Part shown: positions 1-64,000 of the stretch, one piece after another
How the letters are laid out: each line of letters starts with the position of its first letter
Numbering within the stretch: position 1 is the stretch's first letter
IMG/VR virus record: IMGVR_UViG_3300005683_000050
Coordinates: 21,669-85,668 of that record
Reading direction: 5' to 3' (one strand)
Length of the DNA stretch: 64,000 nt
Source: a virus
Taxonomy: Duplodnaviria > Heunggongvirae > Uroviricota > Caudoviricetes
The notes under the pieces: generated by a model
The model's database searches: none
What the model saw: only the letters and a program-made list of their open reading frames with translations
What the model was told of the DNA's origin: nothing
Program-made: the position numbers and the translations under genes

Positions 1-33
1 AACGCAAGTTGAATAATCAAGTCCCCCACAACG

Positions 34-429
34 TTGTGGGGGATTGATGCTAATATGATGAAAACACAGATACACACCCTTTTGGTGGATGTAGCTTCGG
101 TGGCTGTTGTCAATCTTTATGGAGAGCAGTCTGTTATAGGTCTTTCAAAGGAAAGTTATTGCTCGGCAATTCGTATGAGCGAGTACTTTAACATCATATT
201 GGTATATGATGAATCAGACCTTAAGTCTACTGTTTTAGCGGACGCACTTCGCCCGTTCTGTAACCTTATTTTCCCGATGGGGTTGGTTGTCGAATCAAAA
301 AATACTGGAGAACATTTTTTTGGACTTGTTTCTCCAAAAGACAGCGGGGAGTTTATACCGTTCATTCACGAAAGAATGGAAAACGCGGAGGAGGAGTTGC
401 TTGAAGATGTCCAAGCAGAAATGCGCTAA
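34..429 (+). CDS. Hypothetical protein (true start may lie outside the window)
   Basis: 131-aa ORF with acidic C-terminus, overlapping the next gene. Confidence 0.55.
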   Translation: MWGIDANMMKTQIHTLLVDVASVAVVNLYGEQSVIGLSKESYCSAIRMSEYFNIILVYDESDLKSTVLADALRPFCNLIFPMGLVVESKNTGEHFFGLVSPKDSGEFIPFIHERMENAEEELLEDVQAEMR

Positions 430-736
430 AGGCTGCGGTAGGGACAGATATTCCAGCTCTGGATATTGCAAAGAGTGTCACGCCGAATACATGCAACAAT
501 ACCGCAGCGCACATAGAGAACATATCTTAAGTAGCAAGCGTGATTACATGAAGACACATCGCAATCTGAATACAAATGTGCGACTTAAAGAAGTTGTTTC
601 CGAACAGAGTGGACACTGTTTAACCTGCCAACGTAAGCGCGGTCTTGCGCTATATACGGACGGAAATGTATTATACGCACTTTGCAATAAATGTTTTTAT
701 GTGATTAGTAGGGTTAATCCGATTTTGCCAGTATAG
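407..736 (+). CDS. Cys-rich Zn-finger/HNH-like protein
   Basis: ATG at 407 after GGAGGAG; CxxxC, CxxC, CxxC and CxxC motifs. Confidence 0.6.
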   Translation: MSKQKCAKGCGRDRYSSSGYCKECHAEYMQQYRSAHREHILSSKRDYMKTHRNLNTNVRLKEVVSEQSGHCLTCQRKRGLALYTDGNVLYALCNKCFYVISRVNPILPV

Positions 737-774
737 GGTGTGGGATAGGGTTGGGATAATGTGGGATAATCAAA

Positions 775-1221
775 ATGACATACGATAGCAGGCAGGACAC
801 ATTGAAACACATACGTCTTGTTAGGTTTTACATTGAAAATTTCTGCGATGAAATGTATCGGCGCGGCGAGATGCACGACGCCTCAAAATTAGAAGAACCA
901 GAGAAAAGTGGGTTCGATAAAATTAGTCCCTTGTTGGACACTTACGCATTTGGCAGCCCAGAATATATGAGGACTGTGGAAGAGTCTGAGGATTTAATGA
1001 AACATCATTACTCCATGAACAGACACCATCCAGAACACTTTGAAAACGGAATTGATGGAATGACGTTGTTTGACTTGGTTGAGATGTACTGTGATTGGAA
1101 AGCAGCTGCGGAACGCAAAGGGGGAGACTTAGGTGGAAATTTACCTTACAGCGCAAAGAGATTTGGCATGTCGGAACAATTGTTTAATATCTTTGTGAAT
1201 ACCACAAATGTCAAGTCTTGA
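775..1221 (+). CDS. DUF5662-like HD-type protein
   Basis: HDASKL...HHYSMNRHHPEHF...DLVEMYCDW motif pattern recognised from this phage family. Confidence 0.75.
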   Translation: MTYDSRQDTLKHIRLVRFYIENFCDEMYRRGEMHDASKLEEPEKSGFDKISPLLDTYAFGSPEYMRTVEESEDLMKHHYSMNRHHPEHFENGIDGMTLFDLVEMYCDWKAAAERKGGDLGGNLPYSAKRFGMSEQLFNIFVNTTNVKS

Positions 1222-1257
1222 CATATGTGGTATAATAAGGTAGGAGAATTAATCAAT

Positions 1258-1983
1258 ATGGGAAGAGACACAACAGACATTGCTACGACAAAGCAACGCG
1301 CAGCAGAGGGACAACAAATCTTCGCAGCTATTGAAGATTGCGTTAACAACATTCAGCAAAATATCGTAATCTTTGGCAGGTTGGTATACTTGCTCATTGA
1401 GGATGCCGAACTACGCAAAGCGGCAGGTTGGGATAGTGAGGATGAAATGTTTGCCGACCCGCTAATTAAGCAGGGTTTTGAATATGTAATCTCACTGGAA
1501 AGCGAATGGCAAGTTTATCGCCTTAAGCGAATGTTGAAACTGGATGCCGCAATGCCAGAGGCGAATATCCTTGAAACTCAGGGATGGACTGGCATTACGC
1601 AAACATCCAAAATCGCAGAACTCGAATCTTTATCGGAAGAAAAAATTGATAAAGAGGAAAAGGCGTCTATTGCCGCTTCAATTATCTTGCGCCCCAATAA
1701 AAAAGAGGAAACGGAAGATATAAAGGCAATTCTGTTCGACACTGAAACAAACACTGTATTTGTGGATGGAATACCGACGATGCGTTTTACAACACAAGAC
1801 CAAGCGATAATTATTCGCACTCTCTCAAGACTGTTACATGTATCAGACAGCTTTGGTGTGAGTGGTAATAAATTGGTTTCGCGCGGCAAAGAATTAAAAG
1901 ACGTGGCAGAAATTTTGTCAACCGACAAAGAAATGTTCTTTTGGCTGACAAAAAGGTTGCGAGCTAGAAAAATTATACAATAA
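1258..1983 (+). CDS. Hypothetical protein
   Basis: Long ORF; ATG 1258 preceded by AGGAG. Confidence 0.75.
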   Translation: MGRDTTDIATTKQRAAEGQQIFAAIEDCVNNIQQNIVIFGRLVYLLIEDAELRKAAGWDSEDEMFADPLIKQGFEYVISLESEWQVYRLKRMLKLDAAMPEANILETQGWTGITQTSKIAELESLSEEKIDKEEKASIAASIILRPNKKEETEDIKAILFDTETNTVFVDGIPTMRFTTQDQAIIIRTLSRLLHVSDSFGVSGNKLVSRGKELKDVAEILSTDKEMFFWLTKRLRARKIIQ

Positions 1984-2009
1984 GCACAAATAAGTGCAAA
2001 GGAAAAAAC

Positions 2010-2420
2010 ATGAAAGCAAAAATAGTCCTAAGTGGCATCAATGAAAACGGATTGGATGTTGAACTGTCGTTAGAAGGGGACACTCCGCAAGAAGTGTTGA
2101 GTGCCATAGGATATAAAGGTGCGCTATCGGCATACATGGCAACAGTTAAAGCGAAACCAGTAAAGTCGTTCGGTGGATTTGGTGGAAATAAAAAACCAGA
2201 GACAGTCCATCTGCCAGAAGCACCAGTAAATGCCAATGGAGAAAAGTATATTCCAGTATCATATAACGGAAAAATCTTTTGGAGCTTGTCGAAATTCAAC
2301 AGAGATACTAATAAGTACGATAACGAGTATCCCCCAAAGGGTACTCCGCCTCCAACATTAGCACAGCTGGAAAAGTTTTACGAACTCAATCCTCATATTG
2401 CTGCAAAAGCAAAGAAATAG
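2010..2420 (+). CDS. Hypothetical protein
   Basis: 136-aa ORF; AAGGA upstream. Confidence 0.75.
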   Translation: MKAKIVLSGINENGLDVELSLEGDTPQEVLSAIGYKGALSAYMATVKAKPVKSFGGFGGNKKPETVHLPEAPVNANGEKYIPVSYNGKIFWSLSKFNRDTNKYDNEYPPKGTPPPTLAQLEKFYELNPHIAAKAKK

Positions 2421-2608
2421 CATTGGGGTGGGGGGCATGAAAAGTGTCCCCCTTTTTCAAAGATGATTATTCTGTGCTTATTTTTATTGTTGGCAATCGC
2501 GTCTTTTTTCTTTGGGGTTGTTTTTATCTCATACCTTACAGAGAGATTTCACCGAGAGTCATTTTCTCAGTATACAATGGAATTCATCAAGGATATATTT
2601 CACTCGCT

Positions 2609-3118
2609 ATGGGGATAGATGTTCGAGCAAGACAGTATGTCTTGGCAGACGCTCGCGACGAGAAAATAAATCACTATTGCGTTATGTGTCTGTGCGGTTT
2701 TCCGCGCGGCACGCGCATCGGTACTGAGCATCACGAAATCATATCAAAAGCAAAACTGCGTGGCGAATCTAATATCTATAAGTTATACGCTCTGCCAAAT
2801 ATAGCTAGAGCGTGTAATTACCATCACCATCACTTTCAATACTTACCTGTAATATGGATGCGTTGTATGGTAAAGTTGGGTCTGGCGGTGGTGTCGGATT
2901 ATGAATCAGACCCGAATTGGGAGTCGTTCTACCCTCCGTTTGACTGTATTGGAGATTTCGGGAGAGGAAATGATTATTACAAGGACGGAGTACCGTCTAC
3001 AATTGTAATGGGAATCTCTGGAAGTGGGAATTCGACCAGCGACTTTTGTGGAAAAATATGCCCTACTTGGGAAACCTGCATTCGTGAAGCGAGAAAAAAA
3101 TTCCTGTCCAACACCTAG
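2609..3118 (+). CDS. HNH-like endonuclease domain protein
   Basis: CVMC...EHHEIISK...NIARACNYHHH pattern; start moved to ATG 2609. Confidence 0.55.
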   Translation: MGIDVRARQYVLADARDEKINHYCVMCLCGFPRGTRIGTEHHEIISKAKLRGESNIYKLYALPNIARACNYHHHHFQYLPVIWMRCMVKLGLAVVSDYESDPNWESFYPPFDCIGDFGRGNDYYKDGVPSTIVMGISGSGNSTSDFCGKICPTWETCIREARKKFLSNT

Positions 3119-3122
3119 AGAT

Positions 3123-3176
3123 TCGACCACGACATTTTCGACCACGACATTTTCGACCACGACATTTTCGACCACG
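3123..3176 (+). repeat. Tandem 15-bp repeat x4 (TTTTCGACCACGACA), member of the TTCGACCACG family
   Basis: Read directly from sequence. Confidence 0.95.
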
Positions 3177-3177
3177 A

Positions 3178-3218
3178 GAAAACAAAAAAGAGACCTAAAA
3201 ATTGGTCTCTTTTTTGTT
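3178..3218. terminator. Bidirectional intrinsic terminator
   Basis: AAAAAAGAGACC-loop-GGTCTCTTTTTT between converging units. Confidence 0.85.
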
Positions 3219-3330
3219 TGGTCTTACAGAGACAGTAAGACCCCATGCTACCACAACCGTGTTGCGTCTCGGCGGCACGGAGGATACCGCGATAGCTTTT
3301 CAAAGAAGGGGGTTGCAATTGCAATCTATG
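3180..3330 (-). ncRNA. Putative ~145-nt structured sRNA
   Basis: Minus-strand TTGACA-17-TATAAT at ~3364-3336; stems GCTATCGCGG/TTGTGGTAGC, CCGTG/CACGG, GGTCTTAC/GTAAGACC; ends at the terminator. Confidence 0.5.
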
Positions 3331-3360
3331 CTGTCATTATACCATAAAAACCAAATTATG

Positions 3361-3750
3361 TCAAGCTGCGTCGAGTTCCATTAGAATTTTTGGGTATTTG
3401 CTTGGCAGTCTGCGATACGACGCAATTACCTTTGTTGTTCTTGGTACAACGATTACGTAGTGTCCAGTTTTTGCGTGATAGTAATCTTCCATGCCCTTGT
3501 ACACGTAGCGCATATTGTAATATGGGTGTTCCAAGTGAAAACCACCGCGCGGTTTACCGCGATACCAATAGCTGTATGTATAAAAACACATCTCTAATTT
3601 CGCCAAGATAACTTGTCTAATCTGATTCATTCCGCCAGTGACGATAAAATCGTCTGTCGGAGTGTGAACCCATACAGTGGCAAATGGGTCGGCTCGTTTG
3701 AAGCTACCGATTGCATTATAGGGCAAATCAATCTTTGTGAGTTTGTTCAT
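3361..3750 (-). CDS. Hypothetical protein
   Basis: 129-aa ORF; its TGA forms part of the downstream TTGACA. Confidence 0.75.
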   Translation of the reverse strand: MNKLTKIDLPYNAIGSFKRADPFATVWVHTPTDDFIVTGGMNQIRQVILAKLEMCFYTYSYWYRGKPRGGFHLEHPYYNMRYVYKGMEDYYHAKTGHYVIVVPRTTKVIASYRRLPSKYPKILMELDAA

Positions 3751-3975
3751 TTTTGTTTTCTTTCACTCGCCTGACTTTGAGCTATCCATGGATGGTCTGC
3801 CGCGTCTTTTCTGTGTCTTTAGGGTAGGAGTATATTCCTACAGAAGACCTGACCGCAACGCGCTTTAGTCAGGCGAGTGAAAGACTGTCGGCAGATATGG
3901 CTTTAGATTTTTAGTGTGCCATGTACTGCCGCAGCTGCGACATTTAAGATAATTAGTTTGTGTCGCGTCTTTAAC
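3751..3975 (-). promoter_or_regulatory. Structured 5' leader (17-bp perfect inverted repeat, possible pseudoknot)
   Basis: 3760-3776 is the reverse complement of 3867-3883; promoter TTGACA-17-TACAAT lies in the 3' end of the methylase gene. Confidence 0.55.
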
Positions 3976-3986
3976 TACATTGTATC

Positions 3987-4604
3987 TCAAATCTTCTTTT
4001 TTGTCAAGCCCTTTTTGTTTCTGAATACCATCCAGTAGCAGTGGTATTTTCTGGCGTGTTTTTGCTTCAGGCTGCTATTGTAAATTCTGCCGCCAGTATA
4101 ATTAAGGATAAAAATATCCTCTGGAACAAGACCGCATTCCATAGCCCAATTGTGTACGTAGCAATGCGTCAGTGTGGTTCGGCTGTCAGTGTAGTCCTGA
4201 CACTTGAACGCCAAGATTCCACCACGCACCAGAACGCGCTCAAATTCTCTCAGCGCGGAGCGATACGTATATTCCAGCTCGGCAAAGTCATTGAACATGG
4301 TAAACCGCTTTGCCATGCGGTTTTCAAGTGTTTTGCCGTGAACGCCGAACATAAACGGAGGGTCAAAAATTACAGAGCTCACCGAATTGTCTGCTAGGGG
4401 CAATCCAAAGCGAATGTCGTTTTGGATGACGCCTTCGGCCATCGGGGTTTTATCCATACGGATTTTTGGCAACGAAAGCCCCTTGTAGAATTTTCCATGC
4501 GAGAAACACGGGTCTAGTTCAAACCAATCTCCGTCCAAGTACAGCGCAGAAATTGCTTTCATTATTTCCGCATCTGTATCCATAACGCTCTTTATCGCTG
4601 GCAT
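3987..4604 (-). CDS. DNA methyltransferase (amino-methylase, DPPF motif)
   Basis: LDPCFSHGKFY SAM-binding-like motif, SVIFDPPF catalytic motif, KCQD. Confidence 0.8.
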   Translation of the reverse strand: MPAIKSVMDTDAEIMKAISALYLDGDWFELDPCFSHGKFYKGLSLPKIRMDKTPMAEGVIQNDIRFGLPLADNSVSSVIFDPPFMFGVHGKTLENRMAKRFTMFNDFAELEYTYRSALREFERVLVRGGILAFKCQDYTDSRTTLTHCYVHNWAMECGLVPEDIFILNYTGGRIYNSSLKQKHARKYHCYWMVFRNKKGLTKKKI

Positions 4605-4707
4605 TCTACCCCCAGATTTTCTTGGCGACTTCCTCAATCACATAGGAAATAAGGATTAAGGTTGGAAATCCGATAATGTAAATAAAGTCAGACATGGAGC
4701 CTCCTGT

Positions 4708-5268
4708 TCAAAAATCCATCTGTACCGTCTCTAGCTTATCGAGACAGATAAACGTTGTGTTTCCAATACTCTCACGCATGGACTTGTGGTGGTGTCCAAA
4801 GACCCAAAATTTCGGACTCGCTTTGTTGTACATCAACTCAAGTCCCCACCGAGTCAAACTTTTATGCGTAATCCCGAAAAATTGTTCCGCAACAAACTGA
4901 GGGCAATCGTGCGAGACAACAATTTGCGCGCCGTGATAACTTTCGACCACGACATCCCACTGCGACCACGAGAGTTCTTCGTCTGCCCACCAGTCAATCC
5001 CAATGGTGCGGTACTTGGCATCAACGGAGTCTGCGCCACTCACAAAAAACAAACGCTCATCCATCGCGTACCCGAAATCGCCCAAGTATTCTGGCATTTT
5101 TCGACACAAGCTCGGGTTGTCGTGATTCCCGCGAATGAATCGAAAATTGTCTGGCAGGTTTTTGCAACTGGCAAACCCAACGCCCAAATCGCCAACCTGA
5201 ATCGTGTTGATTCCACAATTCGGTATTTGGGCTATCTTTCCGTGAACATCACCCAGAAATTGTATCAT
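4708..5268 (-). CDS. Calcineurin-like metallophosphoesterase
   Basis: GDVHG, GDLG, GNHD, SHDCP and GHHH motifs. Confidence 0.9.
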   Translation of the reverse strand: MIQFLGDVHGKIAQIPNCGINTIQVGDLGVGFASCKNLPDNFRFIRGNHDNPSLCRKMPEYLGDFGYAMDERLFFVSGADSVDAKYRTIGIDWWADEELSWSQWDVVVESYHGAQIVVSHDCPQFVAEQFFGITHKSLTRWGLELMYNKASPKFWVFGHHHKSMRESIGNTTFICLDKLETVQMDF

Positions 5269-5299
5269 GGCTTAATTGTAAATCAAATCCGTTGTTTTG

Positions 5300-5686
5300 T
5301 CAATATCCATACTGTAGGGCATAGGATTGCACTTCCTCTGCGCCAAAGAAATTCTCAAGTCCGCCTTGCGAAATTTCATTGACTATAGTTTCGTGCCATC
5401 CAAACACAGGAGCATAATCCGTCATCAGATTACCTCCTATATGCTCAAGGTGAATGACCCACGCCAGCTCGGTTAGTGTTGGACGATTCTTTTCAAAGAC
5501 CTTTAAGGCGAGCATCATTTGTACTTTAATTTCTAAATAACGCTCGATTGCTGAATCACTTAGGTATTCAGCAATGTTTTCATGCTCGTTCAACCACAAC
5601 TCAATGCATCTGCGAGCTGCGTCTGCAAAATCAACGAGAGATTTTTTTGTTGAATTTTTCATTTTGCTTTTTGACGCGCGCGGCAT
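5300..5686 (-). CDS. Hypothetical protein
   Basis: 128-aa ORF in the minus-strand cluster. Confidence 0.7.
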   Translation of the reverse strand: MPRASKSKMKNSTKKSLVDFADAARRCIELWLNEHENIAEYLSDSAIERYLEIKVQMMLALKVFEKNRPTLTELAWVIHLEHIGGNLMTDYAPVFGWHETIVNEISQGGLENFFGAEEVQSYALQYGY

Positions 5687-5826
5687 GACGTGCGTGTTTG
5701 CGGCTCATCGGTTTTTTTCCAGCGGTATGTTTCGACTTTGCAACAAGTCCCATCAGTTCCAGAATGGTCTTGTGTGTACCGTATTTCTTTGCCGCTTTTT
5801 GAATAGATTTGTTCTTGCCTTTCACT

Positions 5827-6036
5827 TTATGTTCCTTTTTCTTGCCACGTTTTAGTAATGGCACTGAATATGATTTCTTCGCAATGCTGTTTCATCGCGT
5901 CGTTTGAGGGTGTACCGAAATACCCAAACACGTAACTATTGTATCCGAGTAACTCGAAGTCCTCTGTTACCATCTGCTCGACTTGTAGACGCCCAGAAAA
6001 AATACTGAGAGCGAGGCGTAATCTCTTTTCTTCCAT
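5827..6036 (-). CDS. Hypothetical protein
   Basis: 69-aa ORF; AAGGAG upstream. Confidence 0.6.
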   Translation of the reverse strand: MEEKRLRLALSIFSGRLQVEQMVTEDFELLGYNSYVFGYFGTPSNDAMKQHCEEIIFSAITKTWQEKGT

Positions 6037-6046
6037 TGTTACTCCC

Positions 6047-6259
6047 TTACATCTTGCTGTTGCCGATTTGACGCATCACGACAATTGCGGTCTTTTTGTT
6101 TTTCAGCGCGAACCGACCTTGCTTTTCGCCATCCCACGCATGGAATTTCGCCTGCTCTGCTTTCGCGAGCATTTTGGCGAATTGGGAACGGGTATAAATG
6201 TGGCAAAGACGTTCTCCATCTGCCGAAATCAAAATCACAAGTTTAGTAAATTTGCTCAT
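6047..6259 (-). CDS. Hypothetical protein
   Basis: 70-aa ORF downstream of a minus-strand sigma70-like promoter near 6300. Confidence 0.6.
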   Translation of the reverse strand: MSKFTKLVILISADGERLCHIYTRSQFAKMLAKAEQAKFHAWDGEKQGRFALKNKKTAIVVMRQIGNSKM

Positions 6260-6317
6260 ATCGCCTCCGATATATGAATCATATCACGTATCTTGTTTTT
6301 TGTCAATAGGTAAAAGA

Positions 6318-6897
6318 AATCCCCCTAAAAATGGGGGATAATAAGTCCGAGATTTATATCGCACAATCGTCTGGGTACTTGAAATTTCGCCAGAGTTTGC
6401 AGTCCTGTTTCTCCTACTTGGAAAATTTTTACGCAATATCTTTTTTTAGAGTCTGTCTTTTGGTTTGGATTGGTTCGCCGTAGCGACTGCGCCCGTCCGA
6501 CGCCCAAAGCGTCTGCCAACTGCGTTGCGTAATCGCGCTTGACCTATAGCGTTCGCATATTCGGGTCATTAACTTTTGCCGCTATCCGTTGGTTTGTCTT
6601 GAATACTGTCTACATAGACACCCTCAGTCGGTCTTGTATAACAGTTTGTCGGGTCTGAATATGGCAAGCTCTACGCCTTGCCTACTTTATTCAGTTGATT
6701 ACTGTACGCTCTCCAAAGAGCAATCCCGTTTGACCTGAGATTTACATGGTTCGCTACAGCTACGCGGTAGGTACTACAAGTAGGTATCTCTCGACTCTCG
6801 GTTAGTCAAATTCTGACCGACAAGGCAAGGGACTTACCCTGTCTATTTGCGCTTGAAACCGTTAAGGTCAACAATCTTCCTGTTAAAGTTGATTTGA
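6318..6897 (-). ncRNA. Putative large (~580 nt) non-coding RNA
   Basis: Perfect TTGACA-17-TATAAT promoter at ~6933-6905; no credible ORF; several hairpins; ends at ATCCCCC/GGGGGAT hairpin. Confidence 0.5.
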
Positions 6898-7298
6898 TTG
6901 TCCTTATTATATTAGACAATCCTATTTTTGTCAAGATGGGCAGAGGGTTTACTTTATTGGGAGGTTTTTAAGGTTAACCCATTCAACCCCCCCTGCCCAC
7001 TATCACTATACATCAATCTGAGACTTTTGTCAAGCACCCGCCCTCAATGGGAGTGTAAGTTGCCGCATACTCAAATACATCAAAGCTGGCGACCTTTCCA
7101 CAAGTTTTGCAAGTCGCCCAGTAGCGAAATCCATATCCGTCGTTTTCTGAATGCAATGGCTTGTGCTTGAAATTTCCAAGAGCGTGACCGCATATCTCTG
7201 AGAATAACCTAATCTCTCTGCGGTCTTTTATGGTATTCGACTTCGAGCTCAGTGGAAAATTGCGGTATCTTTTTTTCATTTTTATGTACTTTCGACCA

Positions 7299-7598
7299 CT
7301 AGGTTTCGATACGCCCATCTACGACTTTGACGTATTTATCAAACGCTCCGCGCATCCACATGCGACCCACTGGGTTTTGAGTGTGCAAAACAATCTCTTT
7401 AATACCGAGCATATTACCGTTGAAGAAATTCTCTTCCAGAAACAAAACAAACCACCGCACGTCCTGTTGACCTAAATCATGGTCAAGATACAGCGTGTCA
7501 TAACGCCCAGTCGCAGCTTCAAACATGGCGTCTTCGACATTCCGTACAATAGTGCAGGAAAAGTTTGGTGTTCTTTCGTCGTCAACAAAGAGAATCAT
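7299..7598 (-). CDS. Cyclic-phosphate-processing receiver (REC-like) domain protein
   Basis: ILFVDDERTP...VRN...LYLDHDLG...IVLHTQNPVGR motif pattern. Confidence 0.8.
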   Translation of the reverse strand: MILFVDDERTPNFSCTIVRNVEDAMFEAATGRYDTLYLDHDLGQQDVRWFVLFLEENFFNGNMLGIKEIVLHTQNPVGRMWMRGAFDKYVKVVDGRIET

Positions 7599-7629
7599 GC
7601 TCTAATTGTAAATCATGTTTGGAATTTTG

Positions 7630-7992
7630 TCAAGTGATTGGAAATTTTGTATTGCACACTTTTGGAACATGGTCTCCGAGAGCATTACGCGCCCATTCTG
7701 TGATACCGTACTGTTGCGACGCCCAGTCTATCGCCGCATTCGCGCGGGACATCTTGCTGTTTCCGTAAAACGTTTTCTTGTTATGGTTAGTCCAATGGGA
7801 ATCTGGGTCTGTGGCAAAGTATACCCCAACTACTTGTGCGCGCGGCGGGTATCCTATAGATTTTGGCAAATGCGTAATATAGACCGCTTGCTGCCTTTTC
7901 AGCAGTCCAGCCTTGACAGTCATTGTGACTTGTTGGTGAGTGTTCATTTTTGTATTGTGTTTTCCAGGCGAGACTTGGCGGAATTTAGCCAT
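7630..7992 (-). CDS. Hypothetical protein
   Basis: 120-aa ORF in the operon. Confidence 0.6.
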   Translation of the reverse strand: MAKFRQVSPGKHNTKMNTHQQVTMTVKAGLLKRQQAVYITHLPKSIGYPPRAQVVGVYFATDPDSHWTNHNKKTFYGNSKMSRANAAIDWASQQYGITEWARNALGDHVPKVCNTKFPIT

Positions 7993-8175
7993 GCAATCTG
8001 GTCTCTGCTTAACTCGCCGCTTTCTGGTAAGTTTCTCAATAATCCTACCAGTATCGCAATTGTGTCGTTGTGGTAATTCGAGAATCCATATCCTATGAAA
8101 TCTCTGTCTGAATACCCGCGCGGCATCGGTTTCGGATGAAATCGGACTGCCTCAATCAATAGTAACTCTACTTCT

Positions 8176-8433
8176 TCACGCATGGTCTTCATCTATTATC
8201 AAGTATCCGCAATGTTCGCAAGAAATGTGAACATTTGTTCCGCTATGGGCATAGGATACAAATGGAGATAGTGTCCCTTGCTCATAAGACGCCTTTAAGC
8301 AGTCTGGGCAATGCAACTGCCCACATTTTGGACAACTCATGTTTTCTGTTGGCTCTATCTTAAACTTTGTGCGACACACCTTGCACGTACACTGACGAGC
8401 GCGTGGCATTCCGTATGCGTCGTATTTATACAT
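8176..8433 (-). CDS. Multi-Zn-ribbon protein
   Basis: CKVC, CPKC, CPDC and CEHC pairs. Confidence 0.65.
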   Translation of the reverse strand: MYKYDAYGMPRARQCTCKVCRTKFKIEPTENMSCPKCGQLHCPDCLKASYEQGTLSPFVSYAHSGTNVHISCEHCGYLIIDEDHA

Positions 8434-8875
8434 CGTTAAGGTAGTCGCGTGCGTCAGTGTACTTCTTCTTCCGCTTGAGTAACGCGGCGTCTGACGGACG
8501 TTCCAGTAAGTCCATGTCGGTTTTGTTTAGGTTGCATTCAATGTCGGCTTTTTTGACCGCAAGCGCATCAACATCTCCGCTTTTCGCAATGCGTTCCAGA
8601 TAGTCGTTGTAGGATTCTCCGTCGCGGCGAGTAAGGGTATCTACAGACTTTGCAATCGCGTCTCCAAACATCAAAGCAATGAGCGATATGTCTTTGTCTG
8701 TGTCTTCAAGTACATCGTGCAGCCATGCAACGCTCTGTGTTTGCGCGCCGTATCCCCGTGCTGACAACAGCCACGCGACTTCTGCAAGGTGAATCGCATA
8801 GGGGTACTCGCCGTACTTCTGTGTTGTATGCGCGGCAATGGCAAAATAGACTGCATCAGCTAGATTGGATTCCAT
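8426..8875 (-). CDS. RelA/SpoT-type HD-domain hydrolase (small alarmone hydrolase-like)
   Basis: FAIAAHTTQKYGEYPYAIHLAEV...AWLHDVLEDT...VKKADIECNL. Confidence 0.8.
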   Translation of the reverse strand: MESNLADAVYFAIAAHTTQKYGEYPYAIHLAEVAWLLSARGYGAQTQSVAWLHDVLEDTDKDISLIALMFGDAIAKSVDTLTRRDGESYNDYLERIAKSGDVDALAVKKADIECNLNKTDMDLLERPSDAALLKRKKKYTDARDYLNDV

Positions 8876-9086
8876 ATTCACTCCTGAAATCATTTTCCAA
8901 CCTTTTAATTTCTAATTCGTATCTCTCTGCGAGCTCGTAGTCGCCACGTCTGGTCGCCTTTTCTTTTTTGAGCTTCGCCAACTTAATTTTTTCGATAATG
9001 TCTTGCTCGTTGTGTTTTTCGTCCACTTTCTGACTCTCGCATATAGTACAAGGCGTCCGCCAAATCCTTGTTTCTAACTCGCCCAC
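8856..9086 (-). CDS. Small protein with UVR (UvrB/C)-like coiled-coil motif
   Basis: KEKATRRGDYELAERYELEIKRLE; start uncertain. Confidence 0.45.
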   Translation of the reverse strand: MGELETRIWRTPCTICESQKVDEKHNEQDIIEKIKLAKLKKEKATRRGDYELAERYELEIKRLENDFRSEYGIQSS

Positions 9087-9342
9087 TTACAGGCAACCAC
9101 AATCGGAAAACGATAATCCCTGGAATAGAAACGAATATCTCTCGCTCGTTTGTGCCTGCGCCTCTCATCTCAAAGTGTCCACCATTCGCAGACTCCGCAC
9201 GAAATCTCTCTATGAGACGAGTAATCATTTTTTGCGAATCTTCTAACGAAACGAGATTCAATTCGTTACACTCGCCAACGTCAATCGAAAAATGGGATTT
9301 GTGATTAGTTTCTGTTAGGCCGCCGCAATCACATAAAAACAT
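8983..9342 (-). CDS. Hypothetical protein, paralog of 9352-9663
   Basis: N-terminal CDCG and C-terminal LPVSGR..N.DL shared with neighbour. Confidence 0.7.
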   Translation of the reverse strand: MFLCDCGGLTETNHKSHFSIDVGECNELNLVSLEDSQKMITRLIERFRAESANGGHFEMRGAGTNEREIFVSIPGIIVFRLWLPVSGRVRNKDLADALYYMRESESGRKTQRARHYRKN

Positions 9343-9351
9343 AATTCTCCT

Positions 9352-9663
9352 TTACCATATAGCGAACATAGAATCCCACAAGTCCAGTATCTCCTTCAGG
9401 TCTGCGTTTTTATCTCTGCCGCCAACGGGCAAAATAATTTCTGAGTGTAACACCTCTCCTCTTACATGAAAGGTCTCGCCTGAAGTGTACGCAACGCATC
9501 CCGTTTGAAACGCTCTTTCCGTGATTGCATTTTTTAGGTGCGAAATTATCTCACTGGCAGCCCGCCTGGACAGTTTACAGATTTCATCGCTCTCAGTATT
9601 CACGGTTAGGTGTCCCCCGTGAGGATAATTCGTAAATCTGCCACAGTCACAGCAAAAGCTCAC
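9352..9663 (-). CDS. Hypothetical protein, paralog of 8983-9342
   Basis: CDCG...LPVGGRDKNADL. Confidence 0.7.
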   Translation of the reverse strand: MSFCCDCGRFTNYPHGGHLTVNTESDEICKLSRRAASEIISHLKNAITERAFQTGCVAYTSGETFHVRGEVLHSEIILPVGGRDKNADLKEILDLWDSMFAIW

Positions 9664-9941
9664 TCGTATTCACCAATACTACGCGGGTTAATGAACCACA
9701 TTGGGCGGCGCGTTAACTGTTCTAGGTACTGGTCTGTCAAATCGTCAGCTCGTTTATCGTCGTGTTTGAAAACAAAAACACCGAAAAGATATACTTTGCC
9801 AAGCAGTTCAACGTTCGTTTCTACGACGAATGGTATGTTGTATTGTGTGAACAATTTCAAAACACGGTCAGCTGGGTTGTGGTCGCTTACCCAAGCAAGT
9901 GATAGGTCTTTAATGTCGGTTTCGTAAATGTCTCTCTTCAT
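9660..9941 (-). CDS. Hypothetical protein
   Basis: 93-aa ORF with 4-bp overlap. Confidence 0.65.
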   Translation of the reverse strand: MKRDIYETDIKDLSLAWVSDHNPADRVLKLFTQYNIPFVVETNVELLGKVYLFGVFVFKHDDKRADDLTDQYLEQLTRRPMWFINPRSIGEYE

Positions 9942-10009
9942 CTTGTCCCCATTATCTCATGGTATCTTGTTTTTGTCAACTATCTCAAATTGACACCGCA
10001 ACTGCAAAT

Positions 10010-10297
10010 TCAACCAACATTACGCACCCACTCCCGTAACGCGTCTGGCGCGTCAATAATATCCCCAGACTTATCAACAAGCAAGGTTGTCGCATCAAAT
10101 TTCACAACGATTTGGTGGTTGTTGATTCTGCCAGACTTTGTAAGATTGAGAACCTTGCGTAGCATGTTGGCTGTTCCGTATGTCAGGTGCGCGTCTACGC
10201 CCATGCTCGCCATGCGCGCAATTTGAAACGCGCGCATGGACACTTGCCCGTCAGGGATTGCGTTGCCAGAATTTGGGTCGTATTCAATGATAATCAT
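10010..10297 (-). CDS. Hypothetical protein
   Basis: Start moved to MIIIEYDPN. Confidence 0.55.
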   Translation of the reverse strand: MIIIEYDPNSGNAIPDGQVSMRAFQIARMASMGVDAHLTYGTANMLRKVLNLTKSGRINNHQIVVKFDATTLLVDKSGDIIDAPDALREWVRNVG

Positions 10298-10310
10298 TTT
10301 TCTGCGTCCA

Positions 10311-10697
10311 TCATATAGATATGAACCCTTCTTGAAACTGGAGGATATATTTATCGTACATGCTTTCAACACAAGACTGCAACATGTCACAATAAACGTC
10401 GCTTGCCGAATCAATCAGCGTCAGCGCGTTTTTGCCGCGACTCACAAGGTAGACCGAGTAAGTATCGCTCGGTTCGAGAACTACATAGAATCGCGTCCGA
10501 ACATTTGTGTTCGGTGTGAACATAATCGCAATAGAGTAAGAGAGAGCTCCGTTCTCAAGTTTTGAGAATCCGCCGTATCCCTCTCTTACTTCATACATCA
10601 AGTTCCGCGAGCCAGTATAAATCAGCGCGCCGCAGTTGCGATTCCAATTTAATTGGTCAAACATTTCCTGGCATTGAATCGGTATTTTTGTTTCCAT
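10311..10697 (-). CDS. Hypothetical protein (leaderless)
   Basis: TTGACA-17-TATAGT-6-ATG on the minus strand. Confidence 0.7.
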   Translation of the reverse strand: METKIPIQCQEMFDQLNWNRNCGALIYTGSRNLMYEVREGYGGFSKLENGALSYSIAIMFTPNTNVRTRFYVVLEPSDTYSVYLVSRGKNALTLIDSASDVYCDMLQSCVESMYDKYILQFQEGFISI

Positions 10698-10728
10698 GTC
10701 CATACTATAGCAGAACTCTTGGAATTTG

Positions 10729-11037
10729 TCAAGACATCTTGCGCTGTAGGGATTCAATGTCTTTGCCGTTTGGGTCAACAATCTTGCCGTTACGCACTGC
10801 ATAGAATGAGGGTGTCCGCCAATTTACGCGCACCAACGCGTCTCCGCGCTTTGCGTCACCATGCATGTATCCATGTGTGTAGTCAGAATCGTCCCATTTT
10901 CGACACATCATGTTCTTGTCTGCAAATATCCGTGTTTGGTCAGCAAGGTCTTCTGTTGCCAAAAACCCGTATTCGATAAAGTACTCTTTGGGACTAATAT
11001 ATCCCCTGTTGAACAAGTCTACGAAATCCATATTCAC
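10729..11037 (-). CDS. Hypothetical protein
   Basis: 102-aa ORF with GGAG. Confidence 0.65.
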   Translation of the reverse strand: MNMDFVDLFNRGYISPKEYFIEYGFLATEDLADQTRIFADKNMMCRKWDDSDYTHGYMHGDAKRGDALVRVNWRTPSFYAVRNGKIVDPNGKDIESLQRKMS

Positions 11038-11040
11038 TCC

Positions 11041-11427
11041 TTAAATGAGAGGTTGCAGGTTTGGCAAGTCCCAAAATTCCAAGTACTCTGCCATAACCTG
11101 CACTTGTAATTCTTTCGGCAACTCGGAAAATAAAATTCGAGTCCCCAAGTGATTCTTACCGCCGACCTTTGGCGCAAATCCGCTTTTGTTTACGTCAATC
11201 TGGGTGTCGTGAGAACCATGTTGATACATCCCATGCCCACACGAAATATAAATAAATTCCCCTCCCGTGAGATTGCGGTAGCGTCCAGTAAAGACAATCG
11301 TATAGCGGTCAAGATATTGCGTGTCTGCGCCCAGGTCGTAAATTCGCAACATCTTTGGCGCACCATCTTTAACGAATTTACCATATCGAGCAACTACCTG
11401 TTTTGTACTTAGATTATTCATTCTCAC
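11041..11427 (-). CDS. Hypothetical protein
   Basis: First gene of the leftward arm; GGAG upstream. Confidence 0.7.
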   Translation of the reverse strand: MRMNNLSTKQVVARYGKFVKDGAPKMLRIYDLGADTQYLDRYTIVFTGRYRNLTGGEFIYISCGHGMYQHGSHDTQIDVNKSGFAPKVGGKNHLGTRILFSELPKELQVQVMAEYLEFWDLPNLQPLI

Positions 11428-11438
11428 TCCTTATCTAT

Positions 11439-11527
11439 CATTATAGCAGATTTTCGATTTTTGTCAACTGTCTGCGTAGACAGTATTTTTGTAAAGACTT
11501 GACAAAAAGATACAATCGGGATATAAT
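11439..11527. promoter_or_regulatory. Divergent sigma70 promoter pair with central CTGTCT-N4-AGACAG palindrome
   Basis: Minus -35 at 11462-11467; palindrome 11468-11483; plus TTGACA 11499-11504 with TATAAT 17 bp later. Confidence 0.8.
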
Positions 11528-11550
11528 CATTTCAGAAAGGGGAATTAAAA

Positions 11551-12679
11551 ATGTTCAACCAACCAAGATATATCGAATTTCAGTATACGCACCAAACTTA
11601 CAGTGGTTCTTCAATTTTGCTAACGGGATACAAAAATACTGGGCAGATTGAATGGGAATTTGCTACAACGCGACCTGATTACATAAGTAAAGACAATGGA
11701 TTTTCCGAAGATATTCGGTTTCCATGCTGGATTGGCACACTAGACGATGGGGACGAGGCATATACGATTATTCTGCAACCTGAGCAAATCGCCGCCATGT
11801 ACGCAATCCTCTTGGATGCCGACCAAAAGGAGTCAGAGCGTGGAAAATAAATACCTATTCGAGATTTTTAACCGCTTTTGCAATAATGCCAAGTTCCTTT
11901 GCGGCTTGGTGTCACTGAATCATAATGTGGGAATTACCTTGATGAAGATTGACACCCCATGCAAATTGGTCTCCATTTTTCGCAAGGGCGAGCTCTACAC
12001 CTTAGACTATGGGATTGGCAAGGATGTGAATCTGGCGGTTCAGAGTGCTGAAGAAAAACAATCTCGAACCGAACTTGACGAAGAAAAACTCGACTTGTTC
12101 TTGGACGCCTTTTTTGCGGAGGCATAAAACATGGATACACTCTACGAAATCTTCAGGGAATTTTCGAGATACAAATTTTGTGCCTGCACACTGTCTACAC
12201 TAGACGGTGGGTTTCTGGCAATCGTTTATAAACGCGACGAAATTTTTTGTATTTACAACGTGAGGATTAAGGACGGAAAATTATTACTGCTCGCAGGATT
12301 CGACGCGTCTCCATATATTGCCTTTCAGAAAATGACGGAAGCTCAACCGCATACCTTTCACAGTAAAGACGAATCGGTTGCATTCTTATACGATTCGCTA
12401 TTGGGAGAATAAACCATGAACCTTTTTCAAATTTTTCAAAAATACAACAGAATCGAATTTTACACCGACTTGGTGGCTTCTCGTGGACACGTCAGTATGC
12501 GTATTACGCAGTACCCAGATTTTATTGAAAACCAATACTATCGTCACGTCTTTATCTGCGAAAAGGGATGGCGTTGCGGCACAGGGCGAACTCCAGAAAT
12601 GGCTCACGCCGAGACCGACAAGCAAAAATTTCGGGGAACTGAAAATTTAGACGAAGAATTGGAAAAATTCTTTGCTTGA
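11551..12679 (+). CDS. Four small hypothetical genes (11551-11850, 11840-12127, 12131-12412, 12416-12679)
   Basis: Tightly packed ORFs with SD-like GGAG/GGAGG. Confidence 0.7.
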
Positions 12680-12710
12680 CAAATATGCCAACTCGCGGTA
12701 GAATTACAGC

Positions 12711-13136
12711 ATGTGGATATATGACGACGGCGGCAGAGCGTCTGCTGGATACAAAGGGAATGCACGAGATTGCGTAACTCGTGCTATCGCCATTGCTACA
12801 AACACAGACTACCAAACAGTTTATGGCGAATTGAATCGTATCGCTTCTGCCGAACGCACGAATCGCAAATCGTCGGCTCGAAACGGTGTCTATCCGTCAA
12901 CTTTTAATAAGTATCTTGAAAATTTGGGGTGGATTTGGACTCCAACGATGTTTTTCGGAAAAGGGTGCAAAGTACACCTAAGGGCAGAAGAATTGCCAAG
13001 CGGAACTCTGATTGCTAAAGTAAGTATTCACTTGGTTGCAGTCAAAGATGGCGTGATTTACGACACGCACGATTCTTCACGCAACGGAAAAAGATGTGTA
13101 TACGGATACTGGAAAGGACAAACAAACGGAGGATAA
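12711..13136 (+). CDS. DCxxRA-motif protein (putative papain-like Cys/His fold), paralog of 16110-16514; leaderless
   Basis: YDDGGR...DCVTRAIAIA...HLVAVKDG; TTGACA-17-TAGAAT-6-ATG. Confidence 0.65.
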   Translation: MWIYDDGGRASAGYKGNARDCVTRAIAIATNTDYQTVYGELNRIASAERTNRKSSARNGVYPSTFNKYLENLGWIWTPTMFFGKGCKVHLRAEELPSGTLIAKVSIHLVAVKDGVIYDTHDSSRNGKRCVYGYWKGQTNGG

Positions 13137-13138
13137 AT

Positions 13139-15806
13139 ATGGACACAAAAAAACTCTTTGAATCTCTTTCCAAAATACTGGAAAGTATGGGCATGGATTC
13201 TATGTACTTTCAGAAACAGGGATATATCTTTGTCCCAGTCAAACGCAATTGGTGCAGAATTTGGTTTGGCGATAAATGGCATGTCTCTGTTGGATGTGAA
13301 GAGACCACCTTTGATGAGTTCAAATACGCGGTGCTTTACCTGTTTGCCACTATCCAAGAATTGGATATGATGTAATATGTACTACGAGAAATACGAAGAA
13401 AAATACAACAAACTCCCGCGCATGAAAAAACCGTCCATGCCCAGTCCGTCAGACTTTAGCAGGGCAGAATACCTAGAGGCACTTTTAGACTACGCCGAAG
13501 AGATTGGACGATACGAGAAAAACTGCACCGAACTCGAAAACGAAAAGATGCGCCTGTTCGATTCACTACACACCGACCTGCAATTCGGTCTTGGAACGCT
13601 TTATCTTCACAAAGAACCATTGCTGTGGAGTCTGGCGGTTGAATACGGCAAGGGAGATTTCAAAAGAGTGGAAGAATACTATACCGAAATGTATATCATG
13701 CTCTCTTGACAAAATTCGACAATTGGGGTACCATTTAGGTATGGATATTTATTCTCTAACCGAAGCTGTGTATCAAGGCGAGATTGACGGCGCAATCGTC
13801 AATCTCGCGCTTGCTATAGCAGACAGCGAAAAAAACTGCGACTAAAAAATGATTACCTCTCACGCCCTGTCACAAGCCAAAACGCGTATGTCCGCTATCG
13901 GATTTAGTCTTGACTTGCTCTATCAAGCCGATAGACTCGCAAATTGCCTGACCGAAGATACTGCCATTATCCTTGCAAAATCACTCAAACGCGTCAAAAC
14001 AAAGGATAAAAGCAACGGGTTCGTCCTCTACGCTATCGCTCGTAACCAATCTATCGTTACCGTTATGTGGCGCGAACACGACCAACCTCAAGATAGACTC
14101 AACGTCCATTCTATATTGTCTATTCTAGCTCCGCAAAATAGTAGACAAAAAGTCGCTAGCTTGACAAATCTTTAGAACACAGGTATAATGTGAGAACATT
14201 AACCGAATCAAATTAAGAATGCAAGCGACGGATTCAAGTCTCGCAAGTAAACTTTGAATCTCTGACGGACGAAGAACTAGTAGATGTCTTTGAACCTTGT
14301 GTTCTACTATGGGAATTTCGACACATGAACTACACTAAAGATAAGATTGGCGGAAAATTGCATAAAACAAAGGGATATACCTACAAGGGATACCCATACC
14401 GCAGACAGTGGACGATTACGCTGTGCGGCAAACAGTTTCCGTCTGACGAAGGAATCATTTCTACTGCCAACTTTAAGATTGCGCGACGCACAAGTTTTTT
14501 GTGCGGAAAATGCTTTAGGAAATCATGTATGCGTATCAACAGGAGCAATTAATGCTCGCACTGACAAACGGAATGTCATTCAGGAATTCAGCATATGCCT
14601 ATTTGTAAACCGATTAGATTATTGAGGGGGGATGCCGCGCTCGCGTTCTACTTTGCGAATATGCACGCAGAAAAGAACGAACTCGTGGCTCGACTGCTTG
14701 TTGTTGCGCCAGGCGGGAATCCTTTTGTTCTGACCAGAAAGCAGTGCAATGCGGTATGTGAGATAGCGAAAGAGTACGGGTGGAAACAATGAGCGACCAA
14801 ACATACTTACGCCAAAGATTCACGTCTGCTTTGCGGTGCGCCGTATGGTGTTCAATGCGGGGATATGACTACCGCGCCGCGTTGTTTCAGGCGCGGCGTC
14901 AAATGAATCGTTTATCTGAGCGCGGATTTGTGATATACGAACACGAAAAACAAATTGTTGAAATTTTGGAGAAACCAAATGTACGGACAAGTTTATGAAT
15001 CGAAAAATCACACAATCGTTCTGGTAACAAGGTGTGGCAAAGGGTTCGAGATTTCCACGAACGACATTCCAACATTCAATGCCCTTTGGCTTTACGGCGC
15101 ACGTTGGTTTTCGGAATCGGCAGAGGCACAGAAATGGTTGGACGAAAACGCAGAGAAGGTTGGACTGTCGAAGTGGAGTCGGGCAGATTACGCGTTGCAA
15201 TGGGGAGAACGTGAGGCTGCTGAATTCTGTAAAAAACACGGTTTGGACGAAAATGGAGTGTGGATATGTTAGAAACCTTTTTAAGAGCGGTGGATACACA
15301 GGGTGATGTTTACCTGCCCTATGTGCTAAGGGGTGATTTTACGCCAAGCGAGCGTGCTGTTATTGAGGAATTATTTGAGGGTCACATTCCGAAAACAATT
15401 GGTGCAATGTTCAACAACTGGATTGTTTATAAGCTTCCAAGTGGCTCATTCTATGCGTGGCGTGCTACGTGGGATACAGGGTTTACTGCTGAGACTGCGG
15501 ATGAAATGGCAGATAAAATTTCCAAATACTTTTCTCGCTAGTTTTTTCGACCACGGGCATTTCGACCACGGAGGTTTTATGACAGTTTACGATAAAATTA
15601 AAGCAGCGATTGAGTCTATGGACATGCTACCGCAAAGGGTTGTGCTACCGCAAGCAATGTTTGATGAATTCGCGCGCGATGTCGCGGCAACTGGTCACGC
15701 CCAAACTGTATGGGGAGTTCCAGTTGTCGCTGGGAATGTGTTGGAGATGCAGTTCGACCACGGGGTTTTCGACCACGAGGTTTTTGAATCTCGTGATAGG
15801 TTATAG
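13139..15806 (+). CDS. Cluster of small hypothetical genes (13139-13375, 13377-13709, 13741-13845, 13849-14175, 14325-14552, 14595-14792, 14789-14998, 14979-15272, 15260-15541, 15579-15806)
   Basis: Coupled or overlapping starts and stops, SD motifs or leaderless starts. Confidence 0.6.
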
Positions 15807-15996
15807 GAACGAATCTTATGTAACCTGGCGCGTTCGACCACGCGCTGCTTTGCATAATGTTTGTATGAAAAGCGCGCCTTATTCGGATTGGATTTGCCGA
15901 GATGCAACCTGCACGACTCATTTATAGCACAGATTTTTCGACTTGTCAAGAGGAACATTTGTTCTAAGCGGGGCAAGAGTTACCTAAGATTTTCAG

Positions 15997-16069
15997 GCTG
16001 GGTCGGACTCCTGCCCTCCTCCGCTTTCGCGGTCAGTTGTAGTATCGCGCTATCGCCGCTTTTTGTCAA
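15997..16069 (-). ncRNA. sRNA cassette copy 1 (promoter + hairpin + AGGAGGGCAGGAG tail)
   Basis: TTGACA-17-GATACT, then CCGC-GAAA-GCGG, then AGGAGGGCAGGAGTCCGACCCAGC; 17 further copies listed under findings. Confidence 0.7.
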
Positions 16070-16109
16070 GGGTGTTGAAAAGTTTTAGAGTATGTGATAT
16101 GCTTTCGGT

Positions 16110-16514
16110 ATGAAGTTCATATACGACGATGGTGGTAGAAGTAAGGCTGGACATGCTGATTATCCGATGGACTGTGTGTACCGCGCGATTGCCATAGCAA
16201 ACCAAATGCCGTATGAAGTTGTTTTGTCGGATATAGGAGAGCGTTCCAAGACCGAACGCTCACGAATTCGGTCTAATGTGATAACTGGAGTACGGAGTGA
16301 TACTTCTGACAAGTATTTGACCATGTTGGGATGGATGCATGTTCGGATGGGACGCAAAAAGAGAATGATGCGTGAAGAGCATTTACCGAATGCGTTGTTG
16401 ATAGTCACAACCCCAGACCATATGACATGTATTGACCACTGGACGATACGCGATTTGTATAACTGCTCAAATTTTGGTGAAGCCAGAATAGATGGATACT
16501 GGATTAGACATTGA
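16110..16514 (+). CDS. DCxxRA-motif protein, paralog of 12711-13136
   Basis: YDDGGR...DCVYRAIAIA...HMTCID. Confidence 0.7.
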   Translation: MKFIYDDGGRSKAGHADYPMDCVYRAIAIANQMPYEVVLSDIGERSKTERSRIRSNVITGVRSDTSDKYLTMLGWMHVRMGRKKRMMREEHLPNALLIVTTPDHMTCIDHWTIRDLYNCSNFGEARIDGYWIRH

Positions 16515-16682
16515 CAAAGAAGGACGGTATACTCTAGATATGAGTGGTTCTATGCCGAAGACGGTTCTAATTTGTATGGCGAAACGGACGACAAGACCTA
16601 ATGACGCATAAAAAACTTCACAAGTTGATGTTTGCGTTGTATCCGTATCTTGACAAATCTGTGAGGATGTGATATACTATAG

Positions 16683-16843
16683 TTGTTGGTGAGAAGCTGG
16701 TAAACTAGATAAGACAATCTGTGCCAGTGAATACGCGTTGAGTAGTTCGCGGCAGCGCACCTGCCACCGCATCCAGATTGGTCGGGGACGCGTAAAAAGT
16801 AAAGACCAATCAAAAAGCACTGTCTATATAGACAGTGCTTTTT
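16683..16843 (+). ncRNA. Putative ~160-nt structured RNA ending in a palindromic terminator
   Basis: TTGACA-17-TATACT upstream; stems GTTGGT/ACCAAT, CAATCTG/CAGATTG, GGCAG/CTGCC; 32-bp perfect palindrome 16812-16843. Confidence 0.55.
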
Positions 16844-17354
16844 TGTATGCTACGACCACGAGGTATTCGACCACGGGCTTTTTGACCATGCGACCACGGG
16901 GGTTTGGACGCGCGGTTACACAAGGCGACCCGCCGCGCGCGACTTTACATAAGGCTGGTTACATAAGACTGATTCACTGCCGCGAGTTACATAAGAACTT
17001 GGATGTACACGGCGATAGCCGCGCGTGTCGCGGCTACACATCGGCAGAGAAAATTCTTTCTTCACGCTTTCACCCTATCACAAACCAAGCAGTTTGTCAA
17101 ATAGAACATATGTTCTATTTTTGTGCTGGGTCGGACTCCTGCCCTCTTGCGTTTTTCACGCTCGATTATAGTATAGCAGGAGTCCCATTTTTTGTCAAGT
17201 GGGGTTACATAAGATTTTTGTGCTGGTGCGGACTCCTGTCCTCCCCCACTCGTCGTGGTCAATTGTAGTATAGCGCACTGTGAAAATTTTGTCAATAGCA
17301 AAACCCCCACAAGTCTCGCTGTGGGGGTTATTCTACCGAATTATAGGATTACTT

Positions 17355-17422
17355 AGCGAATGGCAGGACTCGAACCCGCATCTTTGACTAACGCAACGCT
17401 TTGCCTATTTAGATACACTCGC
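17355..17422 (-). tRNA. tRNA-like element with shortened anticodon arm (loop centre TTA); probably not a canonical decoder
   Basis: 7-bp acceptor GCGAGTG/CATTCGC; T-arm GCGGG-TTCGAGT-CCTGC; D-loop with GG; anticodon stem only TTG/CAA; 68 nt; no encoded CCA. Confidence 0.6.
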
Positions 17423-17603
17423 CCATTTTTTACCGCCATTGCTCGGTTAACACTTTGGCGAACCTTTCGGAAAAATGAATCCCCAGAGTCAAGGTCTGCC
17501 CTGAGTCTGACTATTCATTGACATCATCATATCACGGATGTTTTCTTTTGTCAAGTGGTTGACAAAACTTGTTGAATTTGTTATAATTCTTTCAAGGAGA
17601 AAC

Positions 17604-18685
17604 ATGAAAAAAGTAGCGCGGATACTTGACCGCATTATTCAACGTTTCGGTATTCAGGACTATGCTGAATGTGCCACGTATATCGAATGCTGGCGATTCG
17701 GCATGGGGTCTGTCTGTGATTGGGATAGTGGCGATAACTTTGTCGCGCTTGGTGTCAAAATGTTTGGTGATTGGCACTCCTATACTATCCGAATGGACGA
17801 TGAGGTATGTTGATTTGCAAGCAGGTCATTCTCAACGTTGTGTATTGTGAAGACTTTGACAAATGGGTACAACGATACTTCGCGGTTGAGAACTTTGAGT
17901 TTATTGTATCAGAGCGGATGCAGTCTGATTCTTACAAAAAATTCACTGTTGGGAACAGTGTAAGCATGGACAGCCTGAGCGCTGTGGCACGATTCAAAAT
18001 TAGGGATGGTGATATGGCGTGGATAACCCAGACGCTACTTGACTATGCGTGCAGTCTTGGTGAAATAGAGCGCGGCGTCTATGTCATTGAAACGTAAGGC
18101 GTCTTGACAAATCTATTCGAGTTTGCTATACTGTCTGTGTAGACAGTATAGGAGGAGCATACTATGAGTGGCGGAGCTGGCATTAAAGTCACGGTTGAAT
18201 TGAAGTGGTTTCTCGTAAAATATACGGGACGGCGTTTAGTTGCCAATCCAGTTAGCGCGAAAAGTTTTTCGCTAGAGGGATGGATGGACGGAGCGAGAAA
18301 CTTGCGCGGGGATTTGTTGCGTATTGAAGTTGAGCCGATTATCACAGACAGTGAATATCGCGCCGAGCTCAAAAGTCTAGACATTGAAAAGGGTAGTCAG
18401 TTGGACTGTGAGATTGAAAGTGGAGAAGTCCATTGCTACATTTTCAGTGGCTATGTGCGCGGAAATTGGGAAAACGAATTCCCGTTGTATATTGAAACTA
18501 CCGCGTATGCTCATGGTTTTGGCGAAGTCCCGATTTGCGTCAAGGTCGAACCTGCGAATAAATCTGAATTTGGGGACATGTGGAAAGATATTTTTGAAAC
18601 AGACATTGACCCCGAAGACACAGACTTTGACGCGCAAGTTGAAGCGTGGCGTTCTGACTTGCGCGATAATTACGGCGCGCATTGA
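17604..18685 (+). CDS. Three hypothetical genes (17604-17813, 17807-18097, 18164-18685)
   Basis: Own promoters at 17559 and 18104; SD motifs. Confidence 0.7.
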
Positions 18686-18728
18686 CAAAAAAACAGGTAT
18701 GGTGTATTATATCTGTGGAGGTGACATT

Positions 18729-19253
18729 ATGGGATGGACGGGACTGAATCGCCAAAAAGGGACAACCAATCTCAAGTTTTTCCAGCGCGAGTTTGGAGAC
18801 AGGGTGATTGACGCGGCACAGCCGCGCGGCGAGAATGCGGTATATCTCGCCTGCCGCGAGGGAGCTGAAGTATACGCGGTGGTCGTTTTGGTGCAGTGGG
18901 TACGCGGTGATTATTTCAATTTCCGCTACAAGGAAATGGGCGAGAACTCTGAGCCGTTTTATTATAACTGCCCGCGTCGCATTTTCGACCAATTGACGCC
19001 AACGCAAAACGAATGCGCGCTGAAATGGCGCGCAAAGGTCATGGAACACATGGCGGAAGTTGAATCGTGCATGGGGAAATTGAAAGTCGGCGCACTCTAC
19101 CAACTTCCTCAAGGTATTACGCTCTGCGGATACCCATTACATCTCATGGAAATTACGAGTGTGCGACCCCTGCGCGCCAAACCTTATCCGTATGGGCAGA
19201 ATTTCAAGTTGAGCAAAAATCTCCTGCTCCAAAGCACATTGGTTGAAAAATAA
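18729..19253 (+). CDS. DUF6927-like protein
   Basis: MGWT...VYAVVVLV...FRYKEMGENSEPFYYNCPRRIFDQLTP...ALKWR pattern. Confidence 0.7.
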   Translation: MGWTGLNRQKGTTNLKFFQREFGDRVIDAAQPRGENAVYLACREGAEVYAVVVLVQWVRGDYFNFRYKEMGENSEPFYYNCPRRIFDQLTPTQNECALKWRAKVMEHMAEVESCMGKLKVGALYQLPQGITLCGYPLHLMEITSVRPLRAKPYPYGQNFKLSKNLLLQSTLVEK

Positions 19254-19341
19254 CATTCCTTGTAAACCACGCTTAGGCGTGGTTTTTTTGTCTACTTGAC
19301 AAGCAAGATTGATTCTGCTATAATAATTGTAAGGAGGCGAC

Positions 19342-20654
19342 ATGAAAATCTACGTGGTGGTGAGCTATACGGCTCGTGGAGACTCTGTGATACGAAAGGT
19401 GTCTGCGTCTAAACGTAGTATCAAAGCATTTCTTCTCAAAATTGAATGGCTCGGCTCTTTTTGGATTAACGTTGAGACATGGCAGGACGGCGCGTTGTCC
19501 AACATTGAAATTATCAATGCTGAAAACTATCAAGAATGGGGGAAACATGGAAATCATTCAGTTCGCGGGAATTGATTGGAAGCACGGCACGAGCGCAATT
19601 CAAGACTTCTTTGAAACAAAAATTGACGGGATTCAGTTCATTGTCTCGAAAAACACACACCCCTTGAATCTGGGGGATTATCCCAGAGGATGGTTTGCGA
19701 TGTATGTTGACCGCAAGGGGAATTGGTGTCCTCTGAACACACGGATGACACACCTTGACGGAACAATTGAATGTGACCCGTTTTTTGAATATACCGACGA
19801 TGCGGATGCAGACATACCCAAATGTTTGATGTTTGCAATCGCGACGATGGGCATTCGGTGCGCCACGGAGAAACAAAATGAAATTTGATGCTGAAACGTA
19901 TTTTAATACAGCGAAGGGTACACGGAGTTGAATTTCCGAAAAACGCAACGATTCTACATAAAGAGGCGGGCTGGTCTATCATCGCCTATATTGGCGATGA
20001 CTATGTTACACTGGATTACATTGTTGGCAAGTTCACGGTTGACTTTTCCTGGTGTGACCAATTGGTGTATGACGGGAAAAACCCAATTCATGCAAAAGCA
20101 AAGTTCTATGCAGGGGTTGAGGAAATGACTTCGACCACGAGGCTTTCGACCACGGACAATTGACACGATTCGACCACAGGACTTGTGTGTGGGGGGCGGA
20201 AAAAGCGTAGTACGCGTTTTTTCGTGTACCGTCTTGAATGTATCACGTTTCTGACTTTTTGTCAAGTGGGGTTACATAAGATTTAGACGCTGGGTCGGAC
20301 TCCTGCCCTCCTCTGCTCATCGCAGTCAACTACATTGTAGCATCGGAACGTATTTTTGTCAAGTGTATTGACAAAAGACGGGGTGAGTGTTAATATGATA
20401 AAGAAAGGGGAAATCAAATGATTACCAATCAAACAGTAGGATATGAACCGCGTTGGATTTTCAATCCCGCAGACATTGCGAATTCGCAGTATCTGCGCGC
20501 GTGTGATACTGATGACAACCTATTCTTGTTCGATACCGCCCTTGACGCACAGATGGCTGGTATGGATTGGTGCGTTGGTATGGACAAGAATCTGTATCCG
20601 CAAGAAAATTTGGTGGTTGCAAAAATCACAGTTGAGTACATTCTTCTGAATTGA
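19342..20654 (+). CDS. Small hypothetical genes (19342-19575, 19547-19888, 19888-20163, 20418-20654)
   Basis: Promoter, SD and ORF architecture. Confidence 0.65.
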
Positions 20655-20723
20655 ACGCGACTTTGGCGCAGTGCTTGACAAGTTTCGGCAGTTGGGGTAT
20701 AATAGAGACATGGAGGCAAATCA

Positions 20724-21563
20724 ATGAGCGTACAAGGGAATTCACTGAACGATGAAATGAATGCGTTGATTAACCAGATTGACGCAACCAAACGCGACGA
20801 AAAATTTGTCGCGTGGATGGATTTCTTGGCGGCTGGATACAATTACAGTTTCGGCAATTGGTTGCTGATTTGTATGCAGCGTCCAGACTTTACGAACGTG
20901 CGTTCGTTTCGCGCTTGGAAAAAATTCAAGCGGTATCCGCGTCAAGGGTGCGGTATTAAAATCCTGTTCCCGAAAACATGGTACAAACGCTACGACAAGA
21001 ACGGCGAACTCATTCATTGGTCAGACAAGACCACAAAGTGCGTCAGGCGCGAATTCGGTGGTCTGTCTTTCGGCGTTGGAAATGTATGGGATGTGTCAGA
21101 CACAGAGGGCGAACCTCTGCCCGAAGTACAGTGGCACTCTCGCGTCACAGACGAAACGTTGATTGAAAAGCTGATTGCGTTCTGTGGTGAAAACAATATC
21201 TCGGTGGAATTTCGCAACGAACGCGAACGCGGAGCGCAGGGATGGTCAGAGCTCGGCAAGATTGTCGTTTTTGGTCGTTCGGTTAGCGTATTTGTGCATG
21301 AAATCGCACACGAACTTTTGCACGACAAAAAAGAGCGTTCTGAATCGGCAAAGACTCAGCTCGAATGCGAAGCGGAAGTTGTTTCCGCGATTATTTGCAA
21401 GCGTTTTGGCATTGACACAAACGCGACGAGCGCGGCGTACTTGGCAAATTGGGGCGTGGATGCTAAAGTAATTCGCGCAAGCACCACGCGGATTCAGGGT
21501 GCGGTGGAAAAAATTTGCAAATCTCTCGGTGCAGAATCCGAGAGCGAGGGAGACGAAGAATAA
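20724..21563 (+). CDS. ArdC-like anti-restriction protein (ssDNA-binding N-domain plus HExxH metallopeptidase-like domain)
   Basis: YSFGNWLLICMQRP...SFRAWKK...IKILFP...VWDVSDTEG...VFVHEIAHELLH...ECEAE...AAYLANW. Confidence 0.8.
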   Translation: MSVQGNSLNDEMNALINQIDATKRDEKFVAWMDFLAAGYNYSFGNWLLICMQRPDFTNVRSFRAWKKFKRYPRQGCGIKILFPKTWYKRYDKNGELIHWSDKTTKCVRREFGGLSFGVGNVWDVSDTEGEPLPEVQWHSRVTDETLIEKLIAFCGENNISVEFRNERERGAQGWSELGKIVVFGRSVSVFVHEIAHELLHDKKERSESAKTQLECEAEVVSAIICKRFGIDTNATSAAYLANWGVDAKVIRASTTRIQGAVEKICKSLGAESESEGDEE

Positions 21564-21961
21564 AACGCTTGTATCTGTTCCTGTATGGACAAGAAATACC
21601 GAGTTGGATGCCTTTGTTTCTTGTGCCTGACTACGTTGGCGGGAACTGCTTTCAGTTGTTTTTGTGGAAATTCGACTTTCCGCACAGTCTTGCTGGCGAT
21701 ACGTTTTTCATGGCATGGCGCGAAGAGTCGAAACGCGCGTCGCGGGGATAAAAACAAGGGGATGTACTCCCCTTGTTTTATTTTTATATCTTATAGAACA
21801 TATGTTCTAGTTACATAAGATTTTGATGCTGGGTCGGACTCCTGCCCTCCTCCGCTTCGCGGTCAGTCTCAATATACCATCTCGGCATATTTTTGTCAAC
21901 ACCCTTGACAAACTATCAGAGACATGCTATTATAGGGCATAGGTAAAAAACGGGGGTGAAT

Positions 21962-22597
21962 ATGCCAATGAGTGCTTATGGCGTGTATTTGATTGCTTGT
22001 GAAATGATACGCGCCGAAACCGACGTTAATGTATTCAATGCGCTTGCGAACATTGTTGACTACGCGGTAATTGCGGTTACTGACCAGTTCCCGAATCTGA
22101 ACGATATACCGATGAGTGACGCTGACGTGCGCGCCGCGTTGCGTGTTTACTTTGACCGCGCGCTAGGCCAAACTGTGAGCCTTTGACAAATCTTTCGAGA
22201 CGTGCTATTATAAGCACACAGGAGAAAAAACATGCAACATTATGCAGGATTCGGCACAGCGATTGGTTGGACGGAATTGTGCAAAAGGTATCCATTGGCG
22301 AAAGAAATCGAGTCCGACTTGGCAGACGCGGAAATCTCGTTTCAGGAAATGGAAACATTTGCACTGACCAATTATGTCCCAGACGAGTATCTGCCGATTT
22401 TTGAAAAGTTTGAAGAATTCTTTGCGCGGTTCGCAGAAGAAAACGCGCCGTTGACTTTGGCGTGGTGCGGAGCTGGTAGTGACATTGAAGACATGGACGG
22501 TGATTTTCTGATGGTGTATGGTGTGTATGCCAAAGTCCCTGCCGCAGTCGCACTGGGTGATGCCTTGCAGGATATTTCGTGGGTCTCGTTTGGATAG
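21962..22597 (+). CDS. Two hypothetical genes (21962-22186, 22232-22597)
   Basis: Each has its own sigma70 promoter. Confidence 0.65.
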
Positions 22598-22635
22598 TTA
22601 CTGTCTATGTAGGCAGTAACATCGGGAAGTGAAAA

Positions 22636-22930
22636 ATGAAACCGAGACTTCGCTCAAAGGTGATTGTAACAATCGAAGTAGACTACGAAGACCTTGACAA
22701 TTGAAGTACTTTGGCGTTAAATTAGATTTGTTGCGTGCGAAGAGATACAGAATGGCGTTACAAAGTCATTCGACATTGATGGTAATCCAGACAAATACGA
22801 CAGAGAAAAGGTTGAGAATCTGATTCGTTCCAACGGTAACGAACAGTATTCGACATGCAGCTTGCTGGAGTGTGCATGTGCGGCAGGAGACATTGAAAAG
22901 GGTCGCTACAATATCCGAGTCAATTGGTGA
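22636..22930 (+). pseudogene. Frameshifted paralog of 17807-18097
   Basis: Three frames stitch to YEDLDN / KYFGVK / FVACEE...LLECACAAGDIEKGRYNI, matching YCEDFDK...RYFAV...LLDYACSLGEIERGVYVI. Confidence 0.6.
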
Positions 22931-22970
22931 CAGACTTGACAAATTGTAGGTGTCGGTGTATTATACAGAC

Positions 22971-25900
22971 ATGGACATAAAACAAGAAAAATCCGAGTTT
23001 GAAAAGATTTCTACGCCAGAGCTGCTCGCGTACTACAAAATCTGTCAGATGAACGGCTCTATGATTCAGAGCGCACAGGACGCCGAGCAAAACGCACGTC
23101 ACCTTGAAGTCGTCACGGCAATTTTGACAAAACGCGGTGCGTTGGGAGATGATGCAGAATGAAAAAGGTTGTCCATGTTTACGAATGCGGTATCTGTGAC
23201 AGTCTCCACCTGTGGGACTTCAACGAAGACTGCCGCGACAACGAACAGCGTTTCGGTGATATACAAGCTGTTTGCGAAAAGTTCCATGTAACAGAATTTG
23301 AAGTCGCAGTATCCAGCATGGAAGAGCGCATAGCGGCAGATATGCAAGAGATTGGATTGCGCGAGCTGATTGTCGAGAAAATCAATGTCTTTGCCAGAGA
23401 CAATAATTGGTTTGACAAGTCGAATCGCAGGTGGGGTCGTCTTTATGTCTACGGCAATCATATCGAAGATGTGGATTTGGAAGACCTCTCGGACAGTAAG
23501 CTGCTTGACCTACTGTTGACCATACAGCGATACGCCGTGTTCGATTTCGGTCATTGACAAAATCCGACATGTGGTGTAGTATATTCAAAGGAGACACAAA
23601 AAATGGGAGACCGAGCAAATGTTTTAGTGCGGGAAGACAGTGCAGATAGTGGTGTTTATCTCTATACCCACTGGCGCGGCACAGAGTTGCCCCGCTTATT
23701 GCAAGAAGCATTGCAGCGCAATGTGCGATGGAATGATTGTCCGTACTTGACTCGTATTATCTTTGATGGCATGTCAAAAGGTACGCATGGTCAAGAGCTG
23801 GGGTTCGGTATTGCAGCGCGCCCCCAAGACGGCGAAGACCGAGTGCTGATTGTTGACGTTGAAAGTCAGACCGTCACACGCGGGAATTATGTCTTTTCGT
23901 TTGAAGATTTTTGTCAGATGGAAGCATGGCAGCTCGATGACTTTTGGGGCATTTACCCGTGACGAGGCAGACAGTGAATAAACATATTTCCGCAATCTGT
24001 TCAGCTCTGCCCGCCTACGGACTCAAATCCACGACAGAAAATGTGTCTACCGTGCTTGGCGGAAACTACTCATTTACACACTTTGGCAACGATGATACAG
24101 GGGCGGTTGATGAATTCTGGCTCTGTGTTAAAGACCTATTGACAAAAGGGGGGGGGTATGATGACACTGCCCCCCCCTGAGCGTCGAAGGTGCGCGCCTT
24201 TATGGAATCTCGATGCGGCAGATGGATGAGAGGACATGAATATGGTGTTTATTTTTCGTCACGGGCCAGAAATCATACTGGAGACCGAAAGCGCGGGCGA
24301 TGTGCGTACTGCTATCAATTCGCAGTACCTTGTTCCATGTGAGACATATACCATTTCGATGGATGTCGGTTGGCGTGACTTTTGGGCATACGTCACACCA
24401 GAAAACCGCGACGCGATTGTGACATTGCTTGATGCCTTTATTGAAAAATCAAAGTCAGACCACCAGCCTCAGAGCATGTGGGGATAAGATGTACAGAACA
24501 ATTACGTACTGGAAAGACCGCAAGGGGGGTGTGAACAATTTGCAGGTTTGCGTGGTTCTCCGAAATGGAGCTTACGTAAAGTTCTTTACTTCGATTGTTG
24601 GAAAAGCGCGCCGATACGCGGTACGATGGGCAAACAGGCACAGTATTACACTCGCCCCAGAGTCTTGACAAATTCTGGTGAAAGGTGTATGATTCAAGCA
24701 TGAAAACAAAAATCTATGTCTTTGTGGTTAGCTGCTTCGATTACTATCGGGTCGAACATGTCTGCACAAACGCGTCCGAGATGTATAATCTGGTGCGTGG
24801 ATACAAATTCAGTCGCGGCATGGAATACCAGATGCAAATCTGGGAAGATGGTAATTGTGACTCGTTCTGGATGACCGAATCCGACAAAGAATCGTGTATT
24901 GCGCGATTGAGTTGACAAAATTTCCGAGTTGCCGTATAATGATGGCAAGGAGACAAGATGCGAATCGTATTCAAACAGCTCAAAGAAATGGCGGCCGACA
25001 ACGGACTGGTGGTAGTATGCAACATGCCGCGTGTTTACAACGTGTGCGAAAGCTACCACAGTGGTATCCGCGCGTTGTTTATCGGCAACGTAACGGAATG
25101 CTACGCGTATTTGCAGGGATACACACAAGGAAAGCGGGACGCGACGATTGGTAAAACTATCGGAAAGAGTGGTTGACAAACCTACCGACGTGTGATACAA
25201 TGTATTTACACAAGTACGCCCGACGCCGAAAGGCAAGACGCCGAAAGTGTGATTGGGGTTATATTTGGGAGCAAAGGAAGCTGTCTTTTAATCGGGGCGG
25301 TGGATGCGTCTGTACCAGATATAATGAAACGAGAGCGAGGCAGCCTACCACAACAAACGCGCGTGGTAGGGGAGATTCGACGTTTTTTAAGCGACTGCCA
25401 CTAATCCCTGCTCTCTAACCCCATCGGGAGACAAAATGAAAATGCAAATCACACTCAGTAATGTAAGGATTTCAAAATTCGCAAGTCAAGAAACCACCTG
25501 TTTTACGGCAAAGGTATTGGTAAACGGCAAGCTCGCGTTTGTGACAGGCAATGACGGGCAGGGCGGCTCAAATTACGTATACGTGGAAGACCGTGTTTTG
25601 ACCGCAGAAGCAGAGTCGTATGTAAAATCATTGCCGCCAGAACCACAGTACGGATTACCAATGGATATGGAGCTGTACGTTGGCGTTTTACTTGGACAGT
25701 ACGAACTGCAAAGGCAATTAAAACGCTTGTCGAAAACCAACACGCTGTTCCGCCTGACAGGAGAAGACGATTTTGAAATTCGGTACGTGAAAGGTGTTGG
25801 CGCGGATGCAGAAGCGTACATTCTCCAGAAATATCCAAACGCGAAAATCTGGAAACCGAGTTGACAAACCAACAGGGTTGTGGTATAATTCAGATGTGCG

Positions 25901-26367
25901 GTGAGTAACCGATTGGTCATAGACCAGAGGGTGAAAACGCACAGCTCTCCCCATAAACGGGGATGGCATTACACTCAGACGCCGAAGCCGTATGCGCCAG
26001 AGGGTGTATAAAGTAAGCGTCTGAGTGAATGCGACTGTTTTCGGTGCATAGTTGAGCGTAGAACCGTATACAGAAAACTATGACAAGCAAAGAATTTTTA
26101 GCATTATCAAAACAACTTGATTCGCTCGACATCAAAACGAGCGTGTATGCTAACCGATTGGCTGTTTGGAATTCTGATACAGACTTGGTTATTTTGCTGT
26201 TTGACGGAAATGCATACAGAGTGCGTCACGCATTTGAGGGAATGACTCGCTCAGATGTAGACAAGACAGAGGTCATGTTTGGAGACAAATACTTCGCGGT
26301 CAAACATTTTTTTTCTTTGATTACAAAGCGAACGCTGTTGAATATAGTCATTGAAAACGACCAGTAA
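22971..26367 (+). CDS. Small hypothetical genes (22971-23162, 23159-23557, 23603-23962, 24236-24487, 24489-24668, 24700-24915, 24958-25176, 25436-25864, 26080-26367)
   Basis: Most are preceded by TTGACA-17-TAnnAT; several leaderless. Confidence 0.7.
25896..26062 (+). ncRNA. Putative ~165-nt structured RNA or leader
   Basis: Starts 6 nt after TTGACA-17-TATAAT; stems GTGCG/CGCAC, TGGTC/GACCA, TCCCC/GGGGA, CACTCAGACGC/GCGTCTGAGTG. Confidence 0.6.
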
Positions 26368-26967
26368 AACTAGATTGCTCTGTATCGCGCGGTATATGGT
26401 CTCGCGCTGAATTTAGCGAGTGCTTATCGTCGTTTAAGAACGGCACGATTATCGGCAATCCGAAATACCGAGATAGCGTCGGAAGTGAGGGGGTATGGCG
26501 CGATATAAACACATACCCCTACCGCAATTATTCGACTGTCTATTAAGACAGCCATCAATCCGAGATTGTTTTCGACCACGAGGATTTCGACCACGGGACT
26601 TTTGTCCTGTGGTTTTTTTGTTGATTCGACCACGAGGATTTCGACCACGGGGGTATGGTGGCGCGCAAAGAAGATGCCGACCTGAGTTACCCAAGAACGG
26701 CAGGTATGGCAAGGTCGGCGCATTATGTCAAGTTGCCGCGCGGAGATGCGCGGAAATAGACAAGGCGCGCGCCTTGTTTCCACGTTGGAATGTAGCACGT
26801 TTCTGACTTTTTGTCAAGTGAGGTTACATAAGATTTTTTTGCTGGGTTGGACTCCTGCCCTCCTGCGCTCTTCGCGCTCGGTCATAGTATCGCGCTAACG
26901 CATACCTTTGTCAAGTGGTGCAGAATTGCCTATTGACAAAAAAACGCGCTTAGACTATAATACCGAC

Positions 26968-27621
26968 ATGACCACAAAAAACATGTTCGGATACGGAAAT
27001 TCAAAGCTGGTGCATTTGCAAAATCGCGTGGGTAAAAAGGTTGCGACGTTTGACCTGCTCGCGGGTCATACCTGCCCGATGGCAAGCGACTGTAACGTGC
27101 GTGTCATTATCAGTAAAGGACACCGCCGATTGAAAAAGTTAGGCAAATGGGCTTGCTATGCGGCAAAAGCGGAATTGGTGTATACCGCTACATACCGCTT
27201 GCACAAAATCAATAAAACGCGCACTTTGCGCGATACGTTTGTAAAGCGCGCGATTCGCGAAATTGAAAAAAACCGCGTCGAGATTATGCGGATTCACAGT
27301 TCGGGAGATTTTTACTCTTGGGAGTATTTCCAAAAGTGGTACGCAATCGCGCAAGCGTTGCCGCATGTGTCGTTTTTTGGTTATACCAAGCAAGCGACCT
27401 TTGTAAAATGGTTACTTGCACACCCTCTGCCGAATTTGAAAATTGTTTACTCGCACGGCGGATTACTTGACAATTTCGCGGCAGCTCACAATTTGCCGAC
27501 GTGTTACGTGAAAACGCAAGAGGGTCAGTACCCCGAAATTCCTGTAGCTTGCGGCGCGGTACATAGCGACGATTACGAACACGTTTTAGCGCAGCATGAT
27601 TTTGTAATCGAGTTCCACTAG
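26968..27621 (+). CDS. Phage Gp88-like protein (copy 1), leaderless
   Basis: GNSKL...TFDLLAGHTCPMASDC...CYAAK...RIHSSGDFY; TTGACA-17-TATAAT-6-ATG. Confidence 0.8.
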   Translation: MTTKNMFGYGNSKLVHLQNRVGKKVATFDLLAGHTCPMASDCNVRVIISKGHRRLKKLGKWACYAAKAELVYTATYRLHKINKTRTLRDTFVKRAIREIEKNRVEIMRIHSSGDFYSWEYFQKWYAIAQALPHVSFFGYTKQATFVKWLLAHPLPNLKIVYSHGGLLDNFAAAHNLPTCYVKTQEGQYPEIPVACGAVHSDDYEHVLAQHDFVIEFH

Positions 27622-27997
27622 GGAGGGGGGGGACAATCCCCTCCCTAGCTTAGAACGATGCGCTATAATACAAAAGACGTAGCAAGGGGCAGCGAGCTTT
27701 GATAGAACCGACTAGGCACAGAGCATAAAATCCTGTGGACGCGAAAGGTTCGTAGCCGACCACGCGGGGAAAACGCGGTAAAGTGGGCGAAAGCACTGGT
27801 GCGAGTGTGAGTATCCCACAACCTTTTTTGTTTCGGTGTATGTTACATATAAGAACATGTGTTCTAATTGGATGCTGGGTTGGACTCCTGCCCTCTTACG
27901 CTATCCGCGTTCAGTTATAGTATCGCGCTATTTTCGTTTTTTGTCAAGGGACAGTATTGCACTTGACAAAAAACTCAGCAAGGTGTATCATTCAGCC

Positions 27998-30699
27998 ATG
28001 AATAACAAACATATAGCGCGAGTGTCTCGCGCACACCGCGCCAAAGCTGTAACCGATTTTATCAATTTTCAATTCGGGTGTGATAATATCACTGCCGAGA
28101 TGCAGCCTGTTTTCCAGAATGCCGATGAGTACGAAATCTTTGCGAATTGTCGGCGGGGCGATGTGCGTATGTTGAAAATTGCTATCTGTGCCTTTTTGCG
28201 CGGCGCGGAATGGCAAGAAAGTCGCGTTTGACAAACTTTTGACCTTGTGGTATATTGAACGTGTAGGACAAAATCAACCAAAAGGGGTGTGCTGTGAAAG
28301 AGTATTCTACCAAAACCAAGTCGGTGGTTGTTACTCTGTTTGAATTCGCTCTCAGCGTGCTTTTGAAGCTCAAATCGCGCGACGCGAATCGCGTTGCCGA
28401 AATCAAGGCACAGATTGCCGCGCTGAACAAAGAGCTCGCGAATGTGACTAAGGAATACAGTGATACGCAAAGCAAATTGACGATTGGTCTCATTCCGTTT
28501 GTTGAGCAGTGGGCGCGTGAAAATGAAGGCAGTTACGTCGGCAAGAATGGCAGGGTCAAAATTGTGCGTCCGTATTTGCGGCGCGTGTGGAGTGCTGACA
28601 AGATGGATGAAATCTTGGAACAAAACCCGTACTTGCTCCCCGTTTTGCAAGGCGCGTTTTCTGTGACACCTGTTGAGATTCAAGTCGAATTGCAAGTGTA
28701 AGACAATGCCCGCAAGGGCATTTTTTTACGTTCCGATAGAACATATGTTCTACTGGTTACATAAGAACTCTATGTCGGAAAATCGCAGTTTCAAACTGAA
28801 AATCCGTAGAACATTTGTTCCATTTCTAGGACTTGGGCCTTTTTGCTATATCCCACCGAATTTTGACTTATCGCCTGTCTGGATAGACAGTTGACAAAAA
28901 AAATGATTTGACGTATAATACAGACATGCAAATCAAAAAACATTTCCGAGCTGCCGATTTTACGGCGACCCAATTCGGTACGGCGCAAGAAAAGGCGGAT
29001 TTCGCAAATCACTTTATCTACTTTGTCGAAAGTGGATGCCCGTATCGTTTGTTTCACAAATGGTTTTACGGGCGACTGTCCATGTGTTTTTGTCATATCG
29101 CCCACTACAACAAAGACGGATTTTATAGTGTGTGGTTTTCGTCGGACGCTCATAAAAATTTCATGCAACACACTCTTTCTTTTGTCCCGTTTGGCGACCC
29201 GTATTATACGTATTGCGATGTTGAACATGCCCTGATAAAGTATTTCAAACGTCACCCGATTCGATAACGGTGGGCATTGCCCACCATCGGCGCGTGAATC
29301 TCCATAAAGGGAGACACGACAGCGAATTAACGCGAATACTGTACAGTATGACTTGCCCGTAAGCGAGTCTGGGGTGAATTGACACCCGCGCCGTCAATCT
29401 TTTATCGCTTGACAAATCCAGCGAGCTAGTGTATCATACATTCACAGGTGAAAAAGTGAAACGAGTCAAATGTAAAAGTGGACTGTCTGGACGCCAGCAA
29501 AAGCTGCAACGCATGTATCGTGGCAAAAGAGAGTTCATTTCATACACTGAAATCTACAACATTCATGGTCGTCTTGGTTTCAAGTCAGCAGAACGGTGTT
29601 GGACTGCCAATCCGTTAGTTGAATACTCTATAGACCCGTCCGATTTTCGTCGGGTGCGCGAGGTGAAAACTATCTGTCATTCGACGCTTGTGTGAAGTAC
29701 GGCGAAACCGATGCCGAGTTTACCGTAGAATGGTCAATGAGTAAAAACAAAACTCCGTACCGCGCGGGAAAGACGCTTTGGCAGCAATGGGGATTTTTTC
29801 TTCAGCCTGTCAGCGTTGTTGATTGCAGATTGACAAATTCTTGGAAATAGGGTAGAATACAGATACGGAAACACAACAAAGCTTTAACGGATGGCATTCT
29901 GGCGGACACGGTGTAAACGACATTAATGGACACTGAACAGCTTGTAGAACTTGAATTGTTCAAAGATATGCGTTGCCCGAAATGTTTCGGGCGCAATCTG
30001 ACCACGCGCGGAATCTTCAAAGACGTTACGCATGTTTGTATGGATTGCGGGAAAGAATGTACTGACGAAGAATCCTTGCGCGCTGGTCGGGAATTTCGAG
30101 AACGGAATAAAGAATAGATTCGACCACGGCACTTTCGACCACGAGCATTCACACACGCGCGGCAGATAGGGGATAGTGGATACCTGCCGCGCGAAGGCGC
30201 GGACAGGCGCGGAACGACCTGTCACAAAAAGTATAGCACGCTGTTCTTTTTTTGTCAATTTCGGTTACATAAGATTTTTGGGCTGGGTTGGACTCCTGCC
30301 CTCCTCCGCTTCGCGGTCAATTGTAGTATAGCGCTATTCTGATTTTTTGTCAAGGGATGGGCGATACTTGACAAATTGAAAGGGAAGGTGTATCATTTGA
30401 GTATGAATAAACATTCACCATATTTTGACCAGGAAAGTCCGATTGCGGAGATTGTTGGCATGATTGCGGATTTAGATGTATCCCGTCCTTATGAGCTATA
30501 CGCGACGGCGGTATTCAAGTGCAAACAGGGGTACTTGGTCGTTGGCGTTAGTGGATGCTCTTGTTGGCCTGACAGTGGCGGTACGTCTCAAGAATTTTGC
30601 CGCACGCGCGCCGATGTGGACAAACAATTGCGCGGGGAATGGCGCGAGCTTTTGACGCTTTGCCAACAGCGCAATTGGAAAATCGCTGTTGACAAATAA
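27998..30699 (+). CDS. Small hypothetical genes (27998-28231, 28294-28701, 28926-29267, 29456-29695, 29926-30117, 30403-30699)
   Basis: Own promoters; starts corrected to leaderless ATG where applicable. Confidence 0.65.
29270..29400 (+). ncRNA. Run of consecutive hairpins, putative structured RNA or 3' UTR
   Basis: GGTGGGC/GCCCACC, TCTCC/GGGAGA, ATACTGTACAGTAT palindrome, GGGTG/CACCC. Confidence 0.4.
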
Positions 30700-30722
30700 A
30701 TCAATCCGTGATACAATGCGCT

Positions 30723-30826
30723 TGGGTGTGAATGATTGCCGCGACGCCAAAAAGCGTTACCGTACTGGTTGAAAGCGAATCTGATAACTGCCAGAATACG
30801 GTGTCAGACGCGGCATAGTACGCCCA
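30723..30826 (+). ncRNA. Putative ~105-nt structured RNA or leader
   Basis: Starts 6 nt after TTGACA-17-TACAAT; nested stems GGGTGT/ACGCCC, TGCCGCG/CGCGGCA, ACCGTA/TACGGT, CTGG/CCAG. Confidence 0.6.
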
Positions 30827-30842
30827 AAATGGACAATCAAAC

Positions 30843-31712
30843 ATGAAAACTTTTTCGTGGTACAATAAAATGCTTTACATTCAAACGCGATATTTCATTC
30901 TCGCGATTGGTTGGAATGGTTGGTATTGGGGGAAATGCATTCCAACGTACAAAAATTGGGAACGTTTCACAATCGAAACACCGCTTTTTATTTTCGCGGT
31001 AAGCGGTTGGATTTTCTGGGGCAAAAAACCGACAAGGGCACTCTAACCGAGTGTCTTTTTTATCTCTTGACAAAATTTCAAATGTGACATATAATACAGA
31101 CATGGAATACGAAACCTGTATCATTTGCCAAGAAGCACTGCTCACTACCGATGAGCTGCAATCTGGCATTCACGCCTCTTGCGACGAAGAGCTGCGCCAT
31201 TGCCCGTTCTGCGGCGAGGTCGAGTGCGTCTGCTTTGACGACGAGACCTACACCGTGCGCGGTACGGCACGCGCAGCGAGACAGCACCGCGCACGACACG
31301 GGATGCGCGTTGACGGCGCGGGTATCCGCAATCCTGTTTTTCGGAGCTCAATATGATGAATACATGTGGGTTTGGACACCCCAGCGGATGTTGTGCAACC
31401 GCGCATGGCACGATGGGAGAAATACGCGGGCTGCCCAAATATATCTCAGCCATACTTGGATTTGAAAATACGTGTATCTATCACGCTGTAAACAGTGGAC
31501 TGGATTGGAACAAATTAAAAATCATATCTCCAGCGACAGCGCAGATAGAATATGAAACAAAGACCCCAGACAAATTGGGCAGATACTTTTTTTCCCTACA
31601 TTGGACAGGATGGGGGGGGGTGGTACTGTTTACGGAAAAAGAACGCAAGGGTTCTTGGGCGACCCTCTGGAACACGGATTCCCACGCCCTTGACAAAATT
31701 AGGATAAGGTGA
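30843..31712 (+). CDS. Three small hypothetical genes (30843-31046, 31102-31356 Zn-finger-like, 31353-31712)
   Basis: ORF track; CxxC motifs in the middle gene. Confidence 0.55.
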
Positions 31713-31722
31713 TACAATAAGA

Positions 31723-32070
31723 GTGTGGGAGTGAGAGTTTCGGCGTCGTGCCGACTGAACGAATCGAGTGCGCCACAGCGTTTAAGCGGTATCCAATTCT
31801 CTGTGTAATTCTAAGCATTCGCGTGGCTATCATTCCCACATCAAGTAGTCGTTGGGATTCTGCGCTCGAATAAATGAACAGTTACGGTTATAAAAGCCTT
31901 GTATCGCCACCGAGTCCCTTCCCAAATTTGCGAAGTGCGCTCTGGGCAAACGGCTAGTCCGTTGGCAACAAACGCCACCGTAGCGCAGAAGAGGCCAAAC
32001 AAAGCGTGCATCGGATTGGCGGGATTCTCCGCCTCCCAAGCATTATCTCAGCCCGATTTTTAATCCGTTA
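31723..32070 (+). ncRNA. Putative ~350-nt structured RNA or leader
   Basis: Follows TTGACA-17-TACAAT; GTGGGAGTGA/TCATTCCCAC and TTCTGCGCT/AGCGCAGAA long-range stems; no sense ORF. Confidence 0.55.
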
Positions 32071-32071
32071 G

Positions 32072-32299
32072 ATGCTTAGAAGAAACATGAAACACTTACT
32101 ACATAAATTGATTGCTTGGTATCTTCGCCGTTGTGGTGGCGCGGCTCATTGCTATCCATACGGTGAACAGGGTCGTTATTTGGTTTTGATGGACGACGAT
32201 ACCTATCGTCGTTTCAAATGTCTGGCACATGGTCGCACGCCAGAAGAGTTTCACAAAATGGTTTGGTCTTTACGTGATGCGGGAGTGTGGGTTTCGTGA
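32072..32299 (+). CDS. Hypothetical protein
   Basis: 75-aa ORF. Confidence 0.55.
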   Translation: MLRRNMKHLLHKLIAWYLRRCGGAAHCYPYGEQGRYLVLMDDDTYRRFKCLAHGRTPEEFHKMVWSLRDAGVWVS

Positions 32300-32324
32300 A
32301 CGCATCGCCGTTGGAATGCTAAAA

Positions 32325-32906
32325 ATGAAGTATTCTATAATTTACGCAGACCCCGCATGGAGTTATTCTATAAGTTCATCTGTTGCTGGTGGACGTGGGC
32401 AAAATACATCCTATCGTTGTCTGCGACCAGTTGAAATTTACGACATGCCAGTTGAAACACTTGCGGCAGATAATTCGATTTTGTTTTTATGGGATTCTTA
32501 TCCGATGTTGCCAGAAGCACTTTACTGTATAAAGGCTTGGGGTTTCTTTTACAAGACAAACGCTTTTACATGGATAAAGCAAAATAGAAAAGCGGATTCT
32601 GACTTTTTTGGAATGGGTCAATGGACTCGAAGAAATTCAGAAGTTTGTTTACTAGCAACGAAGGGAAATCCAAAAGCGATAGACCGCAGTATTTCAGAAT
32701 TGGTCTATTCACCAATCGGTAAGCATAGTGAAAAGCCTGCCGAAATTAGGGATTTGATTGTCAAGTTGTGTGGCGACCTTCCACGCATTGAGTTGTTCGC
32801 TCGGCAAAGAGTAGCGGGTTGGGATGTATTCGGGAACGAAGTCGAAGGTTCTATACGCCTTCCAACACCGCTTGCACTGGACGGGGATACGCTCCCAGAT
32901 AACTAG
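32325..32906 (+). CDS. MT-A70 family N6-adenine methyltransferase
   Basis: YSIIYADPAWSY...LFLW...AWGF.YKT.AFTW.K...GMGQWTRRNSE.CLLA..G...HSEKP...IELFAR..GWDVFGNE. Confidence 0.9.
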   Translation: MKYSIIYADPAWSYSISSSVAGGRGQNTSYRCLRPVEIYDMPVETLAADNSILFLWDSYPMLPEALYCIKAWGFFYKTNAFTWIKQNRKADSDFFGMGQWTRRNSEVCLLATKGNPKAIDRSISELVYSPIGKHSEKPAEIRDLIVKLCGDLPRIELFARQRVAGWDVFGNEVEGSIRLPTPLALDGDTLPDN

Positions 32907-33292
32907 CAGGTCTTACCCGCTGATGTACTGGTAGGCGAAGGCACTTTGCCCGAACCGCCCCTCCAGTAAATCGAACCGCGTTATCTTTCGGTTGACGCGG
33001 TTGAATGGCATAAAGGCGTCCCCCAATGTGGTTCGAGTCCACACTATATGCAGGTCGAAACTGTAATAGGCATGGAGTTCAAGGGATTCCCCAATAGGGT
33101 TCAATTCCCTACAATCAGCGTCAACCGAAAGCTAACGACATCGGTAATGTTACGTAGCTCGCTATTGATACCTACCTAGTGGAACAGCAGCGCGTCAGCG
33201 CGAGAGCGTTTTAACGGGGCGTGGAGAAGTACCCGACGTTGCGTATAGATTTACCGAAACAGAGACCGCGCAAATTGCGCGGTTTTTTGTTT
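32907..33292 (+). ncRNA. Putative ~380-nt structured RNA with two T-loop hairpins, ending in an intrinsic terminator
   Basis: TGTGG-TTCGAGT-CCACA and TAGGG-TTCAATT-CCCTA, each preceded by CCCCAA; terminator ACCGCGC/GCGCGGT plus T run. Confidence 0.55.
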
Positions 33293-33593
33293 TTGGCAAA
33301 GTCCTAGACCGTAGAACATCTGTTCTATTTTAACGCTGGATTGGACTCCTGCCCTCCTGCGCTATTCGCGCTCAGTCATAGTATCGCGCCGTTCCTGTTC
33401 TTTGTCAAGAGTCGGGATGACTGTTTACGGGTCAATGTCGCAAGTGTTCTTTTGTGGCACACTCAAACATGGATTTTCGCACCCTTGACAAAATCGCAAA
33501 AAAGAGATATGATTATGATATAGAGGTTTTGACATACTGTAATTTGTAGATACCTGCGCCCGATTGGAAACGTAATTGCAGCGTTAAAGGGAA

Positions 33594-36198
33594 ATGGAAA
33601 GTATCAATCAAAGTATGTCAAGGCAAACCTCTAAAATTCAAGACATGGAGGCACGAATGTATAATACACTCAAAGCACTCGAATCGTTACTGAATCTTGT
33701 CTTTGCGATGGGATACAACCAAATCGTAGTAAGAATCAAAGATGCGCCGAATCATGTTTGTCTTTCGGTTTGGCGCGGGCGCGCGGAATGGATGCTACGC
33801 ATTGGTCAAATCAAAGACCAAAGCTGGTATGTGTATTACATTGACAACGGCGGTATTGTCATTCTCTTTGAAGGGTATGTTTTCGCTGACGCGCTCTGCG
33901 TGTTTTTCAAGAAATTGCACGAGATTGCAGATTGACAAAGTGTGGTGACTGGTGTATTATACAGACATGAAAAACATTACCTACCGCGAATACAATCTGA
34001 CGTTTTTCCAGGTTCCAAGTGGGTTTTATATCCACTGCGAAAGTATTGACGAAGAGTTTTATACGTCAATCTTCGACACATTGCAAGGCGCAATTGACGA
34101 AATGATGTGCTTGTGCGATGAACCGTACAAGGGGTGATATATATGCAACTTATCAAATGGAATGCTCTTAACCAGAAACAACGCGATGCGGTCAGGGTGT
34201 CGTTTCCGTATTGGTATCTCGACCAAACGGCAAAAACGATTGAAGGATGGGCAGAAAAACATGCGTTTTGGTTTACCAATCGCGGGAAACTGGCGCAAAA
34301 GCGCAGTGCTGAACCTTTGTCTTCAGCCAACCATTACGAAAAATGCGATACCAAAATCAAAATTCAACTGCACCACGAAAGCGGCAACGACGTACAAAGA
34401 CGCATTGACGCTCTGTATACGTTTCTCGGCAGCGATTATGGATATGGATTACAATTGTTTTTGGATGCGTTCACAGTGAACCGCAATAACGTTCCGATTG
34501 AAATTCGCGGACTGTTTAACGGGTATTTGGAAAACTATATTTATATTCACGGAACACTGACTGTCCGCATTTACTCGATTTGAAAAGTGTAATCAAAAAA
34601 CCGTACAGCAATGTACGGTTTTTTCGACCACGAGCCTTTCGACCACGAGCCTTTCGACCACGAGCCTTTCGACCACGAGCCTTTGTACGTGTGTGTGGTG
34701 GGAATGGACACAGAACGACCCACCGCGCCTACGCGCGGTGGGTCACTAAAAATCTCACCATGAAAATTATCTTACGCCGTTCTTTTTTTGTCAAGTGTTG
34801 GTTACACAAGATTTTTTTGCTGGGTTGGACTCCTGCCCTCCTGCGCTCTTCGCGCTCGGTCATAGTATCGCGCTATTCACGTTTTTTGTCAAGTGGGGAG
34901 TTTCCTATTGACAAAAGTAAGAATCAATCATATAATACAGACATGGAACAAAAACTTATCGAATCACTTGCGGAGAATCTGTCGGCATATAACGCCGAGT
35001 GTGTGAATGATGGGGACGGTCATTATACCCTATTCTTGAATGGTGTACCAGTGATAGGGTACTCTGAATCAAAATCGTCTTGGCGTTGCTACAATGCCAA
35101 CGGTGTATCAGTAGGGCGATATTCTTGTTCGGACGCTCTGACTCACCTTGCGAGTCATTTGTAGCTTGACAAAACATTTGAGTCGTGTTATATTGAATGC
35201 AAGACGGACAAAAAACAAGGGAGGAAAAATGCCGAAAAATCCGATGGGCAAAACGGTCAAAAAGGAAAACGCGTATGCGGTGTATCGCGGCGGCGGATTC
35301 GATTACTTGGTGCTGAAAACGTACCAATCCGCCGAAAAAGAAGATGCGAATCCGTATGCGCGATGGTTTCTCGCGACGCGCTCTCCGTATACGTACGGCA
35401 GTTGGGAGCTGGGCGATGGATACGTGCGCGACGTGAAACGCAGTGCCTATCGCTTGTTGGATACCGACGCGGACGCGTTTCTCAAACGCGAATTTGGCGA
35501 CAAGGCAGGCATTACCAAAGTAACCGCGTGAGACAAAAAGGGGTAGCCGAAAAGCTGCCCCTTTTTTATTTACCCCAAATAGAACATATGTTCTGCGGGT
35601 TACATAAGACATCGGTGTAGAACATCCGTTCTATTTTTGTGCTGGGTTGGACTCCTGCCCTCCTGCGCTCTTCGCGCTCAACGGTAGTATCGCAGGATTA
35701 CTGATTTTTGTCAATATCTGTGTGGCAGATTGACAAACTTTATTAGATTGTATATAATAGCATCATAGCGAAAGGATGAAAAAAATGAAAATCAAAATTG
35801 TTGCAATGGGTGGTCAAGAGGATGCCTCAGCGCGTGATTATTACGCTCACTGTATGGCAATGATTGGAATTGAGGGTGAGGTAGAAGAAATTGCAAGGGG
35901 TGGTTTGGTTGGGATTTGGCAATGCCGCATGGAAAAATGTACTGACCCGACGCTTGGGAATGTCATTAGTCCGTTGGTCTATATTGACAGTGAAAAATCT
36001 ACAGAAACGCGCCCGTGTGGTTACTTGTTTGCACAAATTGTTAGTGGGGGCCCGCGCGATTTGTTGCGCGCAAATCGAGTCGGTGCGTCAAATTATCGTG
36101 TATGGTATCATGGCGATGAATACTCTTCTTGGATTGTGTCAGAGCAAGAGTTAATAGAAGCATACCCGATACTCGCGCGGTCTCTTGGTCTCTCTTGA
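33594..36198 (+). CDS. Small hypothetical genes (33594-33935, 33967-34137, 34143-34583, 34943-35164, 35229-35531, 35776-36198)
   Basis: Promoter-linked; 33967 and 34943 leaderless. Confidence 0.7.
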
Positions 36199-36259
36199 CA
36201 AAAGACTGAGACCGCGCTATAATAGGGGTGTAAGCAAAATTAACCAAAGGGGTGATAAA

Positions 36260-36349
36260 GTGGAAATTCTCGGCGCAAACGTTTTCGGCGTAGAGTTCTT
36301 TTTGTCTGACCTGTTTTGGATTGATTTTGAGATGGAGCGTGACGCCTAG
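36260..36349 (+). CDS. 29-aa micropeptide
   Basis: Own promoter, AAAGGGG SD, GTG start; below the ORF-track cutoff. Confidence 0.5.
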   Translation: MEILGANVFGVEFFLSDLFWIDFEMERDA

Positions 36350-36575
36350 TGCGTCACATCTTGACTAGGGGCGCGCAGCGTTGGGGTTCGATACCCCGTG
36401 CCAGACTGGGCGGAAAATGCGTGGTGAGACGTTCGAAAGCTAATGACATCACATTGACTGTCGTAATTTTGAAGACCCGTATAATCGCGGACATACTGAC
36501 GCGGGGTCTGCTATGCCATATACGCTATCCAAAGTGACCCATAACAAATCAACCGCGCAAGACGCGGTTTTTTGT
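36335..36575 (+). ncRNA. Putative structured RNA related to 32907-33292
   Basis: T-loop hairpin GGGG-TTCGATA-CCCC; shared CGAAAGCTAAYGACATC; similar terminator. Confidence 0.5.
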
Positions 36576-36766
36576 TTTTGGTTCTAAAATAGCAAAGTCC
36601 TAGAATATAGAACATCTGTTCTATTTTTAGGATGCCTGTCCCTCCTGCCCTCCTCCGCTTCGCGGTCAATTGTAGTATAGCATCCCCAGCCGATTTTGTC
36701 AAGTCCTAAATTCGCCCTTGACAAATCCCAGAATGTGACATATAATAGAGTCATAAGGGGGTTAGA

Positions 36767-37003
36767 ATGCTTTCATTCTTAGAATCTTTTACCCGTATAG
36801 CTGTTGCTGAGGGTGCGACATGCAAAATCACGGTCAATGATATGGGATTCAACTTCTATGCGAAAAATGCAGTCGGTTATATCTCCGTTTCATTCGACGG
36901 AGCAGTTTTTACTATTTTCGATGCCAATGGGGATGTATTCGATACAAGGGATGCGAGTTTTGTTAATTCTGCAATCTTGGGCGAACTCACCAAGACAGAT
37001 TGA
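36767..37003 (+). CDS. Hypothetical protein
   Basis: Own promoter and SD. Confidence 0.65.
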   Translation: MLSFLESFTRIAVAEGATCKITVNDMGFNFYAKNAVGYISVSFDGAVFTIFDANGDVFDTRDASFVNSAILGELTKTD

Positions 37004-37175
37004 CAAAGTGCGGTAACGGGTGGATTATACAGATATGAATATCTAAGGGGCGCGACATGCTTAAAATCTGTGTTGTGAATGCAAACGGAAAAGAAGTTTT
37101 GAGGCGCATTGATGGACTTTACGCGTTCTTGGGCGACCCCTTGACAAAGATTTAGTATCGTGTTACAATGAATTT

Positions 37176-37430
37176 GTCGGTGAGAGATTTACGGAAAGTA
37201 CCTTTCGGCGGTGAAGTGCCTAACGCTTGCAAGTGTTAGGGCGATGGACTGACCGATATGAAATCTAAAATCTCCACCGACATCCGACTGCCGTACCGCC
37301 ATAGATAACGGACTGAAGTGGGTCGCGTGAGTAAGTGAAGCGGTACGGCAGTCACATAAACGAAATTTCAAAACTCGCCCCTGCGCCTCTATCCGCGTCG
37401 GACTTTGACAAAGGATATGTGACAGGGGCG
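37176..37430 (+). ncRNA. Putative ~255-nt highly structured RNA
   Basis: Starts 6 nt after TTGACA-17-TACAAT; GTCGGTG/CACCGAC, CCTAACGCT/AGTGTTAGG, perfect 14-bp GACTGCCGTACCGC/GCGGTACGGCAGTC, CGCCCCTG/CAGGGGCG. Confidence 0.65.
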
Positions 37431-37848
37431 TACCTATTGACAAAGGTATGATACCTTGCTATAATAAGAGGGTAGAAAGGGGACAAAAATCATGGACGCT
37501 ATTCTCGGAAAACATGTGCGGGTTAGTGGTAACAGATGTGGCGTGGTCGCGTGGTATACCGACTTGCCTACCGTGTTGGGATTCTCGGTCAGGTACTACC
37601 ATGTTAACCTGTGGGGTAGCGGTGGCACGGTTGCCGCAACAATTGACGAAATCGAATTGCTGTAGGATATGACGACGACGAACAGGGCGAGTCTTGACAA
37701 AACCCTGTTCTTTTGCTATACTACAGTTGAGCGCGAAAGCGTGTGAGGACAGGAGTCCAACCCTACCTTATTATAGAACATATGTTCTGTCTGGATAGAC
37801 AGTTGACAAAAAGTGATTCGTGCGGCATAATAAGGACATGGAGGAAAA

Positions 37849-39771
37849 ATGAAAATCGTTCTGGTATATCAATGTGGCATTGCAAATGTTTTTCAGGTTT
37901 CGATATTCTCGAATGAAAGTAAAAACCGCAATGCAGTGCGCCTGTATCAAGGCAGCTTTGGACACTGCGTTAGCTTCGCGCGAGGGTGCGCGGCTGTTGG
38001 CGCGAATGTCAAAGTAGCAGCTTGCAATCAGGCTGGAGATATTACAAATTCGGTATGGTCAAGCGACATTGACGCCGCGCCGTTTTCGGAACAATTCACT
38101 AAAACGTTCAAGACAATCTAGAGTCTTGACAAATATCCAAACTTGGTGTATATTAGATTTGTAGGCGAAAAGGAGAAAAAACATGAACATTCTTTGCGAC
38201 GACCTGATGCCCGTACTCAAACAGCTGCAATCTGAAGGACTCGAAGTGTATAGTTATACGTCAATGGACATGCGCCAACGCGGAACGGCAACCAAATCGC
38301 TGTACTGGTTTGAGAATGGGTGTGTCTTGAACATTCAACCCGATGAATTCGGTTGGTACTACAATCTTGGCGTGTCTTACATTCCAAGTAGCGCAAACGG
38401 TTCGGGATGCCGCTTGACTCATGCTGACGGATATGGATACCACCCCGAAGGTGTGCGCGCTGACGAAGTACTGAAATTTCGCAACGCGGCAACGTGGGTT
38501 CGCGGCGCGCAGAATTACAAGAGCATGGAGCATTTTCTCAAAGAGCAATCCAAGTTTGTCTTGAAATTCGCGAAATTGGACGCTGACGGCAAAGTGATAG
38601 ACGAGACGCCCTAAAGCGTCTCTTTTTTTTGCGTGTCCATCTTATGTAACCAAGTAGAACAAATGTTCTAATCAAAAACCGAGTCATTGACTCGGTTTTT
38701 TTGTTTTGAGCGCGAAAATGGCTAAGTCCTAGAACATAGAACGTCCGTTCTATTTCGACGCTGGTGCGGACTCCTGTCCTCACACGCTCCCGCGCTCAAT
38801 GTGAATATACCATGCTTGTCAAGTTTTGTCAAATGCTTGACAAATAATCCATCGGCTGCTATAATAGTCACAGTGAGGCGAAAAATGAATCCGAGAATCA
38901 AGGTAAACAAATCACAGGTTGGCGAAATCGTTTCCGCGGTATTCCCTGAATACAAAGGTAGAAAATTCTGGGTAGTGTATGCCGAATCGGTTACGCTGCA
39001 CGACACCAATTGGGGCGGTGGTACACGCAATTTTTATCGCGGACTGAATCGCACTGGTGAAATTCGCAGTCCATTCGTTCCCTCTCCGTGGGTCAATCCG
39101 TTTGAGGGTGCGAAGATTGAATTGACAGCAGAAGTACTTTTGGTAGAACATTCTATTTTCTGTGGAAAAGATTTGGGCGTTACAATTTACGCTCACCCGT
39201 CGCTTGCTGAAAAATTGCTGACCGCTTGACAAATGTAATGCGTAATGATATTATGAACGCATGGAGGCAAACAATGCTTGAATTCATTCACTCGTTTTTG
39301 CATGTTGCAATCATGGAATCGGCACAATGTCGCGTGATTGCAAATGAAAACGGATTCATTTTCAGCGCAGAAAATACGCACGGGAAAATATCCGTAGCGT
39401 ACAAACGCGGTAATCCGTTTCGTATCACATTTGCTGATGACGATTACATGGATACGAACGCCGCTTCGATGGTTTCGGCGCAGATACTCGTCGCACTGAC
39501 CGCTTGACAAATGTAATGCATAATGATATTATGAACGCATGGAGGCAACATGAAAATCAAAATCGCAGTTAAAAAAGGTACGCCGCAGAAAATGGACGCC
39601 GACGACCAACCGACGTTTGAACAATGGTCAAAGCGCGTGGATGCCCTTGTGCAACGTTTCGCTTGCATGTCTTTGTATGACCTGCCAGACGTGCCTTTGA
39701 TGGATTGGTACAACGCGAGACTGCGCCCGATTCGTGCCGCAAACCGCGCGCTGAAATACGCACAAGAGTAA
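37849..39771 (+). CDS. Small hypothetical genes (37849-38121, 38183-38614, 38885-39229, 39274-39507, 39550-39771)
   Basis: Each has its own TTGACA-17 promoter and SD. Confidence 0.75.
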
Positions 39772-39976
39772 AAAAAGAAAACCGCGATATAATTCGCGGT
39801 TTTTTCATTTTTCGACCACGGCATTTTCGACCACGAGACTTCGACCACGGCACTTTCGACCACGGGGATATCGCGCGCGGATAGGGCGCGCGGATAGGGC
39901 GCGCGGCATGACATACCGCACAATTTTTGTGTGTATCCCAAATATCATACCGCCCAAGAGAAATTTTGTCAAGTAT

Positions 39977-41054
39977 GGTTACATAAGACGGCGGCATAGA
40001 ACATCCGTTCTATTTTGACGCTGGCTGCCGCTCCTGCCCTCCTCCGCGTTTGCGGTCAAATGTAGTATCGCGCTAACGCTCACTTTTGTCAAGTAGAACA
40101 TCTGTTCTATTGCAAGTTACATAAGACAATAGAACATCCGTTCCTCTTGACAAATTTTATCACTTAACCTATAATAGGCACATGAGCAAAAAAATGTTCG
40201 GTACACAGAATAGCAAGTTGACACATTTGCAATCGCGGCTAGGGAAAAAAGTCGCGACGTTTGACCTGTTGGCGGGGCATACATGCCCTATGGCAAATTT
40301 ATGTCATGCGCGCGTGGTAGTTCGCAATGGTCACAAGAAAATTCTCAAACTTGGAAAATTCTTGTGTTACGCGGCAAAGGCCGAAGCTGTATATCCGTCC
40401 GTATACAAATTGCATAAAATCAATAAGACGCGCAGCTTGCGCGCAACGTTTGTCAGTCGCGCTATCCGCGAAATTGTCAAAAACAATTTCGAGATTGTAC
40501 GCATTCACTCAAGCGGTGATTTTTACGATTTTGCGTACTTTCAAAAATGGTATACAATCGCGCAAGCATTGCCAAATGTGACTTTTTTTGGATACACCAA
40601 ACAAGCAACGTTTGCAAATTGGCTTATCGCTCACCCGTTACCAAACTTGAAAATTGTGTATAGTCACGGCGGACTACTTGATGACTATGCGGCAGCTCAC
40701 AATCTGCCTACATGCTACGTTGAAACACAAGAGGGCCAGTATCCCAACATTCCCCTAGCATGTGATGCCGTACATAGTGACGACTTTGAGTACGTTATGG
40801 CGCAAGTGACATTCAAGATTGATTTTCACTAAAACGCGCCGAGTCAATGAAAAACCTACGGGAAACAAGTTAAATCCCTGTAGGTTTTTTGTTCTATTCG
40901 TCAGAACATTTGTTCTATCGGTTACATAAGACGGCGGCATAGAACATCCGTTCTATTTTGACGCTGGCTGCCGCTCCTGCCCTCCTCCGCGTTTGCGGTC
41001 AAATGTAGTATCGCGCTAACGCTCACCTTTGTCAAGTAGAACATCTGTTCTATT
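39977..41054 (+). repeat. 135-bp direct repeats (39977-40111 and 40920-41054, 1 mismatch) flanking Gp88-like copy 2
   Basis: Direct comparison of the sequence. Confidence 0.9.
40182..40832 (+). CDS. Phage Gp88-like protein (copy 2), leaderless
   Basis: Clearly similar to 26968-27621: NSKL...TFDLLAGHTCPMANLC...CYAAKAE...RIHSSGDFY. Confidence 0.8.
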   Translation: MSKKMFGTQNSKLTHLQSRLGKKVATFDLLAGHTCPMANLCHARVVVRNGHKKILKLGKFLCYAAKAEAVYPSVYKLHKINKTRSLRATFVSRAIREIVKNNFEIVRIHSSGDFYDFAYFQKWYTIAQALPNVTFFGYTKQATFANWLIAHPLPNLKIVYSHGGLLDDYAAAHNLPTCYVETQEGQYPNIPLACDAVHSDDFEYVMAQVTFKIDFH

Positions 41055-41088
41055 TGACAAATTTCTGAGACCGTGCTATTATATGGTC

Positions 41089-43423
41089 ATGGAAAACAAA
41101 ATGACACACCCAAACAAGAATGCCGCAATTAACGCCGCGCGCTTCGCTAGCACTTTTGACGGTGTAGCGTACGCTGTAGTAGCATTGATGGGCGGAATTT
41201 TCGAAATTTGCAAGGTGTCGGAATTGCGCGATTTTAGCATGGTCATAGTCGCGTACAAGTACGGGCGGATATTCAATCTGAATTGAGCTCTTGACAAATT
41301 TCCCTATCCGCGCTATAATGCTCTTGTAGGCAAAATTCACAAAAGGGGTGAAACGTGATTATCAAAGTCGGCAAGAAAACGGGTGTTGACCTCAGCACGG
41401 GCAAGGTAGTACTGTTGGGCAAGGGCAAGGGCAAGTAGGGGCTAACGCCCCTTTTTTTTGATTCGCAATAGAACATCTGTTCCACGCGGTTACATAAGAA
41501 TTTTTGAATAGTTGGCAAAGCGGGCGGTTACACAAGATTTTAGATTCAGAAAACTACGCTTTATAGTTAGGATTCCATAGAACATTTGTTCCATTTCTAG
41601 GACTTGGGCCTTTTTGGCGGTTTGCGATAAAATCAAAAAAGCGGGATACTTGACAAAAAAAACTATTCCGCGTATAATGAGTATATGGAAAACAAGATAA
41701 CAAAAATCAACGAATTGATGAAAGCATTAATGCCCCAAATTTACATTGATGCATACAGTAAAGATGCCAAAGATTTTTTATATTTCGGGTTTCTCGAACG
41801 CCCTGGACAATTACTCTTGGCTGTTATCCAAGAGACATGGATTGTAGAATTCAAGGATTGGTATAGTGGGGAGATTCTGCAAATTTACCAGGGGACGGAC
41901 GCTGAACGCGCTTTTAGTTTGTTTTATGAACGGGCGCGTTTAATCAAGGCGATACAAGAATAAAAAAGGGGAAAAAACAATGCCTATCGAAATCATTGTC
42001 GCAATCGGACTCGCTGTAGCATTCAGTGTCTCGTTGACTCTCACATTTTCGGCAAAACGTCAACGGGCTGTCAAGTACGGCAAGAATCGGTACGAACGCC
42101 TATCGCGGTGATAGGCATTTTTGGTGGTTACATAAGACGGCAGTATAGAACATCCGTTCTATTTTAACGCTGGCTGCCGCTCCTGCCCTCTTGCGGTATC
42201 CCCGCTCACCTACATTATCGCAGATTCACACAATTTTGTCAAGTAGAACATTTGTTCTGGTCGGTTACATAAGACGGGCGTACAAAAAAAAACCCCTTGC
42301 GGGGCTACATTTCGATATTTCGCCAAAAAAATATAAAGGCAGTACCAAAAACGACGGCGAAAATCAGGGTAGGAATAATGTTTTCCATTGTATGCGCTCC
42401 CTTGTGAATGCTTGCTTGCCTATGTTTTAAGTATAGGTCAAATGAAGAAATTTGTCAACAGTCAAAAATGACTCGATTCTACCTATTGACAAAAACGAAA
42501 TTTTGCGTATAATAGACTATAGAGGGGTGAAAAATGTCAACAGAATTCTCTTTTGTCACTGGTAACAATGAACTCCATGAATTTGCCTTGCAATCTTGCG
42601 GTTGGCAATTTTCGTTCACACGCCCGCTTGACAAAACCGCCGCGCCGTGATACAATGCTCTTGTAGGCAAACTTCACAGGGAGATGAAAAATGACACACA
42701 GTGAAGCAATCGCACAAGCGCAGAATGTGTATCGAGCAATCCACATGTACGTTGTCAAATTTCCAGATGGCACATTTGGAGTTGCAGAGGGGTACAAGGT
42801 CACAAGCGATGGGCGCGCTGAAGTTTACGGAAAAAATGGGCGCGCGATGGAGCATTACTTTCGCACGCAATACTGTGGGCGTTTTGATGAATCTGGTACA
42901 TACAAATTTGGGACGGATTGACCAAAGGGGAGCGTATGGACACAAAACAAATGCTTGAAAAAGCGATGGAATACAATGGCGCAAAACGCGCGAAACTGAT
43001 TTTGCTCGCGGTGTGTCTCGATGTGAACAACGAGCTCACTAACGCTGAACGTGCCGAAGCTTTGCTGAATGCGTACAACGCTCTCCAATTTGAAGAAGAC
43101 CCTGTAAATTTGGAAATTTGACAAAAAAACAAGACCGTGCTATACTACTTTTGTCGGCGGAGATTTACGAAAAGTACCTTAATCTCTGCCGACAACTCCC
43201 AAAAAGGATAAACACCAAAATGACAGAAACATGGCACGTAGTAAAATACGCAAGCGACGGTACGGTACTTGCAAGATTCGAGACTGAAAATTTGAATGAA
43301 CGCGCCCTGCAAGAATGGTGTGATGAGCAAAAAGGTAGAAAAGTCGTTGCAACAGCCGAAGGAAATTTCGTCACGTTTGAATACAAAATCCCAACTTGGC
43401 GCAACCAAGAATTCGATTTCTAA
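41089..43423 (+). CDS. Small hypothetical genes and micropeptides (41089-41286, 41355-41438, 41685-41963, 41980-42111, 42691-42921, 42936-43121, 43220-43423)
   Basis: Promoter/SD or leaderless architecture. Confidence 0.6.
42305..42388 (-). CDS. 27-aa hydrophobic membrane micropeptide
   Basis: Minus TTGACA-17-TATACT, AAGGGAG SD; MENIIPTLIFAVVFGTAFIFFWRNIEM. Confidence 0.6.
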   Translation of the reverse strand: MENIIPTLIFAVVFGTAFIFFWRNIEM

Positions 43424-44185
43424 AAAAGAAAACCGCGAATTATATCGCGGTTTTCTCATTTTTCGACCACGAGCCTTTCGACCACGAGGATTCGACCACG
43501 AGCCTTTCGACCACGGGGTATTGCTCGGCACAGATTTTACCCAAATTTTGCCCGTCTTGGGTAACTCCGCCCCGATTTTCCGAACTTTTGTTCTAAAATG
43601 ACGTTTTTTGCCTATAAAATAGGCATTTTTTCGCCTTTGACTCTATAATTATACCCCAAAACGAGATTTTTGTCAATTCCACTTTACATAACGCGCGATA
43701 GGTTACATAAGAATATGCACCAGGTAGGCGCACAATAGAACGAGTTACATAAGAATTTTAGCACTCTATCCGACAGGGTGCTAAAAAGTTACATAAGAAT
43801 AGGCGCAATTTTACGTTTTCTTTCAAATTCTTCAGTTACACAAGAATTTTTTTCCGAAAAATGCGCTTTTATAATTATAAATCCATAGAACATTTGTTCA
43901 CATTCTAGGACTTGGGCCTTTTGGCGGTTTGCGAAAATTCGCAAACCGCGCCGCGTAGAAAATTTGTTCTATGTCAGTGCAGAGTGCGCGAAGCATAGAA
44001 CGTCCGTTCTACTCGCAGGTCGTTGGGTGTTAGAACGGATGTTCGGTTACATAAGACGCGGCAGGTCGCGTTTCGAGCGTTAGAACGGACGTTCTAATTT
44101 CGTGGTTACATAAGATTGCGCTCACAAGCCTAGCGCGGTTACATAAGACGGACGTACAAAAAAAATGCCCTTGCGGGCATTTTTT
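43424..44185. other. Gene-free, repeat-rich convergence region (terminator, TTCGACCACG x4, GTTACATAAGA array, LexA boxes, AT-rich tract)
   Basis: Read directly; the rightward and leftward early arms meet here. Confidence 0.8.
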
Positions 44186-44638
44186 CTATTTATTCACCAC
44201 AATTTTTCCCGCGCCCTTGCCATTTGAGGCCTTTTGTAATCGCAAGAATAAATCGGTACGCGGATTGTCGTTTCCGTCAAGAAACAACATTTCGGTACTG
44301 ATTCCGTCTTTCAGGAACTCCAGGCAAATTTTTTGTAGTTCATCTGAAAGATACCAAACTAAAGTCCCAACTACAAACGAGCGAAATTGACGCCGCATTT
44401 CCGCGCGGATTGCATCAATTTCGCGCGCGGTGTCATTCAGCGCGTGTATGTCAATCGCATTATCGCCACTTAAGGCAACAAATTTTTTCCAATTGCGTTT
44501 GCCATTATCTTTGCATTCATTGTACGGGTCTCCGCGTCCCCCGCGGAACTCGTTCGCAATTTCGCGCCGTTTTCTATTCAGCGCGATAATGTCATTCAAA
44601 AATTCTGCAATTCTTTCAAGTTCTTGTGCGATAATCAT
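44186..44638 (-). CDS. Hypothetical protein
   Basis: Start moved to MIIAQE after the shared leader with AAGGGG. Confidence 0.75.
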   Translation of the reverse strand: MIIAQELERIAEFLNDIIALNRKRREIANEFRGGRGDPYNECKDNGKRNWKKFVALSGDNAIDIHALNDTAREIDAIRAEMRRQFRSFVVGTLVWYLSDELQKICLEFLKDGISTEMLFLDGNDNPRTDLFLRLQKASNGKGAGKIVVNK

Positions 44639-45130
44639 TTTGTTTGCCCCTTGTGATTTTGCGGATGCCCTATTACATCCCCACACCAACATTATAGCAG
44701 ATTGCAAAAAAAACACAAGCGCGTCAACCTTAAAGATTCCGCGCGGTTTCGCGTCAATTCTTTAAGGTATGGATGTTCTATTCGCAGGTCGTTGCGTGTT
44801 AGCACATTCGTTCTACGCGGTTACACAAGACGCCCCGAAACAACGTCTAGAACGGATGTTCTATTTTGACGCTGGCTGCCGCTCCTGCCCTCCTCCGCGC
44901 TTGCGGTCAAACGTAGTATCGCGCCGATTGTGCCGCGTGTCAACTAGCACTTTTGTTCTACTCGCAGGTCGTTGGGTGTTAGAACGGATGTTCGGTTACA
45001 TAAGACGCGGCGGGTCGTTGCGCGTGCTAGAACAGATGTTCTATTCGCAGGTCGTTGGACGTTAGCACATTTGTTCTATGCGGTTACACAAGACAGGCGT
45101 ACAAAAAAAATTGCCCTTGCGGGCAATTCT

Positions 45131-45424
45131 CTAGCTCCAGTCCCATACTTCTTCTACGCGCAATCCTTGCGTGTTATTCCTGTACGATTCGCGCAACATA
45201 ATAGTTGTGACGCGGCGATTGCGAATAACTGCAACAATCGTATCACCCGTTGATTGTCCCGCGTGAACAGTGTATCCGATTTTATACAAGATAACTGCTG
45301 TGTCGCGCGTAGCTTGCTTCGCGGCATTGTTCGCAGCGCGTGCGATGTTTGCGGCAATTTTGTCGCCAATGCTTTTTTTAACTCTTGAATCAACCCTGTC
45401 CGCAGCATGTCCAAAGATTGCCAT
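45131..45424 (-). CDS. Hypothetical protein
   Basis: Start moved to MAIFGH after the shared leader. Confidence 0.7.
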   Translation of the reverse strand: MAIFGHAADRVDSRVKKSIGDKIAANIARAANNAAKQATRDTAVILYKIGYTVHAGQSTGDTIVAVIRNRRVTTIMLRESYRNNTQGLRVEEVWDWS

Positions 45425-45692
45425 TTTGTTTGCCCCTTGTGATTTTGCGGATGCCCTATTGCATCCCCACACCAACATTATCGCATAGGTCACACCGCGT
45501 GTCAACTAGCACTTTTGTTCTACTCGCAGGTCGTTGGGTGTTAGAACGGATGTTCGGTTACATAAGACGCGGCAGGTCGTTGCGCGTGCTAGAACAGATG
45601 TTCTATTCGCAGGTCGTTGGACGTTAGCACATTTGTTCTATACGGTTACATAAGACGGACGTACAAAAAAAATGCCCTTGCGGGCATTTTCT

Positions 45693-46163
45693 TTACTTGA
45701 AACGTTTCGCGCATACTGGCCCTATGCCATTCGCGACACTCTTTGCATCTTTTAATTTCGTCCCGCACCATACACAATAGCCGTACTGTATTGCCAATTC
45801 CTTGGCCTCTTGTGCATTCATTTTCATATCTGCATCAAGCGAATACACCGCACCACGTTCATATTCATAATCCCATTTTACCACTTCTAATTCACCATTC
45901 AGGCGGTTACCCGTGATAATGTGCAATCGCTCCGCGTATAACGCGGTTTTCGATTGATTGAATTTAACGCGGTATATGGTTTCACCGCGCTTGTAAATCC
46001 CCTCTTGCGTTACACCTGCGCGCGCCGCGCTTTGAGTCTGTACGTTTTTGCATCCATTCGCGCATGTCGCGCCGCTTTCGCGCGTCCATTCAATTTTCGT
46101 TCCTGCCAAAATTGTCGCGCCGCACTTTTTGCATTTTCCGTCAAATTTCGATGTGATAATCAT
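45693..46163 (-). CDS. DUF6011-like Zn-binding protein
   Basis: N-terminal KFDGKCKKCG; C-terminal YCVWCGTKLKDAKSVANGIGPVCAKR. Confidence 0.7.
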   Translation of the reverse strand: MIITSKFDGKCKKCGATILAGTKIEWTRESGATCANGCKNVQTQSAARAGVTQEGIYKRGETIYRVKFNQSKTALYAERLHIITGNRLNGELEVVKWDYEYERGAVYSLDADMKMNAQEAKELAIQYGYCVWCGTKLKDAKSVANGIGPVCAKRFK

Positions 46164-46491
46164 TTTTTCGCCCCTTGTGATTTTGCGGATGCCCTATTGC
46201 ATCCCCACACCAACATTATCGCATAGGTCACACCGCGTGTCAACTAGCACTTTTGTTCTATCTTGCAGGTCGTTGGGTGTTAGAACGGATGTTCGGTTAC
46301 ATAAGACGCGGCGGGTCGTTGCGCGTGCTAGAACAGATGTTCTATTCGCAGGTCGTCGGATGTTAGCACATTTGTTCTATACGGTTACATAAGATAGGCG
46401 TACAAAAAAAAATGCCCTTGCGGGCATTCTATTTTTAGAAGCGGCATTCAGGAATGCCGCGCCATTCATTTGACCTTCGCACTTTCGAGAT

Positions 46492-46956
46492 TTATTTGAC
46501 TATGGTGCAAATAGTTTTGTGAAATTTCCATCCGCCCCTTGTGTATTTGTCCGCGTTGAATTCAGAATTGACATACCATTTTTCGCCAAGTACAACTTCT
46601 GTGCCGCATTCAATAGATTGCATATATTTCACGCGCCCATTTTGCACTGCAATTTGCGCGTCCCAATTTCCATCGTCGTCAACGGAACGATAAATATCTT
46701 GCCGCGTTTCGTGCCAAAAACCCACGTACATTCCCCATTCCTTGTGAGATAACTTGACGACAAGAAAACAAGGCACGCCGTTAATTTCGGTTTCCATGTC
46801 TATTTCGCGAAAGTTCACGATTTCGTAAATTTTTCCATAGTCAGCACTGTTGTCGCCCACAGCGAACCATGTCTGTCCATTATAGTTCGGCGCGAGGTAT
46901 TCATCTGCGATTTTTTTCAGTGCGTTGAAAATTTCAGTTGCATTTTGGTTTTCCAT
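46492..46956 (-). CDS. Hypothetical protein
   Basis: 154-aa ORF with its own cassette leader. Confidence 0.75.
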   Translation of the reverse strand: MENQNATEIFNALKKIADEYLAPNYNGQTWFAVGDNSADYGKIYEIVNFREIDMETEINGVPCFLVVKLSHKEWGMYVGFWHETRQDIYRSVDDDGNWDAQIAVQNGRVKYMQSIECGTEVVLGEKWYVNSEFNADKYTRGGWKFHKTICTIVK

Positions 46957-47295
46957 TTCGGTTTGTCCTTTTGTCTGATTTGGATGCGCCCTATTGCGCC
47001 GCCACGTTCACAAGTATAGCAGGTTTTCCGAAAATTGCAAGCGCGTCAACCTTAAAGATTCCGCGCGGTTTCGCGTCAATTCTTTAAGGTGCGGATGTTC
47101 TATTCGCAGGTCGTTGCGTGTTAGCACATTTGTTCTACGCGGTTACACAAGAAAACTTTGCGCGGCGCGCGCGCGTACAGAATTCTCGGAGCGGCGCGAA
47201 CGCGCGCGCGAATGCACTCGGTTTACGTCTAACGACTGAGGGTATCTGTGTTTGTAGAATCTTGTATTACTATACTAGAGCGTCTATAGAGGGAC

Positions 47296-48548
47296 TCAGG
47301 AATCCTCTGAGAAACGAATGCGTTCGCGTTCGTTTCTATCCACAAGACTATTGACAACAGTAAAAGAGTCTGTAAGGATAAGAATACCAATCGCGAAGAA
47401 TATAAGTGTCTGATTGCTGTTATTTAGAAGTAATAGCACAGCGAGAATGGTGTGAGAAAAAGCATATAAAGCTCGAAAGGCAGAGTTGCGAATGTGTATT
47501 CGATTAAGTTTTAAGTAGCGACTTTCTAAGTTTTCAGATAAAATAATGTTTCTTGTTTTTAATTCTTCGTAAAGAGACAGCAAAGAGACCAAAGTGGTAG
47601 CGAGGGACACAAAGACAAGGAGATGTCCCAATATCTTATCCATGACGCACCTCCATCATAATCATATTAAACTCTGTTTCCATCAGAAAGATACGACGTT
47701 CAATTTCTGATTGTTTTTTGCGGGCGAGTTCGATTTGACGCGCCCTATCTGGGGGAACAGTAGGATGTCTGAATTTATATATAAACTCAATGATTCTGTC
47801 AAGCATCTCTGTGTCCTTTTTTAGTAATTTCAACAATACGGTCAGCGAGTTCAGTTCCACGCAGCGCAATGTCGCGCCATTCGTCGCGTTCGCGTTGCGA
47901 TGCTTCGTACAGGTGTCCCCAGACCCACCACTTCTTATATCCACCTACCAGAATGAGTACAAGGATACCAATAGCTCCAGCGTCTCGTATCGTGCTAATA
48001 ACCTGAGAGAGAGTAATAGTAGACAAGTCCATGCGAGCCTCCTATGGCAGAACCTCAAAATCCTGAGTATACCATATTTCTCGTTGAACTTTTCCAGTAA
48101 TAGGGTCTTCGGCTATGTCTACACCTTCAATGCGCCAAGTGCCATTAGTGAGACCATCGGGGAGTTCATTATTATAGACATATTCTTTGCATCCAGGATA
48201 GCGTATTGAGCTTCCGACTTTATTTCCGACATAAATACGATACGGTTTCACCTGAACAAACTGAAATTCACCTTTATAGGGAATGGGCATTGGAGAGGTG
48301 TTGCACTTTACCGCTTTTGTAACGACATGTTTGGAGCGCAAAGTAGTAGCTGGCATATCATCAAGTCCAGATACTCGACTCAGCACAATTTGCGGGTTTT
48401 CGTTCCTTAGGGGGGTGTACGGAAAAATATCTCTGTATACACTAAGCAATATAGAGAGGTAGACTACGGTGAAGAACAGAACCACACATGTTGTAAGAAT
48501 GGTTGGAATTATTTTAGGATGTTGCCTCAAAGAACGTTTCTGCGTCAT
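47296..48548 (-). CDS. Membrane/holin-like lysis-region genes (47296-47643, 47636-47806, 47799-48032, 48042-48548)
   Basis: Hydrophobic TM segments; position at the distal end of the tail operon; overlapping starts and stops. Confidence 0.6.
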
Positions 48549-48915
48549 CTTCCTTAATTAACCACTGAAGCAGTGAAAGGTTTATGGCGTTAATATCGAG
48601 ATTCTCTGCGGCGAATACTGTAAAGCGTATTTTACCGATAGGTAGATTGACCTCTTGAGCGAGAATTTCGTCAGACTCTTGTCTGAACACGTCCCGTTTT
48701 GAGGGGTCAACTCTCAGAACCTCTTTATTTTTCTCATCTGGAATAAAGTACTTTTCCTGTAAAACCTCAACTGCTTTTTGGTATGCCTCCAGGTGTGGTC
48801 GCACTGCGTTTAGGACAAGTGCTAGGGTATAGGTCATTTTTGCAGACCCTTTCTGACCACACAGTTCGGAAAGGGCAGATTGACTCACAACTAAATCTCG
48901 TAGCGTTACTTGCAT
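48514..48915 (-). CDS. Tail-region hypothetical protein (DUF1617-like)
   Basis: MQVTLRDLV...AKMTYTLALVLNAVRPHLEAY; typical position downstream of a tail fibre. Confidence 0.5.
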   Translation of the reverse strand: MQVTLRDLVVSQSALSELCGQKGSAKMTYTLALVLNAVRPHLEAYQKAVEVLQEKYFIPDEKNKEVLRVDPSKRDVFRQESDEILAQEVNLPIGKIRFTVFAAENLDINAINLSLLQWLIKEDDAETFFEATS

Positions 48916-48945
48916 TTCAATTCTCCTCAATGGGTATTTTCTATA

Positions 48946-49797
48946 TTATACATTAGTTTCAGGGTTATGGTCTGAATAGATTAACATTTTTTCCCACAGG
49001 AAAGTTCCCCCGTCGTTATCATTTGGACGTTCGTCGCCAAATGCTACCGTGTGTACGCTGTTATTGCCTTTAATGGGCAAATATCCGACCCATCGTAAGA
49101 TTGTTTCATTTTTTGTGCGGAGAGATACTTTTGGAATCCATTCATTTGGATTTTCGGATGCAACCACCTTCATTACAAGACGATGCCACTCGTTAGGAAC
49201 TATACCAGTGTCAAAATCAAAGCGCACCATACTGTCTGCTGTAGCGGGGTAAGTAGTATCAGACCAGTACATCGCAAAAATTTTATTGCCGCGCAAGAAC
49301 AGACCGAACACTTGATTTGCCAGATGTTTTGTTTCATAAGTACGTTCGCCTCTAAATTCGATATTTGAGAAAAGATGTTGCCTGGCATCATCAATGGTTT
49401 GGTATCCGAGCATGGTAGGTTTGAACCACGTAGACAAGATGACCTTTGCGCCGATTTCCCATTTCACTGGAGCATCGAATTTTTTAACGACCATACATTG
49501 ACATTGTTCTTGTAAATCTCCACCCATCATTCTCAAAAGTGGCTCTCTGACACCCTCATGGTTTCTGCCGTTAAAAACCTTAACGCGTTCTGGTTGAAAC
49601 GGGACACCTTGGTGGAACGTAGACGCGTCGGCGCGTCCAGCTTTGACATGAGTACGTTCGCCGCGTGGAAATTGAATACGCGGGTCTGTGCCAGAATAAT
49701 CCATTTGCCATTGTTTGCAATTATTTGGACATTGCCATATTGTATTGCCGTTTCCTGGAGCGCCAGCGACCCACATGGGCTCAATTAGGTAATTCAT
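48946..49797 (-). CDS. Hypothetical beta-sandwich-like protein
   Basis: Start at MNYLIEP via ATGA overlap. Confidence 0.65.
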   Translation of the reverse strand: MNYLIEPMWVAGAPGNGNTIWQCPNNCKQWQMDYSGTDPRIQFPRGERTHVKAGRADASTFHQGVPFQPERVKVFNGRNHEGVREPLLRMMGGDLQEQCQCMVVKKFDAPVKWEIGAKVILSTWFKPTMLGYQTIDDARQHLFSNIEFRGERTYETKHLANQVFGLFLRGNKIFAMYWSDTTYPATADSMVRFDFDTGIVPNEWHRLVMKVVASENPNEWIPKVSLRTKNETILRWVGYLPIKGNNSVHTVAFGDERPNDNDGGTFLWEKMLIYSDHNPETNV

Positions 49798-50027
49798 GTC
49801 ACATTCTCCATAACAGAAAACGTTTCCGTATCGGAGTGCCATGCGCCAGTGTCAAGCACTGGCATCGGGTTAGATGCCGTTCCAACCTGCGTTGCATTTT
49901 CGTCAACCAAAGAAGCAGCCTGAATCGCATATCCGCTTCCGTCTGTAAATGTCTTAATCTGGTCGCCAGTTGTATCCTGAGCGCGTCGAATGAATCCTGG
50001 TGTCAATGGCATTTTATGTTCAGTCAT
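49794..50027 (-). CDS. Hypothetical protein
   Basis: 77-aa ORF in the operon. Confidence 0.65.
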   Translation of the reverse strand: MTEHKMPLTPGFIRRAQDTTGDQIKTFTDGSGYAIQAASLVDENATQVGTASNPMPVLDTGAWHSDTETFSVMENVT

Positions 50028-50053
50028 AAACTACTGTCTATATAGACAGTAGT

Positions 50054-53000
50054 TTATGACGTTACCCCTTTAACTACAGCAAATCGCAGTACAATTGCCT
50101 CACTCAAACTACCCGAAGTTATATTCCTAACGTTGATTGTCGCACTTCCAGCTGCTACCTGTGCATTTACCAGATAACTTCCAGCCGTACCGCCAGACGT
50201 ATGGTTGATAATCAATAAGTCTGTCGCCGCAATCGTAGAATTGGTCAACGTGAAGGTTACTGTAGTGTTTGCCGCAAGCGCGGCGTTATTCATCGTAACT
50301 GTGCCGACCACTTTGTTGAGCGTTACGCCTGTGCTTTTTGACGTTGATTGCGTGACAGTACCACCTGCCCCAGTGCCATATCCGAACGGGTTTGTCCCAG
50401 TGATTTGCACAGAACCACTTGTGGTCAACGGATACGCAGTTCCACTTGCGCGCAATCCCAAATTGCTCAACACCGTTCCCAAATCTGTTGTTGCGTTGGG
50501 TTGCACGATTGGTGTCGCGTTGAAGAATCCGATTTTTTGTGAAGTGCCTGTTCCTATCTTCGTGCCAGTGGTTGTATTGAAAATAAAGTTGACACCATCT
50601 GACATGTCAACACTGTCGCCAAAATGTACCAGCCCTGCGTTAGTGTAGAGTGCATAGTTTAATGTTGCACCCGCAGTTTGGGACGAGATGTAAAGACCGT
50701 AATTATTCGTGATTGCACTACCACCAGTCACAATCGGAGCACTGATTACAATGCCGTAGCCATTCGTCAGTGTCCCGCCACCACTCGCTGTCAGGAAAAA
50801 ATTTCCGACTTGTGCGCCAGACAAGTTTTTTGTTCCCGACAACCCTGTTGTTGCCTGTAAAGCAACAATACTCCCCGTCCAATCTCCAACATAGGTCACG
50901 TTATCGGACAGGTGGAGCGATTGAATATATATCCCTTTTGCAGCGTACGCACTCGACGTAGATGTAAGGCGATGCCACGTTTCAATTCCCTGACCCGTCC
51001 AAGTTTGGTCGGTGGCGAATTTTTTGACATATTGAGAATAAGCGGCAGTCGGCGCGACGCCCACGCCCATACGACCGTCAGAAGATATGCCCGCCTGAAC
51101 CGTCCCCGACGAATTTTCCCACGTCTGGAGGTTTGCCGTTTGCGAAGCATCTCCTTGTATGCGTAACTGAATGGTATCGGAAGCACCGTCAATTAACTGT
51201 GAACCCTTGAGGTCAAAGGCGACACTTGGTGAAGCCGTGCCAATGCCGAAACGTTCGTTCACCTCATCATAGGCTGAAGTTCCCGCGTTGCCGAAAATGA
51301 TTTTGCCCTTTGTGGCATGTGAAGTACTTTTAAGAGTTAAGTTGTTGCCAGAACCCGTACCGCCAATCGCCGTTTGCCCACCGCTTTGTCCTGCCAAAAT
51401 AAAGAATCCAGTAGAGTCAATTGAGTCTAATGTGTCTGCATTTAATCCGCCAACTCCACCAGAGACATACTTCCATCCACCATTATAATAGTAAATACGG
51501 TCATTAGTCGTATCTATATTCAGAGCCGCGCGTCCAGTCCATGAGGTTGGAATTCCAGATGGCGCGCCTGCTGTTGTATTGACGTACAGGAATCCATCGG
51601 TAGCACTAGTCGAGAGTGCCGCGCTGCCGACAACAACAGACTTGTTACTTAGGTCAAGGGTTAGTATGTCTGTGCCAGCCGCCTCCTTAAATGTTGTCTT
51701 GTTGGCATCGGTTGTAATGGTTAATGACTTTGCGGACGTGGTTTCGTCTGTCATATAAATCTTCGGGGCAGATGCCGAAATGGTCACGTCGCTTCTAGAT
51801 AAAAGTCTATCAAAGTAATTTCCATTGCTGTTTACCAGTATCTGACCAGTTTGGGTTTGATAATATACACTTATCTTAACGTGGTCAATACTAATCAGTA
51901 GTGGGTATGGGTAAGACCCCGAATTGTCAACCCATATTGAAACACCAAATCCAGAATTGTTGATGTCTGAATATGAAAGAGTTGCGTCCCACAAACTTGT
52001 CTGACTTCCAACTCCAAGATAGGATGTTGGAGGATTAGTTGTTGACAAGTTCAATCCACCAGCACTACCAGTCAAAGCTCCAGATTTTAATAGTTGGATA
52101 TTTACACCACCTCCGCCTACATATCCAGTTGAATATCCCAACACCTGAACATAAACTCCTAAAATCGTAGCGGAAGACGGTATGCTGAACCCAAAATCTG
52201 TCAGCTCTAAGTAATGACTTATGGGGTCTGTTCCTCCCGCCTGGTCTACGTATACGGACGCGTAATTCGTATCTCTTTCTTTAGCATAATTCACATCTGA
52301 CCACGCCACAGTTCCTATTCCAGAGTCGTCTGCCACAGAAGATGGAGAGCGTTCTCTATCAGCCCCTCCCCCCAGATTTATAGAAAGGTCGTCTATCTGT
52401 ACTATCGCAGTATGAAATCCGTCTTTGTCTAATGTAATTGCGCCGTTTCCCGCCTTCAACAAGAATCCCTCTGCCTCATCGTAACGCATGTAATTGCTCG
52501 CATCATAATCACCAGCTGCAATGCCATACAACACCGAAGACACACCAAAAGACCCATCTAAGTTTCCAATCCTCACTCTCTCGGACACAGCAGAATAAGG
52601 AGAGCCGACATGGGTTTGCACTGAGAAATATGGCGCGCCGCTATTGCCAACTTTCTTTATAAATCCCTGCCCGCTCTGCCCGTAATCAACTACACCAGTA
52701 CCAGCTGGGTATGTTACTGGACGGTCTCCGTTTACAAATGTACTGGTGTATGTTTGAACATCCCCGTCGTTGGAAACAAATACTACCGTAAACCATGTAA
52801 CATTTGTTCCATCAGTAATGTAACATATATCTCCATCATCCAAGAGTTGGGTTACTCCATCCATAGGAGTTAACAATGTAGTTGTCCACGTTGTCGCGGC
52901 GTCCACAACCATGTCATCCTGTAGCGTTCCACCACCTTTTGCTGATATGTGGATACCATTTTCTATAACCGTTGCGGTTGGTAGCAATGAGGCAATCGAG

Positions 53001-55303
53001 ATGTCCTCACCGTAGCCAGCGTCTGATAGTGGCTGATACCCAGTGTTTGTAGTGTCAGCCTTCTTGCTCGCTAATGCCCATCGCAGGTTCACATTGTCGT
53101 AGATTAAAACGCAAGTGCCGTAAGACGGCATAACAACATCCGCGCCATATAGAGACAACGCGACATATGTTCCGCCAGCGGGTGGTGATTGCTGATTATT
53201 ACTCAGCGTGAGTTTCTTCTGCGTGTCATTTTTAATGTATAACAACTTAGCAGAAGAGGTTGTTGGTTTCTTAATATATTTTATTGTGGCAGCTGTAGAG
53301 CCAGTATATCGTATAAATGAGTATCCTCCTGGGTCATAACAATTTGTAACGCCACTCACTGTAGACGTTGCAGTAAACGATTTGTGTCCGACTGCTAAAC
53401 CGATTGTTTGAAGTTCGTTGCCTTTCATCAAAAGCGGAAACACATTACTGGCGTCTTTTGTTCCCAAGACGAAATCTCCAGCATCTATAGATATGCCGCT
53501 ACTTTCATAGTTCGAGATTGTTGTTAACGGGAGCGCAAAAACACGACTAGAACCACTATATCCGAAGAGTCCAGTTGTGTCCTCTAAGATACGAGTTCCA
53601 GATGTGGCGGTTTGGATAGTTGCGCCAGTGGCGGTCAGTACGCCAGTTGAAGACGACAGACTGAATTTTGTTGTGCCACTAGAATCTACACCAATGATTC
53701 CAGAGGTGTCCATCTGCACCTTTGGATTGCTTGCGCTGGTTCTGATTGTAGCACCAGTAATTGTTCCAGCGGTGATTGTTCCCATGTCTGCGCTAATAGA
53801 GCTCAAATTAGAAACGCTTATATTAGAAGCTACAACCGAGTTCGCGGCGAGCTGCCCAACCGTGATACTTGCGGCAATTATTTGTGCTCCGCCATCAAGA
53901 ATAGGTTGTTGTCCGCCAAATGGGATAACACTTGCGCCAGTGGCATTATTTTGCGCGGCGGCGACTATCACCTTACCGCTTCCAACCGCAGTTGAGTATG
54001 TGGTTGTCTTTTGTAAGACAGTACTGCTAACCGCAGTATCGAGATAGATATAGTTAAGTGCCGACATTGTTCCAGTGTTTCCACTTGAAATAGAGAATGT
54101 GCGACCATCGTTCAGTCTTATTGTTCCAGATGTCCAGTTGACCTGTGTGGCACTCGCTGAAGAGAATACAATGTTTGTAGTCCATGTTTGCAGAGATGTT
54201 TCAACACCATTCCCGTCCATCCAGTTTCCACTTGCAACTGGATTTGTCCCGTCAAATGCGAAATACTTTGAAGTCGTTCCGACGCGGAATTTGTACGTTC
54301 CGCCGTCGTTTCCCATAAATACACCATTGCCAGTGGTCAAATAGTCCGTAGCCGTGCCGATGGTTATTTTGGGAGTAGCAGAGTTTAGGGATATGTTGCC
54401 AGACGAAATCGTGTTTGCGCCAATTGTCCAATTACCAATAAGTCCAGTGGTTGCAGTAATTGACCCATTGACCGTCAACGCCCCAGTGGACTGGTTAAAA
54501 GACATATAGTTTCCAGATGGGTCTCCTACTCGAAAACGCCAATCGGTGGATGCGTACTTTCCCATCCATATTCCGACTCCAGAGGAATATCCAGAGTTGG
54601 ACGATGCAACACTTTCACCCATTGAAATACTGGGCGTTTGGCTGTTCAGTTTTATCTTTCCACTATCAGCTGAAATAGTATAGGCGTCAACCGTTCCGAT
54701 GTTCCACGAAGCGATTTGCCCAGCTGTAGCGTAGATAGTTCCGCGCACTGTTACACTATTGAATTCGGCATCGCCTTCTTGGGTGATTTGCCATCCCGCG
54801 CTTCCAGATACAAAGTTTAGGGATGCGATGTCTCTCGCGAATGTCCTATTTTTACCAGAGGCATCAACCTGAGCGTCAATCTGCTGTGTTGTGTCGGCAA
54901 TTGAAACATTCGATATAAAGAGGTCTCCATCAGAGTACAGCCTAAAGTCAGCCATTAAATTGTCGGCATAATAGGAAGTACCAAACTTCGCGGAGCTAGA
55001 CAGGGTGTAATACTTTACTTTCCACTTTGAAGTATTGCCCTTTGTAACCACAGTCCCAGTTGTTTCGGTTGTGCCATCGGTTGTATATCCGACTGTAATA
55101 GCTTCTGTTCCAGAGTCATAATATACAATCCTGAGCTGAATTGGATGAGTAGTAGATGTGTCTCTCCAACTGCCAGATTCGTCGGCGTCTCCCGCTCCTA
55201 CTGCAAAGTAAAGACTTGCTCCATATACAGCATAGCACTCTTCACCGAGCAGAACTGCGGATACATCTTCAATTGATGGGTCTACCAGTTCAATAATGTC
55301 CAT
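50054..55303 (-). CDS. Large tail fibre / receptor-binding protein
   Basis: 1749 aa, G/S/T-rich, repeated W.IG...I units, position after the hub gene. Confidence 0.85.
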   Translation of the reverse strand: MDIIELVDPSIEDVSAVLLGEECYAVYGASLYFAVGAGDADESGSWRDTSTTHPIQLRIVYYDSGTEAITVGYTTDGTTETTGTVVTKGNTSKWKVKYYTLSSSAKFGTSYYADNLMADFRLYSDGDLFISNVSIADTTQQIDAQVDASGKNRTFARDIASLNFVSGSAGWQITQEGDAEFNSVTVRGTIYATAGQIASWNIGTVDAYTISADSGKIKLNSQTPSISMGESVASSNSGYSSGVGIWMGKYASTDWRFRVGDPSGNYMSFNQSTGALTVNGSITATTGLIGNWTIGANTISSGNISLNSATPKITIGTATDYLTTGNGVFMGNDGGTYKFRVGTTSKYFAFDGTNPVASGNWMDGNGVETSLQTWTTNIVFSSASATQVNWTSGTIRLNDGRTFSISSGNTGTMSALNYIYLDTAVSSTVLQKTTTYSTAVGSGKVIVAAAQNNATGASVIPFGGQQPILDGGAQIIAASITVGQLAANSVVASNISVSNLSSISADMGTITAGTITGATIRTSASNPKVQMDTSGIIGVDSSGTTKFSLSSSTGVLTATGATIQTATSGTRILEDTTGLFGYSGSSRVFALPLTTISNYESSGISIDAGDFVLGTKDASNVFPLLMKGNELQTIGLAVGHKSFTATSTVSGVTNCYDPGGYSFIRYTGSTAATIKYIKKPTTSSAKLLYIKNDTQKKLTLSNNQQSPPAGGTYVALSLYGADVVMPSYGTCVLIYDNVNLRWALASKKADTTNTGYQPLSDAGYGEDISIASLLPTATVIENGIHISAKGGGTLQDDMVVDAATTWTTTLLTPMDGVTQLLDDGDICYITDGTNVTWFTVVFVSNDGDVQTYTSTFVNGDRPVTYPAGTGVVDYGQSGQGFIKKVGNSGAPYFSVQTHVGSPYSAVSERVRIGNLDGSFGVSSVLYGIAAGDYDASNYMRYDEAEGFLLKAGNGAITLDKDGFHTAIVQIDDLSINLGGGADRERSPSSVADDSGIGTVAWSDVNYAKERDTNYASVYVDQAGGTDPISHYLELTDFGFSIPSSATILGVYVQVLGYSTGYVGGGGVNIQLLKSGALTGSAGGLNLSTTNPPTSYLGVGSQTSLWDATLSYSDINNSGFGVSIWVDNSGSYPYPLLISIDHVKISVYYQTQTGQILVNSNGNYFDRLLSRSDVTISASAPKIYMTDETTSAKSLTITTDANKTTFKEAAGTDILTLDLSNKSVVVGSAALSTSATDGFLYVNTTAGAPSGIPTSWTGRAALNIDTTNDRIYYYNGGWKYVSGGVGGLNADTLDSIDSTGFFILAGQSGGQTAIGGTGSGNNLTLKSTSHATKGKIIFGNAGTSAYDEVNERFGIGTASPSVAFDLKGSQLIDGASDTIQLRIQGDASQTANLQTWENSSGTVQAGISSDGRMGVGVAPTAAYSQYVKKFATDQTWTGQGIETWHRLTSTSSAYAAKGIYIQSLHLSDNVTYVGDWTGSIVALQATTGLSGTKNLSGAQVGNFFLTASGGGTLTNGYGIVISAPIVTGGSAITNNYGLYISSQTAGATLNYALYTNAGLVHFGDSVDMSDGVNFIFNTTTGTKIGTGTSQKIGFFNATPIVQPNATTDLGTVLSNLGLRASGTAYPLTTSGSVQITGTNPFGYGTGAGGTVTQSTSKSTGVTLNKVVGTVTMNNAALAANTTVTFTLTNSTIAATDLLIINHTSGGTAGSYLVNAQVAAGSATINVRNITSGSLSEAIVLRFAVVKGVTS

Positions 55304-55304
55304 T

Positions 55305-56966
55305 CTATCTCCTGCGCCTAAACAGCTTCGCCAAGCTTACATCTAGCGGGTCAGAATTTGGTGTTATGATTCTGACCGTATCATCCATTGCGCTATATTC
55401 TATTTCTTTTATAAATATAGCAGTCGGGTCTAAAATTGAGTCAGTATAAACTCTCAAATCTGGGACTGGAGCATTATACTCAACAAATATACCAGACTTT
55501 ACTAACGGACGCGGAATTTCTTGACCTGCATTATCTCTGAAATCCATTTGTCCATCCATAGAAGGAACCGCGTACATATCTGTCGTCGTTGGTCTTGATT
55601 TCGTATAAAAAACCCTACCCTTTTCTAATCCAGATACAATAACCTTGCCTCCAGATGCGCCTAAGTCCAGTAGGTCATTTATAAAGTCAAGAGATGTCTT
55701 CCCTGCTGTTCTTTCTGGAACTGGTGCGGTTGTGCCAACACTTTCTACTAGCGAGTAATCGTTAGATATAAAATCATTTGGAGTTCTAAATGATACAGCG
55801 TTAAGAACAGATAATCCGCTTCCAGTGTCTAGGTCTGCTACCGCTTCAGACACATCATGTACTCCAACGTATCTTGGCGGAACGTCAGTCCAATCTAACG
55901 TTGCCATATATCCCATGCAGGTGATAGATAAAGAATTATCTTCACTTCCTTTGTTTGCAGAGTCTATTCTGGGCAGTGGGGTAGAATGCAATGTCAGCAG
56001 AGAACGAGCGCGTGCTTTCGCGGCATACAGATTGTCTTCCATCTTGTCATCATTTAGAGTCTTTAGTCCGTAACGGTCAATGCTTGCAATATCCTGCAAT
56101 ACATACTTCTTTCCCTTATCTCCATATCCGACAACAATTCTGTTGAATAGTTGGTCATACGACACACTGTAGGCGTATCCGTTGATAGAGCCTTCTATTT
56201 CCCATAACAGCCCCTCAAAGACACACTCTGTATCATAGTATATCTCAATATGCTGTCCTAGAGATGTTCTCAGAATGTTCCACAGATACTCTGACTTTCC
56301 AAGCAATGTAAACGATGATTCTTTATATCCACTGCGATAAGAGTGAGTATACTTCAACTCCTTGAATCCATACGTGCCTTCATCATTTAGCATTGGAATT
56401 GTCTCAATAAATGGAGGTGTCGCGGCTGCTGAAACAGCAATTACTCGAATGTCGTCCAATACGGTTGGGTCTGGCAAAGTTCCAGTACCACCATGCTTGT
56501 TGATAAATCTGAGAGACAACTTGGTTGCTGAAGCTGGGACTGTAAACCTTTTTGTTACGTCATATAAATTGTCAGAACCAGGAATTCGATTGTTATTTAT
56601 TTGTATGTGCGACAAAAAATTGTTTCCAGCGTCAAAAAACCTAATGTATAAAACTAAATTATTAGGCCAAAGGGTTTTCTTTGGACTCGCATCCGCTCCG
56701 AAATTAAACCTAACCATATAAGCCCCGCTAGACGTTACAGAAATCTTGTTCGTTTCCAACGTGGATGTTACGTTCGTTCCAGCTTGGGCGCAGTATTTTC
56801 CGTTTCCGTTTGGAGTGGACGTTGTAGCATCAACGACAGTCCAATTTGTTGTCGTAGCATATCCAGTAAACGTTCCATCTTCAAAGTTTCCATTGGTCAG
56901 CAGATTGGTTGCGGTAAGTTTGTATGTATTTTGAGATATTGCGCCGTGACGATTTATTCTGAACAC
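55305..56966 (-). CDS. Tail/baseplate hub-like protein with N-terminal carbohydrate-binding-like module
   Basis: NLLTNGNFEDG...W motif; 553 aa; position. Confidence 0.65.
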   Translation of the reverse strand: MFRINRHGAISQNTYKLTATNLLTNGNFEDGTFTGYATTTNWTVVDATTSTPNGNGKYCAQAGTNVTSTLETNKISVTSSGAYMVRFNFGADASPKKTLWPNNLVLYIRFFDAGNNFLSHIQINNNRIPGSDNLYDVTKRFTVPASATKLSLRFINKHGGTGTLPDPTVLDDIRVIAVSAAATPPFIETIPMLNDEGTYGFKELKYTHSYRSGYKESSFTLLGKSEYLWNILRTSLGQHIEIYYDTECVFEGLLWEIEGSINGYAYSVSYDQLFNRIVVGYGDKGKKYVLQDIASIDRYGLKTLNDDKMEDNLYAAKARARSLLTLHSTPLPRIDSANKGSEDNSLSITCMGYMATLDWTDVPPRYVGVHDVSEAVADLDTGSGLSVLNAVSFRTPNDFISNDYSLVESVGTTAPVPERTAGKTSLDFINDLLDLGASGGKVIVSGLEKGRVFYTKSRPTTTDMYAVPSMDGQMDFRDNAGQEIPRPLVKSGIFVEYNAPVPDLRVYTDSILDPTAIFIKEIEYSAMDDTVRIITPNSDPLDVSLAKLFRRRR

Positions 56967-58415
56967 TTAGTTTGTTCCCCGTATCCTAATGTACTGTGGC
57001 ACATAGGACATTGTAACCGTAGCTGTGTTTGCCGAGTTGTGTTTGGAATAGTTTGTCGAGCTGCAAACATTGAAATATATTCTTTGCCCAGATTTCTGAG
57101 GGCGCACCCTTATCTCTCCCCCACTGTTTAGACCTTTGGGCGAATGAACCTTCTCGTCACTTGTATTGTTCAAGTAAGAGCGTTCCTGTCTTAATCTACT
57201 GTCTATGTAGACATAACGAGAACTGAACCCATAGGTATAGTCTGATACCTGAATACCATTGTCGTTATCCATTTCACCGACTGGGAACAGTGCAACGTAG
57301 TCTATGTCCAGATTTCCTATCGAGGCATCGGCTGTGGCGAGTAATTCGTAAATCAAGTATTTATTGGACTGCATCGGGTTTCCCATAGATGGCACGGAAA
57401 GAATACCCAAATCTAAAAGTGAAATCTCACTATTATCAGACGTAACGTAGCGAGTTTTCACCTTAAAATCTGTTGTATAGTTTCCATAGTCTATGTTTGT
57501 CCCATCGCTAAGTCCACCGCGAAAGCGTAAGCTGAAATTAACAGACGCGCTTGTATCTCTATATCTGACAATAACCCAAAATCTTCCATATTGGTCTGAA
57601 ACATTAGAGCTGATTGTCCATTGTGCCAACTTTATTTCAGTACCAACCGAACCAGCGTTCGGATTAAATCTCATCTTGTTTGCGCTTACAAACTCGGCTT
57701 GCGCGGAGTTTGTTACTCGACCAGTAGAGTCTGGGTCTACCGTAACACTATATCCGCTAACATTTGCTACCTTCAACATGTGAATAAAATTAGCAGGGGT
57801 CTGGTTTGCTCGAACACCACATATGATTCTGCCGCAGTTCGCTATGTTACCAGATGCGCCAGCGTATCTTATCTTAACACGCCCGTCTATATCCCCTTTG
57901 AGTGATGGGAGCTGGAAATAGTTGTTCGCTCCGTTATCTGAAACAGATGTTGTAAAGCTAAAGTCTGTCCCACTTGCAAGGGCAGTACCTTCCCAAACTG
58001 GTCTATGAATGACATGCACTTTTACGTGTTCTACCACTTTCGACAAAACTTGAGCGTCCATAAAATCCTCTGGATAATCTACCCATCCGCCAATAACCTC
58101 TGTTGTTACAGAATACGTCGCTCCCTGTGGTTTCCAAACCATTTCGGTTAAGTACCCAGTGGTTTTGTCTTTCGCATAGCGCGCGGCATCGTGCAGAGAT
58201 TTATCAATTAGCCCTATCTTATCTGCAAGGTCATCAATCGAAGAGCCAATGACAATTATATCAATTGTATCTTCAATTGGCGAGAGAAGGTCATACTCTC
58301 CCATCTCGTTTTGTTTCGGGTGACGCGGAATGAACTTCTCAATAGAATACGAAGTTCCAGCTGCCATATCTATCGTATTCGAGCCATTTACGTTTATCTG
58401 TAAGGTGTGCGCCAT
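56967..58415 (-). CDS. Distal tail-like protein
   Basis: 482 aa immediately after the tape measure gene. Confidence 0.65.
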   Translation of the reverse strand: MAHTLQINVNGSNTIDMAAGTSYSIEKFIPRHPKQNEMGEYDLLSPIEDTIDIIVIGSSIDDLADKIGLIDKSLHDAARYAKDKTTGYLTEMVWKPQGATYSVTTEVIGGWVDYPEDFMDAQVLSKVVEHVKVHVIHRPVWEGTALASGTDFSFTTSVSDNGANNYFQLPSLKGDIDGRVKIRYAGASGNIANCGRIICGVRANQTPANFIHMLKVANVSGYSVTVDPDSTGRVTNSAQAEFVSANKMRFNPNAGSVGTEIKLAQWTISSNVSDQYGRFWVIVRYRDTSASVNFSLRFRGGLSDGTNIDYGNYTTDFKVKTRYVTSDNSEISLLDLGILSVPSMGNPMQSNKYLIYELLATADASIGNLDIDYVALFPVGEMDNDNGIQVSDYTYGFSSRYVYIDSRLRQERSYLNNTSDEKVHSPKGLNSGGEIRVRPQKSGQRIYFNVCSSTNYSKHNSANTATVTMSYVPQYIRIRGTN

Positions 58416-61400
58416 TAGTCTCCCATCCTACGGTGCTTGTTGGCATCTTTCTTTAGCTTGTTGAACATATCTCTCGGATTCTGAACGTCGTGCAGGACGA
58501 TGCTTTCTATAGAGATATACGTATCTCCATCTTTTTGATTCGGCACTGTCTGGGCAGAAATAGTCGGCATTGCTTGTGGTATTGCGTACACTGGCGTCAT
58601 CGTTCCAATCTCGGACATGCCATGCAGACTTTGGTTCATATTGGACAAAACATTTGCTGTGGCATTTAGATTTTCCAGATTAGAAAATGTAACGCGCGAC
58701 GACATTCTAGCAATGCTTTCCATTGCGTTGCTAGTTCCCCACAGTGCCAGTTCCAGCTCTGATGGTGAATGATGCACCAAGAAGTCTGGTATGGTCAGGT
58801 TTGCCAGACGTATACCAGCAAGTTCAATCGCGCGAGCTACTCCCATCCACGCATCTTCTAATCCAGTTGGCATCAATCGGTTAAACGTGTTCGCTACCAT
58901 GTCAGCGATGGTGTCAAAGTGTGCCATTACACCGTCGAACATGGTTTTAATCTCAGTTCCCAGTTCTTTGATAGCTTTTACAATCGGTGTAAAATCTGTA
59001 CTCGACGCCGCATCTGACGCGGCTGCGCCAGATGCTTGCGACTTGCCCTTATCCATTTCTGCTTTGAGTTGTTTCGCTACATCTGGAGTTAATTTACCAA
59101 GCGAAACAAGGTCGTCTATCACGGATTGCAGTCCTACTCTGAAACCATCTGGGATTTCAGCTCCAGAAGCCTTGATTGCATTCATCACCCCCAAAGCTTG
59201 ATTCAGGTTTCCCTGCATCGAATCCCATCGTGTCGGGTCTTCGCCAAGTTTTGTCAAGTCTTTGTTTAGGTTTAGCAAGATGTTAGCAAAGCTCTCGGCA
59301 TTCAGCTGGAGCAGTCCGAAATCTTGGAATCGGATTTTAGTAAAGTCTATCTGCGGAATTAAGCGCAGTAAATCCGTTAGGTGTTGCTTGCTTCCCATCA
59401 GCGATTGTTCAAACGGAGATGGGGAATGGCGTTGGAATGGGCCCAAATCAATACCCGCCAACTTAGCAGCCAGCTTGTCCAACTCATCCTCTATTAACTT
59501 TATACCATCCAGAATCTCACCGTTTGCAGAAACCCATTCGTCCAGCTTTTTAACAAAGTTGGATAGGGGAATGGTGTTTTTAGACAAAGACTCTGGGAGC
59601 TTGTCTACCTGCGCTATAGTTTCTGGGATGTCTGTTTTCAGACTACCAAACGATGCTTTGATAGATGCCATACTCTCCTGAAACATCCCAGTTGGCTTTT
59701 GAACGTCTTTTGTGAGTCCATCTGAAAACGTCTTTAGAGACGAGTTTAATATAGTTAGGTCGCTTGGTAGTTTTTGCACAGAGATGCCAGCACTAGCCAA
59801 TGCGTCTGACATTACTTTTGCGTTACTTCCAACTCCAGCCAGATTAGCCTGCGCGGTTTGAACTGGAGCTCCAGTTACAGCTCCAAATACCTGATTAGCA
59901 CCTGCGGCGGTACTCGCGACTGTCTCTGGGTCTAGCCCAAGAGCATTTGCCAAGTCAATCTTCTTGGCTTCCGACATGTTCGCCCAAACATTATCAAAGG
60001 CTTCCTTCATTAAGTTAGCCTTGCCAATGATAGCATCTATTTGTTGGTCAATGTTTCCCTGAATACCACTCAGGTCAACTACTCCCATGTCCAGCATTTT
60101 TCGCAAATTCGCCTTGTCCGCGAACAAGCTAAAATCTTTGAACTTTGCGGCAATCTGGTCTAGGTTTAGGTTTTGGAACATGCCCTGAACCATTGATAGT
60201 TGCGCTCTAAATTTCTCACCAAATTGACCAATATCTGTTCCAGTCGCAACCGCTTCAACGCGGCGTCTGAATTCATCCCACTTGTCTTGATATGGGCCGA
60301 GTGCTTCAGATTCTCGACGCAAGGCATCAATCTCACTATTTATTTGTGCGGTTCTGCCACGTCCAGCCCCTTCGAGTTGTGACTGTAGCTCGGATATTCT
60401 TTTTGTGATGTCGTATCGGTGTTGGTCTTGTTCCGTAACCTCTGTTGGACTAAGTGCCGACTCAACCATTCTACGCACTTCATCCATCACGCGCTTCATT
60501 TTGTCCTTGCCTTTGTCTATGGCATTTGCTGCACCATCGGTAAGACCATTTAGATATTCATCTCCATACAATGTTCCATCTCCGTATGCTTGCTTAACGA
60601 CTTCTTTTTGCCAATCGTTGCCAAACATATTTCGAGCTTCGTTTGCGCTCATGCCCAAAACGCGCAAGGCAGACATTGCCATTGCGAGCTTTTTTGTTGC
60701 ACTTGCTTGCTCATAAGCGGCTTCTGCCGCACTTAAGTGTAACCCAGCGATATTGAACAAACCGCCAGCCAACTTTGCGATTTCGTCTCCAGCGTTTTTC
60801 GCAAAACTTCCGATTCCACCTATTGCATTTCCAGCCTTATTACCACTTGCTACCGCCATGTTACTGGAGTTCACAAGAGAGTTTAGAGCGGATTTCAGAT
60901 TTGATGTGTCTCTGCCAAGTGCATCAAGGGCGCGAATCATCAATTCAAGAAACATCACCAATTGTACCTTTGCGCTCTGTAGAGCATTGATAATACTATC
61001 TTTAATAACTCCACCGAGCCAGTTCAGGGCATTTCCAACGTCGCTAACTCCGCCAGAAAATCCAGCGAGTTGTAAAACAAACTCAGCGAAGCTTACAGAC
61101 ATCTCTCCGACAACTTGCAATATCATACCGAATGCGGGTAGAATGCCAGTGGATAGTGCTTGCCACAAAAACTGGAAGAACACAATGACATTACCCAGTA
61201 TGAATTGCAGTCCACTCATAATACCGCTAAATATCTGAGTCCTATTCTGAACAGCTGTAACCGCTAGTCCGAGCAGTACCAGAGCTGCAACAATCGCTCC
61301 GATAACTACAACAACTGGTGATAGTGTTGCCAAAAATCCTCCGACAGCTGCGGCAATCCCACTGAATATGCCAGTGATTGCAGTTCCAAGAGACGCCACT

Positions 61401-62896
61401 GCCGCCGTAATTGCACCACCTATAGATGTAGCACTAACAGCAGAGACGATTCCGCTAATAACACTACCGATAGCTCCAATCCCAGATATGGCAGATTGAA
61501 CCACACTGATAGCAACAGAAACTCCACTAATCGCCTTGTTCAACAGAAAGAACGCAGCTATGGCAGTGAATATACTCTGCACAAATGCTGTAGTATTCCC
61601 ACCAGCTTGATTAAATAATTTTCCAAACAATGGCAATATGTACTGCTTTACAAATCCAGCTATTTTTTGAAGCGGTGGAATAATAGCATTTGCGATACTG
61701 TCACCGAACAATGTTCGGACAGCTCCTGCAATGTCTCCTGAGAATATCTGCTTAATTGCAGTTCTTATAAGAACGAATGCAGTACTAATTATGGACACAA
61801 TGGTACCGAAAATGCGCGCAGCATTGCTTCCAAAGTTATTCGATATACCGCCCAAGATGGCTTGAATTGGATTTACGCCCATCTTTATCAATGATAATGT
61901 GTCCTTAATGAACCCACCAATCTTTTTCGGCCATTCACCAAAGAGGTCAACAATGCCGCGTATGATTTTGCCGCCAATTTCGAGTCCAGCTTTAAGTCCG
62001 CCAGATGCTAAATACCCAGCGCGCAGCGCGGCGTCGAAGAACTCTGGACTAGCCATTTGTCCGATAAGGGCAACAATTTGAGGCTTGAACGGTTGCAGGA
62101 ATCCTTCCATAAACCTAGCTGCGCCTATTTCTCGCAAGTCCTGAAATGAAGAAATAAGTCCAGCCAGTAAGTTCATTTGCTGTTTAGCCGCACCCTTGAA
62201 GTTTTTCTCCATAATATCCGTAATAGCAAGGAGTGCTGTTTTTGCGGGGATAAGTCCCTTTTCTTGCATCGCTTGCAGCTCTGGGACTGTAACGTGGAAT
62301 TGCTCGGCAAGAACCTTTAGTAGTTCTCCGACTGGGAAACCAGCTTCAGCTAGCTGTCTCATTTCCTGACCAGCCAGCTTTCCTCTGTTCCCAATTTGGC
62401 CGATAGCAAGGGCAAGCCTCTCCAACAAGAACTGTGAAGAGCCAGTGGCAGATGCCATGTCTACCATATCTTGTGTGAGGCGTTGTGATTCCCTTGCGGT
62501 GAATCCGTACATTTTGGCTATACGGAATGTTTTTGATATATCTTCTGTCTTAAATGGAGACTGAATGGCGAGTTTTGTCATCCACTCACTCAGGACTGCC
62601 GCTTCACCGCTGGCGTGTTTAATTGAGTCGGCAACCGTCATGGTTGCGTCAGCCGCGCGTAGGTCTGCGGCAACCATTTGTGTAAATGCGGCATTCATAC
62701 GCTCTAAGAATACAAGCGTATTTGTTCCATCAGACAACAGGGTACTGACCGAATCCGAGACCTTGTTGATTGAGTCGGCTAATAAAATTCCACCAGCGAT
62801 TTTACCCATACTCGCAAAGGTGGAAGTTATTTTACCCAGAACGCCAGTTGCATTATCGGTTGCGGTAACAATAATTTGTAGAGTTTCACTAGCCAT
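58415..62896 (-). CDS. Tail tape measure protein
   Basis: 1493 aa, helical A/G-rich; tape-measure N-terminal motif (QSPF...LERLALAIGQI..RGKLAGQEMRQLAEAG). Confidence 0.93.
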   Translation of the reverse strand: MASETLQIIVTATDNATGVLGKITSTFASMGKIAGGILLADSINKVSDSVSTLLSDGTNTLVFLERMNAAFTQMVAADLRAADATMTVADSIKHASGEAAVLSEWMTKLAIQSPFKTEDISKTFRIAKMYGFTARESQRLTQDMVDMASATGSSQFLLERLALAIGQIGNRGKLAGQEMRQLAEAGFPVGELLKVLAEQFHVTVPELQAMQEKGLIPAKTALLAITDIMEKNFKGAAKQQMNLLAGLISSFQDLREIGAARFMEGFLQPFKPQIVALIGQMASPEFFDAALRAGYLASGGLKAGLEIGGKIIRGIVDLFGEWPKKIGGFIKDTLSLIKMGVNPIQAILGGISNNFGSNAARIFGTIVSIISTAFVLIRTAIKQIFSGDIAGAVRTLFGDSIANAIIPPLQKIAGFVKQYILPLFGKLFNQAGGNTTAFVQSIFTAIAAFFLLNKAISGVSVAISVVQSAISGIGAIGSVISGIVSAVSATSIGGAITAAVASLGTAITGIFSGIAAAVGGFLATLSPVVVVIGAIVAALVLLGLAVTAVQNRTQIFSGIMSGLQFILGNVIVFFQFLWQALSTGILPAFGMILQVVGEMSVSFAEFVLQLAGFSGGVSDVGNALNWLGGVIKDSIINALQSAKVQLVMFLELMIRALDALGRDTSNLKSALNSLVNSSNMAVASGNKAGNAIGGIGSFAKNAGDEIAKLAGGLFNIAGLHLSAAEAAYEQASATKKLAMAMSALRVLGMSANEARNMFGNDWQKEVVKQAYGDGTLYGDEYLNGLTDGAANAIDKGKDKMKRVMDEVRRMVESALSPTEVTEQDQHRYDITKRISELQSQLEGAGRGRTAQINSEIDALRRESEALGPYQDKWDEFRRRVEAVATGTDIGQFGEKFRAQLSMVQGMFQNLNLDQIAAKFKDFSLFADKANLRKMLDMGVVDLSGIQGNIDQQIDAIIGKANLMKEAFDNVWANMSEAKKIDLANALGLDPETVASTAAGANQVFGAVTGAPVQTAQANLAGVGSNAKVMSDALASAGISVQKLPSDLTILNSSLKTFSDGLTKDVQKPTGMFQESMASIKASFGSLKTDIPETIAQVDKLPESLSKNTIPLSNFVKKLDEWVSANGEILDGIKLIEDELDKLAAKLAGIDLGPFQRHSPSPFEQSLMGSKQHLTDLLRLIPQIDFTKIRFQDFGLLQLNAESFANILLNLNKDLTKLGEDPTRWDSMQGNLNQALGVMNAIKASGAEIPDGFRVGLQSVIDDLVSLGKLTPDVAKQLKAEMDKGKSQASGAAASDAASSTDFTPIVKAIKELGTEIKTMFDGVMAHFDTIADMVANTFNRLMPTGLEDAWMGVARAIELAGIRLANLTIPDFLVHHSPSELELALWGTSNAMESIARMSSRVTFSNLENLNATANVLSNMNQSLHGMSEIGTMTPVYAIPQAMPTISAQTVPNQKDGDTYISIESIVLHDVQNPRDMFNKLKKDANKHRRMGD

Positions 62897-63325
62897 CTTG
62901 TGCCTTTATGTTCCTTTGTTCGGCATACTTCATCCACTTGAAGAACCAGTCCATTTTGCTACCGCCCGCAATTTCCCAGGGGGGAGTCCCCCATTCTTCA
63001 GACGCAACTAACACCATAACCCACAAGGGAGCTTTTCCCTTGTGGTGTATGGCAGTTATTAGTTTGCGCTTTTCTCTGGGGGGACGGCTGCATCATTGAC
63101 CTCTTTGAGAGATTCTAGCAACTTATCGGTTGCCATCCTCATTTCTCGGATTGTCAATTCCCCAACTTTTGCTTGCGCCTCTTCAGTAGGAAGAGGTGTT
63201 CCATCCTCATTGACCACAAATAAGGCTAAGGCGTCTCGTATTTCAACAAGCTTGACTGCGCTCTCCAATCGGATTAGGTCATCCATCCTATTTCGGTCAA
63301 TATCAACTTTTAGGTTAAGAGTCAT
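62889..63325 (-). CDS. Tail assembly chaperone (63059-63325) with predicted -1 frameshift extension to 62889
   Basis: In-phase C CCC CCA at 63083-63077; the -1 frame is open and encodes ...EEWGTPPWEI...DWFFKW..., ending over the TMP start. Confidence 0.7.
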
Positions 63326-63338
63326 AATGCTCCTCGAA

Positions 63339-64000
63339 TTAAGTCAACGAAGTTAGTTCGTTGCAAACCACAATTTCAGCGAAGCGGGCAGCTGTGGCAT
63401 TATACTTTGCGACGAAGGTTGCCTTGATAATGTCGTTGCCGTCCTGTTCGTCAATTTTATCGAACTTTGTCCACTTTCCAGCCAGGTCAATGCGTAACGC
63501 CTTTGTGCTGTAGTTTGTTCCAGCTGTGGTAAGCGTATTGCCGTTGAACTGTACTCGGATTAGTCTGGACGTTTGAGTGCGCCAATATCCCTTTTCAGCA
63601 ACCGAAGTGCTGTCGTGTTCAAAGGTGATTTCCATTGTCACTTCTGGACGCACCGCTTTGGTAAAAGCATAATACAGATAGCCATCTCCAGTAAAGACAG
63701 GAGTCACGCCAGTTTTTACCGTCAAGTCCATACCCAAGAATGTGTTGCTTTTCTGGGTAGAACCGATTGTTCCACCTACCGCGTCAATATACAGCTTGCC
63801 ATTTCCGAACAGAATATCTTCAACAGCTGGAATAGACAATGCAGCTGTATATGTTGCATTTGCTACCTGTCTGCCTTTCCAGTCCGCCGACATCATCAGT
63901 GCCTCGCCAGGCTTTCCAGAAAGCTTAAACTGCTCGACAAAGCTATACTCCATCACTTCAGCTTGCTGATTATCTCCACCCTCAATAGTATAGTTAGCCA
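63339..64000 (-). CDS. Major tail tube protein (5' part outside the window)
   Basis: Open to the window edge; position upstream of chaperone and TMP. Confidence 0.8.
   Translation of the reverse strand, partial: ANYTIEGGDNQQAEVMEYSFVEQFKLSGKPGEALMMSADWKGRQVANATYTAALSIPAVEDILFGNGKLYIDAVGGTIGSTQKSNTFLGMDLTVKTGVTPVFTGDGYLYYAFTKAVRPEVTMEITFEHDSTSVAEKGYWRTQTSRLIRVQFNGNTLTTAGTNYSTKALRIDLAGKWTKFDKIDEQDGNDIIKATFVAKYNATAARFAEIVVCNELTSLT

What the first reader, a model, noticed from the sequence alone, without database searches (positions are those of the whole stretch)
3123..43514. Polar TTCGACCACG repeats in 14-15-bp tandem clusters, most read by a dedicated antisense promoter
Seen: about 30 copies in 10 clusters (3123, 15546, 15753, 16851, 20131, 26572, 30119, 34623, 39811, 43462), 2-4 per cluster, all in the same orientation, at 3' ends of plus-strand units. 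Eight clusters have a minus-strand TTGACA-17-(-10) promoter roughly 80-250 bp to their right (-35 at 15944, 17095, 20260, 26812, 30253, 34789, 39967, 43671). At 16812, 34600, 39780 and 43430 a bidirectional terminator lies just beyond the repeats, defining short transcripts ending in (CGUGGUCGAAA)n. The repeats have invaded ORF ends (15579-15806 ends FDHGVFDHE; 19888-20163 ends STTRLSTTD). Established analogies: mycobacteriophage L5 stoperators (asymmetric, polar), plasmid iterons, Chi-like polar sites. Inference: either a second repeat-bearing sRNA family or polar binding sites for a phage protein.
Basis: partly seen in the sequence, partly recalled or inferred. Interest (0 to 1): 0.75.

Follow-up and report, generated by a model that had tools for sequence, protein, structure and literature searches.

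The report
Paired one-way repeats behind phage promoters
An uncultured 150-kb phage and three relatives carry a short DNA word in fixed pairs, always on one strand and mostly just behind dedicated backward-pointing promoters where opposing transcription meets, so it looks like a conserved, undescribed traffic signal for RNA polymerase whose reader is still unknown.

Summary
Confirmed: 31 exact TTCGACCACG in the window (0.12 expected), 34:0 by strand in the 149.7-kb genome, a tRNA-rich siphovirus probably infecting Anaerolineae. New here: the unit is a pair, CGTGGTCG-N7-CGTGGTCG (15-bp period). Twenty of 22 arrays in four phage genomes hold 2, 4 or 6 copies, and all six 14-bp intervals fall between pairs. 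Most arrays lie 70-170 nt behind a dedicated leftward promoter (P2), near the stop codon or terminator of a convergent gene. The DNA between P2 and the repeats is non-homologous, so the promoter-repeat link itself appears selected. One four-copy array (3122) lies beyond its terminator, and no RNA fold is selected, which weakens a simple sRNA-sponge reading. Chi/KOPS, CRISPR-repeat, Y-RNA and TIGR-guide readings were tested and not supported. Best guess (0.38): a site read during leftward transcription by a dimeric, probably phage-encoded factor that decides stop versus read-through (stoperator- or nut-like). No reader and no RNA data were found. The scan has no earlier record of this sequence on other DNA; one-strand motifs of this general kind were noted in unrelated phages.

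The parts
3122..3176 (-). Array of 4 copies (15-15-15); lies just past the terminator of the leftward P3364 unit and in the 3' UTR of plus gene 2444-3118
3184..3216 (.). Bidirectional terminator-like hairpin between promoter 3364 and the array
3336..3364 (-). Perfect sigma70-type promoter (TTGACA-17-TATAAT)
4942..4970 (-). Pair (19-bp period) inside minus-strand metallophosphoesterase ORF 4708-5268
7291..7300 (-). Single variant copy overlapping the stop codon of the cREC ORF 7299-7598
15546..15570 (-). Pair at the junction of two plus-strand genes, overlapping the SD of ORF 15579
15753..15842 (-). Pair (15753/15768, inside the 3' end of ORF 15579-15806) plus single copy at 15833
15921..15949 (-). 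P2 promoter with an AGAAC-N4-GTTCT box just upstream
16812..16843 (.). Bidirectional terminator
16851..16898 (-). Pair plus one further copy 23 bp away (a decayed copy lies between)
17072..17100 (-). P2 promoter (weak -10)
20130..20178 (-). Pair overlapping the 3' end of ORF 19888-20163, plus a variant copy 24 bp away
20237..20265 (-). P2 promoter preceded by A-box TCTTATGTAAC
26571..26649 (-). Two pairs (26571/26586 and 26625/26640); copy 26586 forms one arm of a plus-strand terminator at 26589-26614
26789..26817 (-). P2 promoter preceded by A-box
27757..27764 (-). Single 8-bp core 183 nt behind P1 promoter 27947
30119..30143 (-). Pair 2 bp after the stop of plus ORF 29926-30117
30230..30258 (-). 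P2 promoter preceded by A-box
34595..34624 (.). Bidirectional terminator abutting the array
34623..34677 (-). Array of 4 copies (15-15-15, identical spacers)
34766..34794 (-). P2 promoter preceded by A-box variant
39776..39805 (.). Bidirectional terminator
39811..39864 (-). Array of 4 copies (15-14-15)
39944..39972 (-). P2 promoter preceded by A-box
43427..43456 (.). Bidirectional terminator at the main convergence point
43462..43515 (-). Array of 4 copies (15-14-15)
43648..43676 (-). Perfect P2 promoter, downstream of a cluster of A-boxes

Best explanation
The functional unit is a 23-bp asymmetric direct-repeat pair, CGTGGTCG-N7-CGTGGTCG on the minus strand. It is read while a leftward-moving host RNA polymerase passes it. 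A dimeric or two-domain factor, probably phage-encoded, binds the two cores (in nascent RNA or in DNA) and decides whether leftward transcription stops or continues where it meets rightward early genes. It works like a stoperator or nut/RAT element, but for one genome direction only. Shown: sequence, pair geometry, polarity, promoter link, junction placement and conservation. Inferred: that P2 is active, that a protein binds, and that elongation is affected. Unresolved: stop versus read-through.
For: Pair geometry: 20 of 22 distinct arrays are even-numbered, the within-pair period is 15 bp in all cassette pairs, and all six 14-bp intervals fall between pairs (L030:701 duplicates L150:14518). 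One-mismatch variants of the core show no strand bias (26:27), so the core is read strictly. Promoter link: all 7 upstream sRNA (B) cassettes with P2 carry an array, none of the 10 without P2 does (Fisher about 5e-5, one search gave 3e-5 with 11; copies are not independent). In relatives every cassette array examined follows an A-box plus P2. The DNA between P2 and the repeats is non-homologous. Only 16% of the region lies within 250 nt of a leftward promoter, while most arrays do. Placement: 14 of 17 arrays start within 60 bp of the stop codon of a rightward gene, and seven sit 6-25 nt before a hairpin terminator. Arrays in leftward operons sit at start codons, stop codons or promoter junctions, as L5 stoperators do (PMC9283540). 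The flanked tandem motif was found in 1 of 301 Anaerolineae genomes, in coding DNA, which points to a phage-encoded reader.
Against: No reader was identified; the only HTH-type candidate found is a sigma70-region-4 protein with no link to the motif. A pure stop signal does not explain why P2 exists, since its RNA bodies are unrelated. A pure read-through signal does not explain the array beyond the terminator at 3122. Known stoperators flip with local transcription, and these never occur in that orientation as arrays in rightward units. A 15-bp period puts DNA-bound subunits on opposite helix faces, unusual for head-to-tail dimers (own knowledge).
Confidence: 0.38

Rival explanations
1. RNA sponge. 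P2 makes short non-coding RNAs whose paired CCGUGGUCGAA motifs titrate a dimeric RNA-binding protein, and the pairs beside ribosome-binding sites are its mRNA targets (CsrB/CsrA logic with a new motif).
For: A conserved promoter plus conserved 3' repeats with unrelated bodies. Seven arrays end at a terminator. Pairs flank the SD or start codon at genome 11314 and at L019:2147 in sense orientation. The B sRNA family is also almost all on one strand, so polarity alone does not exclude an RNA.
Against: The four perfect copies at 3122 lie past the terminator. About half the arrays have no terminator. The pair at 15546 overlaps an SD in antisense orientation. The cores are predicted mostly paired, with no common structure, and pairs fold less stably than shuffled motifs. 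Rigid 15-nt spacing is more than CsrA-type binders need (own knowledge).
Confidence: 0.25
2. Strand-specific DNA-processing site that local transcription helps to expose: a programmed nick as in T5, tf and phiKMV, or a priming or loading site as in the transcription-activated T7 origin.
For: Phage tf has 14 nicks at a 9-mer present on one strand only, in a genome with convergent transcription (PMC3517423). Here the word is 34:0 whatever the local gene direction, and flanking genes invert in relatives while the arrays do not. Clusters recur every 3-6 kb across the rightward block. The core contains TGGTC, a T7 primase site (own knowledge), and the phage has a Cys4 zinc-finger primase-like protein and HNH genes.
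Against: Nick sites are not known to need pairs or promoters. The primase-like protein lacks the second Asp of the DxD motif in all four sequences aligned, and a 12-nt consensus is longer than DnaG-type primases read. GC-rich repeats are unlike unwinding elements.
Confidence: 0.2
3. Host-derived REP fragment or neutral slippage product, carried along with an amplified promoter cassette, or a mimic of a host REP-binding site.
For: The candidate host family has a GTAG-type REP whose arm and loop contain CGACCAC(A/G)AG and which forms tandem arrays of period 15-18. Some phage arrays have identical spacers, a sign of recent slippage.
Against: The phage copies lack the GTAG foot and the hairpin, and no RAYT was found in the phage. 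The dominant host variant has A where the phage has G. Core and spacing are kept while spacers and bodies diverge across phages at 67-72% protein identity. Pairs are also kept inside genes.
Confidence: 0.1
4. Host Chi or KOPS motif accumulated by the phage in one orientation near a genome end, as in phage LLS.
For: An 8-mer with a TGGT core, polar, and concentrated in about a third of the genome; LLS and MD8 show that pattern (PMC12315714).
Against: Not over-represented in 396 kb of the best host candidate (21 observed, 19-23 expected) and not polar there, nor in long contigs of a second family member (56:55, mixed within contigs). Chi does not need promoters or fixed pairs.
Confidence: 0.04

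Closest known systems
Cluster A mycobacteriophage operators/stoperators (L5, TipsytheTRex; PMC9283540)
   Same: More than 20 asymmetric short sites, at gene junctions and sometimes in genes, with a strict core and a fixed orientation relative to a moving RNA polymerase.
   Different: Stoperators are single 13-mers that follow local transcription in a temperate phage with a known repressor. These are fixed 15-bp pairs on one genome strand only, tied to their own promoter, in a phage where no repressor or integrase was found.
Localized nick sites of phages tf/LUZ24, T5 and phiKMV (PMC3517423)
   Same: A phage-specific short word on one strand only, independent of gene direction, function unclear.
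   Different: Those are dispersed single sites with no reported promoter link or pairing; nicking could not be tested here.
Lambdoid nut sites and RAT/ANTAR-type antiterminator elements (own knowledge)
   Same: Polar element between a promoter and a terminator, plausibly bound by a dimeric factor; in L030:5141 the last repeat is the 5' arm of the terminator.
   Different: No boxA and no selected hairpin; one array lies after the terminator; no N, Nun or ANTAR-like protein was found.
CsrB/RsmZ/CrcZ-type protein-sponge sRNAs (own knowledge)
   Same: Promoter, non-coding body, repeated short motif and terminator; similar motifs near some ribosome-binding sites.
   Different: Not a GGA or CA motif, not displayed in loops, rigidly paired, and often without a terminator.
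Chi-rich lambdoid phages LLS and MD8 (PMC12315714)
   Same: Polar 8-mer clustered in part of the genome.
   Different: The word is neither enriched nor skewed in the candidate host family; it is paired and promoter-linked.
GTAG-type REP elements, reported also in Chloroflexi (PMC3733652)
   Same: Shared CGACCAC(R)AG core; tandem period about 15 in some host MAGs; location at gene ends.
   Different: No palindrome, no GTAG foot, no RAYT, and strict genome-wide polarity.

Membership tests
Stoperator (cluster A mycobacteriophage) | More than 20 asymmetric sites with a strict consensus, at gene junctions | tested here: met
Stoperator (cluster A mycobacteriophage) | Orientation follows the local direction of transcription | tested here: not met
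   All arrays are on one strand, in rightward and leftward regions alike; no array in the opposite orientation
Stoperator (cluster A mycobacteriophage) | Cognate immunity repressor in a temperate phage | tested here: inconclusive
   No repressor or integrase family among the ORFs scanned against Pfam, only a sigma70-r4 HTH; gene calling was approximate
Stoperator (cluster A mycobacteriophage) | Orientation-dependent block of elongation | not testable with these tools
   needs a reporter assay
Chi / KOPS | Over-represented in the host chromosome | tested here: not met
   21 observed against 19-23 expected in 396 kb of G001; host is inferred, not proven
Chi / KOPS | Strand-skewed along host replichores | tested here: not met
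   mixed orientation within long contigs
T5/tf-type nick site | Short word on one strand only, regardless of gene direction | tested here: met
   34:0
T5/tf-type nick site | Physical nick in virion DNA | not testable with these tools
CsrB-type sponge sRNA | Own promoter and terminator around a non-coding repeat-bearing unit | tested here: inconclusive
   promoter in all cassettes, terminator in about half, one array outside its unit
CsrB-type sponge sRNA | Motif displayed single-stranded or in hairpin loops | tested here: not met
   cores predicted mostly paired with no common fold; no selection for folding; prediction only
Bacterial Y RNA (YrlA/Yrn1) | GNCGAAN0-1G motif, tRNA-like domain and a TROVE protein nearby (PMC4201824) | tested here: not met
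   19 of 64 units match the motif; no Rfam hit; TROVE absent from the phage and from 11 of 11 host-family genomes, present in 1 of 34 in the order
REP/RAYT | GTAG-footed palindrome and a Y1 transposase | tested here: not met
   no palindrome in the phage copies; PF01797 not found in the phage
Plasmid or phage iterons | 17-22-bp helically phased repeats beside an AT-rich unwinding element at one origin | tested here: not met
   8-12-bp cores with a 14-15-bp period at more than ten loci; only the 43462 array neighbours an AT-rich tract
CRISPR-repeat mimic (Racr) or TIGR target | Match to a host CRISPR repeat or to the phage's own guide spacers | tested here: not met
   no CRISPR-period array containing GACCAC seen in 34 genomes; the guide-like units do not contain the word by inspection

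The most novel reading that the evidence does not exclude
P2 plus the paired repeat is a factor-dependent processivity switch. Once the phage factor is made, a relay of leftward polymerases launched every 3-6 kb reads through the bidirectional terminators across the 32-kb rightward early block. This would either shut those genes off by head-on transcription or pull the genome into the cell from an end near 47 kb. It would be a one-direction, promoter-relay control system not described in phages. The genome end and entry direction are not established.
Probability: 0.12. Interest if true: 0.85.

Novelty: new variant of a known kind. Interest (0 to 1): 0.55.

Why it matters
Multi-copy polar words in phage genomes are known (stoperators, nick sites, Chi), but I found no description of one built as a rigid pair and coupled to its own antisense promoter. 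It is conserved in a lineage of large phages of Anaerolineae, a group with almost no characterised phages. If it controls elongation at convergent junctions, it shows a new way for a phage with dozens of near-perfect host promoters to manage polymerase traffic. The 23-bp site is defined sharply enough to be used directly as pull-down bait.

Tried and rejected
IMG/VR pattern hits were unrelated low-complexity repeats without the cassette, mostly coding. Capsid relatives in IMG/VR are small phages without the motif. Distant GP88 carriers (33-49% identity) lack all cassette motifs, and one at 59% (L024) has A, B and LexA boxes but no array in 6.4 kb. No match in cultured phage records or Rfam. 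The apparent host enrichment against the tool's reversed-pattern control vanished under Markov models; the control word contains AGCT and is probably a poor control. Pairing of the repeat with the 5' end of the B sRNA was dropped because that end is a covarying hairpin, not a fixed sequence. A self-pairing YCGUGG hairpin was rejected (mean probability 0.1; weaker than 83% of shuffles). An apparent G.U-wobble substitution pattern came partly from my own regex, and the unbiased recount is too small to use. A type III restriction orientation effect was not supported: only CCGTGG looked depleted, it belongs to a generally avoided CCNNGG class, and it is not depleted in relatives. tRNA 3'-end pairing (UGGU with ACCA) was considered but has no structural support. 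No direct-repeat iterons were found in the replication-initiator-like gene. Structure and complex prediction were not run, as no candidate reader justified them.


Full report
Setting. The window is bases 21669-85668 of a 149,668-bp virus record. It has 46 tRNA genes, an HK97-type head module and a long tail operon; no DNA polymerase or integrase was seen in the families scanned. The host is probably an Anaerolineae bacterium. A 576-aa protein is 62% identical over its shared domain to a protein of Chloroflexi UTCFX4, which is encoded in MAG DTUCFX8, here G001. The phage and that MAG avoid largely the same palindromes. The early region is rich in AGAAC-N4-GTTCT boxes, the LexA box type of Gram-positive bacteria and Chloroflexi (own knowledge). 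The host remains an inference.

Observation. TTCGACCACG occurs 31 times in the window against 0.12 expected and 34:0 by strand in the genome. The invariant part is the 8-mer CGACCACG, 43:2 by strand. Its one-mismatch variants show no strand bias, 26:27. On the minus strand the consensus over 64 array units is (C)Y-CGTGGTCG-AA, with a pyrimidine at -1 in every array unit. Some details needed correction: the 3122 array lies beyond its terminator, several arrays have no terminator, and further copies lie in or between minus-strand genes.

The cassette. On the minus strand the recurring layout is: promoter P1, a purine-rich small RNA (the B family, a separate finding), an A-box or LexA box just upstream of the next -35, promoter P2, 70-170 nt of hairpin-rich body, the repeats, and in about half the cases a bidirectional terminator. 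Of 17 B cassettes in the window, the 7 with P2 all carry an array and the 10 without P2 carry none (Fisher about 5e-5, with shared ancestry as a caveat). The bodies of 14 P2 units show only chance-level local similarity. Promoter and repeats are therefore retained together while the DNA between them is not.

Relatives. Homologs of the two GP88 genes led to three other phage genomes at 67-72% protein identity: ERZ7245xx (L017, L023, L030 and L150 are one phage), SRR20958190 (L018) and SRR34753058/SRR3175742x (L019-L021). All have the same cassette and word. Individual genes are inverted relative to the repeats in different phages, yet arrays stay on one strand in every contig. In the ERZ phage three B cassettes are inverted and none has an array, while 4 of the 6 in the usual orientation do. 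More distant GP88 carriers, IMG/VR and cultured phages gave nothing.

The unit is a pair. Among 22 distinct arrays, 12 have two copies, 7 have four and 1 has six; the two with three are a pair plus a copy 23-24 bp away. Within pairs the period is 15 bp, except for three pairs outside cassettes (17, 19, 21). All six 14-bp intervals lie between pairs (15-14-15 and 15-14-15-14-15), in three phages and with different spacer sequences. The 23-bp pattern occurs 17 times in the window and never in shuffles. Spacing is kept while spacer sequence drifts, which points to a reader with two binding surfaces. It is not a selected RNA hairpin: pairs fold less stably than 83% of shuffled motifs, and the self-pairing helix has a mean probability of 0.1.

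Placement. Fourteen of 17 arrays checked begin within 60 bp of the stop codon of a rightward gene. Seven sit 6-25 nt before a terminator stem, and the 3122 array abuts one from the other side. In leftward operons, copies fall at a start codon (genome 11314), a stop codon (7291), before an SD (L019:2147) or before a promoter (genome 126260), and one pair is inside a gene (4942). Across the rightward block most clusters recur every 3-6 kb.

Host-motif readings. The core is neither enriched nor polar in the candidate host family, which disfavours Chi and KOPS. The flanked tandem was found once in 301 Anaerolineae genomes, in coding DNA. No CRISPR-period array contained it. The Y-RNA motif of PMC4201824 fits only 19 of 64 units, and TROVE is nearly absent from the host order. 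One resemblance remains: a host REP family shares CGACCAC(R)AG and forms tandem arrays of period 15-18 in some MAGs. The phage copies lack the palindrome and the phage has no RAYT. I hold this as a lead that may be chance.

Mechanism. Three facts need explaining together: a rigid pair, a retained promoter about 70-170 nt upstream in the same direction, and placement where leftward and rightward transcription meet. An element read during leftward transcription, deciding stop or read-through at those junctions, covers all three best (0.38). Neither version is clean: a stop signal leaves P2 without a purpose, and a read-through signal does not fit the 3122 array. An RNA sponge explains P2 and the pairs near ribosome-binding sites, but not 3122, the missing terminators or the antisense pair at 15546 (0.25). 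No reader protein was identified.

Verdict. A real, clade-conserved and apparently undescribed cis element. It works like known multi-copy asymmetric phage sites but fails a defining test for stoperators, Chi/KOPS, iterons, REPs and Y RNAs; membership among nick sites could not be tested. I class it as a new variant of a known kind, interest 0.55.

Noticed in passing
window 15997-44943, minus strand: 17 or more P1-driven B elements (5' hairpin plus GAGGGCAGGAG tail) are conserved in relatives, including L024, which lacks the paired repeat; a few are inverted in the ERZ phage.
   Followed up: partly
window 15.8-47.1 kb: A-box TCTTATGTAAC, 28 copies, mostly one strand. It sits about 5 bp upstream of the P2 -35, a typical activator or repressor position, and also in either orientation inside P2 bodies, so it is probably a DNA site.
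   Followed up: partly
window 44186-47150: Near-identical promoter-plus-gene modules pointing leftwards, ending near 47.2 kb just after the tail operon; a possible genome end or pre-early region.
   Followed up: no
window 3185-3330, minus strand: A perfect promoter (3364) drives about 145 nt with two strong hairpins and a terminator and no obvious ORF; candidate structured ncRNA.
   Followed up: no
window 17355-17422, minus strand: tRNA-like element found by Rfam (39.6 bits) but missed by ARAGORN, with its own promoter at 17554.
   Followed up: no
whole genome: Extreme palindrome avoidance: GATC 0 (about 456 expected per strand), CCGG 0, GGWCC 0 and many 6-mers near zero, largely shared with MAG G001, alongside several methyltransferase genes.
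   Followed up: partly
window arrays versus relatives: Position -1 of the repeat is T in 22 of 35 copies here but C in all 31 copies counted in relatives (one array counted twice); T removes a CCNNGG site, a class this genome otherwise avoids.
   Followed up: partly
L013:3323-4243 (genome 108323-109243), minus strand: Primase-like protein with a Cys4 zinc finger whose TOPRIM domain has D-P instead of DxD in all four sequences aligned; it may be inactive or use a shifted acid.
   Followed up: partly
L015:1597-1950 (genome 146597-146950), minus strand: Stand-alone sigma70 region-4 HTH protein, a candidate regulator of the many TTGACA promoters.
   Followed up: partly
G008 (L070, L073, L076), G009:C110, G012 (L066), G321:C190: Anaerolineae MAGs carry polar tandem expansions of half of a GTAG-type REP (GGGCGACCAC unit, period 15-18 bp).
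   Followed up: partly
window 26908-27621 and 40182-40832: Two GP88 (PF17338) paralogs, 74% identical, each directly beside a cassette; the ERZ phage also has two.
   Followed up: no
L011:13472-14626, minus strand: WGR-PARP gene in the accessory block, with a single repeat core about 250 nt into it.
   Followed up: no

Follow-up and report, generated by a model that had tools for sequence, protein, structure and literature searches.

LexA-type boxes crowd the early region of an apparently virulent 150-kb phage

The early region of this uncultured phage is crowded with LexA-type boxes, which raises the question of which protein they serve and what they do for the phage. The palindrome GAAC-N4-GTTC is the Cheo box, the LexA operator of Gram-positive and Chloroflexota type, and a few temperate phages are known whose switch is under the control of host LexA at two or three sites. 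Here there are 44 boxes and the phage appears to be virulent: searches of the 149.7-kb record, rated 100% complete by CheckV, for Phage_integrase, Resolvase and AAA_31 (ParA) gave no match, so that neither an integrase nor plasmid maintenance was found that would mark a lysogenic lifestyle. The reading favoured below, at a probability of about 0.5, is that the boxes are SOS-conditional boundary and repressor sites for the LexA of the host.

Number, consensus and distribution of the boxes

Scanning the window, which is the whole 64-kb stretch of DNA that was analysed, against dinucleotide-preserving shuffles gave 38 exact matches to the 12-bp inverted repeat GAAC-N4-GTTC, with 1.28 expected and no more than 4 in any shuffle. 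A comparison with shuffled sequence had been proposed in a first-pass annotation made from the sequence of the same DNA, and it leaves the enrichment over chance clear. The whole record of 149,668 bp contains 42 such matches. It is also clear from the flanks of the 38 core matches, with TA at the left in 31/38 and at the right in 23/38, that the true unit is a 16-bp palindrome, TAGAAC-N4-GTTCTA. Allowing up to two mismatches to this 16-mer, at most one of them in the core, defined 44 extended sites (mean of 1.4 in Markov simulations), every one at 15,951-47,137, and the genome beyond that interval has one further 16-mer site. Perfect AGAAC-N4-GTTCT is found at 24 sites and the perfect 16-mer at 19, while eight of the 44 boxes are TAGCAC variants. 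The three core matches at 8229, 20894 and 57649 are without TA flanks, lie in genes and fit the chance expectation in number.

The first-pass annotation had described more than 30 boxes in the early region, some of them AGCAC variants, and it was borne out by the 44 extended sites at 15.9-47.2 kb and the eight TAGCAC boxes; its coordinates were correct to within one base, the flanking A having been counted. The rise in density that it saw toward 40-47 kb is evident in 5-kb bins from 15 to 50 kb, which hold 2, 1, 3, 1, 7, 19 and 11 boxes, and the late tail operon is indeed free of boxes. Its statement that all are intergenic holds for 43/44 boxes when genes are called by codon usage and fails for one, which overlaps a weak 56-aa call.

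Placement relative to promoters and antisense small RNAs

The key observation on placement is that none of the 44 boxes overlaps a -35 to -10 span, compared with 8.5 expected by chance (P about 8e-5), and the host-type design with a box in the spacer was not seen among the phage promoters examined. There are ~57 rightward consensus early promoters and ~55 of them have no adjacent box. Because no box overlaps a promoter core these promoters are not gated as a whole, and the earlier suggestion of SOS gating of the entire host-takeover region is not supported. LexA operators over a promoter core or transcription start, where LexA would occlude RNA polymerase, are not what is found. Seven boxes lie exactly one base from a -35 and two more do so by eye (about nine in all), which puts the box centre near -44.5, and 12 lie 51-53 bases below the -10 of a small RNA (sRNA) promoter, at about +46 to +61. 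The remaining boxes are directly after terminators or where rightward and leftward transcription converge. The abutted promoters are those of the small leftward genes at 44-47 kb, which have 2-4 boxes each, those of the rightward genes 40182 and 41089, and several antisense promoters.

The sRNA units are 18 promoter-driven antisense units between 16041 and 44943, 17 leftward (minus strand) and one rightward at 37694, laid out as a consensus promoter, a covarying hairpin, AGGAGGGCAGGAG..CCCAGC and an A-run, followed by a box in 12 units or by a second motif, Y, in the other 6. Y (GGTTACATAAGA) has 33 copies at 15814-47152, the same interval as the boxes, 31 of them on the plus strand; it is non-palindromic and strand-polar, and often lies 2-4 bases after a box where it does not take the slot of a box in an sRNA unit. 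Neither this substitution in six sRNA units nor the strand polarity of Y is explained by a simple LexA model.

From left to right, the first box (15951-15966, two mismatches) adjoins the -35 of a weak leftward promoter at a distance of one base. Perfect boxes follow at 17102-17117, which is about +46 in a leftward sRNA unit whose promoter is 17170-17198 and also abuts a degenerate leftward -35, and at 21794-21809, after a terminator, below the sRNA promoter 21871-21899 and fused to a Y motif. Single boxes at +46 of an sRNA unit are those at 27851-27866 (one mismatch; promoter 27919-27947), 33312-33327 (perfect; promoter 33380-33408), 36608-36623 (perfect; promoter 36674-36702) and 37774-37789, the last in the sole rightward unit (promoter 37694-37722) and 13 bases upstream of the rightward promoter 37803. 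Pairs occur at 28737-28822, with the box at 28737-28752 after a terminator and followed by Y and that at 28807-28822 followed by CTAGGACTTGGGCC; at 35580-35633, in the order terminator, box (35580-35595), Y, box (35618-35633), the second at +46 of an sRNA unit with promoter 35686-35714; and at 38655-38752, where both boxes are perfect, one (38655-38670) beside an inverted Y and a terminator and the other (38737-38752) at +46 of the unit with promoter 38804-38832.

Beyond this point the boxes are closer together. The three at 39997-40145 comprise one at +46 of an sRNA unit (39997-40012), one a single base from the leftward -35 at 40092 (40094-40109) and one a single base from the -35 of the rightward promoter 40147 (40130-40145), which drives a leaderless GP88-family gene (40182-40832). 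A second group of three at 40902-41052 begins with terminator, box (40902-40917) and Y, continues with a box at sRNA +46 (40940-40955) and ends with one at 41037-41052 that has a -35 at one base's distance on each side, leftward at 41035 and rightward at 41054. Two boxes at 41469-41593 are arranged as terminator, box and Y at 41469 and as box followed by CTAGGACTTGGGCC at 41578, and two at 42146-42259 lie at sRNA +46 (42146-42161) and one base from the leftward -35 at 42242 (42244-42259), the latter followed by Y and a terminator. A cluster of six (43580, 43886, 43956, 43996, 44031 and 44081, spanning 43580-44096) lies in the zone in which the rightward early block gives way to the leftward genes. 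Upstream of the leftward gene 44186-44638 are two boxes at 44800-44863, a TAGCAC variant at 44800 and a box at 44848 that occupies the +46 position of an sRNA unit (promoter 44915-44943). Three four-box arrays complete the series, together with a TAGCAC-variant box and Y at 47122-47137, upstream of the leftward gene 46492-46956. The first array (44945-45078) has CAACGACCTGCGA-type spacers and a single base separates its proximal box from the leftward -35 at 44943, the second (45507-45640) is upstream of promoter 45477-45505, driving the leftward gene 45131-45424, and the third (46245-46379) is upstream of promoter 46215-46243, driving the leftward zinc-ribbon/DUF6011 gene 45693-46163.

Host lineage and its LexA operator

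Searches of the phage genome for LexA_DNA_bind, Peptidase_S24 and HTH_3 domains found none, so that the check for a LexA-like repressor proposed in the first-pass annotation returned nothing of a recognised family, and no regulator family was recognised among the 94 predicted early proteins. That annotation had also guessed at a Gram-positive-type or Chloroflexota host, and portal relatives in GTDB agree with it, including as they do three Chloroflexota assemblies. One of these relatives is within a 1.13-Mb Anaerolineae contig in which a terminase match adjoins the portal match, and no strict box lies near this related prophage. The two portal matches of highest identity are on short contigs of non-Chloroflexota MAGs, a placement that is probably due to binning errors. 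The nearest portal contigs (69%, 54% and 56% identity) carry structural genes only and no boxes.

In the Anaerolineae class 30/34 lexA genes have GAAC-N4-GTTC upstream, and 29 of these have a cTTGACA..TATAAT promoter whose spacer is taken up by the box. The in-promoter boxes have TA at the left in 22/29 cases and an N4 that is always R..Y, and several second boxes are the full TAGAAC-N4-GTTCTA. As indirect support for the LexA reading, the phage motif matches the Chloroflexota-lineage operator over the full 16 bp, including the R...Y rule in N4, with the putative host lineage taken from the portal relatives. Host-type genomes also contain identical 14-mers, e.g. AGAACATATGTTCT, and AGAAC-N4-GTTCT is reportedly the box of Dehalococcoides. 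A caveat that must be applied is that the flanks alone do not fix the phylum, because clostridial LexA boxes also begin AGAAC or GGAAC. Taken from sequence comparison, the most likely host is a Chloroflexota bacterium of Anaerolineae type. Tried as a second regulon member, recA was unusable as support, with a box within 400 bases upstream of only 1/30 Anaerolineae recA genes, a result that agrees with Dehalococcoides.

Relatives of the phage itself were sought by blastn of 39.9-47.2 kb against GenBank phages, by exact search for the sRNA core in IMG/VR and by a single-protein portal scan of IMG/VR, none of which gave a match, and the 14- and 16-mer strings had no match in a literature text search. 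Scanning IMG/VR for the 16-mer gave mostly single, chance-level matches and, in other, unrelated phages, arrays of 4-10 boxes, one of them four boxes at a 19-bp pitch.

Possible functions and comparison with known systems

We infer that host LexA binds the boxes and represses or blocks transcription there. The 44 palindromes would be high-affinity operators for the LexA of the host, in a phage without a LexA of its own, and would act in cis as boundary or repressor elements, not as classic in-promoter operators. A LexA dimer one base upstream of a -35 would be expected to interfere with sigma region 4 or with the C-terminal domain of alpha, and at about +46 to +61 of the sRNA units bound LexA should form a roadblock, so that less antisense transcription reads through into the early gene that precedes. 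DNA damage, through self-cleavage of LexA, would lift these blocks, so that part of the phage programme would hang on the SOS state of the host; the bulk of the early promoters would remain LexA-independent, and sites in such number would inevitably titrate LexA as well. The fixed spacing to sRNA -10 and to -35 elements and the avoidance of promoter cores were counted in favour of the boundary role, and the arrays in unrelated phages fit a shared host factor, although the spacings could have been inherited through cassette duplication rather than selected. Counted against it were the lack of any box in the classic repressing position and the G+C content of the phage, which is 45% compared with 51-66% at the sampled Anaerolineae lexA loci. 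Since the sites outnumber those of a host-type chromosome and avoid the promoter cores of the phage, it is probable that the SOS state of the host is read or manipulated by the phage in one way or another.

A serious alternative, though a less probable one, is that the sites are mainly a sponge that soaks up free LexA as phage DNA enters and replicates and so derepresses the SOS regulon without activation of RecA. Within 31 kb the phage holds 24 perfect 14-mers, compared with 3-11 in host-type genomes of 4 Mb, so that titration stays a live idea, and its boxes are closer to the symmetric consensus than the lexA operators of the hosts. The tight arrays in other phages, such as that with the 19-bp pitch, resemble sinks more than switches, and the zero overlap with promoter cores would, on this view, mean that the sites are deliberately kept away from the core promoters of the phage. 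It is conceivable that a virulent Chloroflexota phage carries ~44 super-consensus LexA operators as a sponge that strips LexA from the host chromosome and turns on the SOS regulon without DNA damage. However, the recurrent exact spacing to -35 elements and sRNA starts suggests action in cis, Y can substitute for a box in the same slot, and the hosts in question autoregulate their lexA, so that titration would be buffered. It is also uncertain what would be gained by SOS induction, because recA is outside LexA control in 29/30 sampled genomes.

It is unlikely, if less so than the readings that remain, that the palindrome is bound by a phage DNA-binding protein of unrecognised family, perhaps with a Y-binding partner, and that its likeness to the LexA operator is mimicry or coincidence. 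Room for such a protein exists among ~90 small early ORFs without family assignment, Y and the spacer motif CAACGACCTGCGA are other specific sites in the same cassettes, and one N4 common to all boxes in G068 and G069 hints at a binder that reads N4. Set against this are the absence of HTH, LexA-like and repressor families from the genome, the identity of the motif with the host-clade operator over 16 bp and its recurrence in unrelated phages. Even less credit is due to the boxes being carried along, with no function of their own, in an intergenic cassette that duplicates (promoter/stem-loop shuffling elements). Many boxes do fall within repeat families of 60-180 bases and 60-99% identity, but 24 boxes lie in mutually dissimilar flanks (<60% identity) and so did not arise as copies of a single repeat, the contexts of the boxes are of at least five kinds, and pairwise identity falls from 0.89 over the 12 specified positions, a value partly circular since sites were picked by consensus match, to ~0.30 in the 20 bases on each side. 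Least tenable is a nucleic-acid hairpin (RNA terminator or processing site, or DNA cruciform): a T run follows many boxes on the plus strand and twelve boxes are at the 3' side of sRNA units, but the fold of -4.3 kcal/mol, compared with -10 to -14 for the real terminators of the phage, is not the stable G+C-rich hairpin with U-run of an intrinsic terminator, the eight TAGCAC variants do not fold and have no compensating change, and non-palindromic Y replaces the box in 6 units, so that this reading was ruled out on folding energy and the variants.

If LexA does bind, the boxes would, as boundary sites, be a novel means by which a lytic phage senses the DNA-damage state of its host or, as a sponge, a DNA decoy against a global repressor, in which case the arrays in other uncultured phages would be the same device. 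In either case the boxes point, by sequence, to a host among the Chloroflexota, a phylum with few described phages, and offer ready sites on which LexA roadblock activity could be assayed.

Among known systems, the promoter-early stem-loop (PeSL) cassettes of T4-type phages are likewise modular, repeated units of intergenic spacers that place promoters among small early genes, but they are not host-repressor sites and have no antisense sRNA units. The stoperators of cluster A mycobacteriophages are also tens of short repressor sites in intergenic spacers, some of them elongation blocks downstream of promoters; they are asymmetric, oriented with transcription and bound in the lysogen by a phage repressor (L5 gp71), whereas the sites here are palindromic and no repressor family was found, which sets them apart from a stoperator system. 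In virulent phi29 several sites for host master regulators, Spo0A boxes and parS, sense host state from the early region. Early promoters and origins of replication are overlapped by these sites in phi29; here the regulator would be LexA, the sites are far more numerous and promoter cores are avoided. GIL01/Bam35 (LexA plus gp7) and CTXphi are likewise phages that use host LexA sites and have no LexA of their own, but they are lysogenic, with a single switch promoter that is served by two or three sites. The present phage differs in its 44 sites, in the lack of an integrase, a resolvase and ParA, and in having no LexA-type site at a master lytic promoter, its main early promoters being untouched. 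The LexA sites of GIL01 lie downstream of the transcription start, which is a precedent for the phage boxes in that position (PMC4551915). Compared with LexA operators of Gram-positive and Chloroflexota type, the palindrome is the same and has the TA flank and R..Y centre of the 29 Anaerolineae-class lexA promoters, but in the hosts the operator occupies the -35/-10 spacer, a position in which no phage box lies. What distinguishes this case from those known is thus an apparently virulent 150-kb phage with several times more perfect LexA-type sites than a host-type chromosome, every one of its boxes outside promoter cores, their tie to a family of antisense small RNAs, and similar arrays in several unrelated uncultured phages.

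Number, form and setting of the boxes

The phage record is a single contig of 149,668 bp, 100% complete according to CheckV, and the window covers its bases 21,669-85,668. The window falls into two parts, a late siphovirus-type tail operon on the minus strand (47-64 kb, with the tape measure gene at 58415-62896) and an early plus-strand block of small genes (11.5-43.6 kb) with 57 near-consensus promoters (cTTGACAAA-N17-TATAAT); about 27 leftward promoters of equal quality lie within this rightward block. The palindrome GAAC-N4-GTTC was found 38 times in the window against 1.28 expected, and inspection of its flanks revealed that the true unit is a 16-bp palindrome, TAGAAC-N4-GTTCTA (the box). 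At no more than two mismatches there were 44 sites, all within 15,951-47,137, where Markov simulations give 1.4, and the remaining 118 kb held one further site. AGAAC-N4-GTTCT was perfect at 24 sites and the whole 16-mer at 19. Codon-usage gene calls placed 43 of the 44 boxes in intergenic DNA, and density peaked with 19 sites in the 40-45 kb bin and 11 in the 45-50 kb bin, so that what the first-pass annotation had reported of box number and placement was upheld in every particular.

The spacers that hold the boxes are rich in other repeated words, among them tandem repeats of TTCGACCACG, three copies of CTAGGACTTGGGCC and, inside box arrays, spacers of the CAACGACCTGCGA type. The 12-mer GGTTACATAAGA (Y) was present in 33 copies, 31 of them on the plus strand regardless of local gene direction, and was confined to 15814-47152, the same interval as the boxes, with none elsewhere in the 150-kb genome; many boxes are followed by Y after 2-4 bases. 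CTAGGACTTGGGCC / AAGTCCTAGA adjoins boxes in mirrored orientation at 28826, 41597 and 43905, and also at 33300, 36595 and 38725; since it holds a TAGGAC word one base off the box half-site, it is a possible LexA half-site, comparable to dinBox1b in GIL01. A family of antisense small RNAs comprises 18 promoter-driven units, 17 leftward and one rightward, each running from promoter through a covarying hairpin and AGGAGGGCAGGAG..CCCAGC to an A-run.

Several other features of the genome were recorded. Of the 57 rightward consensus promoters, 16 (12676-41700) have a start codon 6-8 bases, mostly 7, past the -10 hexamer, and about a quarter of early mRNAs therefore look leaderless; these codons are ATG except for one GTG, and each opens a reading frame of at least 40 amino acids (e.g. 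26933, 28891, 40147, 41054). Two paralogous GP88-family (PF17338) genes, at 26908-27621 and 40182-40832, are 70-73% identical in DNA sequence across ~420 bases; neither has a leader, and a box-flanked promoter lies directly ahead of the second. LAGLIDADG_3 inserts, probably inteins, were detected in the large terminase (796 aa; stretch L002, own coordinates 15103-17493, minus strand) and in an N6/N4 DNA methylase (624 aa; stretch L001, 9240-11114, minus strand). A gene for a PARP catalytic domain protein, which also matches WGR weakly, is present as well (L001, 13472-14626, minus strand); it adjoins genes for an RNA ligase and for a CCA-adding/polyA-polymerase-HD enzyme.

Host-type lexA operators and the candidate host

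Sampling of 61 genomes of the Anaerolineae class recovered lexA in 59, and of 34 loci inspected, 30 had GAAC-N4-GTTC no more than 140 bases upstream of the gene. The box fills the promoter spacer in 29 lexA loci, as cTTGACA-TA-GAAC-N4-GTTC-GTG-TATAAT, a design that is near-invariant in the class (loci L137-L166). GAAC is directly preceded by TA in 22 of these 29 operators, and the N4 always begins with a purine and ends with a pyrimidine, as it does in the phage boxes. At lexA promoters with the -35 hexamer TTGACT the box is displaced by one base and TAGAAC is retained, so the TA flank is part of the operator and not of the promoter. Second boxes downstream at several loci are the full TAGAAC-N4-GTTCTA. 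Phage and host promoters have the same consensus, and host-type genomes carry the exact phage 14-mers, but only 3-11 per ~4 Mb. From these comparisons the phage box appears to be the symmetric consensus form of the Anaerolineae-class LexA operator. Several genomes of the class carry tandem lexA paralogs.

The portal protein has many metagenomic relatives at ~50% identity. A portal profile scan over one genome per GTDB species gave five matches, three of them in Chloroflexota, at 41% identity in a Chloroflexi MAG, at 38% in an Anaerolineae genome and at 45% in an uncultured Anaerolineae. The 38% match sits inside a 1.13-Mb contig with a terminase match adjoining it, and the two matches of higher identity come from unrelated MAGs, on contigs of 12 kb and 1.4 kb that are probably binned phage fragments. 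The LexA-type identity and the Gram-positive-type or Chloroflexota host proposed in the first-pass annotation thus gain backing, at the level of sequence, from Anaerolineae-class lexA operators and portal relatives, and the chance that Chloroflexota is the host would be roughly two in three. Caveats that must be applied to this host assignment are the G+C content, 45% in the phage against 51-66% in the sampled lexA loci, and the fact that clostridial LexA boxes may also begin AGAAC or GGAAC (PMC4234289).

Placement of the boxes and their possible action

Overlap with a -35 to -10 span was seen for no box among the 44, against 8.5 expected from the 19% frequency with which a random 16-mer in local non-coding DNA does so (P ~8e-5 with all 44 boxes taken as independent, 0.006 for the 24 with dissimilar contexts), and the host-type box-in-spacer design was found at no phage promoter. 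SOS gating of the whole early region, as had been suggested, is therefore not supported, because early promoters in general would be free of LexA control. The boxes instead occupy recurring slots. Twelve end small-RNA units, 51-53 bases below the promoter -10, which places them near transcript positions +46 to +61, and in six other units Y holds this slot (~+46) in place of the box. Seven boxes (40094, 40130, 41037, 42244, 44945, 45507, 46245) stand a single base away from a -35 hexamer, that at 41037 facing promoters on both sides, and a further pair (15951, 17102) adjoins weaker leftward promoters. Six form terminator-box-Y composites, and six crowd into 43.58-44.10 kb at the junction of the rightward block end and the leftward gene start. 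Three four-box arrays (44945-45078, 45507-45640, 46245-46379) each occupy the whole stretch from a terminator to the leftward promoter that follows it; they precede small genes, among them one for a zinc-ribbon/DUF6011 protein. A conserved spacer word, which reads GCAGGTCGTTGG on the plus strand, precedes each box of these arrays; it could be another protein site or merely reflect tandem duplication.

We propose, with a probability of about one half, that host LexA occupies the boxes as SOS-conditional repressor and boundary sites. LexA bound at the -35-abutting boxes (centre near -44.5) would hinder promoter recognition, and at +46 of small-RNA units and behind terminators it would act as a two-way roadblock confining transcripts to their units. 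DNA damage would lead to LexA cleavage and lift the blocks, which would make part of the phage programme SOS-dependent, namely the antisense RNAs together with four small leftward genes, one GP88-family gene and one gene of 65 aa.

The main rival is the titration first suggested for these sites, in which they soak up host LexA; it is the less probable reading, at perhaps half the weight. The boxes outnumber those of a host-type chromosome, are nearer consensus than the host's own operators and avoid phage promoter cores, as a sponge might, but their exact recurring spacings suggest action in cis and Y stands in for the box in the same slot. Titration would, moreover, be buffered by lexA autoregulation, and any gain from SOS induction is uncertain because 29 of 30 sampled Anaerolineae-class genomes have no box upstream of recA. 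That a hidden phage-encoded protein binds the palindrome is unlikely; no LexA DNA-binding domain, S24 peptidase or HTH_3 domain was found among phage-encoded proteins, and the 94 proteins predicted in the window up to 48.5 kb gave no match to regulator families in Pfam or PHROGs. A protein site also accounts for the data better than an RNA hairpin: folded as RNA, the box yields just -4.3 kcal/mol, compared with -10 to -14 for genuine terminators of the phage, and the eight TAGCAC variants, which carry no compensating change, do not fold.

Box arrays in other phages and known LexA-using phages

Across IMG/VR, 67 stretches held a pair of AGAAC-N4-GTTCT boxes within 8-38 bases, where about two were expected. 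Tight arrays of the TA-flanked 16-mer were present on several contigs of 53-61% G+C. Some pack 7-9 boxes into 250-400 bp, four of these in tandem with a pitch of 19 bp; others have 10 boxes over 1.6 kb or seven identical boxes over 2.2 kb. Whole array-bearing records contained 4-10 boxes against none for the control pattern; records with such clusters are G071 (stretches L052/L224), G072 (L033/L250/L237), G068 (L221), G069 (L220), G070 (L251) and G001 (L016). A 190-kb phage of 38% G+C, with a portal unrelated to that of the present phage, has six boxes clustered in 9 kb. In G068 and G069 a single N4 is common to all or nearly all boxes. One array lies directly upstream of a terminase gene and another upstream of genes for an SNF2 helicase, a VRR-NUC protein and an adenylosuccinate-synthetase-like (PurZ-like?) protein. 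The present phage is the extreme case of a recurrent phage habit of which literature searches found no description.

No integrase, resolvase or ParA was found in the phage. It does not look temperate, and the boxes are therefore not a lysogeny switch of the GIL01 or CTXphi type. GIL01 offers a precedent for LexA sites in a downstream position, its own lying past a phage transcription start (PMC4551915). Use of host LexA by phages is already known.

Follow-up and report, generated by a model that had tools for sequence, protein, structure and literature searches.

The window analysed here, a 64,000-nucleotide stretch of the 149,668-bp genome of an uncultured phage, carries eighteen copies of a short unit, all confined to the early region (15,986-44,943). 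Each consists of a promoter followed by GA, a 4-bp hairpin, the core GAGGRCAGKAG, 7 nt and CAGC (Table 1). Searching the window for GGAGGGCAGGAG with at most one mismatch gave 16 occurrences against a chance expectation of 0.10 (0 of 100 shuffles), and with at most two mismatches all 18 sites were recovered, 17 of them minus-strand and one plus-strand. A covariance model of 49 distinct copies, taken from the window and from related phages, found exactly 18 units in the whole genome (E 5e-18 to 4e-12) and no further unit at E<=1, so that the 18-copy family of the preliminary description is borne out by both searches.

A further 33 distinct copies were located in about six related metagenomic phages. 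The unit matches no Rfam family, is absent from the IMG/VR contigs and GTDB genomes searched and was found in no paper, the exact core 12-mer occurring only in unrelated eukaryotic papers. The earlier opinion that this is not a described family therefore holds, and the putative RNA family is uncatalogued and limited to this phage and a few related phages.

Table 1. The units and the direct repeat, in window coordinates. Every unit row rests on promoter inspection and a covariance model match (E as given).
Feature	Position	Strand	5' hairpin	E	Remarks
Unit 1	15986..16069	-	CCGC-GAAA-GCGG	5.4e-18	-10 GATACT; core, tail, then TCTTAGGTAAC
Unit 2	17114..17198	-	GCGT-GAAAA-ACGC	2.9e-16	core AAGAGGGCAGGAG; downstream LexA-type box, then third minus-strand promoter
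Unit 3	17211..17295	-	CCAC-GACGA-GTGG	3.3e-15	core GGAGGACAGGAG; tandem, 97 bp upstream of unit 2; directly after tRNA-like gene and its terminator
Unit 4	20278..20362	-	CTGC-GATGA-GCAG	9.6e-18	-35 to -35 distance 5 bp from plus-strand promoter at 20368; downstream TCTTATGTAAC, then second minus-strand promoter reading CGTGGTCGAA repeats
Unit 5	21817..21899	-	CCGC-GAA-GCGG	3.0e-17	predicted 115-nt RNA, stopped by strong bidirectional terminator at about 21750-21780
Unit 6	26830..26914	-	GCGC-GAAGA-GCGC	3.9e-16	back-to-back with leaderless GP88 gene promoter at 26933
Unit 7	27863..27947	-	ACGC-GGATA-GCGT	4.2e-15	hairpin includes G.U pair; back-to-back with leaderless promoter at 27963
Unit 8	30271..30353	-	CCGC-GAA-GCGG	5.4e-17	back-to-back with leaderless promoter at 30368; downstream TCTTATGTAAC, then second promoter at 30258
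Unit 9	33324..33408	-	GCGC-GAATA-GCGC	1.3e-17	then LexA-type box
Unit 10	34808..34892	-	GCGC-GAAGA-GCGC	3.9e-16	downstream TCTTGTGTAAC, second promoter, four CGTGGTCGAA repeats, bidirectional terminator, in that order
Unit 11	35630..35714	-	GCGC-GAAGA-GCGC	1.5e-17	predicted 130-nt RNA to bidirectional terminator
Unit 12	36620..36702	-	CCGC-GAA-GCGG	1.1e-16	variant tail GGACAGGCATC
Unit 13	37694..37777	+		3.9e-12	sole plus-strand copy; core TGAGGACAGGAG; tail end CTAC; tandem, upstream of gene 37849-38121
Unit 14	38749..38832	-		2.2e-14	core TGAGGACAGGAG; predicted 124-nt RNA to strong bidirectional terminator
Unit 15	40009..40092	-	CCGC-AAAC-GCGG	1.3e-15	tail CGGCAGCCAGC; inside 135-bp direct repeat; four CGTGGTCGAA repeats and a terminator in the predicted 280-nt RNA
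Unit 16	40952..41035	-		1.3e-15	nearly the same as unit 15; RNA of 151 nt predicted, up to bidirectional terminator of GP88 gene (about 40845-40885)
Unit 17	42158..42242	-	GCGG-GGATA-CCGC	6.3e-15	-10 GATAAT
Unit 18	44860..44943	-	CCGC-AAGC-GCGG	1.6e-15	co-directional with minus-strand gene 44186-44716
135-bp direct repeat, copy 1	39977..40111				covers unit 15 and flanking boxes; 99% identical to 40920-41054
135-bp direct repeat, copy 2	40920..41054				covers unit 16 and flanking boxes

Promoter geometry and the 5' hairpin

All 18 window units have TTGACA and a -10 hexamer set 17 bp apart, confirming the geometry first described. Among the 49 distinct copies the TTGACA is perfect in every one, the 17-bp spacer is kept in 44, and exactly 6 nt separate the -10 from an invariant GA in 45; with this gap the G would be the canonical +1, and the hairpin begins at predicted +3. 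Promoters of the sigma-70/sigma-A type, each driving its own unit independently of the others, are the best explanation of this arrangement. Spacer sequences have diverged freely among the copies, and the similarity between units has therefore been kept by selection on particular positions and not by recent copying.

The first hairpin is 100% paired over 26 copies, with both sides changed in all four pairs; in the set of 49 its pairing stands at 99% and double-sided changes number 39, which upholds the covariation claimed for it. None of 500 shuffles matched its pairing and covariation, and slid controls were only 24-54% paired. Read on the sense strand, and on that strand only, the 49 copies include five G.U pairs (and zero A.C), while G...A loops close 43 of them in a set of 28 distinct loop sequences. 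A 5'-terminal helix is predicted for 94% of units, against 10% of other promoters (the level of shuffled sequence) and 0% of leaderless promoters. Taken together, the covariation, the sense-only G.U pairs, the G...A loops and the position at predicted +3 support the idea that each unit is transcribed autonomously from its promoter and is under selection on the transcript-sense strand. Several second non-coding promoters downstream of units also give predicted hairpin-first transcripts.

A second hairpin, GGGC-AGGA-GUCC, had also been proposed, with a compensatory GGAC variant. It folds in most window copies but is broken in 9 of 26 without compensatory change, and GGGC to GGAC is a one-sided change that only makes a G.U into an A-U pair, so that we do not regard it as a conserved element.

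Core, tail and downstream box

The overall pattern is GAG.RCAG...CAGC, its most invariant positions being the C and A of CAG together with the second CAGC; the tail was correctly described as seven variable nucleotides followed by CAGC. GAGG is present in 46 of the 49 copies and GGAGG or AGGAG in 36. After the tail, at a fixed 7-8 nt from CAGC, all 49 units carry either TCTTATGTAAC or a LexA-type AGAAC-N4-GTTCT box.

CsrB carries CAGGA(U/C/A)G repeats, which the CAGGAG of the units resembles, and eighteen strong promoters could supply the dose for a trans-acting sponge, whether of CsrA or of another host or phage protein reading GAGGRCAG...CAGC. The perfect -35 in every copy implies selection for very high output, more positions are invariant than Shine-Dalgarno (SD) mimicry requires, and RNAs made of the module and a terminator alone look like classical small RNAs; CsrB, CsrC, RsmY and RsmZ are likewise abundant non-coding RNAs with purine-rich GGA motifs, abundance being a prediction in our case. 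However, those sponges hold about 5-22 sites per RNA where the phage has one module per RNA. GGA is found in the linker and core of 42 copies and missing from the other 7. Variants such as CAGTAG and CAGGGT deprive 16 of the 49 copies of the second GGA, the two sites are just 8 nt apart, and there is no conserved hairpin to present AGGA in a loop. No CsrA gene was found in the phage, and the search gave no candidate partner protein. The CsrA-type sponge suggested earlier is thus not supported, and sponging of any specific protein seems to us quite unlikely.

The preliminary description also raised R-loop priming, by which G-rich nascent RNA on a C-rich template would prime replication or recombination as at ColE1 or T4 oriF/oriG. 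In its favour are the strong promoter of each unit, an 11-nt core with 87% purine in the non-template strand, and the polarity of the window, where 17 of the 18 units share one strand. The claim is weakened by the 7-nt tail, which is as often rich in C as in G (32% G and 37% C), by the single GGG run per unit (just 15 of the 49 copies contain a two-tetrad G4 motif) and by the loss of polarity in relatives, one of which (L033) has four plus and four minus copies. Moreover, eighteen origins in 29 kb would resemble no known replicon, and the units have no linked unwinding element or initiator gene. We consider such priming very improbable.

Gene context, orientation and terminators

In 11 window units the -35 lies 5-55 bp from that of a strong rightward gene promoter, and at nine sites the opposing -35 hexamers are only 5-19 bp apart, so that polymerase footprints could overlap. 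The back-to-back placement reported earlier is therefore true of these eleven, but it is not a conserved property, since about half of the units in relatives stand in tandem upstream of a gene. Units are found convergent (mostly so in this phage), divergent or tandem relative to genes, and the same gene may have its unit flipped: that of GP88 is divergent here and tandem in the relative L047. This freedom of orientation argues for a self-contained module. Genes come in a scrambled order when the window is compared with the relatives, the units lying among the shuffled cassettes, and a GP88 gene (Pfam GP88; 40182-40832) is bracketed by both copies of the 135-bp repeat.

Such features would suit an element that acts as DNA, its RNA a by-product: strong promoters may compete with or occlude neighbouring gene promoters, and the dispersed 70-135-bp repeats may also be recombination joints that shuffle gene cassettes. 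There is precedent in the PeSLs of T4-type phages, dozens of near-identical early-promoter and stem-loop cassettes lying between small accessory genes, at the joints of shuffled or inserted cassettes (PMC2839356, PMC4122927). The PeSL stem-loop, however, is a terminator preceding the promoter (PMC2839356, PMC4122927), whereas the hairpin described here is inside the predicted transcript, covaries and precedes an invariant motif. A DNA element would leave the compensatory changes, the sense-only G.U pairs, the G...A loops and the non-palindromic invariant motif unexplained, and the diverged spacers speak for position-specific selection; we hold it to be decidedly unlikely.

At least seven window units run into strong bidirectional terminators 115-330 nt downstream, and because they end there their predicted transcripts look like discrete non-coding RNAs. 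Most window units are not followed by a start codon or an SD-led ORF, and the 3' parts of the predicted RNAs are mutually unrelated. In some relatives the promoter of the unit overlaps with an upstream terminator.

Almost all early genes carry a terminator of their own, which would suit co-transcriptional control, the hairpin and conserved stretch acting in cis on the transcribing polymerase. This could resemble lambda nut, HK022 put or rrn boxB-boxA signals, or the polymerase could be parked against a protein on the TCTTATGTAAC or LexA-type box (compare Q loading at lambda PR'); its release or modification would then decide read-through of the terminators beyond. The presence of this protein-type DNA motif at a fixed position in every copy is in keeping with such control. 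As in the lambda and P22 nut sites and rrn leaders, a small promoter-proximal hairpin with a GNRA-like tetra- or pentaloop, free in stem sequence but kept in shape, adjoins a conserved linear motif, and the unit loops GAAAA, GAAGA and GACAA coincide with those found in boxB of lambda nutR, lambda nutL and P22. Against this, the stem has 4 bp and not 5, the hairpin comes first, the units have no boxA-like sequence, and the phage yielded neither a NusG paralogue nor any arginine-rich early protein that convincingly resembles N. Read-through in the window would reach nothing useful, its only product being RNA antisense to early genes; the terminators that the units face carry a U-tract on either side, suggesting that unit transcripts are meant to stop; and tandem layouts usually have no terminator between unit and gene. 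Control of this kind is, we think, unlikely.

A proposed stabilised RNA with a probable ribosome-binding platform

The reading that we prefer, at a probability of roughly 0.4, is an abundant small-RNA/leader family with a protective 5' clamp and a single-stranded, probably ribosome-binding, platform; CsrA sponging, antitermination and R-loop priming are the weaker accounts. All transcripts would open with one standard module: G(+1)A, the 4-bp hairpin with its G...A (GNRA-like) loop, and the purine-rich platform GAGGRCAGKAG-N7-CAGC. With only two unpaired 5' nucleotides, the terminal hairpin could act as a clamp against 5'-end-dependent RNases, and the platform may recruit a trans factor, the best candidate being the anti-SD end of 16S rRNA in the 30S subunit.

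The predicted duplex with the 16S 3' end (which in the host may differ) has a mean energy of -10.9 kcal/mol; random genome 20-mers give -3.2 +/- 2.5, and 100 long phage ORFs, each taken at its best SD, average -7.1. The anti-SD decoy of the preliminary description is plausible on these energies, although the invariant GAG.RCAG...CAGC exceeds the needs of an SD mimic: the C and A of CAG and the second CAGC are unexplained by anti-SD pairing and so point to a more specific partner. SD-likeness is also not universal, as the copies without GGAGG or AGGAG and the span of duplex energies (-13.5 to -4.2 kcal/mol) attest, and the rigid coupling to a DNA-type motif is not predicted of a pure RNA stabiliser.

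Among known systems, sibling small RNAs such as Listeria LhrC1-5 are likewise paralogous promoter-RNA-terminator genes with a common conserved single-stranded motif. Their motifs, however, are C/U-rich and pair with ribosome-binding sites, whereas the phage motif is G/A-rich and no complementary target for it was found in the phage genome. Stability dependent on a ribosome-binding site has reportedly been seen for SP82 phage mRNA. The Bacillus subtilis aprE leader, which is stabilised by a 5' stem-loop together with binding of the ribosome without translation (PMC7509114), and the B. thuringiensis cryIIIA STAB-SD have a stem-loop at the extreme 5' end, conserved in shape alone, and then a strong SD-like sequence that is not used for translation start. 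The phage module differs in being repeated 18 times per genome, mostly at the head of predicted non-coding RNAs, and in adding the invariant RCAGKAG-N7-CAGC and always a DNA-type motif downstream; its stabilisation and 30S binding are predictions from sequence.

If the module works in the manner of aprE and STAB-SD, binding 30S subunits with no start codon to follow, it would give rise to RNAs both abundant and long-lived. These would in this phage mostly be discrete non-coding RNAs of about 115-330 nt, several with CGUGGUCGAA repeats, that halt at bidirectional terminators, while in related phages the module may additionally head longer transcripts into the downstream gene.

The unit family and its hairpin

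With two mismatches or fewer allowed in the core GGAGGGCAGGAG, all 18 sites claimed in the preliminary description were found; a single one is on the plus strand and the other 17 are on the minus strand. As had been stated, TTGACA and a -10 hexamer stand 17 bp apart in each. At one mismatch or fewer the core occurs 16 times in the window, against 0.10 expected by chance. The covariance model that the same description had called for returned exactly these 18 sites genome-wide (E 5e-18 to 4e-12), with no further match at E<=1 in the whole genome; because this genome-wide search returns only the 18 known sites, the unit family is genuine and complete, and none of its members lies outside window positions 15,986-44,943. 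A match to an already described element had been named as refuting: Rfam 15, run over window positions 12,000-48,000 on both strands, matched none of the units and gave one tRNA (listed in the table) and three sub-threshold chance matches, while the exact core 12-mer appeared, in the literature searched, in unrelated eukaryotic papers only. As far as we could find, neither the motif nor its fixed coupling to two DNA boxes has been described, and we regard the element as a multicopy phage small-RNA or 5'-leader module.

The anatomy of this module was taken from an alignment of 49 distinct copies (A2), 16 from the window and 33 from relatives, in which promoter geometry serves to predict where transcription begins. 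TTGACA is perfect in every copy, the spacer is 17 bp in 44 of 49, and in 45 of 49 an invariant GA follows the -10 after exactly 6 nt, which would place its G at the canonical +1. A stem of 4 bp begins 2 nt past this predicted start, at predicted +3, in 45 of 49 copies, and encloses loops of 3-6 nt in 28 different sequences, of the form G...A in 43 of 49 (GAAAA, GAAGA and GACAA among them). After the stem come a two-nucleotide linker (the first an A in 41 of 49, the second variable), the core GAG-G-R-CAG-K-AG, which is 87% purine, seven variable nucleotides, CAGC, and then N-T-N3-AAT. GAGG is present in 46 of 49 copies and GGAGG or AGGAG in 36, and the C, A and G of CAG, together with the second CAGC, almost never change. 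The promoter spacer sequence is unconstrained among copies, which means that the copies are old and that their likeness is kept by selection on particular positions and not by recent copying.

The covarying 5' hairpin of the preliminary description stands on firm ground: it is 99% paired over the 49 copies (100% in the first 26), with 39 double-sided changes spread over all four pairs. None of 500 column shuffles did as well, a test that generally overstates significance on related sequences; sliding the 3' partner by 1-3 columns lowered pairing to 24-54%, and this control, with the 28 different loops, argues strongly that the stem is a real helix. Wobble pairs (G.U or U.G) occupy five stem cells and A.C occupies none, so that the helix is maintained on the transcript-sense strand and not on its complement. 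The second hairpin that had been described, GGGC-AGGA-GUCC, did not survive, being 80.8% paired, without a double-sided change and broken in 9 of 26 copies. This bears on a Csr/Rsm sponge, in which the units would sequester CsrA: such sponges carry several essentially invariant GGA motifs in conserved hairpin loops, whereas in the units GGA lies within the linker and core of 42 of 49 copies, its second site is replaced (by CAGTAG, CAGGGT or similar) in 16 of 49, and the only hairpin to present it in a loop is the unsupported one. CsrA (PF02599) is also absent from the phage genome, and the sponge reading is thus weakened.

No other conserved helix was found within the module or between its tail and the downstream sequence, and minimum-energy folds vary from copy to copy. 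With this stem as the sole conserved helix, the module would consist of a terminal clamp hairpin followed by conserved single-stranded sequence. Mutual information in the tail merely splits lineage types (TCCRACC, CGGCAGC, GCACAGG, GGACRGG) with no complementary pattern, and in some copies, but not generally, the tail pairs with bases past the LexA-type box (for example CGGCAG/CUGCCG in units 15-17). A G-quadruplex was rejected, the motif being in just 15 of 49 single-stranded regions, as was a small ORF, there being no AUG; the upstream TTG is not part of the predicted transcript, and loops of variable length disrupt its reading frame. Elsewhere in the phage genome no site complementary to the core, as a target in trans, was found. 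A 5'-terminal helix is predicted for 94% of units, against 10% of other promoters (the level of shuffled sequence) and none of the leaderless ones, and several second, non-coding promoters downstream of units also show a hairpin start; in this genome, therefore, the hairpin appears to go with non-coding starts.

The phage, its early region and its relatives

The source, an IMG/VR virus record, is a single contig of 149,668 bp, rated complete by CheckV, and the window covers its bases 21,669-85,668. Siphovirus-type tail genes are present, including one for a tape-measure protein of 1,493 aa, and portal and large terminase genes lie outside the window. The terminase is about 30% identical to those of Acinetobacter phages and the portal about 29% identical to those of Geobacillus, Parageobacillus and Bacillus phages, the nearest cultured relatives being remote. 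From the portal matches and the AGAAC-N4-GTTCT boxes we infer, and only infer, a Gram-positive-type host.

The stretch from 12.7 to 44 kb of the window is an early-type region of small plus-strand genes, as four lines of evidence indicate: GC skew is positive across it, the coding score supports plus-strand genes, plus-strand promoters lead to an SD-led ATG or to an ATG 6 nt past the -10, and Pfam matches on plus-strand ORFs include two GP88 genes and one MT-A70 gene (a fourth ORF has weak, sub-threshold ArdC-like matches). Sites of the form TTGACA-17-(T/G)AnnnT number 127 in the whole genome, and in 31 of them an ATG follows the -10 by 5-7 nt, giving predicted leaderless mRNAs; a recognisable SD motif is absent from 44 of 100 phage ORFs of at least 150 aa.

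Beyond this genome, megablast of 10 kb against 50,697 GenBank phage records and a strict core pattern against IMG/VR gave no match. With a looser promoter-plus-core pattern, 18 contigs of IMG/VR were matched, all by chance, 17 of them through one ORF starting ATGAGGGCAGGAG; a scan of 185,579 GTDB species genomes gave two chance matches in Clostridia MAGs, with no companion motif. Scanning metagenome contigs with the pattern recovered four (L033-L036) with several units each, and contigs fetched through homologues of the unit-adjacent GP88 gene gave further units (L039-L043, L047-L050). Early genes that these contigs have in common with the window are roughly 30-70% identical at the amino-acid level, and their order is scrambled. 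Samples in which relatives occur include SRR20958190, SRR34753058, SRR31757429, SRR22000166 and ERZ724522. The unit is absent from two more distant GP88-carrying phages (L044, L045) and from the five IMG/VR terminase relatives searched. Since it was found solely in related metagenome contigs, and neither in the databases nor in distant GP88 phages, the element appears restricted to one narrow clade of uncultured phages.

Orientation, downstream boxes and terminators

The back-to-back arrangement with a rightward promoter, described as the position of most units, holds for eleven window units, whose -35s lie 5-55 bp from that of a strong rightward promoter (nine within 19 bp) and which are directed at the preceding gene's 3' end; it fails as a general rule. 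The window units at 37694 (+) and 44943 (-) are tandem, upstream of a gene, and in relatives, where gene orientation rests on a simple SD/leaderless ORF classifier, about 13 units are roughly classed as tandem and about 14 as convergent. A same-direction unit lies upstream of the ArdC-like gene in contig L040 and of the GP88 gene in contig L047, while the window GP88 genes are divergent from theirs. Unit orientation relative to genes is thus free.

In 49 of 49 copies a DNA-type motif lies 7 or 8 nt past CAGC, and this is TCTTATGTAAC in 25 and a LexA-type AGAAC-N4-GTTCT palindrome in 24; both also stand alone in the region, with 35 and 19 copies in the genome. The 19 perfect TAGAAC-N4-GTTCTA palindromes (LexA/Cheo-box-like) in some cases abut promoter -35s and in others lie 8 nt beyond a unit CAGC; a LexA DNA-binding domain encoded by the phage was not found. 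TCTTATGTAAC, at one mismatch or fewer, is on the minus strand in 33 of its 35 occurrences and often precedes the -35 of a second minus-strand promoter by 3-7 nt, where an activator site or UP element would be expected. A second same-strand promoter has its -35 within 0-9 nt in 15 units and further on in 10, and within 115 nt there is none for 24 of 49.

At least seven window unit transcripts are predicted to reach hairpin and U-tract terminators with an A-tract on the opposite side, which would let them act both ways, and no SD-led or leaderless ORF follows most window units. The predicted RNAs are of about 115-330 nt (for example unit 5, 115 nt; unit 14, 124 nt; unit 11, 130 nt; unit 16, 151 nt; unit 15, 280 nt), and window unit transcripts would accordingly be discrete on this model. 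In several of them CGUGGUCGAA is repeated two to four times with a period of 15 nt, and these repeats are read from the second promoter too. Repeats of CGTGGTCGAA (2-4 copies, 15-nt period, minus strand) lie between a second promoter with a 5' hairpin and a bidirectional terminator; CGUGGUC could pair with the first 7 nt (GACCRCG) of many unit RNAs, and the 280-nt RNA of unit 15, folded at minimum energy, has its 5' end paired to the last repeat in place of the local hairpin. In several relatives the unit -35 lies inside the loop of the upstream gene's terminator hairpin, whose U-tract serves as promoter spacer.

Features in the window and in related contigs (window coordinates unless a contig is named)
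Feature	Position	Strand	Remarks
Tape-measure gene	58415-62896	-	
GP88 gene	40182-40832		
Direct repeat, 135 bp, 99% identical	39977-40111; 40920-41054		unit and flanking boxes; brackets the GP88 gene
Second GP88 paralogue	26968-27621		74% identical; adjoins unit 6
Leaderless promoters (examples)	26933, 27963, 28891, 30368, 31067, 33932, 34908, 40147, 41054	+	ATG 5-7 nt after -10
TAGAAC-N4-GTTCTA palindromes	17102-46344		
TCTTATGTAAC copies	15814-47152		
CGTGGTCGAA repeats (examples)	34632-34690, 39795-39865, 16850-16900, 20120-20180	-	
Terminator-promoter overlap, very compact	L033:1470-1510; L036 and L050		L036 and L050: unit with TTGACAAAGTGGGTG...
Rfam tRNA (RF00005)	17355-17422	-	39.6 bits, gathering score 29; units 3 and 2 follow directly downstream; no tRNA called by ARAGORN in the whole window
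Its own promoter	17554	-	
Its own terminator	17302-17329		
ORF-poor stretches with GGTTCGA-type T-loop hairpins	32900-33260; 36350-36560	+	downstream of units 9 and 12; called as tRNA by neither Rfam nor ARAGORN
Two near-identical TTGACA-17-GATAAT promoters	45505, 46243 (within 45423-46430)	-	shared leader hairpin GGATGC...GCATCC, then SD and gene; a separate promoter-plus-5'-hairpin family, heading coding genes

Possible roles of the unit RNAs

A promoter of maximal strength, a structure-only hairpin with two free 5' nucleotides, an exposed and invariant purine-rich stretch that lacks a start codon, the high copy number and the indifference to what lies downstream together suggest a self-contained module acting at the RNA level. 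We propose that the units may be genes for abundant, nuclease-protected RNAs whose common exposed platform would bind the 30S subunit or another factor, and give this model a probability of about 0.4. Predicted duplexes of the platform with the 16S 3' end average -10.9 kcal/mol, against -3.2 +/- 2.5 for random genome 20-mers, a minority of copies pairing weakly, down to -4.2; among 100 long phage ORFs the best SD averages -7.1 kcal/mol. GGAGG/AGGAG is variable while CAG and CAGC are near-invariant, which points to a partner of greater specificity than the anti-SD.

By analogy, the nearest working precedents appear to be the 5' stabilisers of Gram-positive bacteria, which the units resemble in having a stem-loop within a few nucleotides of the predicted RNA 5' end and, with no start codon after it, a stretch predicted to pair with the 16S 3' end without serving initiation. 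In cryIIIA it is reportedly a Shine-Dalgarno-like element, STAB-SD, that takes the stabiliser role. For the aprE leader, extreme stability is reported from a 5' stem-loop combined with ribosome binding but no translation, and for mRNA of phage SP82 an RBS-dependent stability is reported as well (PMC7509114, PMC5737220).

We consider unlikely a bolder version, itself compatible with these data, in which the 18 consensus promoters flood the cell with nuclease-proof small RNAs that titrate 30S anti-Shine-Dalgarno ends and favour weak-SD or leaderless phage messages; the GGAGG/AGGAG platform would here occupy the host 30S anti-SD, so that translation would shift to phage messages.

A pure RNA stabiliser would not lead one to expect the rigid coupling of the unit to TCTTATGTAAC or a LexA-type box, and this coupling keeps alive a co-transcriptional device, nut-, put- or Q-like, in which polymerase would be parked or modified at a protein bound there. 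A promoter-proximal hairpin with a GNRA-like loop, as in nut and rrn signals, is indeed present; boxA, however, is not, the linear element GAGGRCAGKAG-N7-CAGC being unlike its consensus, CGCUCUUA / UGCUCUUUAACAA. Nor does the phage genome offer a NusG domain or paralogue, or a convincing N-like protein among its arginine-rich ORFs (six in our screen, of which the one on the early-region coding strand has its stretch C-terminal, unlike N proteins), and the two-way terminators in front of window units have the antisense strand of early genes behind them, a further difficulty for this reading. R-loop priming of the ColE1 or T4 oriF type, with the unit transcripts as primers, is weakened by the mixed composition of the 7-nt tail (32% G, 37% C) and by the loss of strand polarity in contig L033.

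A purely DNA-level role, in promoter competition or as recombination joints, would account for units lying back-to-back with gene promoters, for the shuffling of gene order and for the 135-bp repeat that brackets GP88, but it cannot explain the covariation of the hairpin. The PeSL cassettes of T4-type phages (PMC4122927) offer the comparison: there too a repeated promoter and stem-loop lie amid shuffled cassettes, as with the order scrambled between the window and L033, L036, L039 and L040. In PeSL, however, the stem-loop is a terminator before the promoter, whereas the unit hairpin is downstream of the promoter and inside the transcript, terminator and promoter overlapping in some relatives only. 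Cassette shuffling is thus likely to be a consequence of the repeats and not their function.

If transcribed as predicted, the units would be among the largest paralogous RNA families seen in one phage genome, and their 49 diverged copies with textbook covariation make a clean comparative case. They would show a phage standardising the 5' ends of many transcripts with one portable module, which at about 45 nt is compact enough to be a candidate RNA-stabilising part. Depending on the partner, the family could represent an RNA route to the capture of ribosomes or RNA-binding proteins in host takeover (an RNA-based ribosome-takeover system, should 30S titration prove true), a new kind of promoter-proximal control signal tied to LexA-type boxes, or an equivalent of PeSL cassette shuffling in Gram-positive style.
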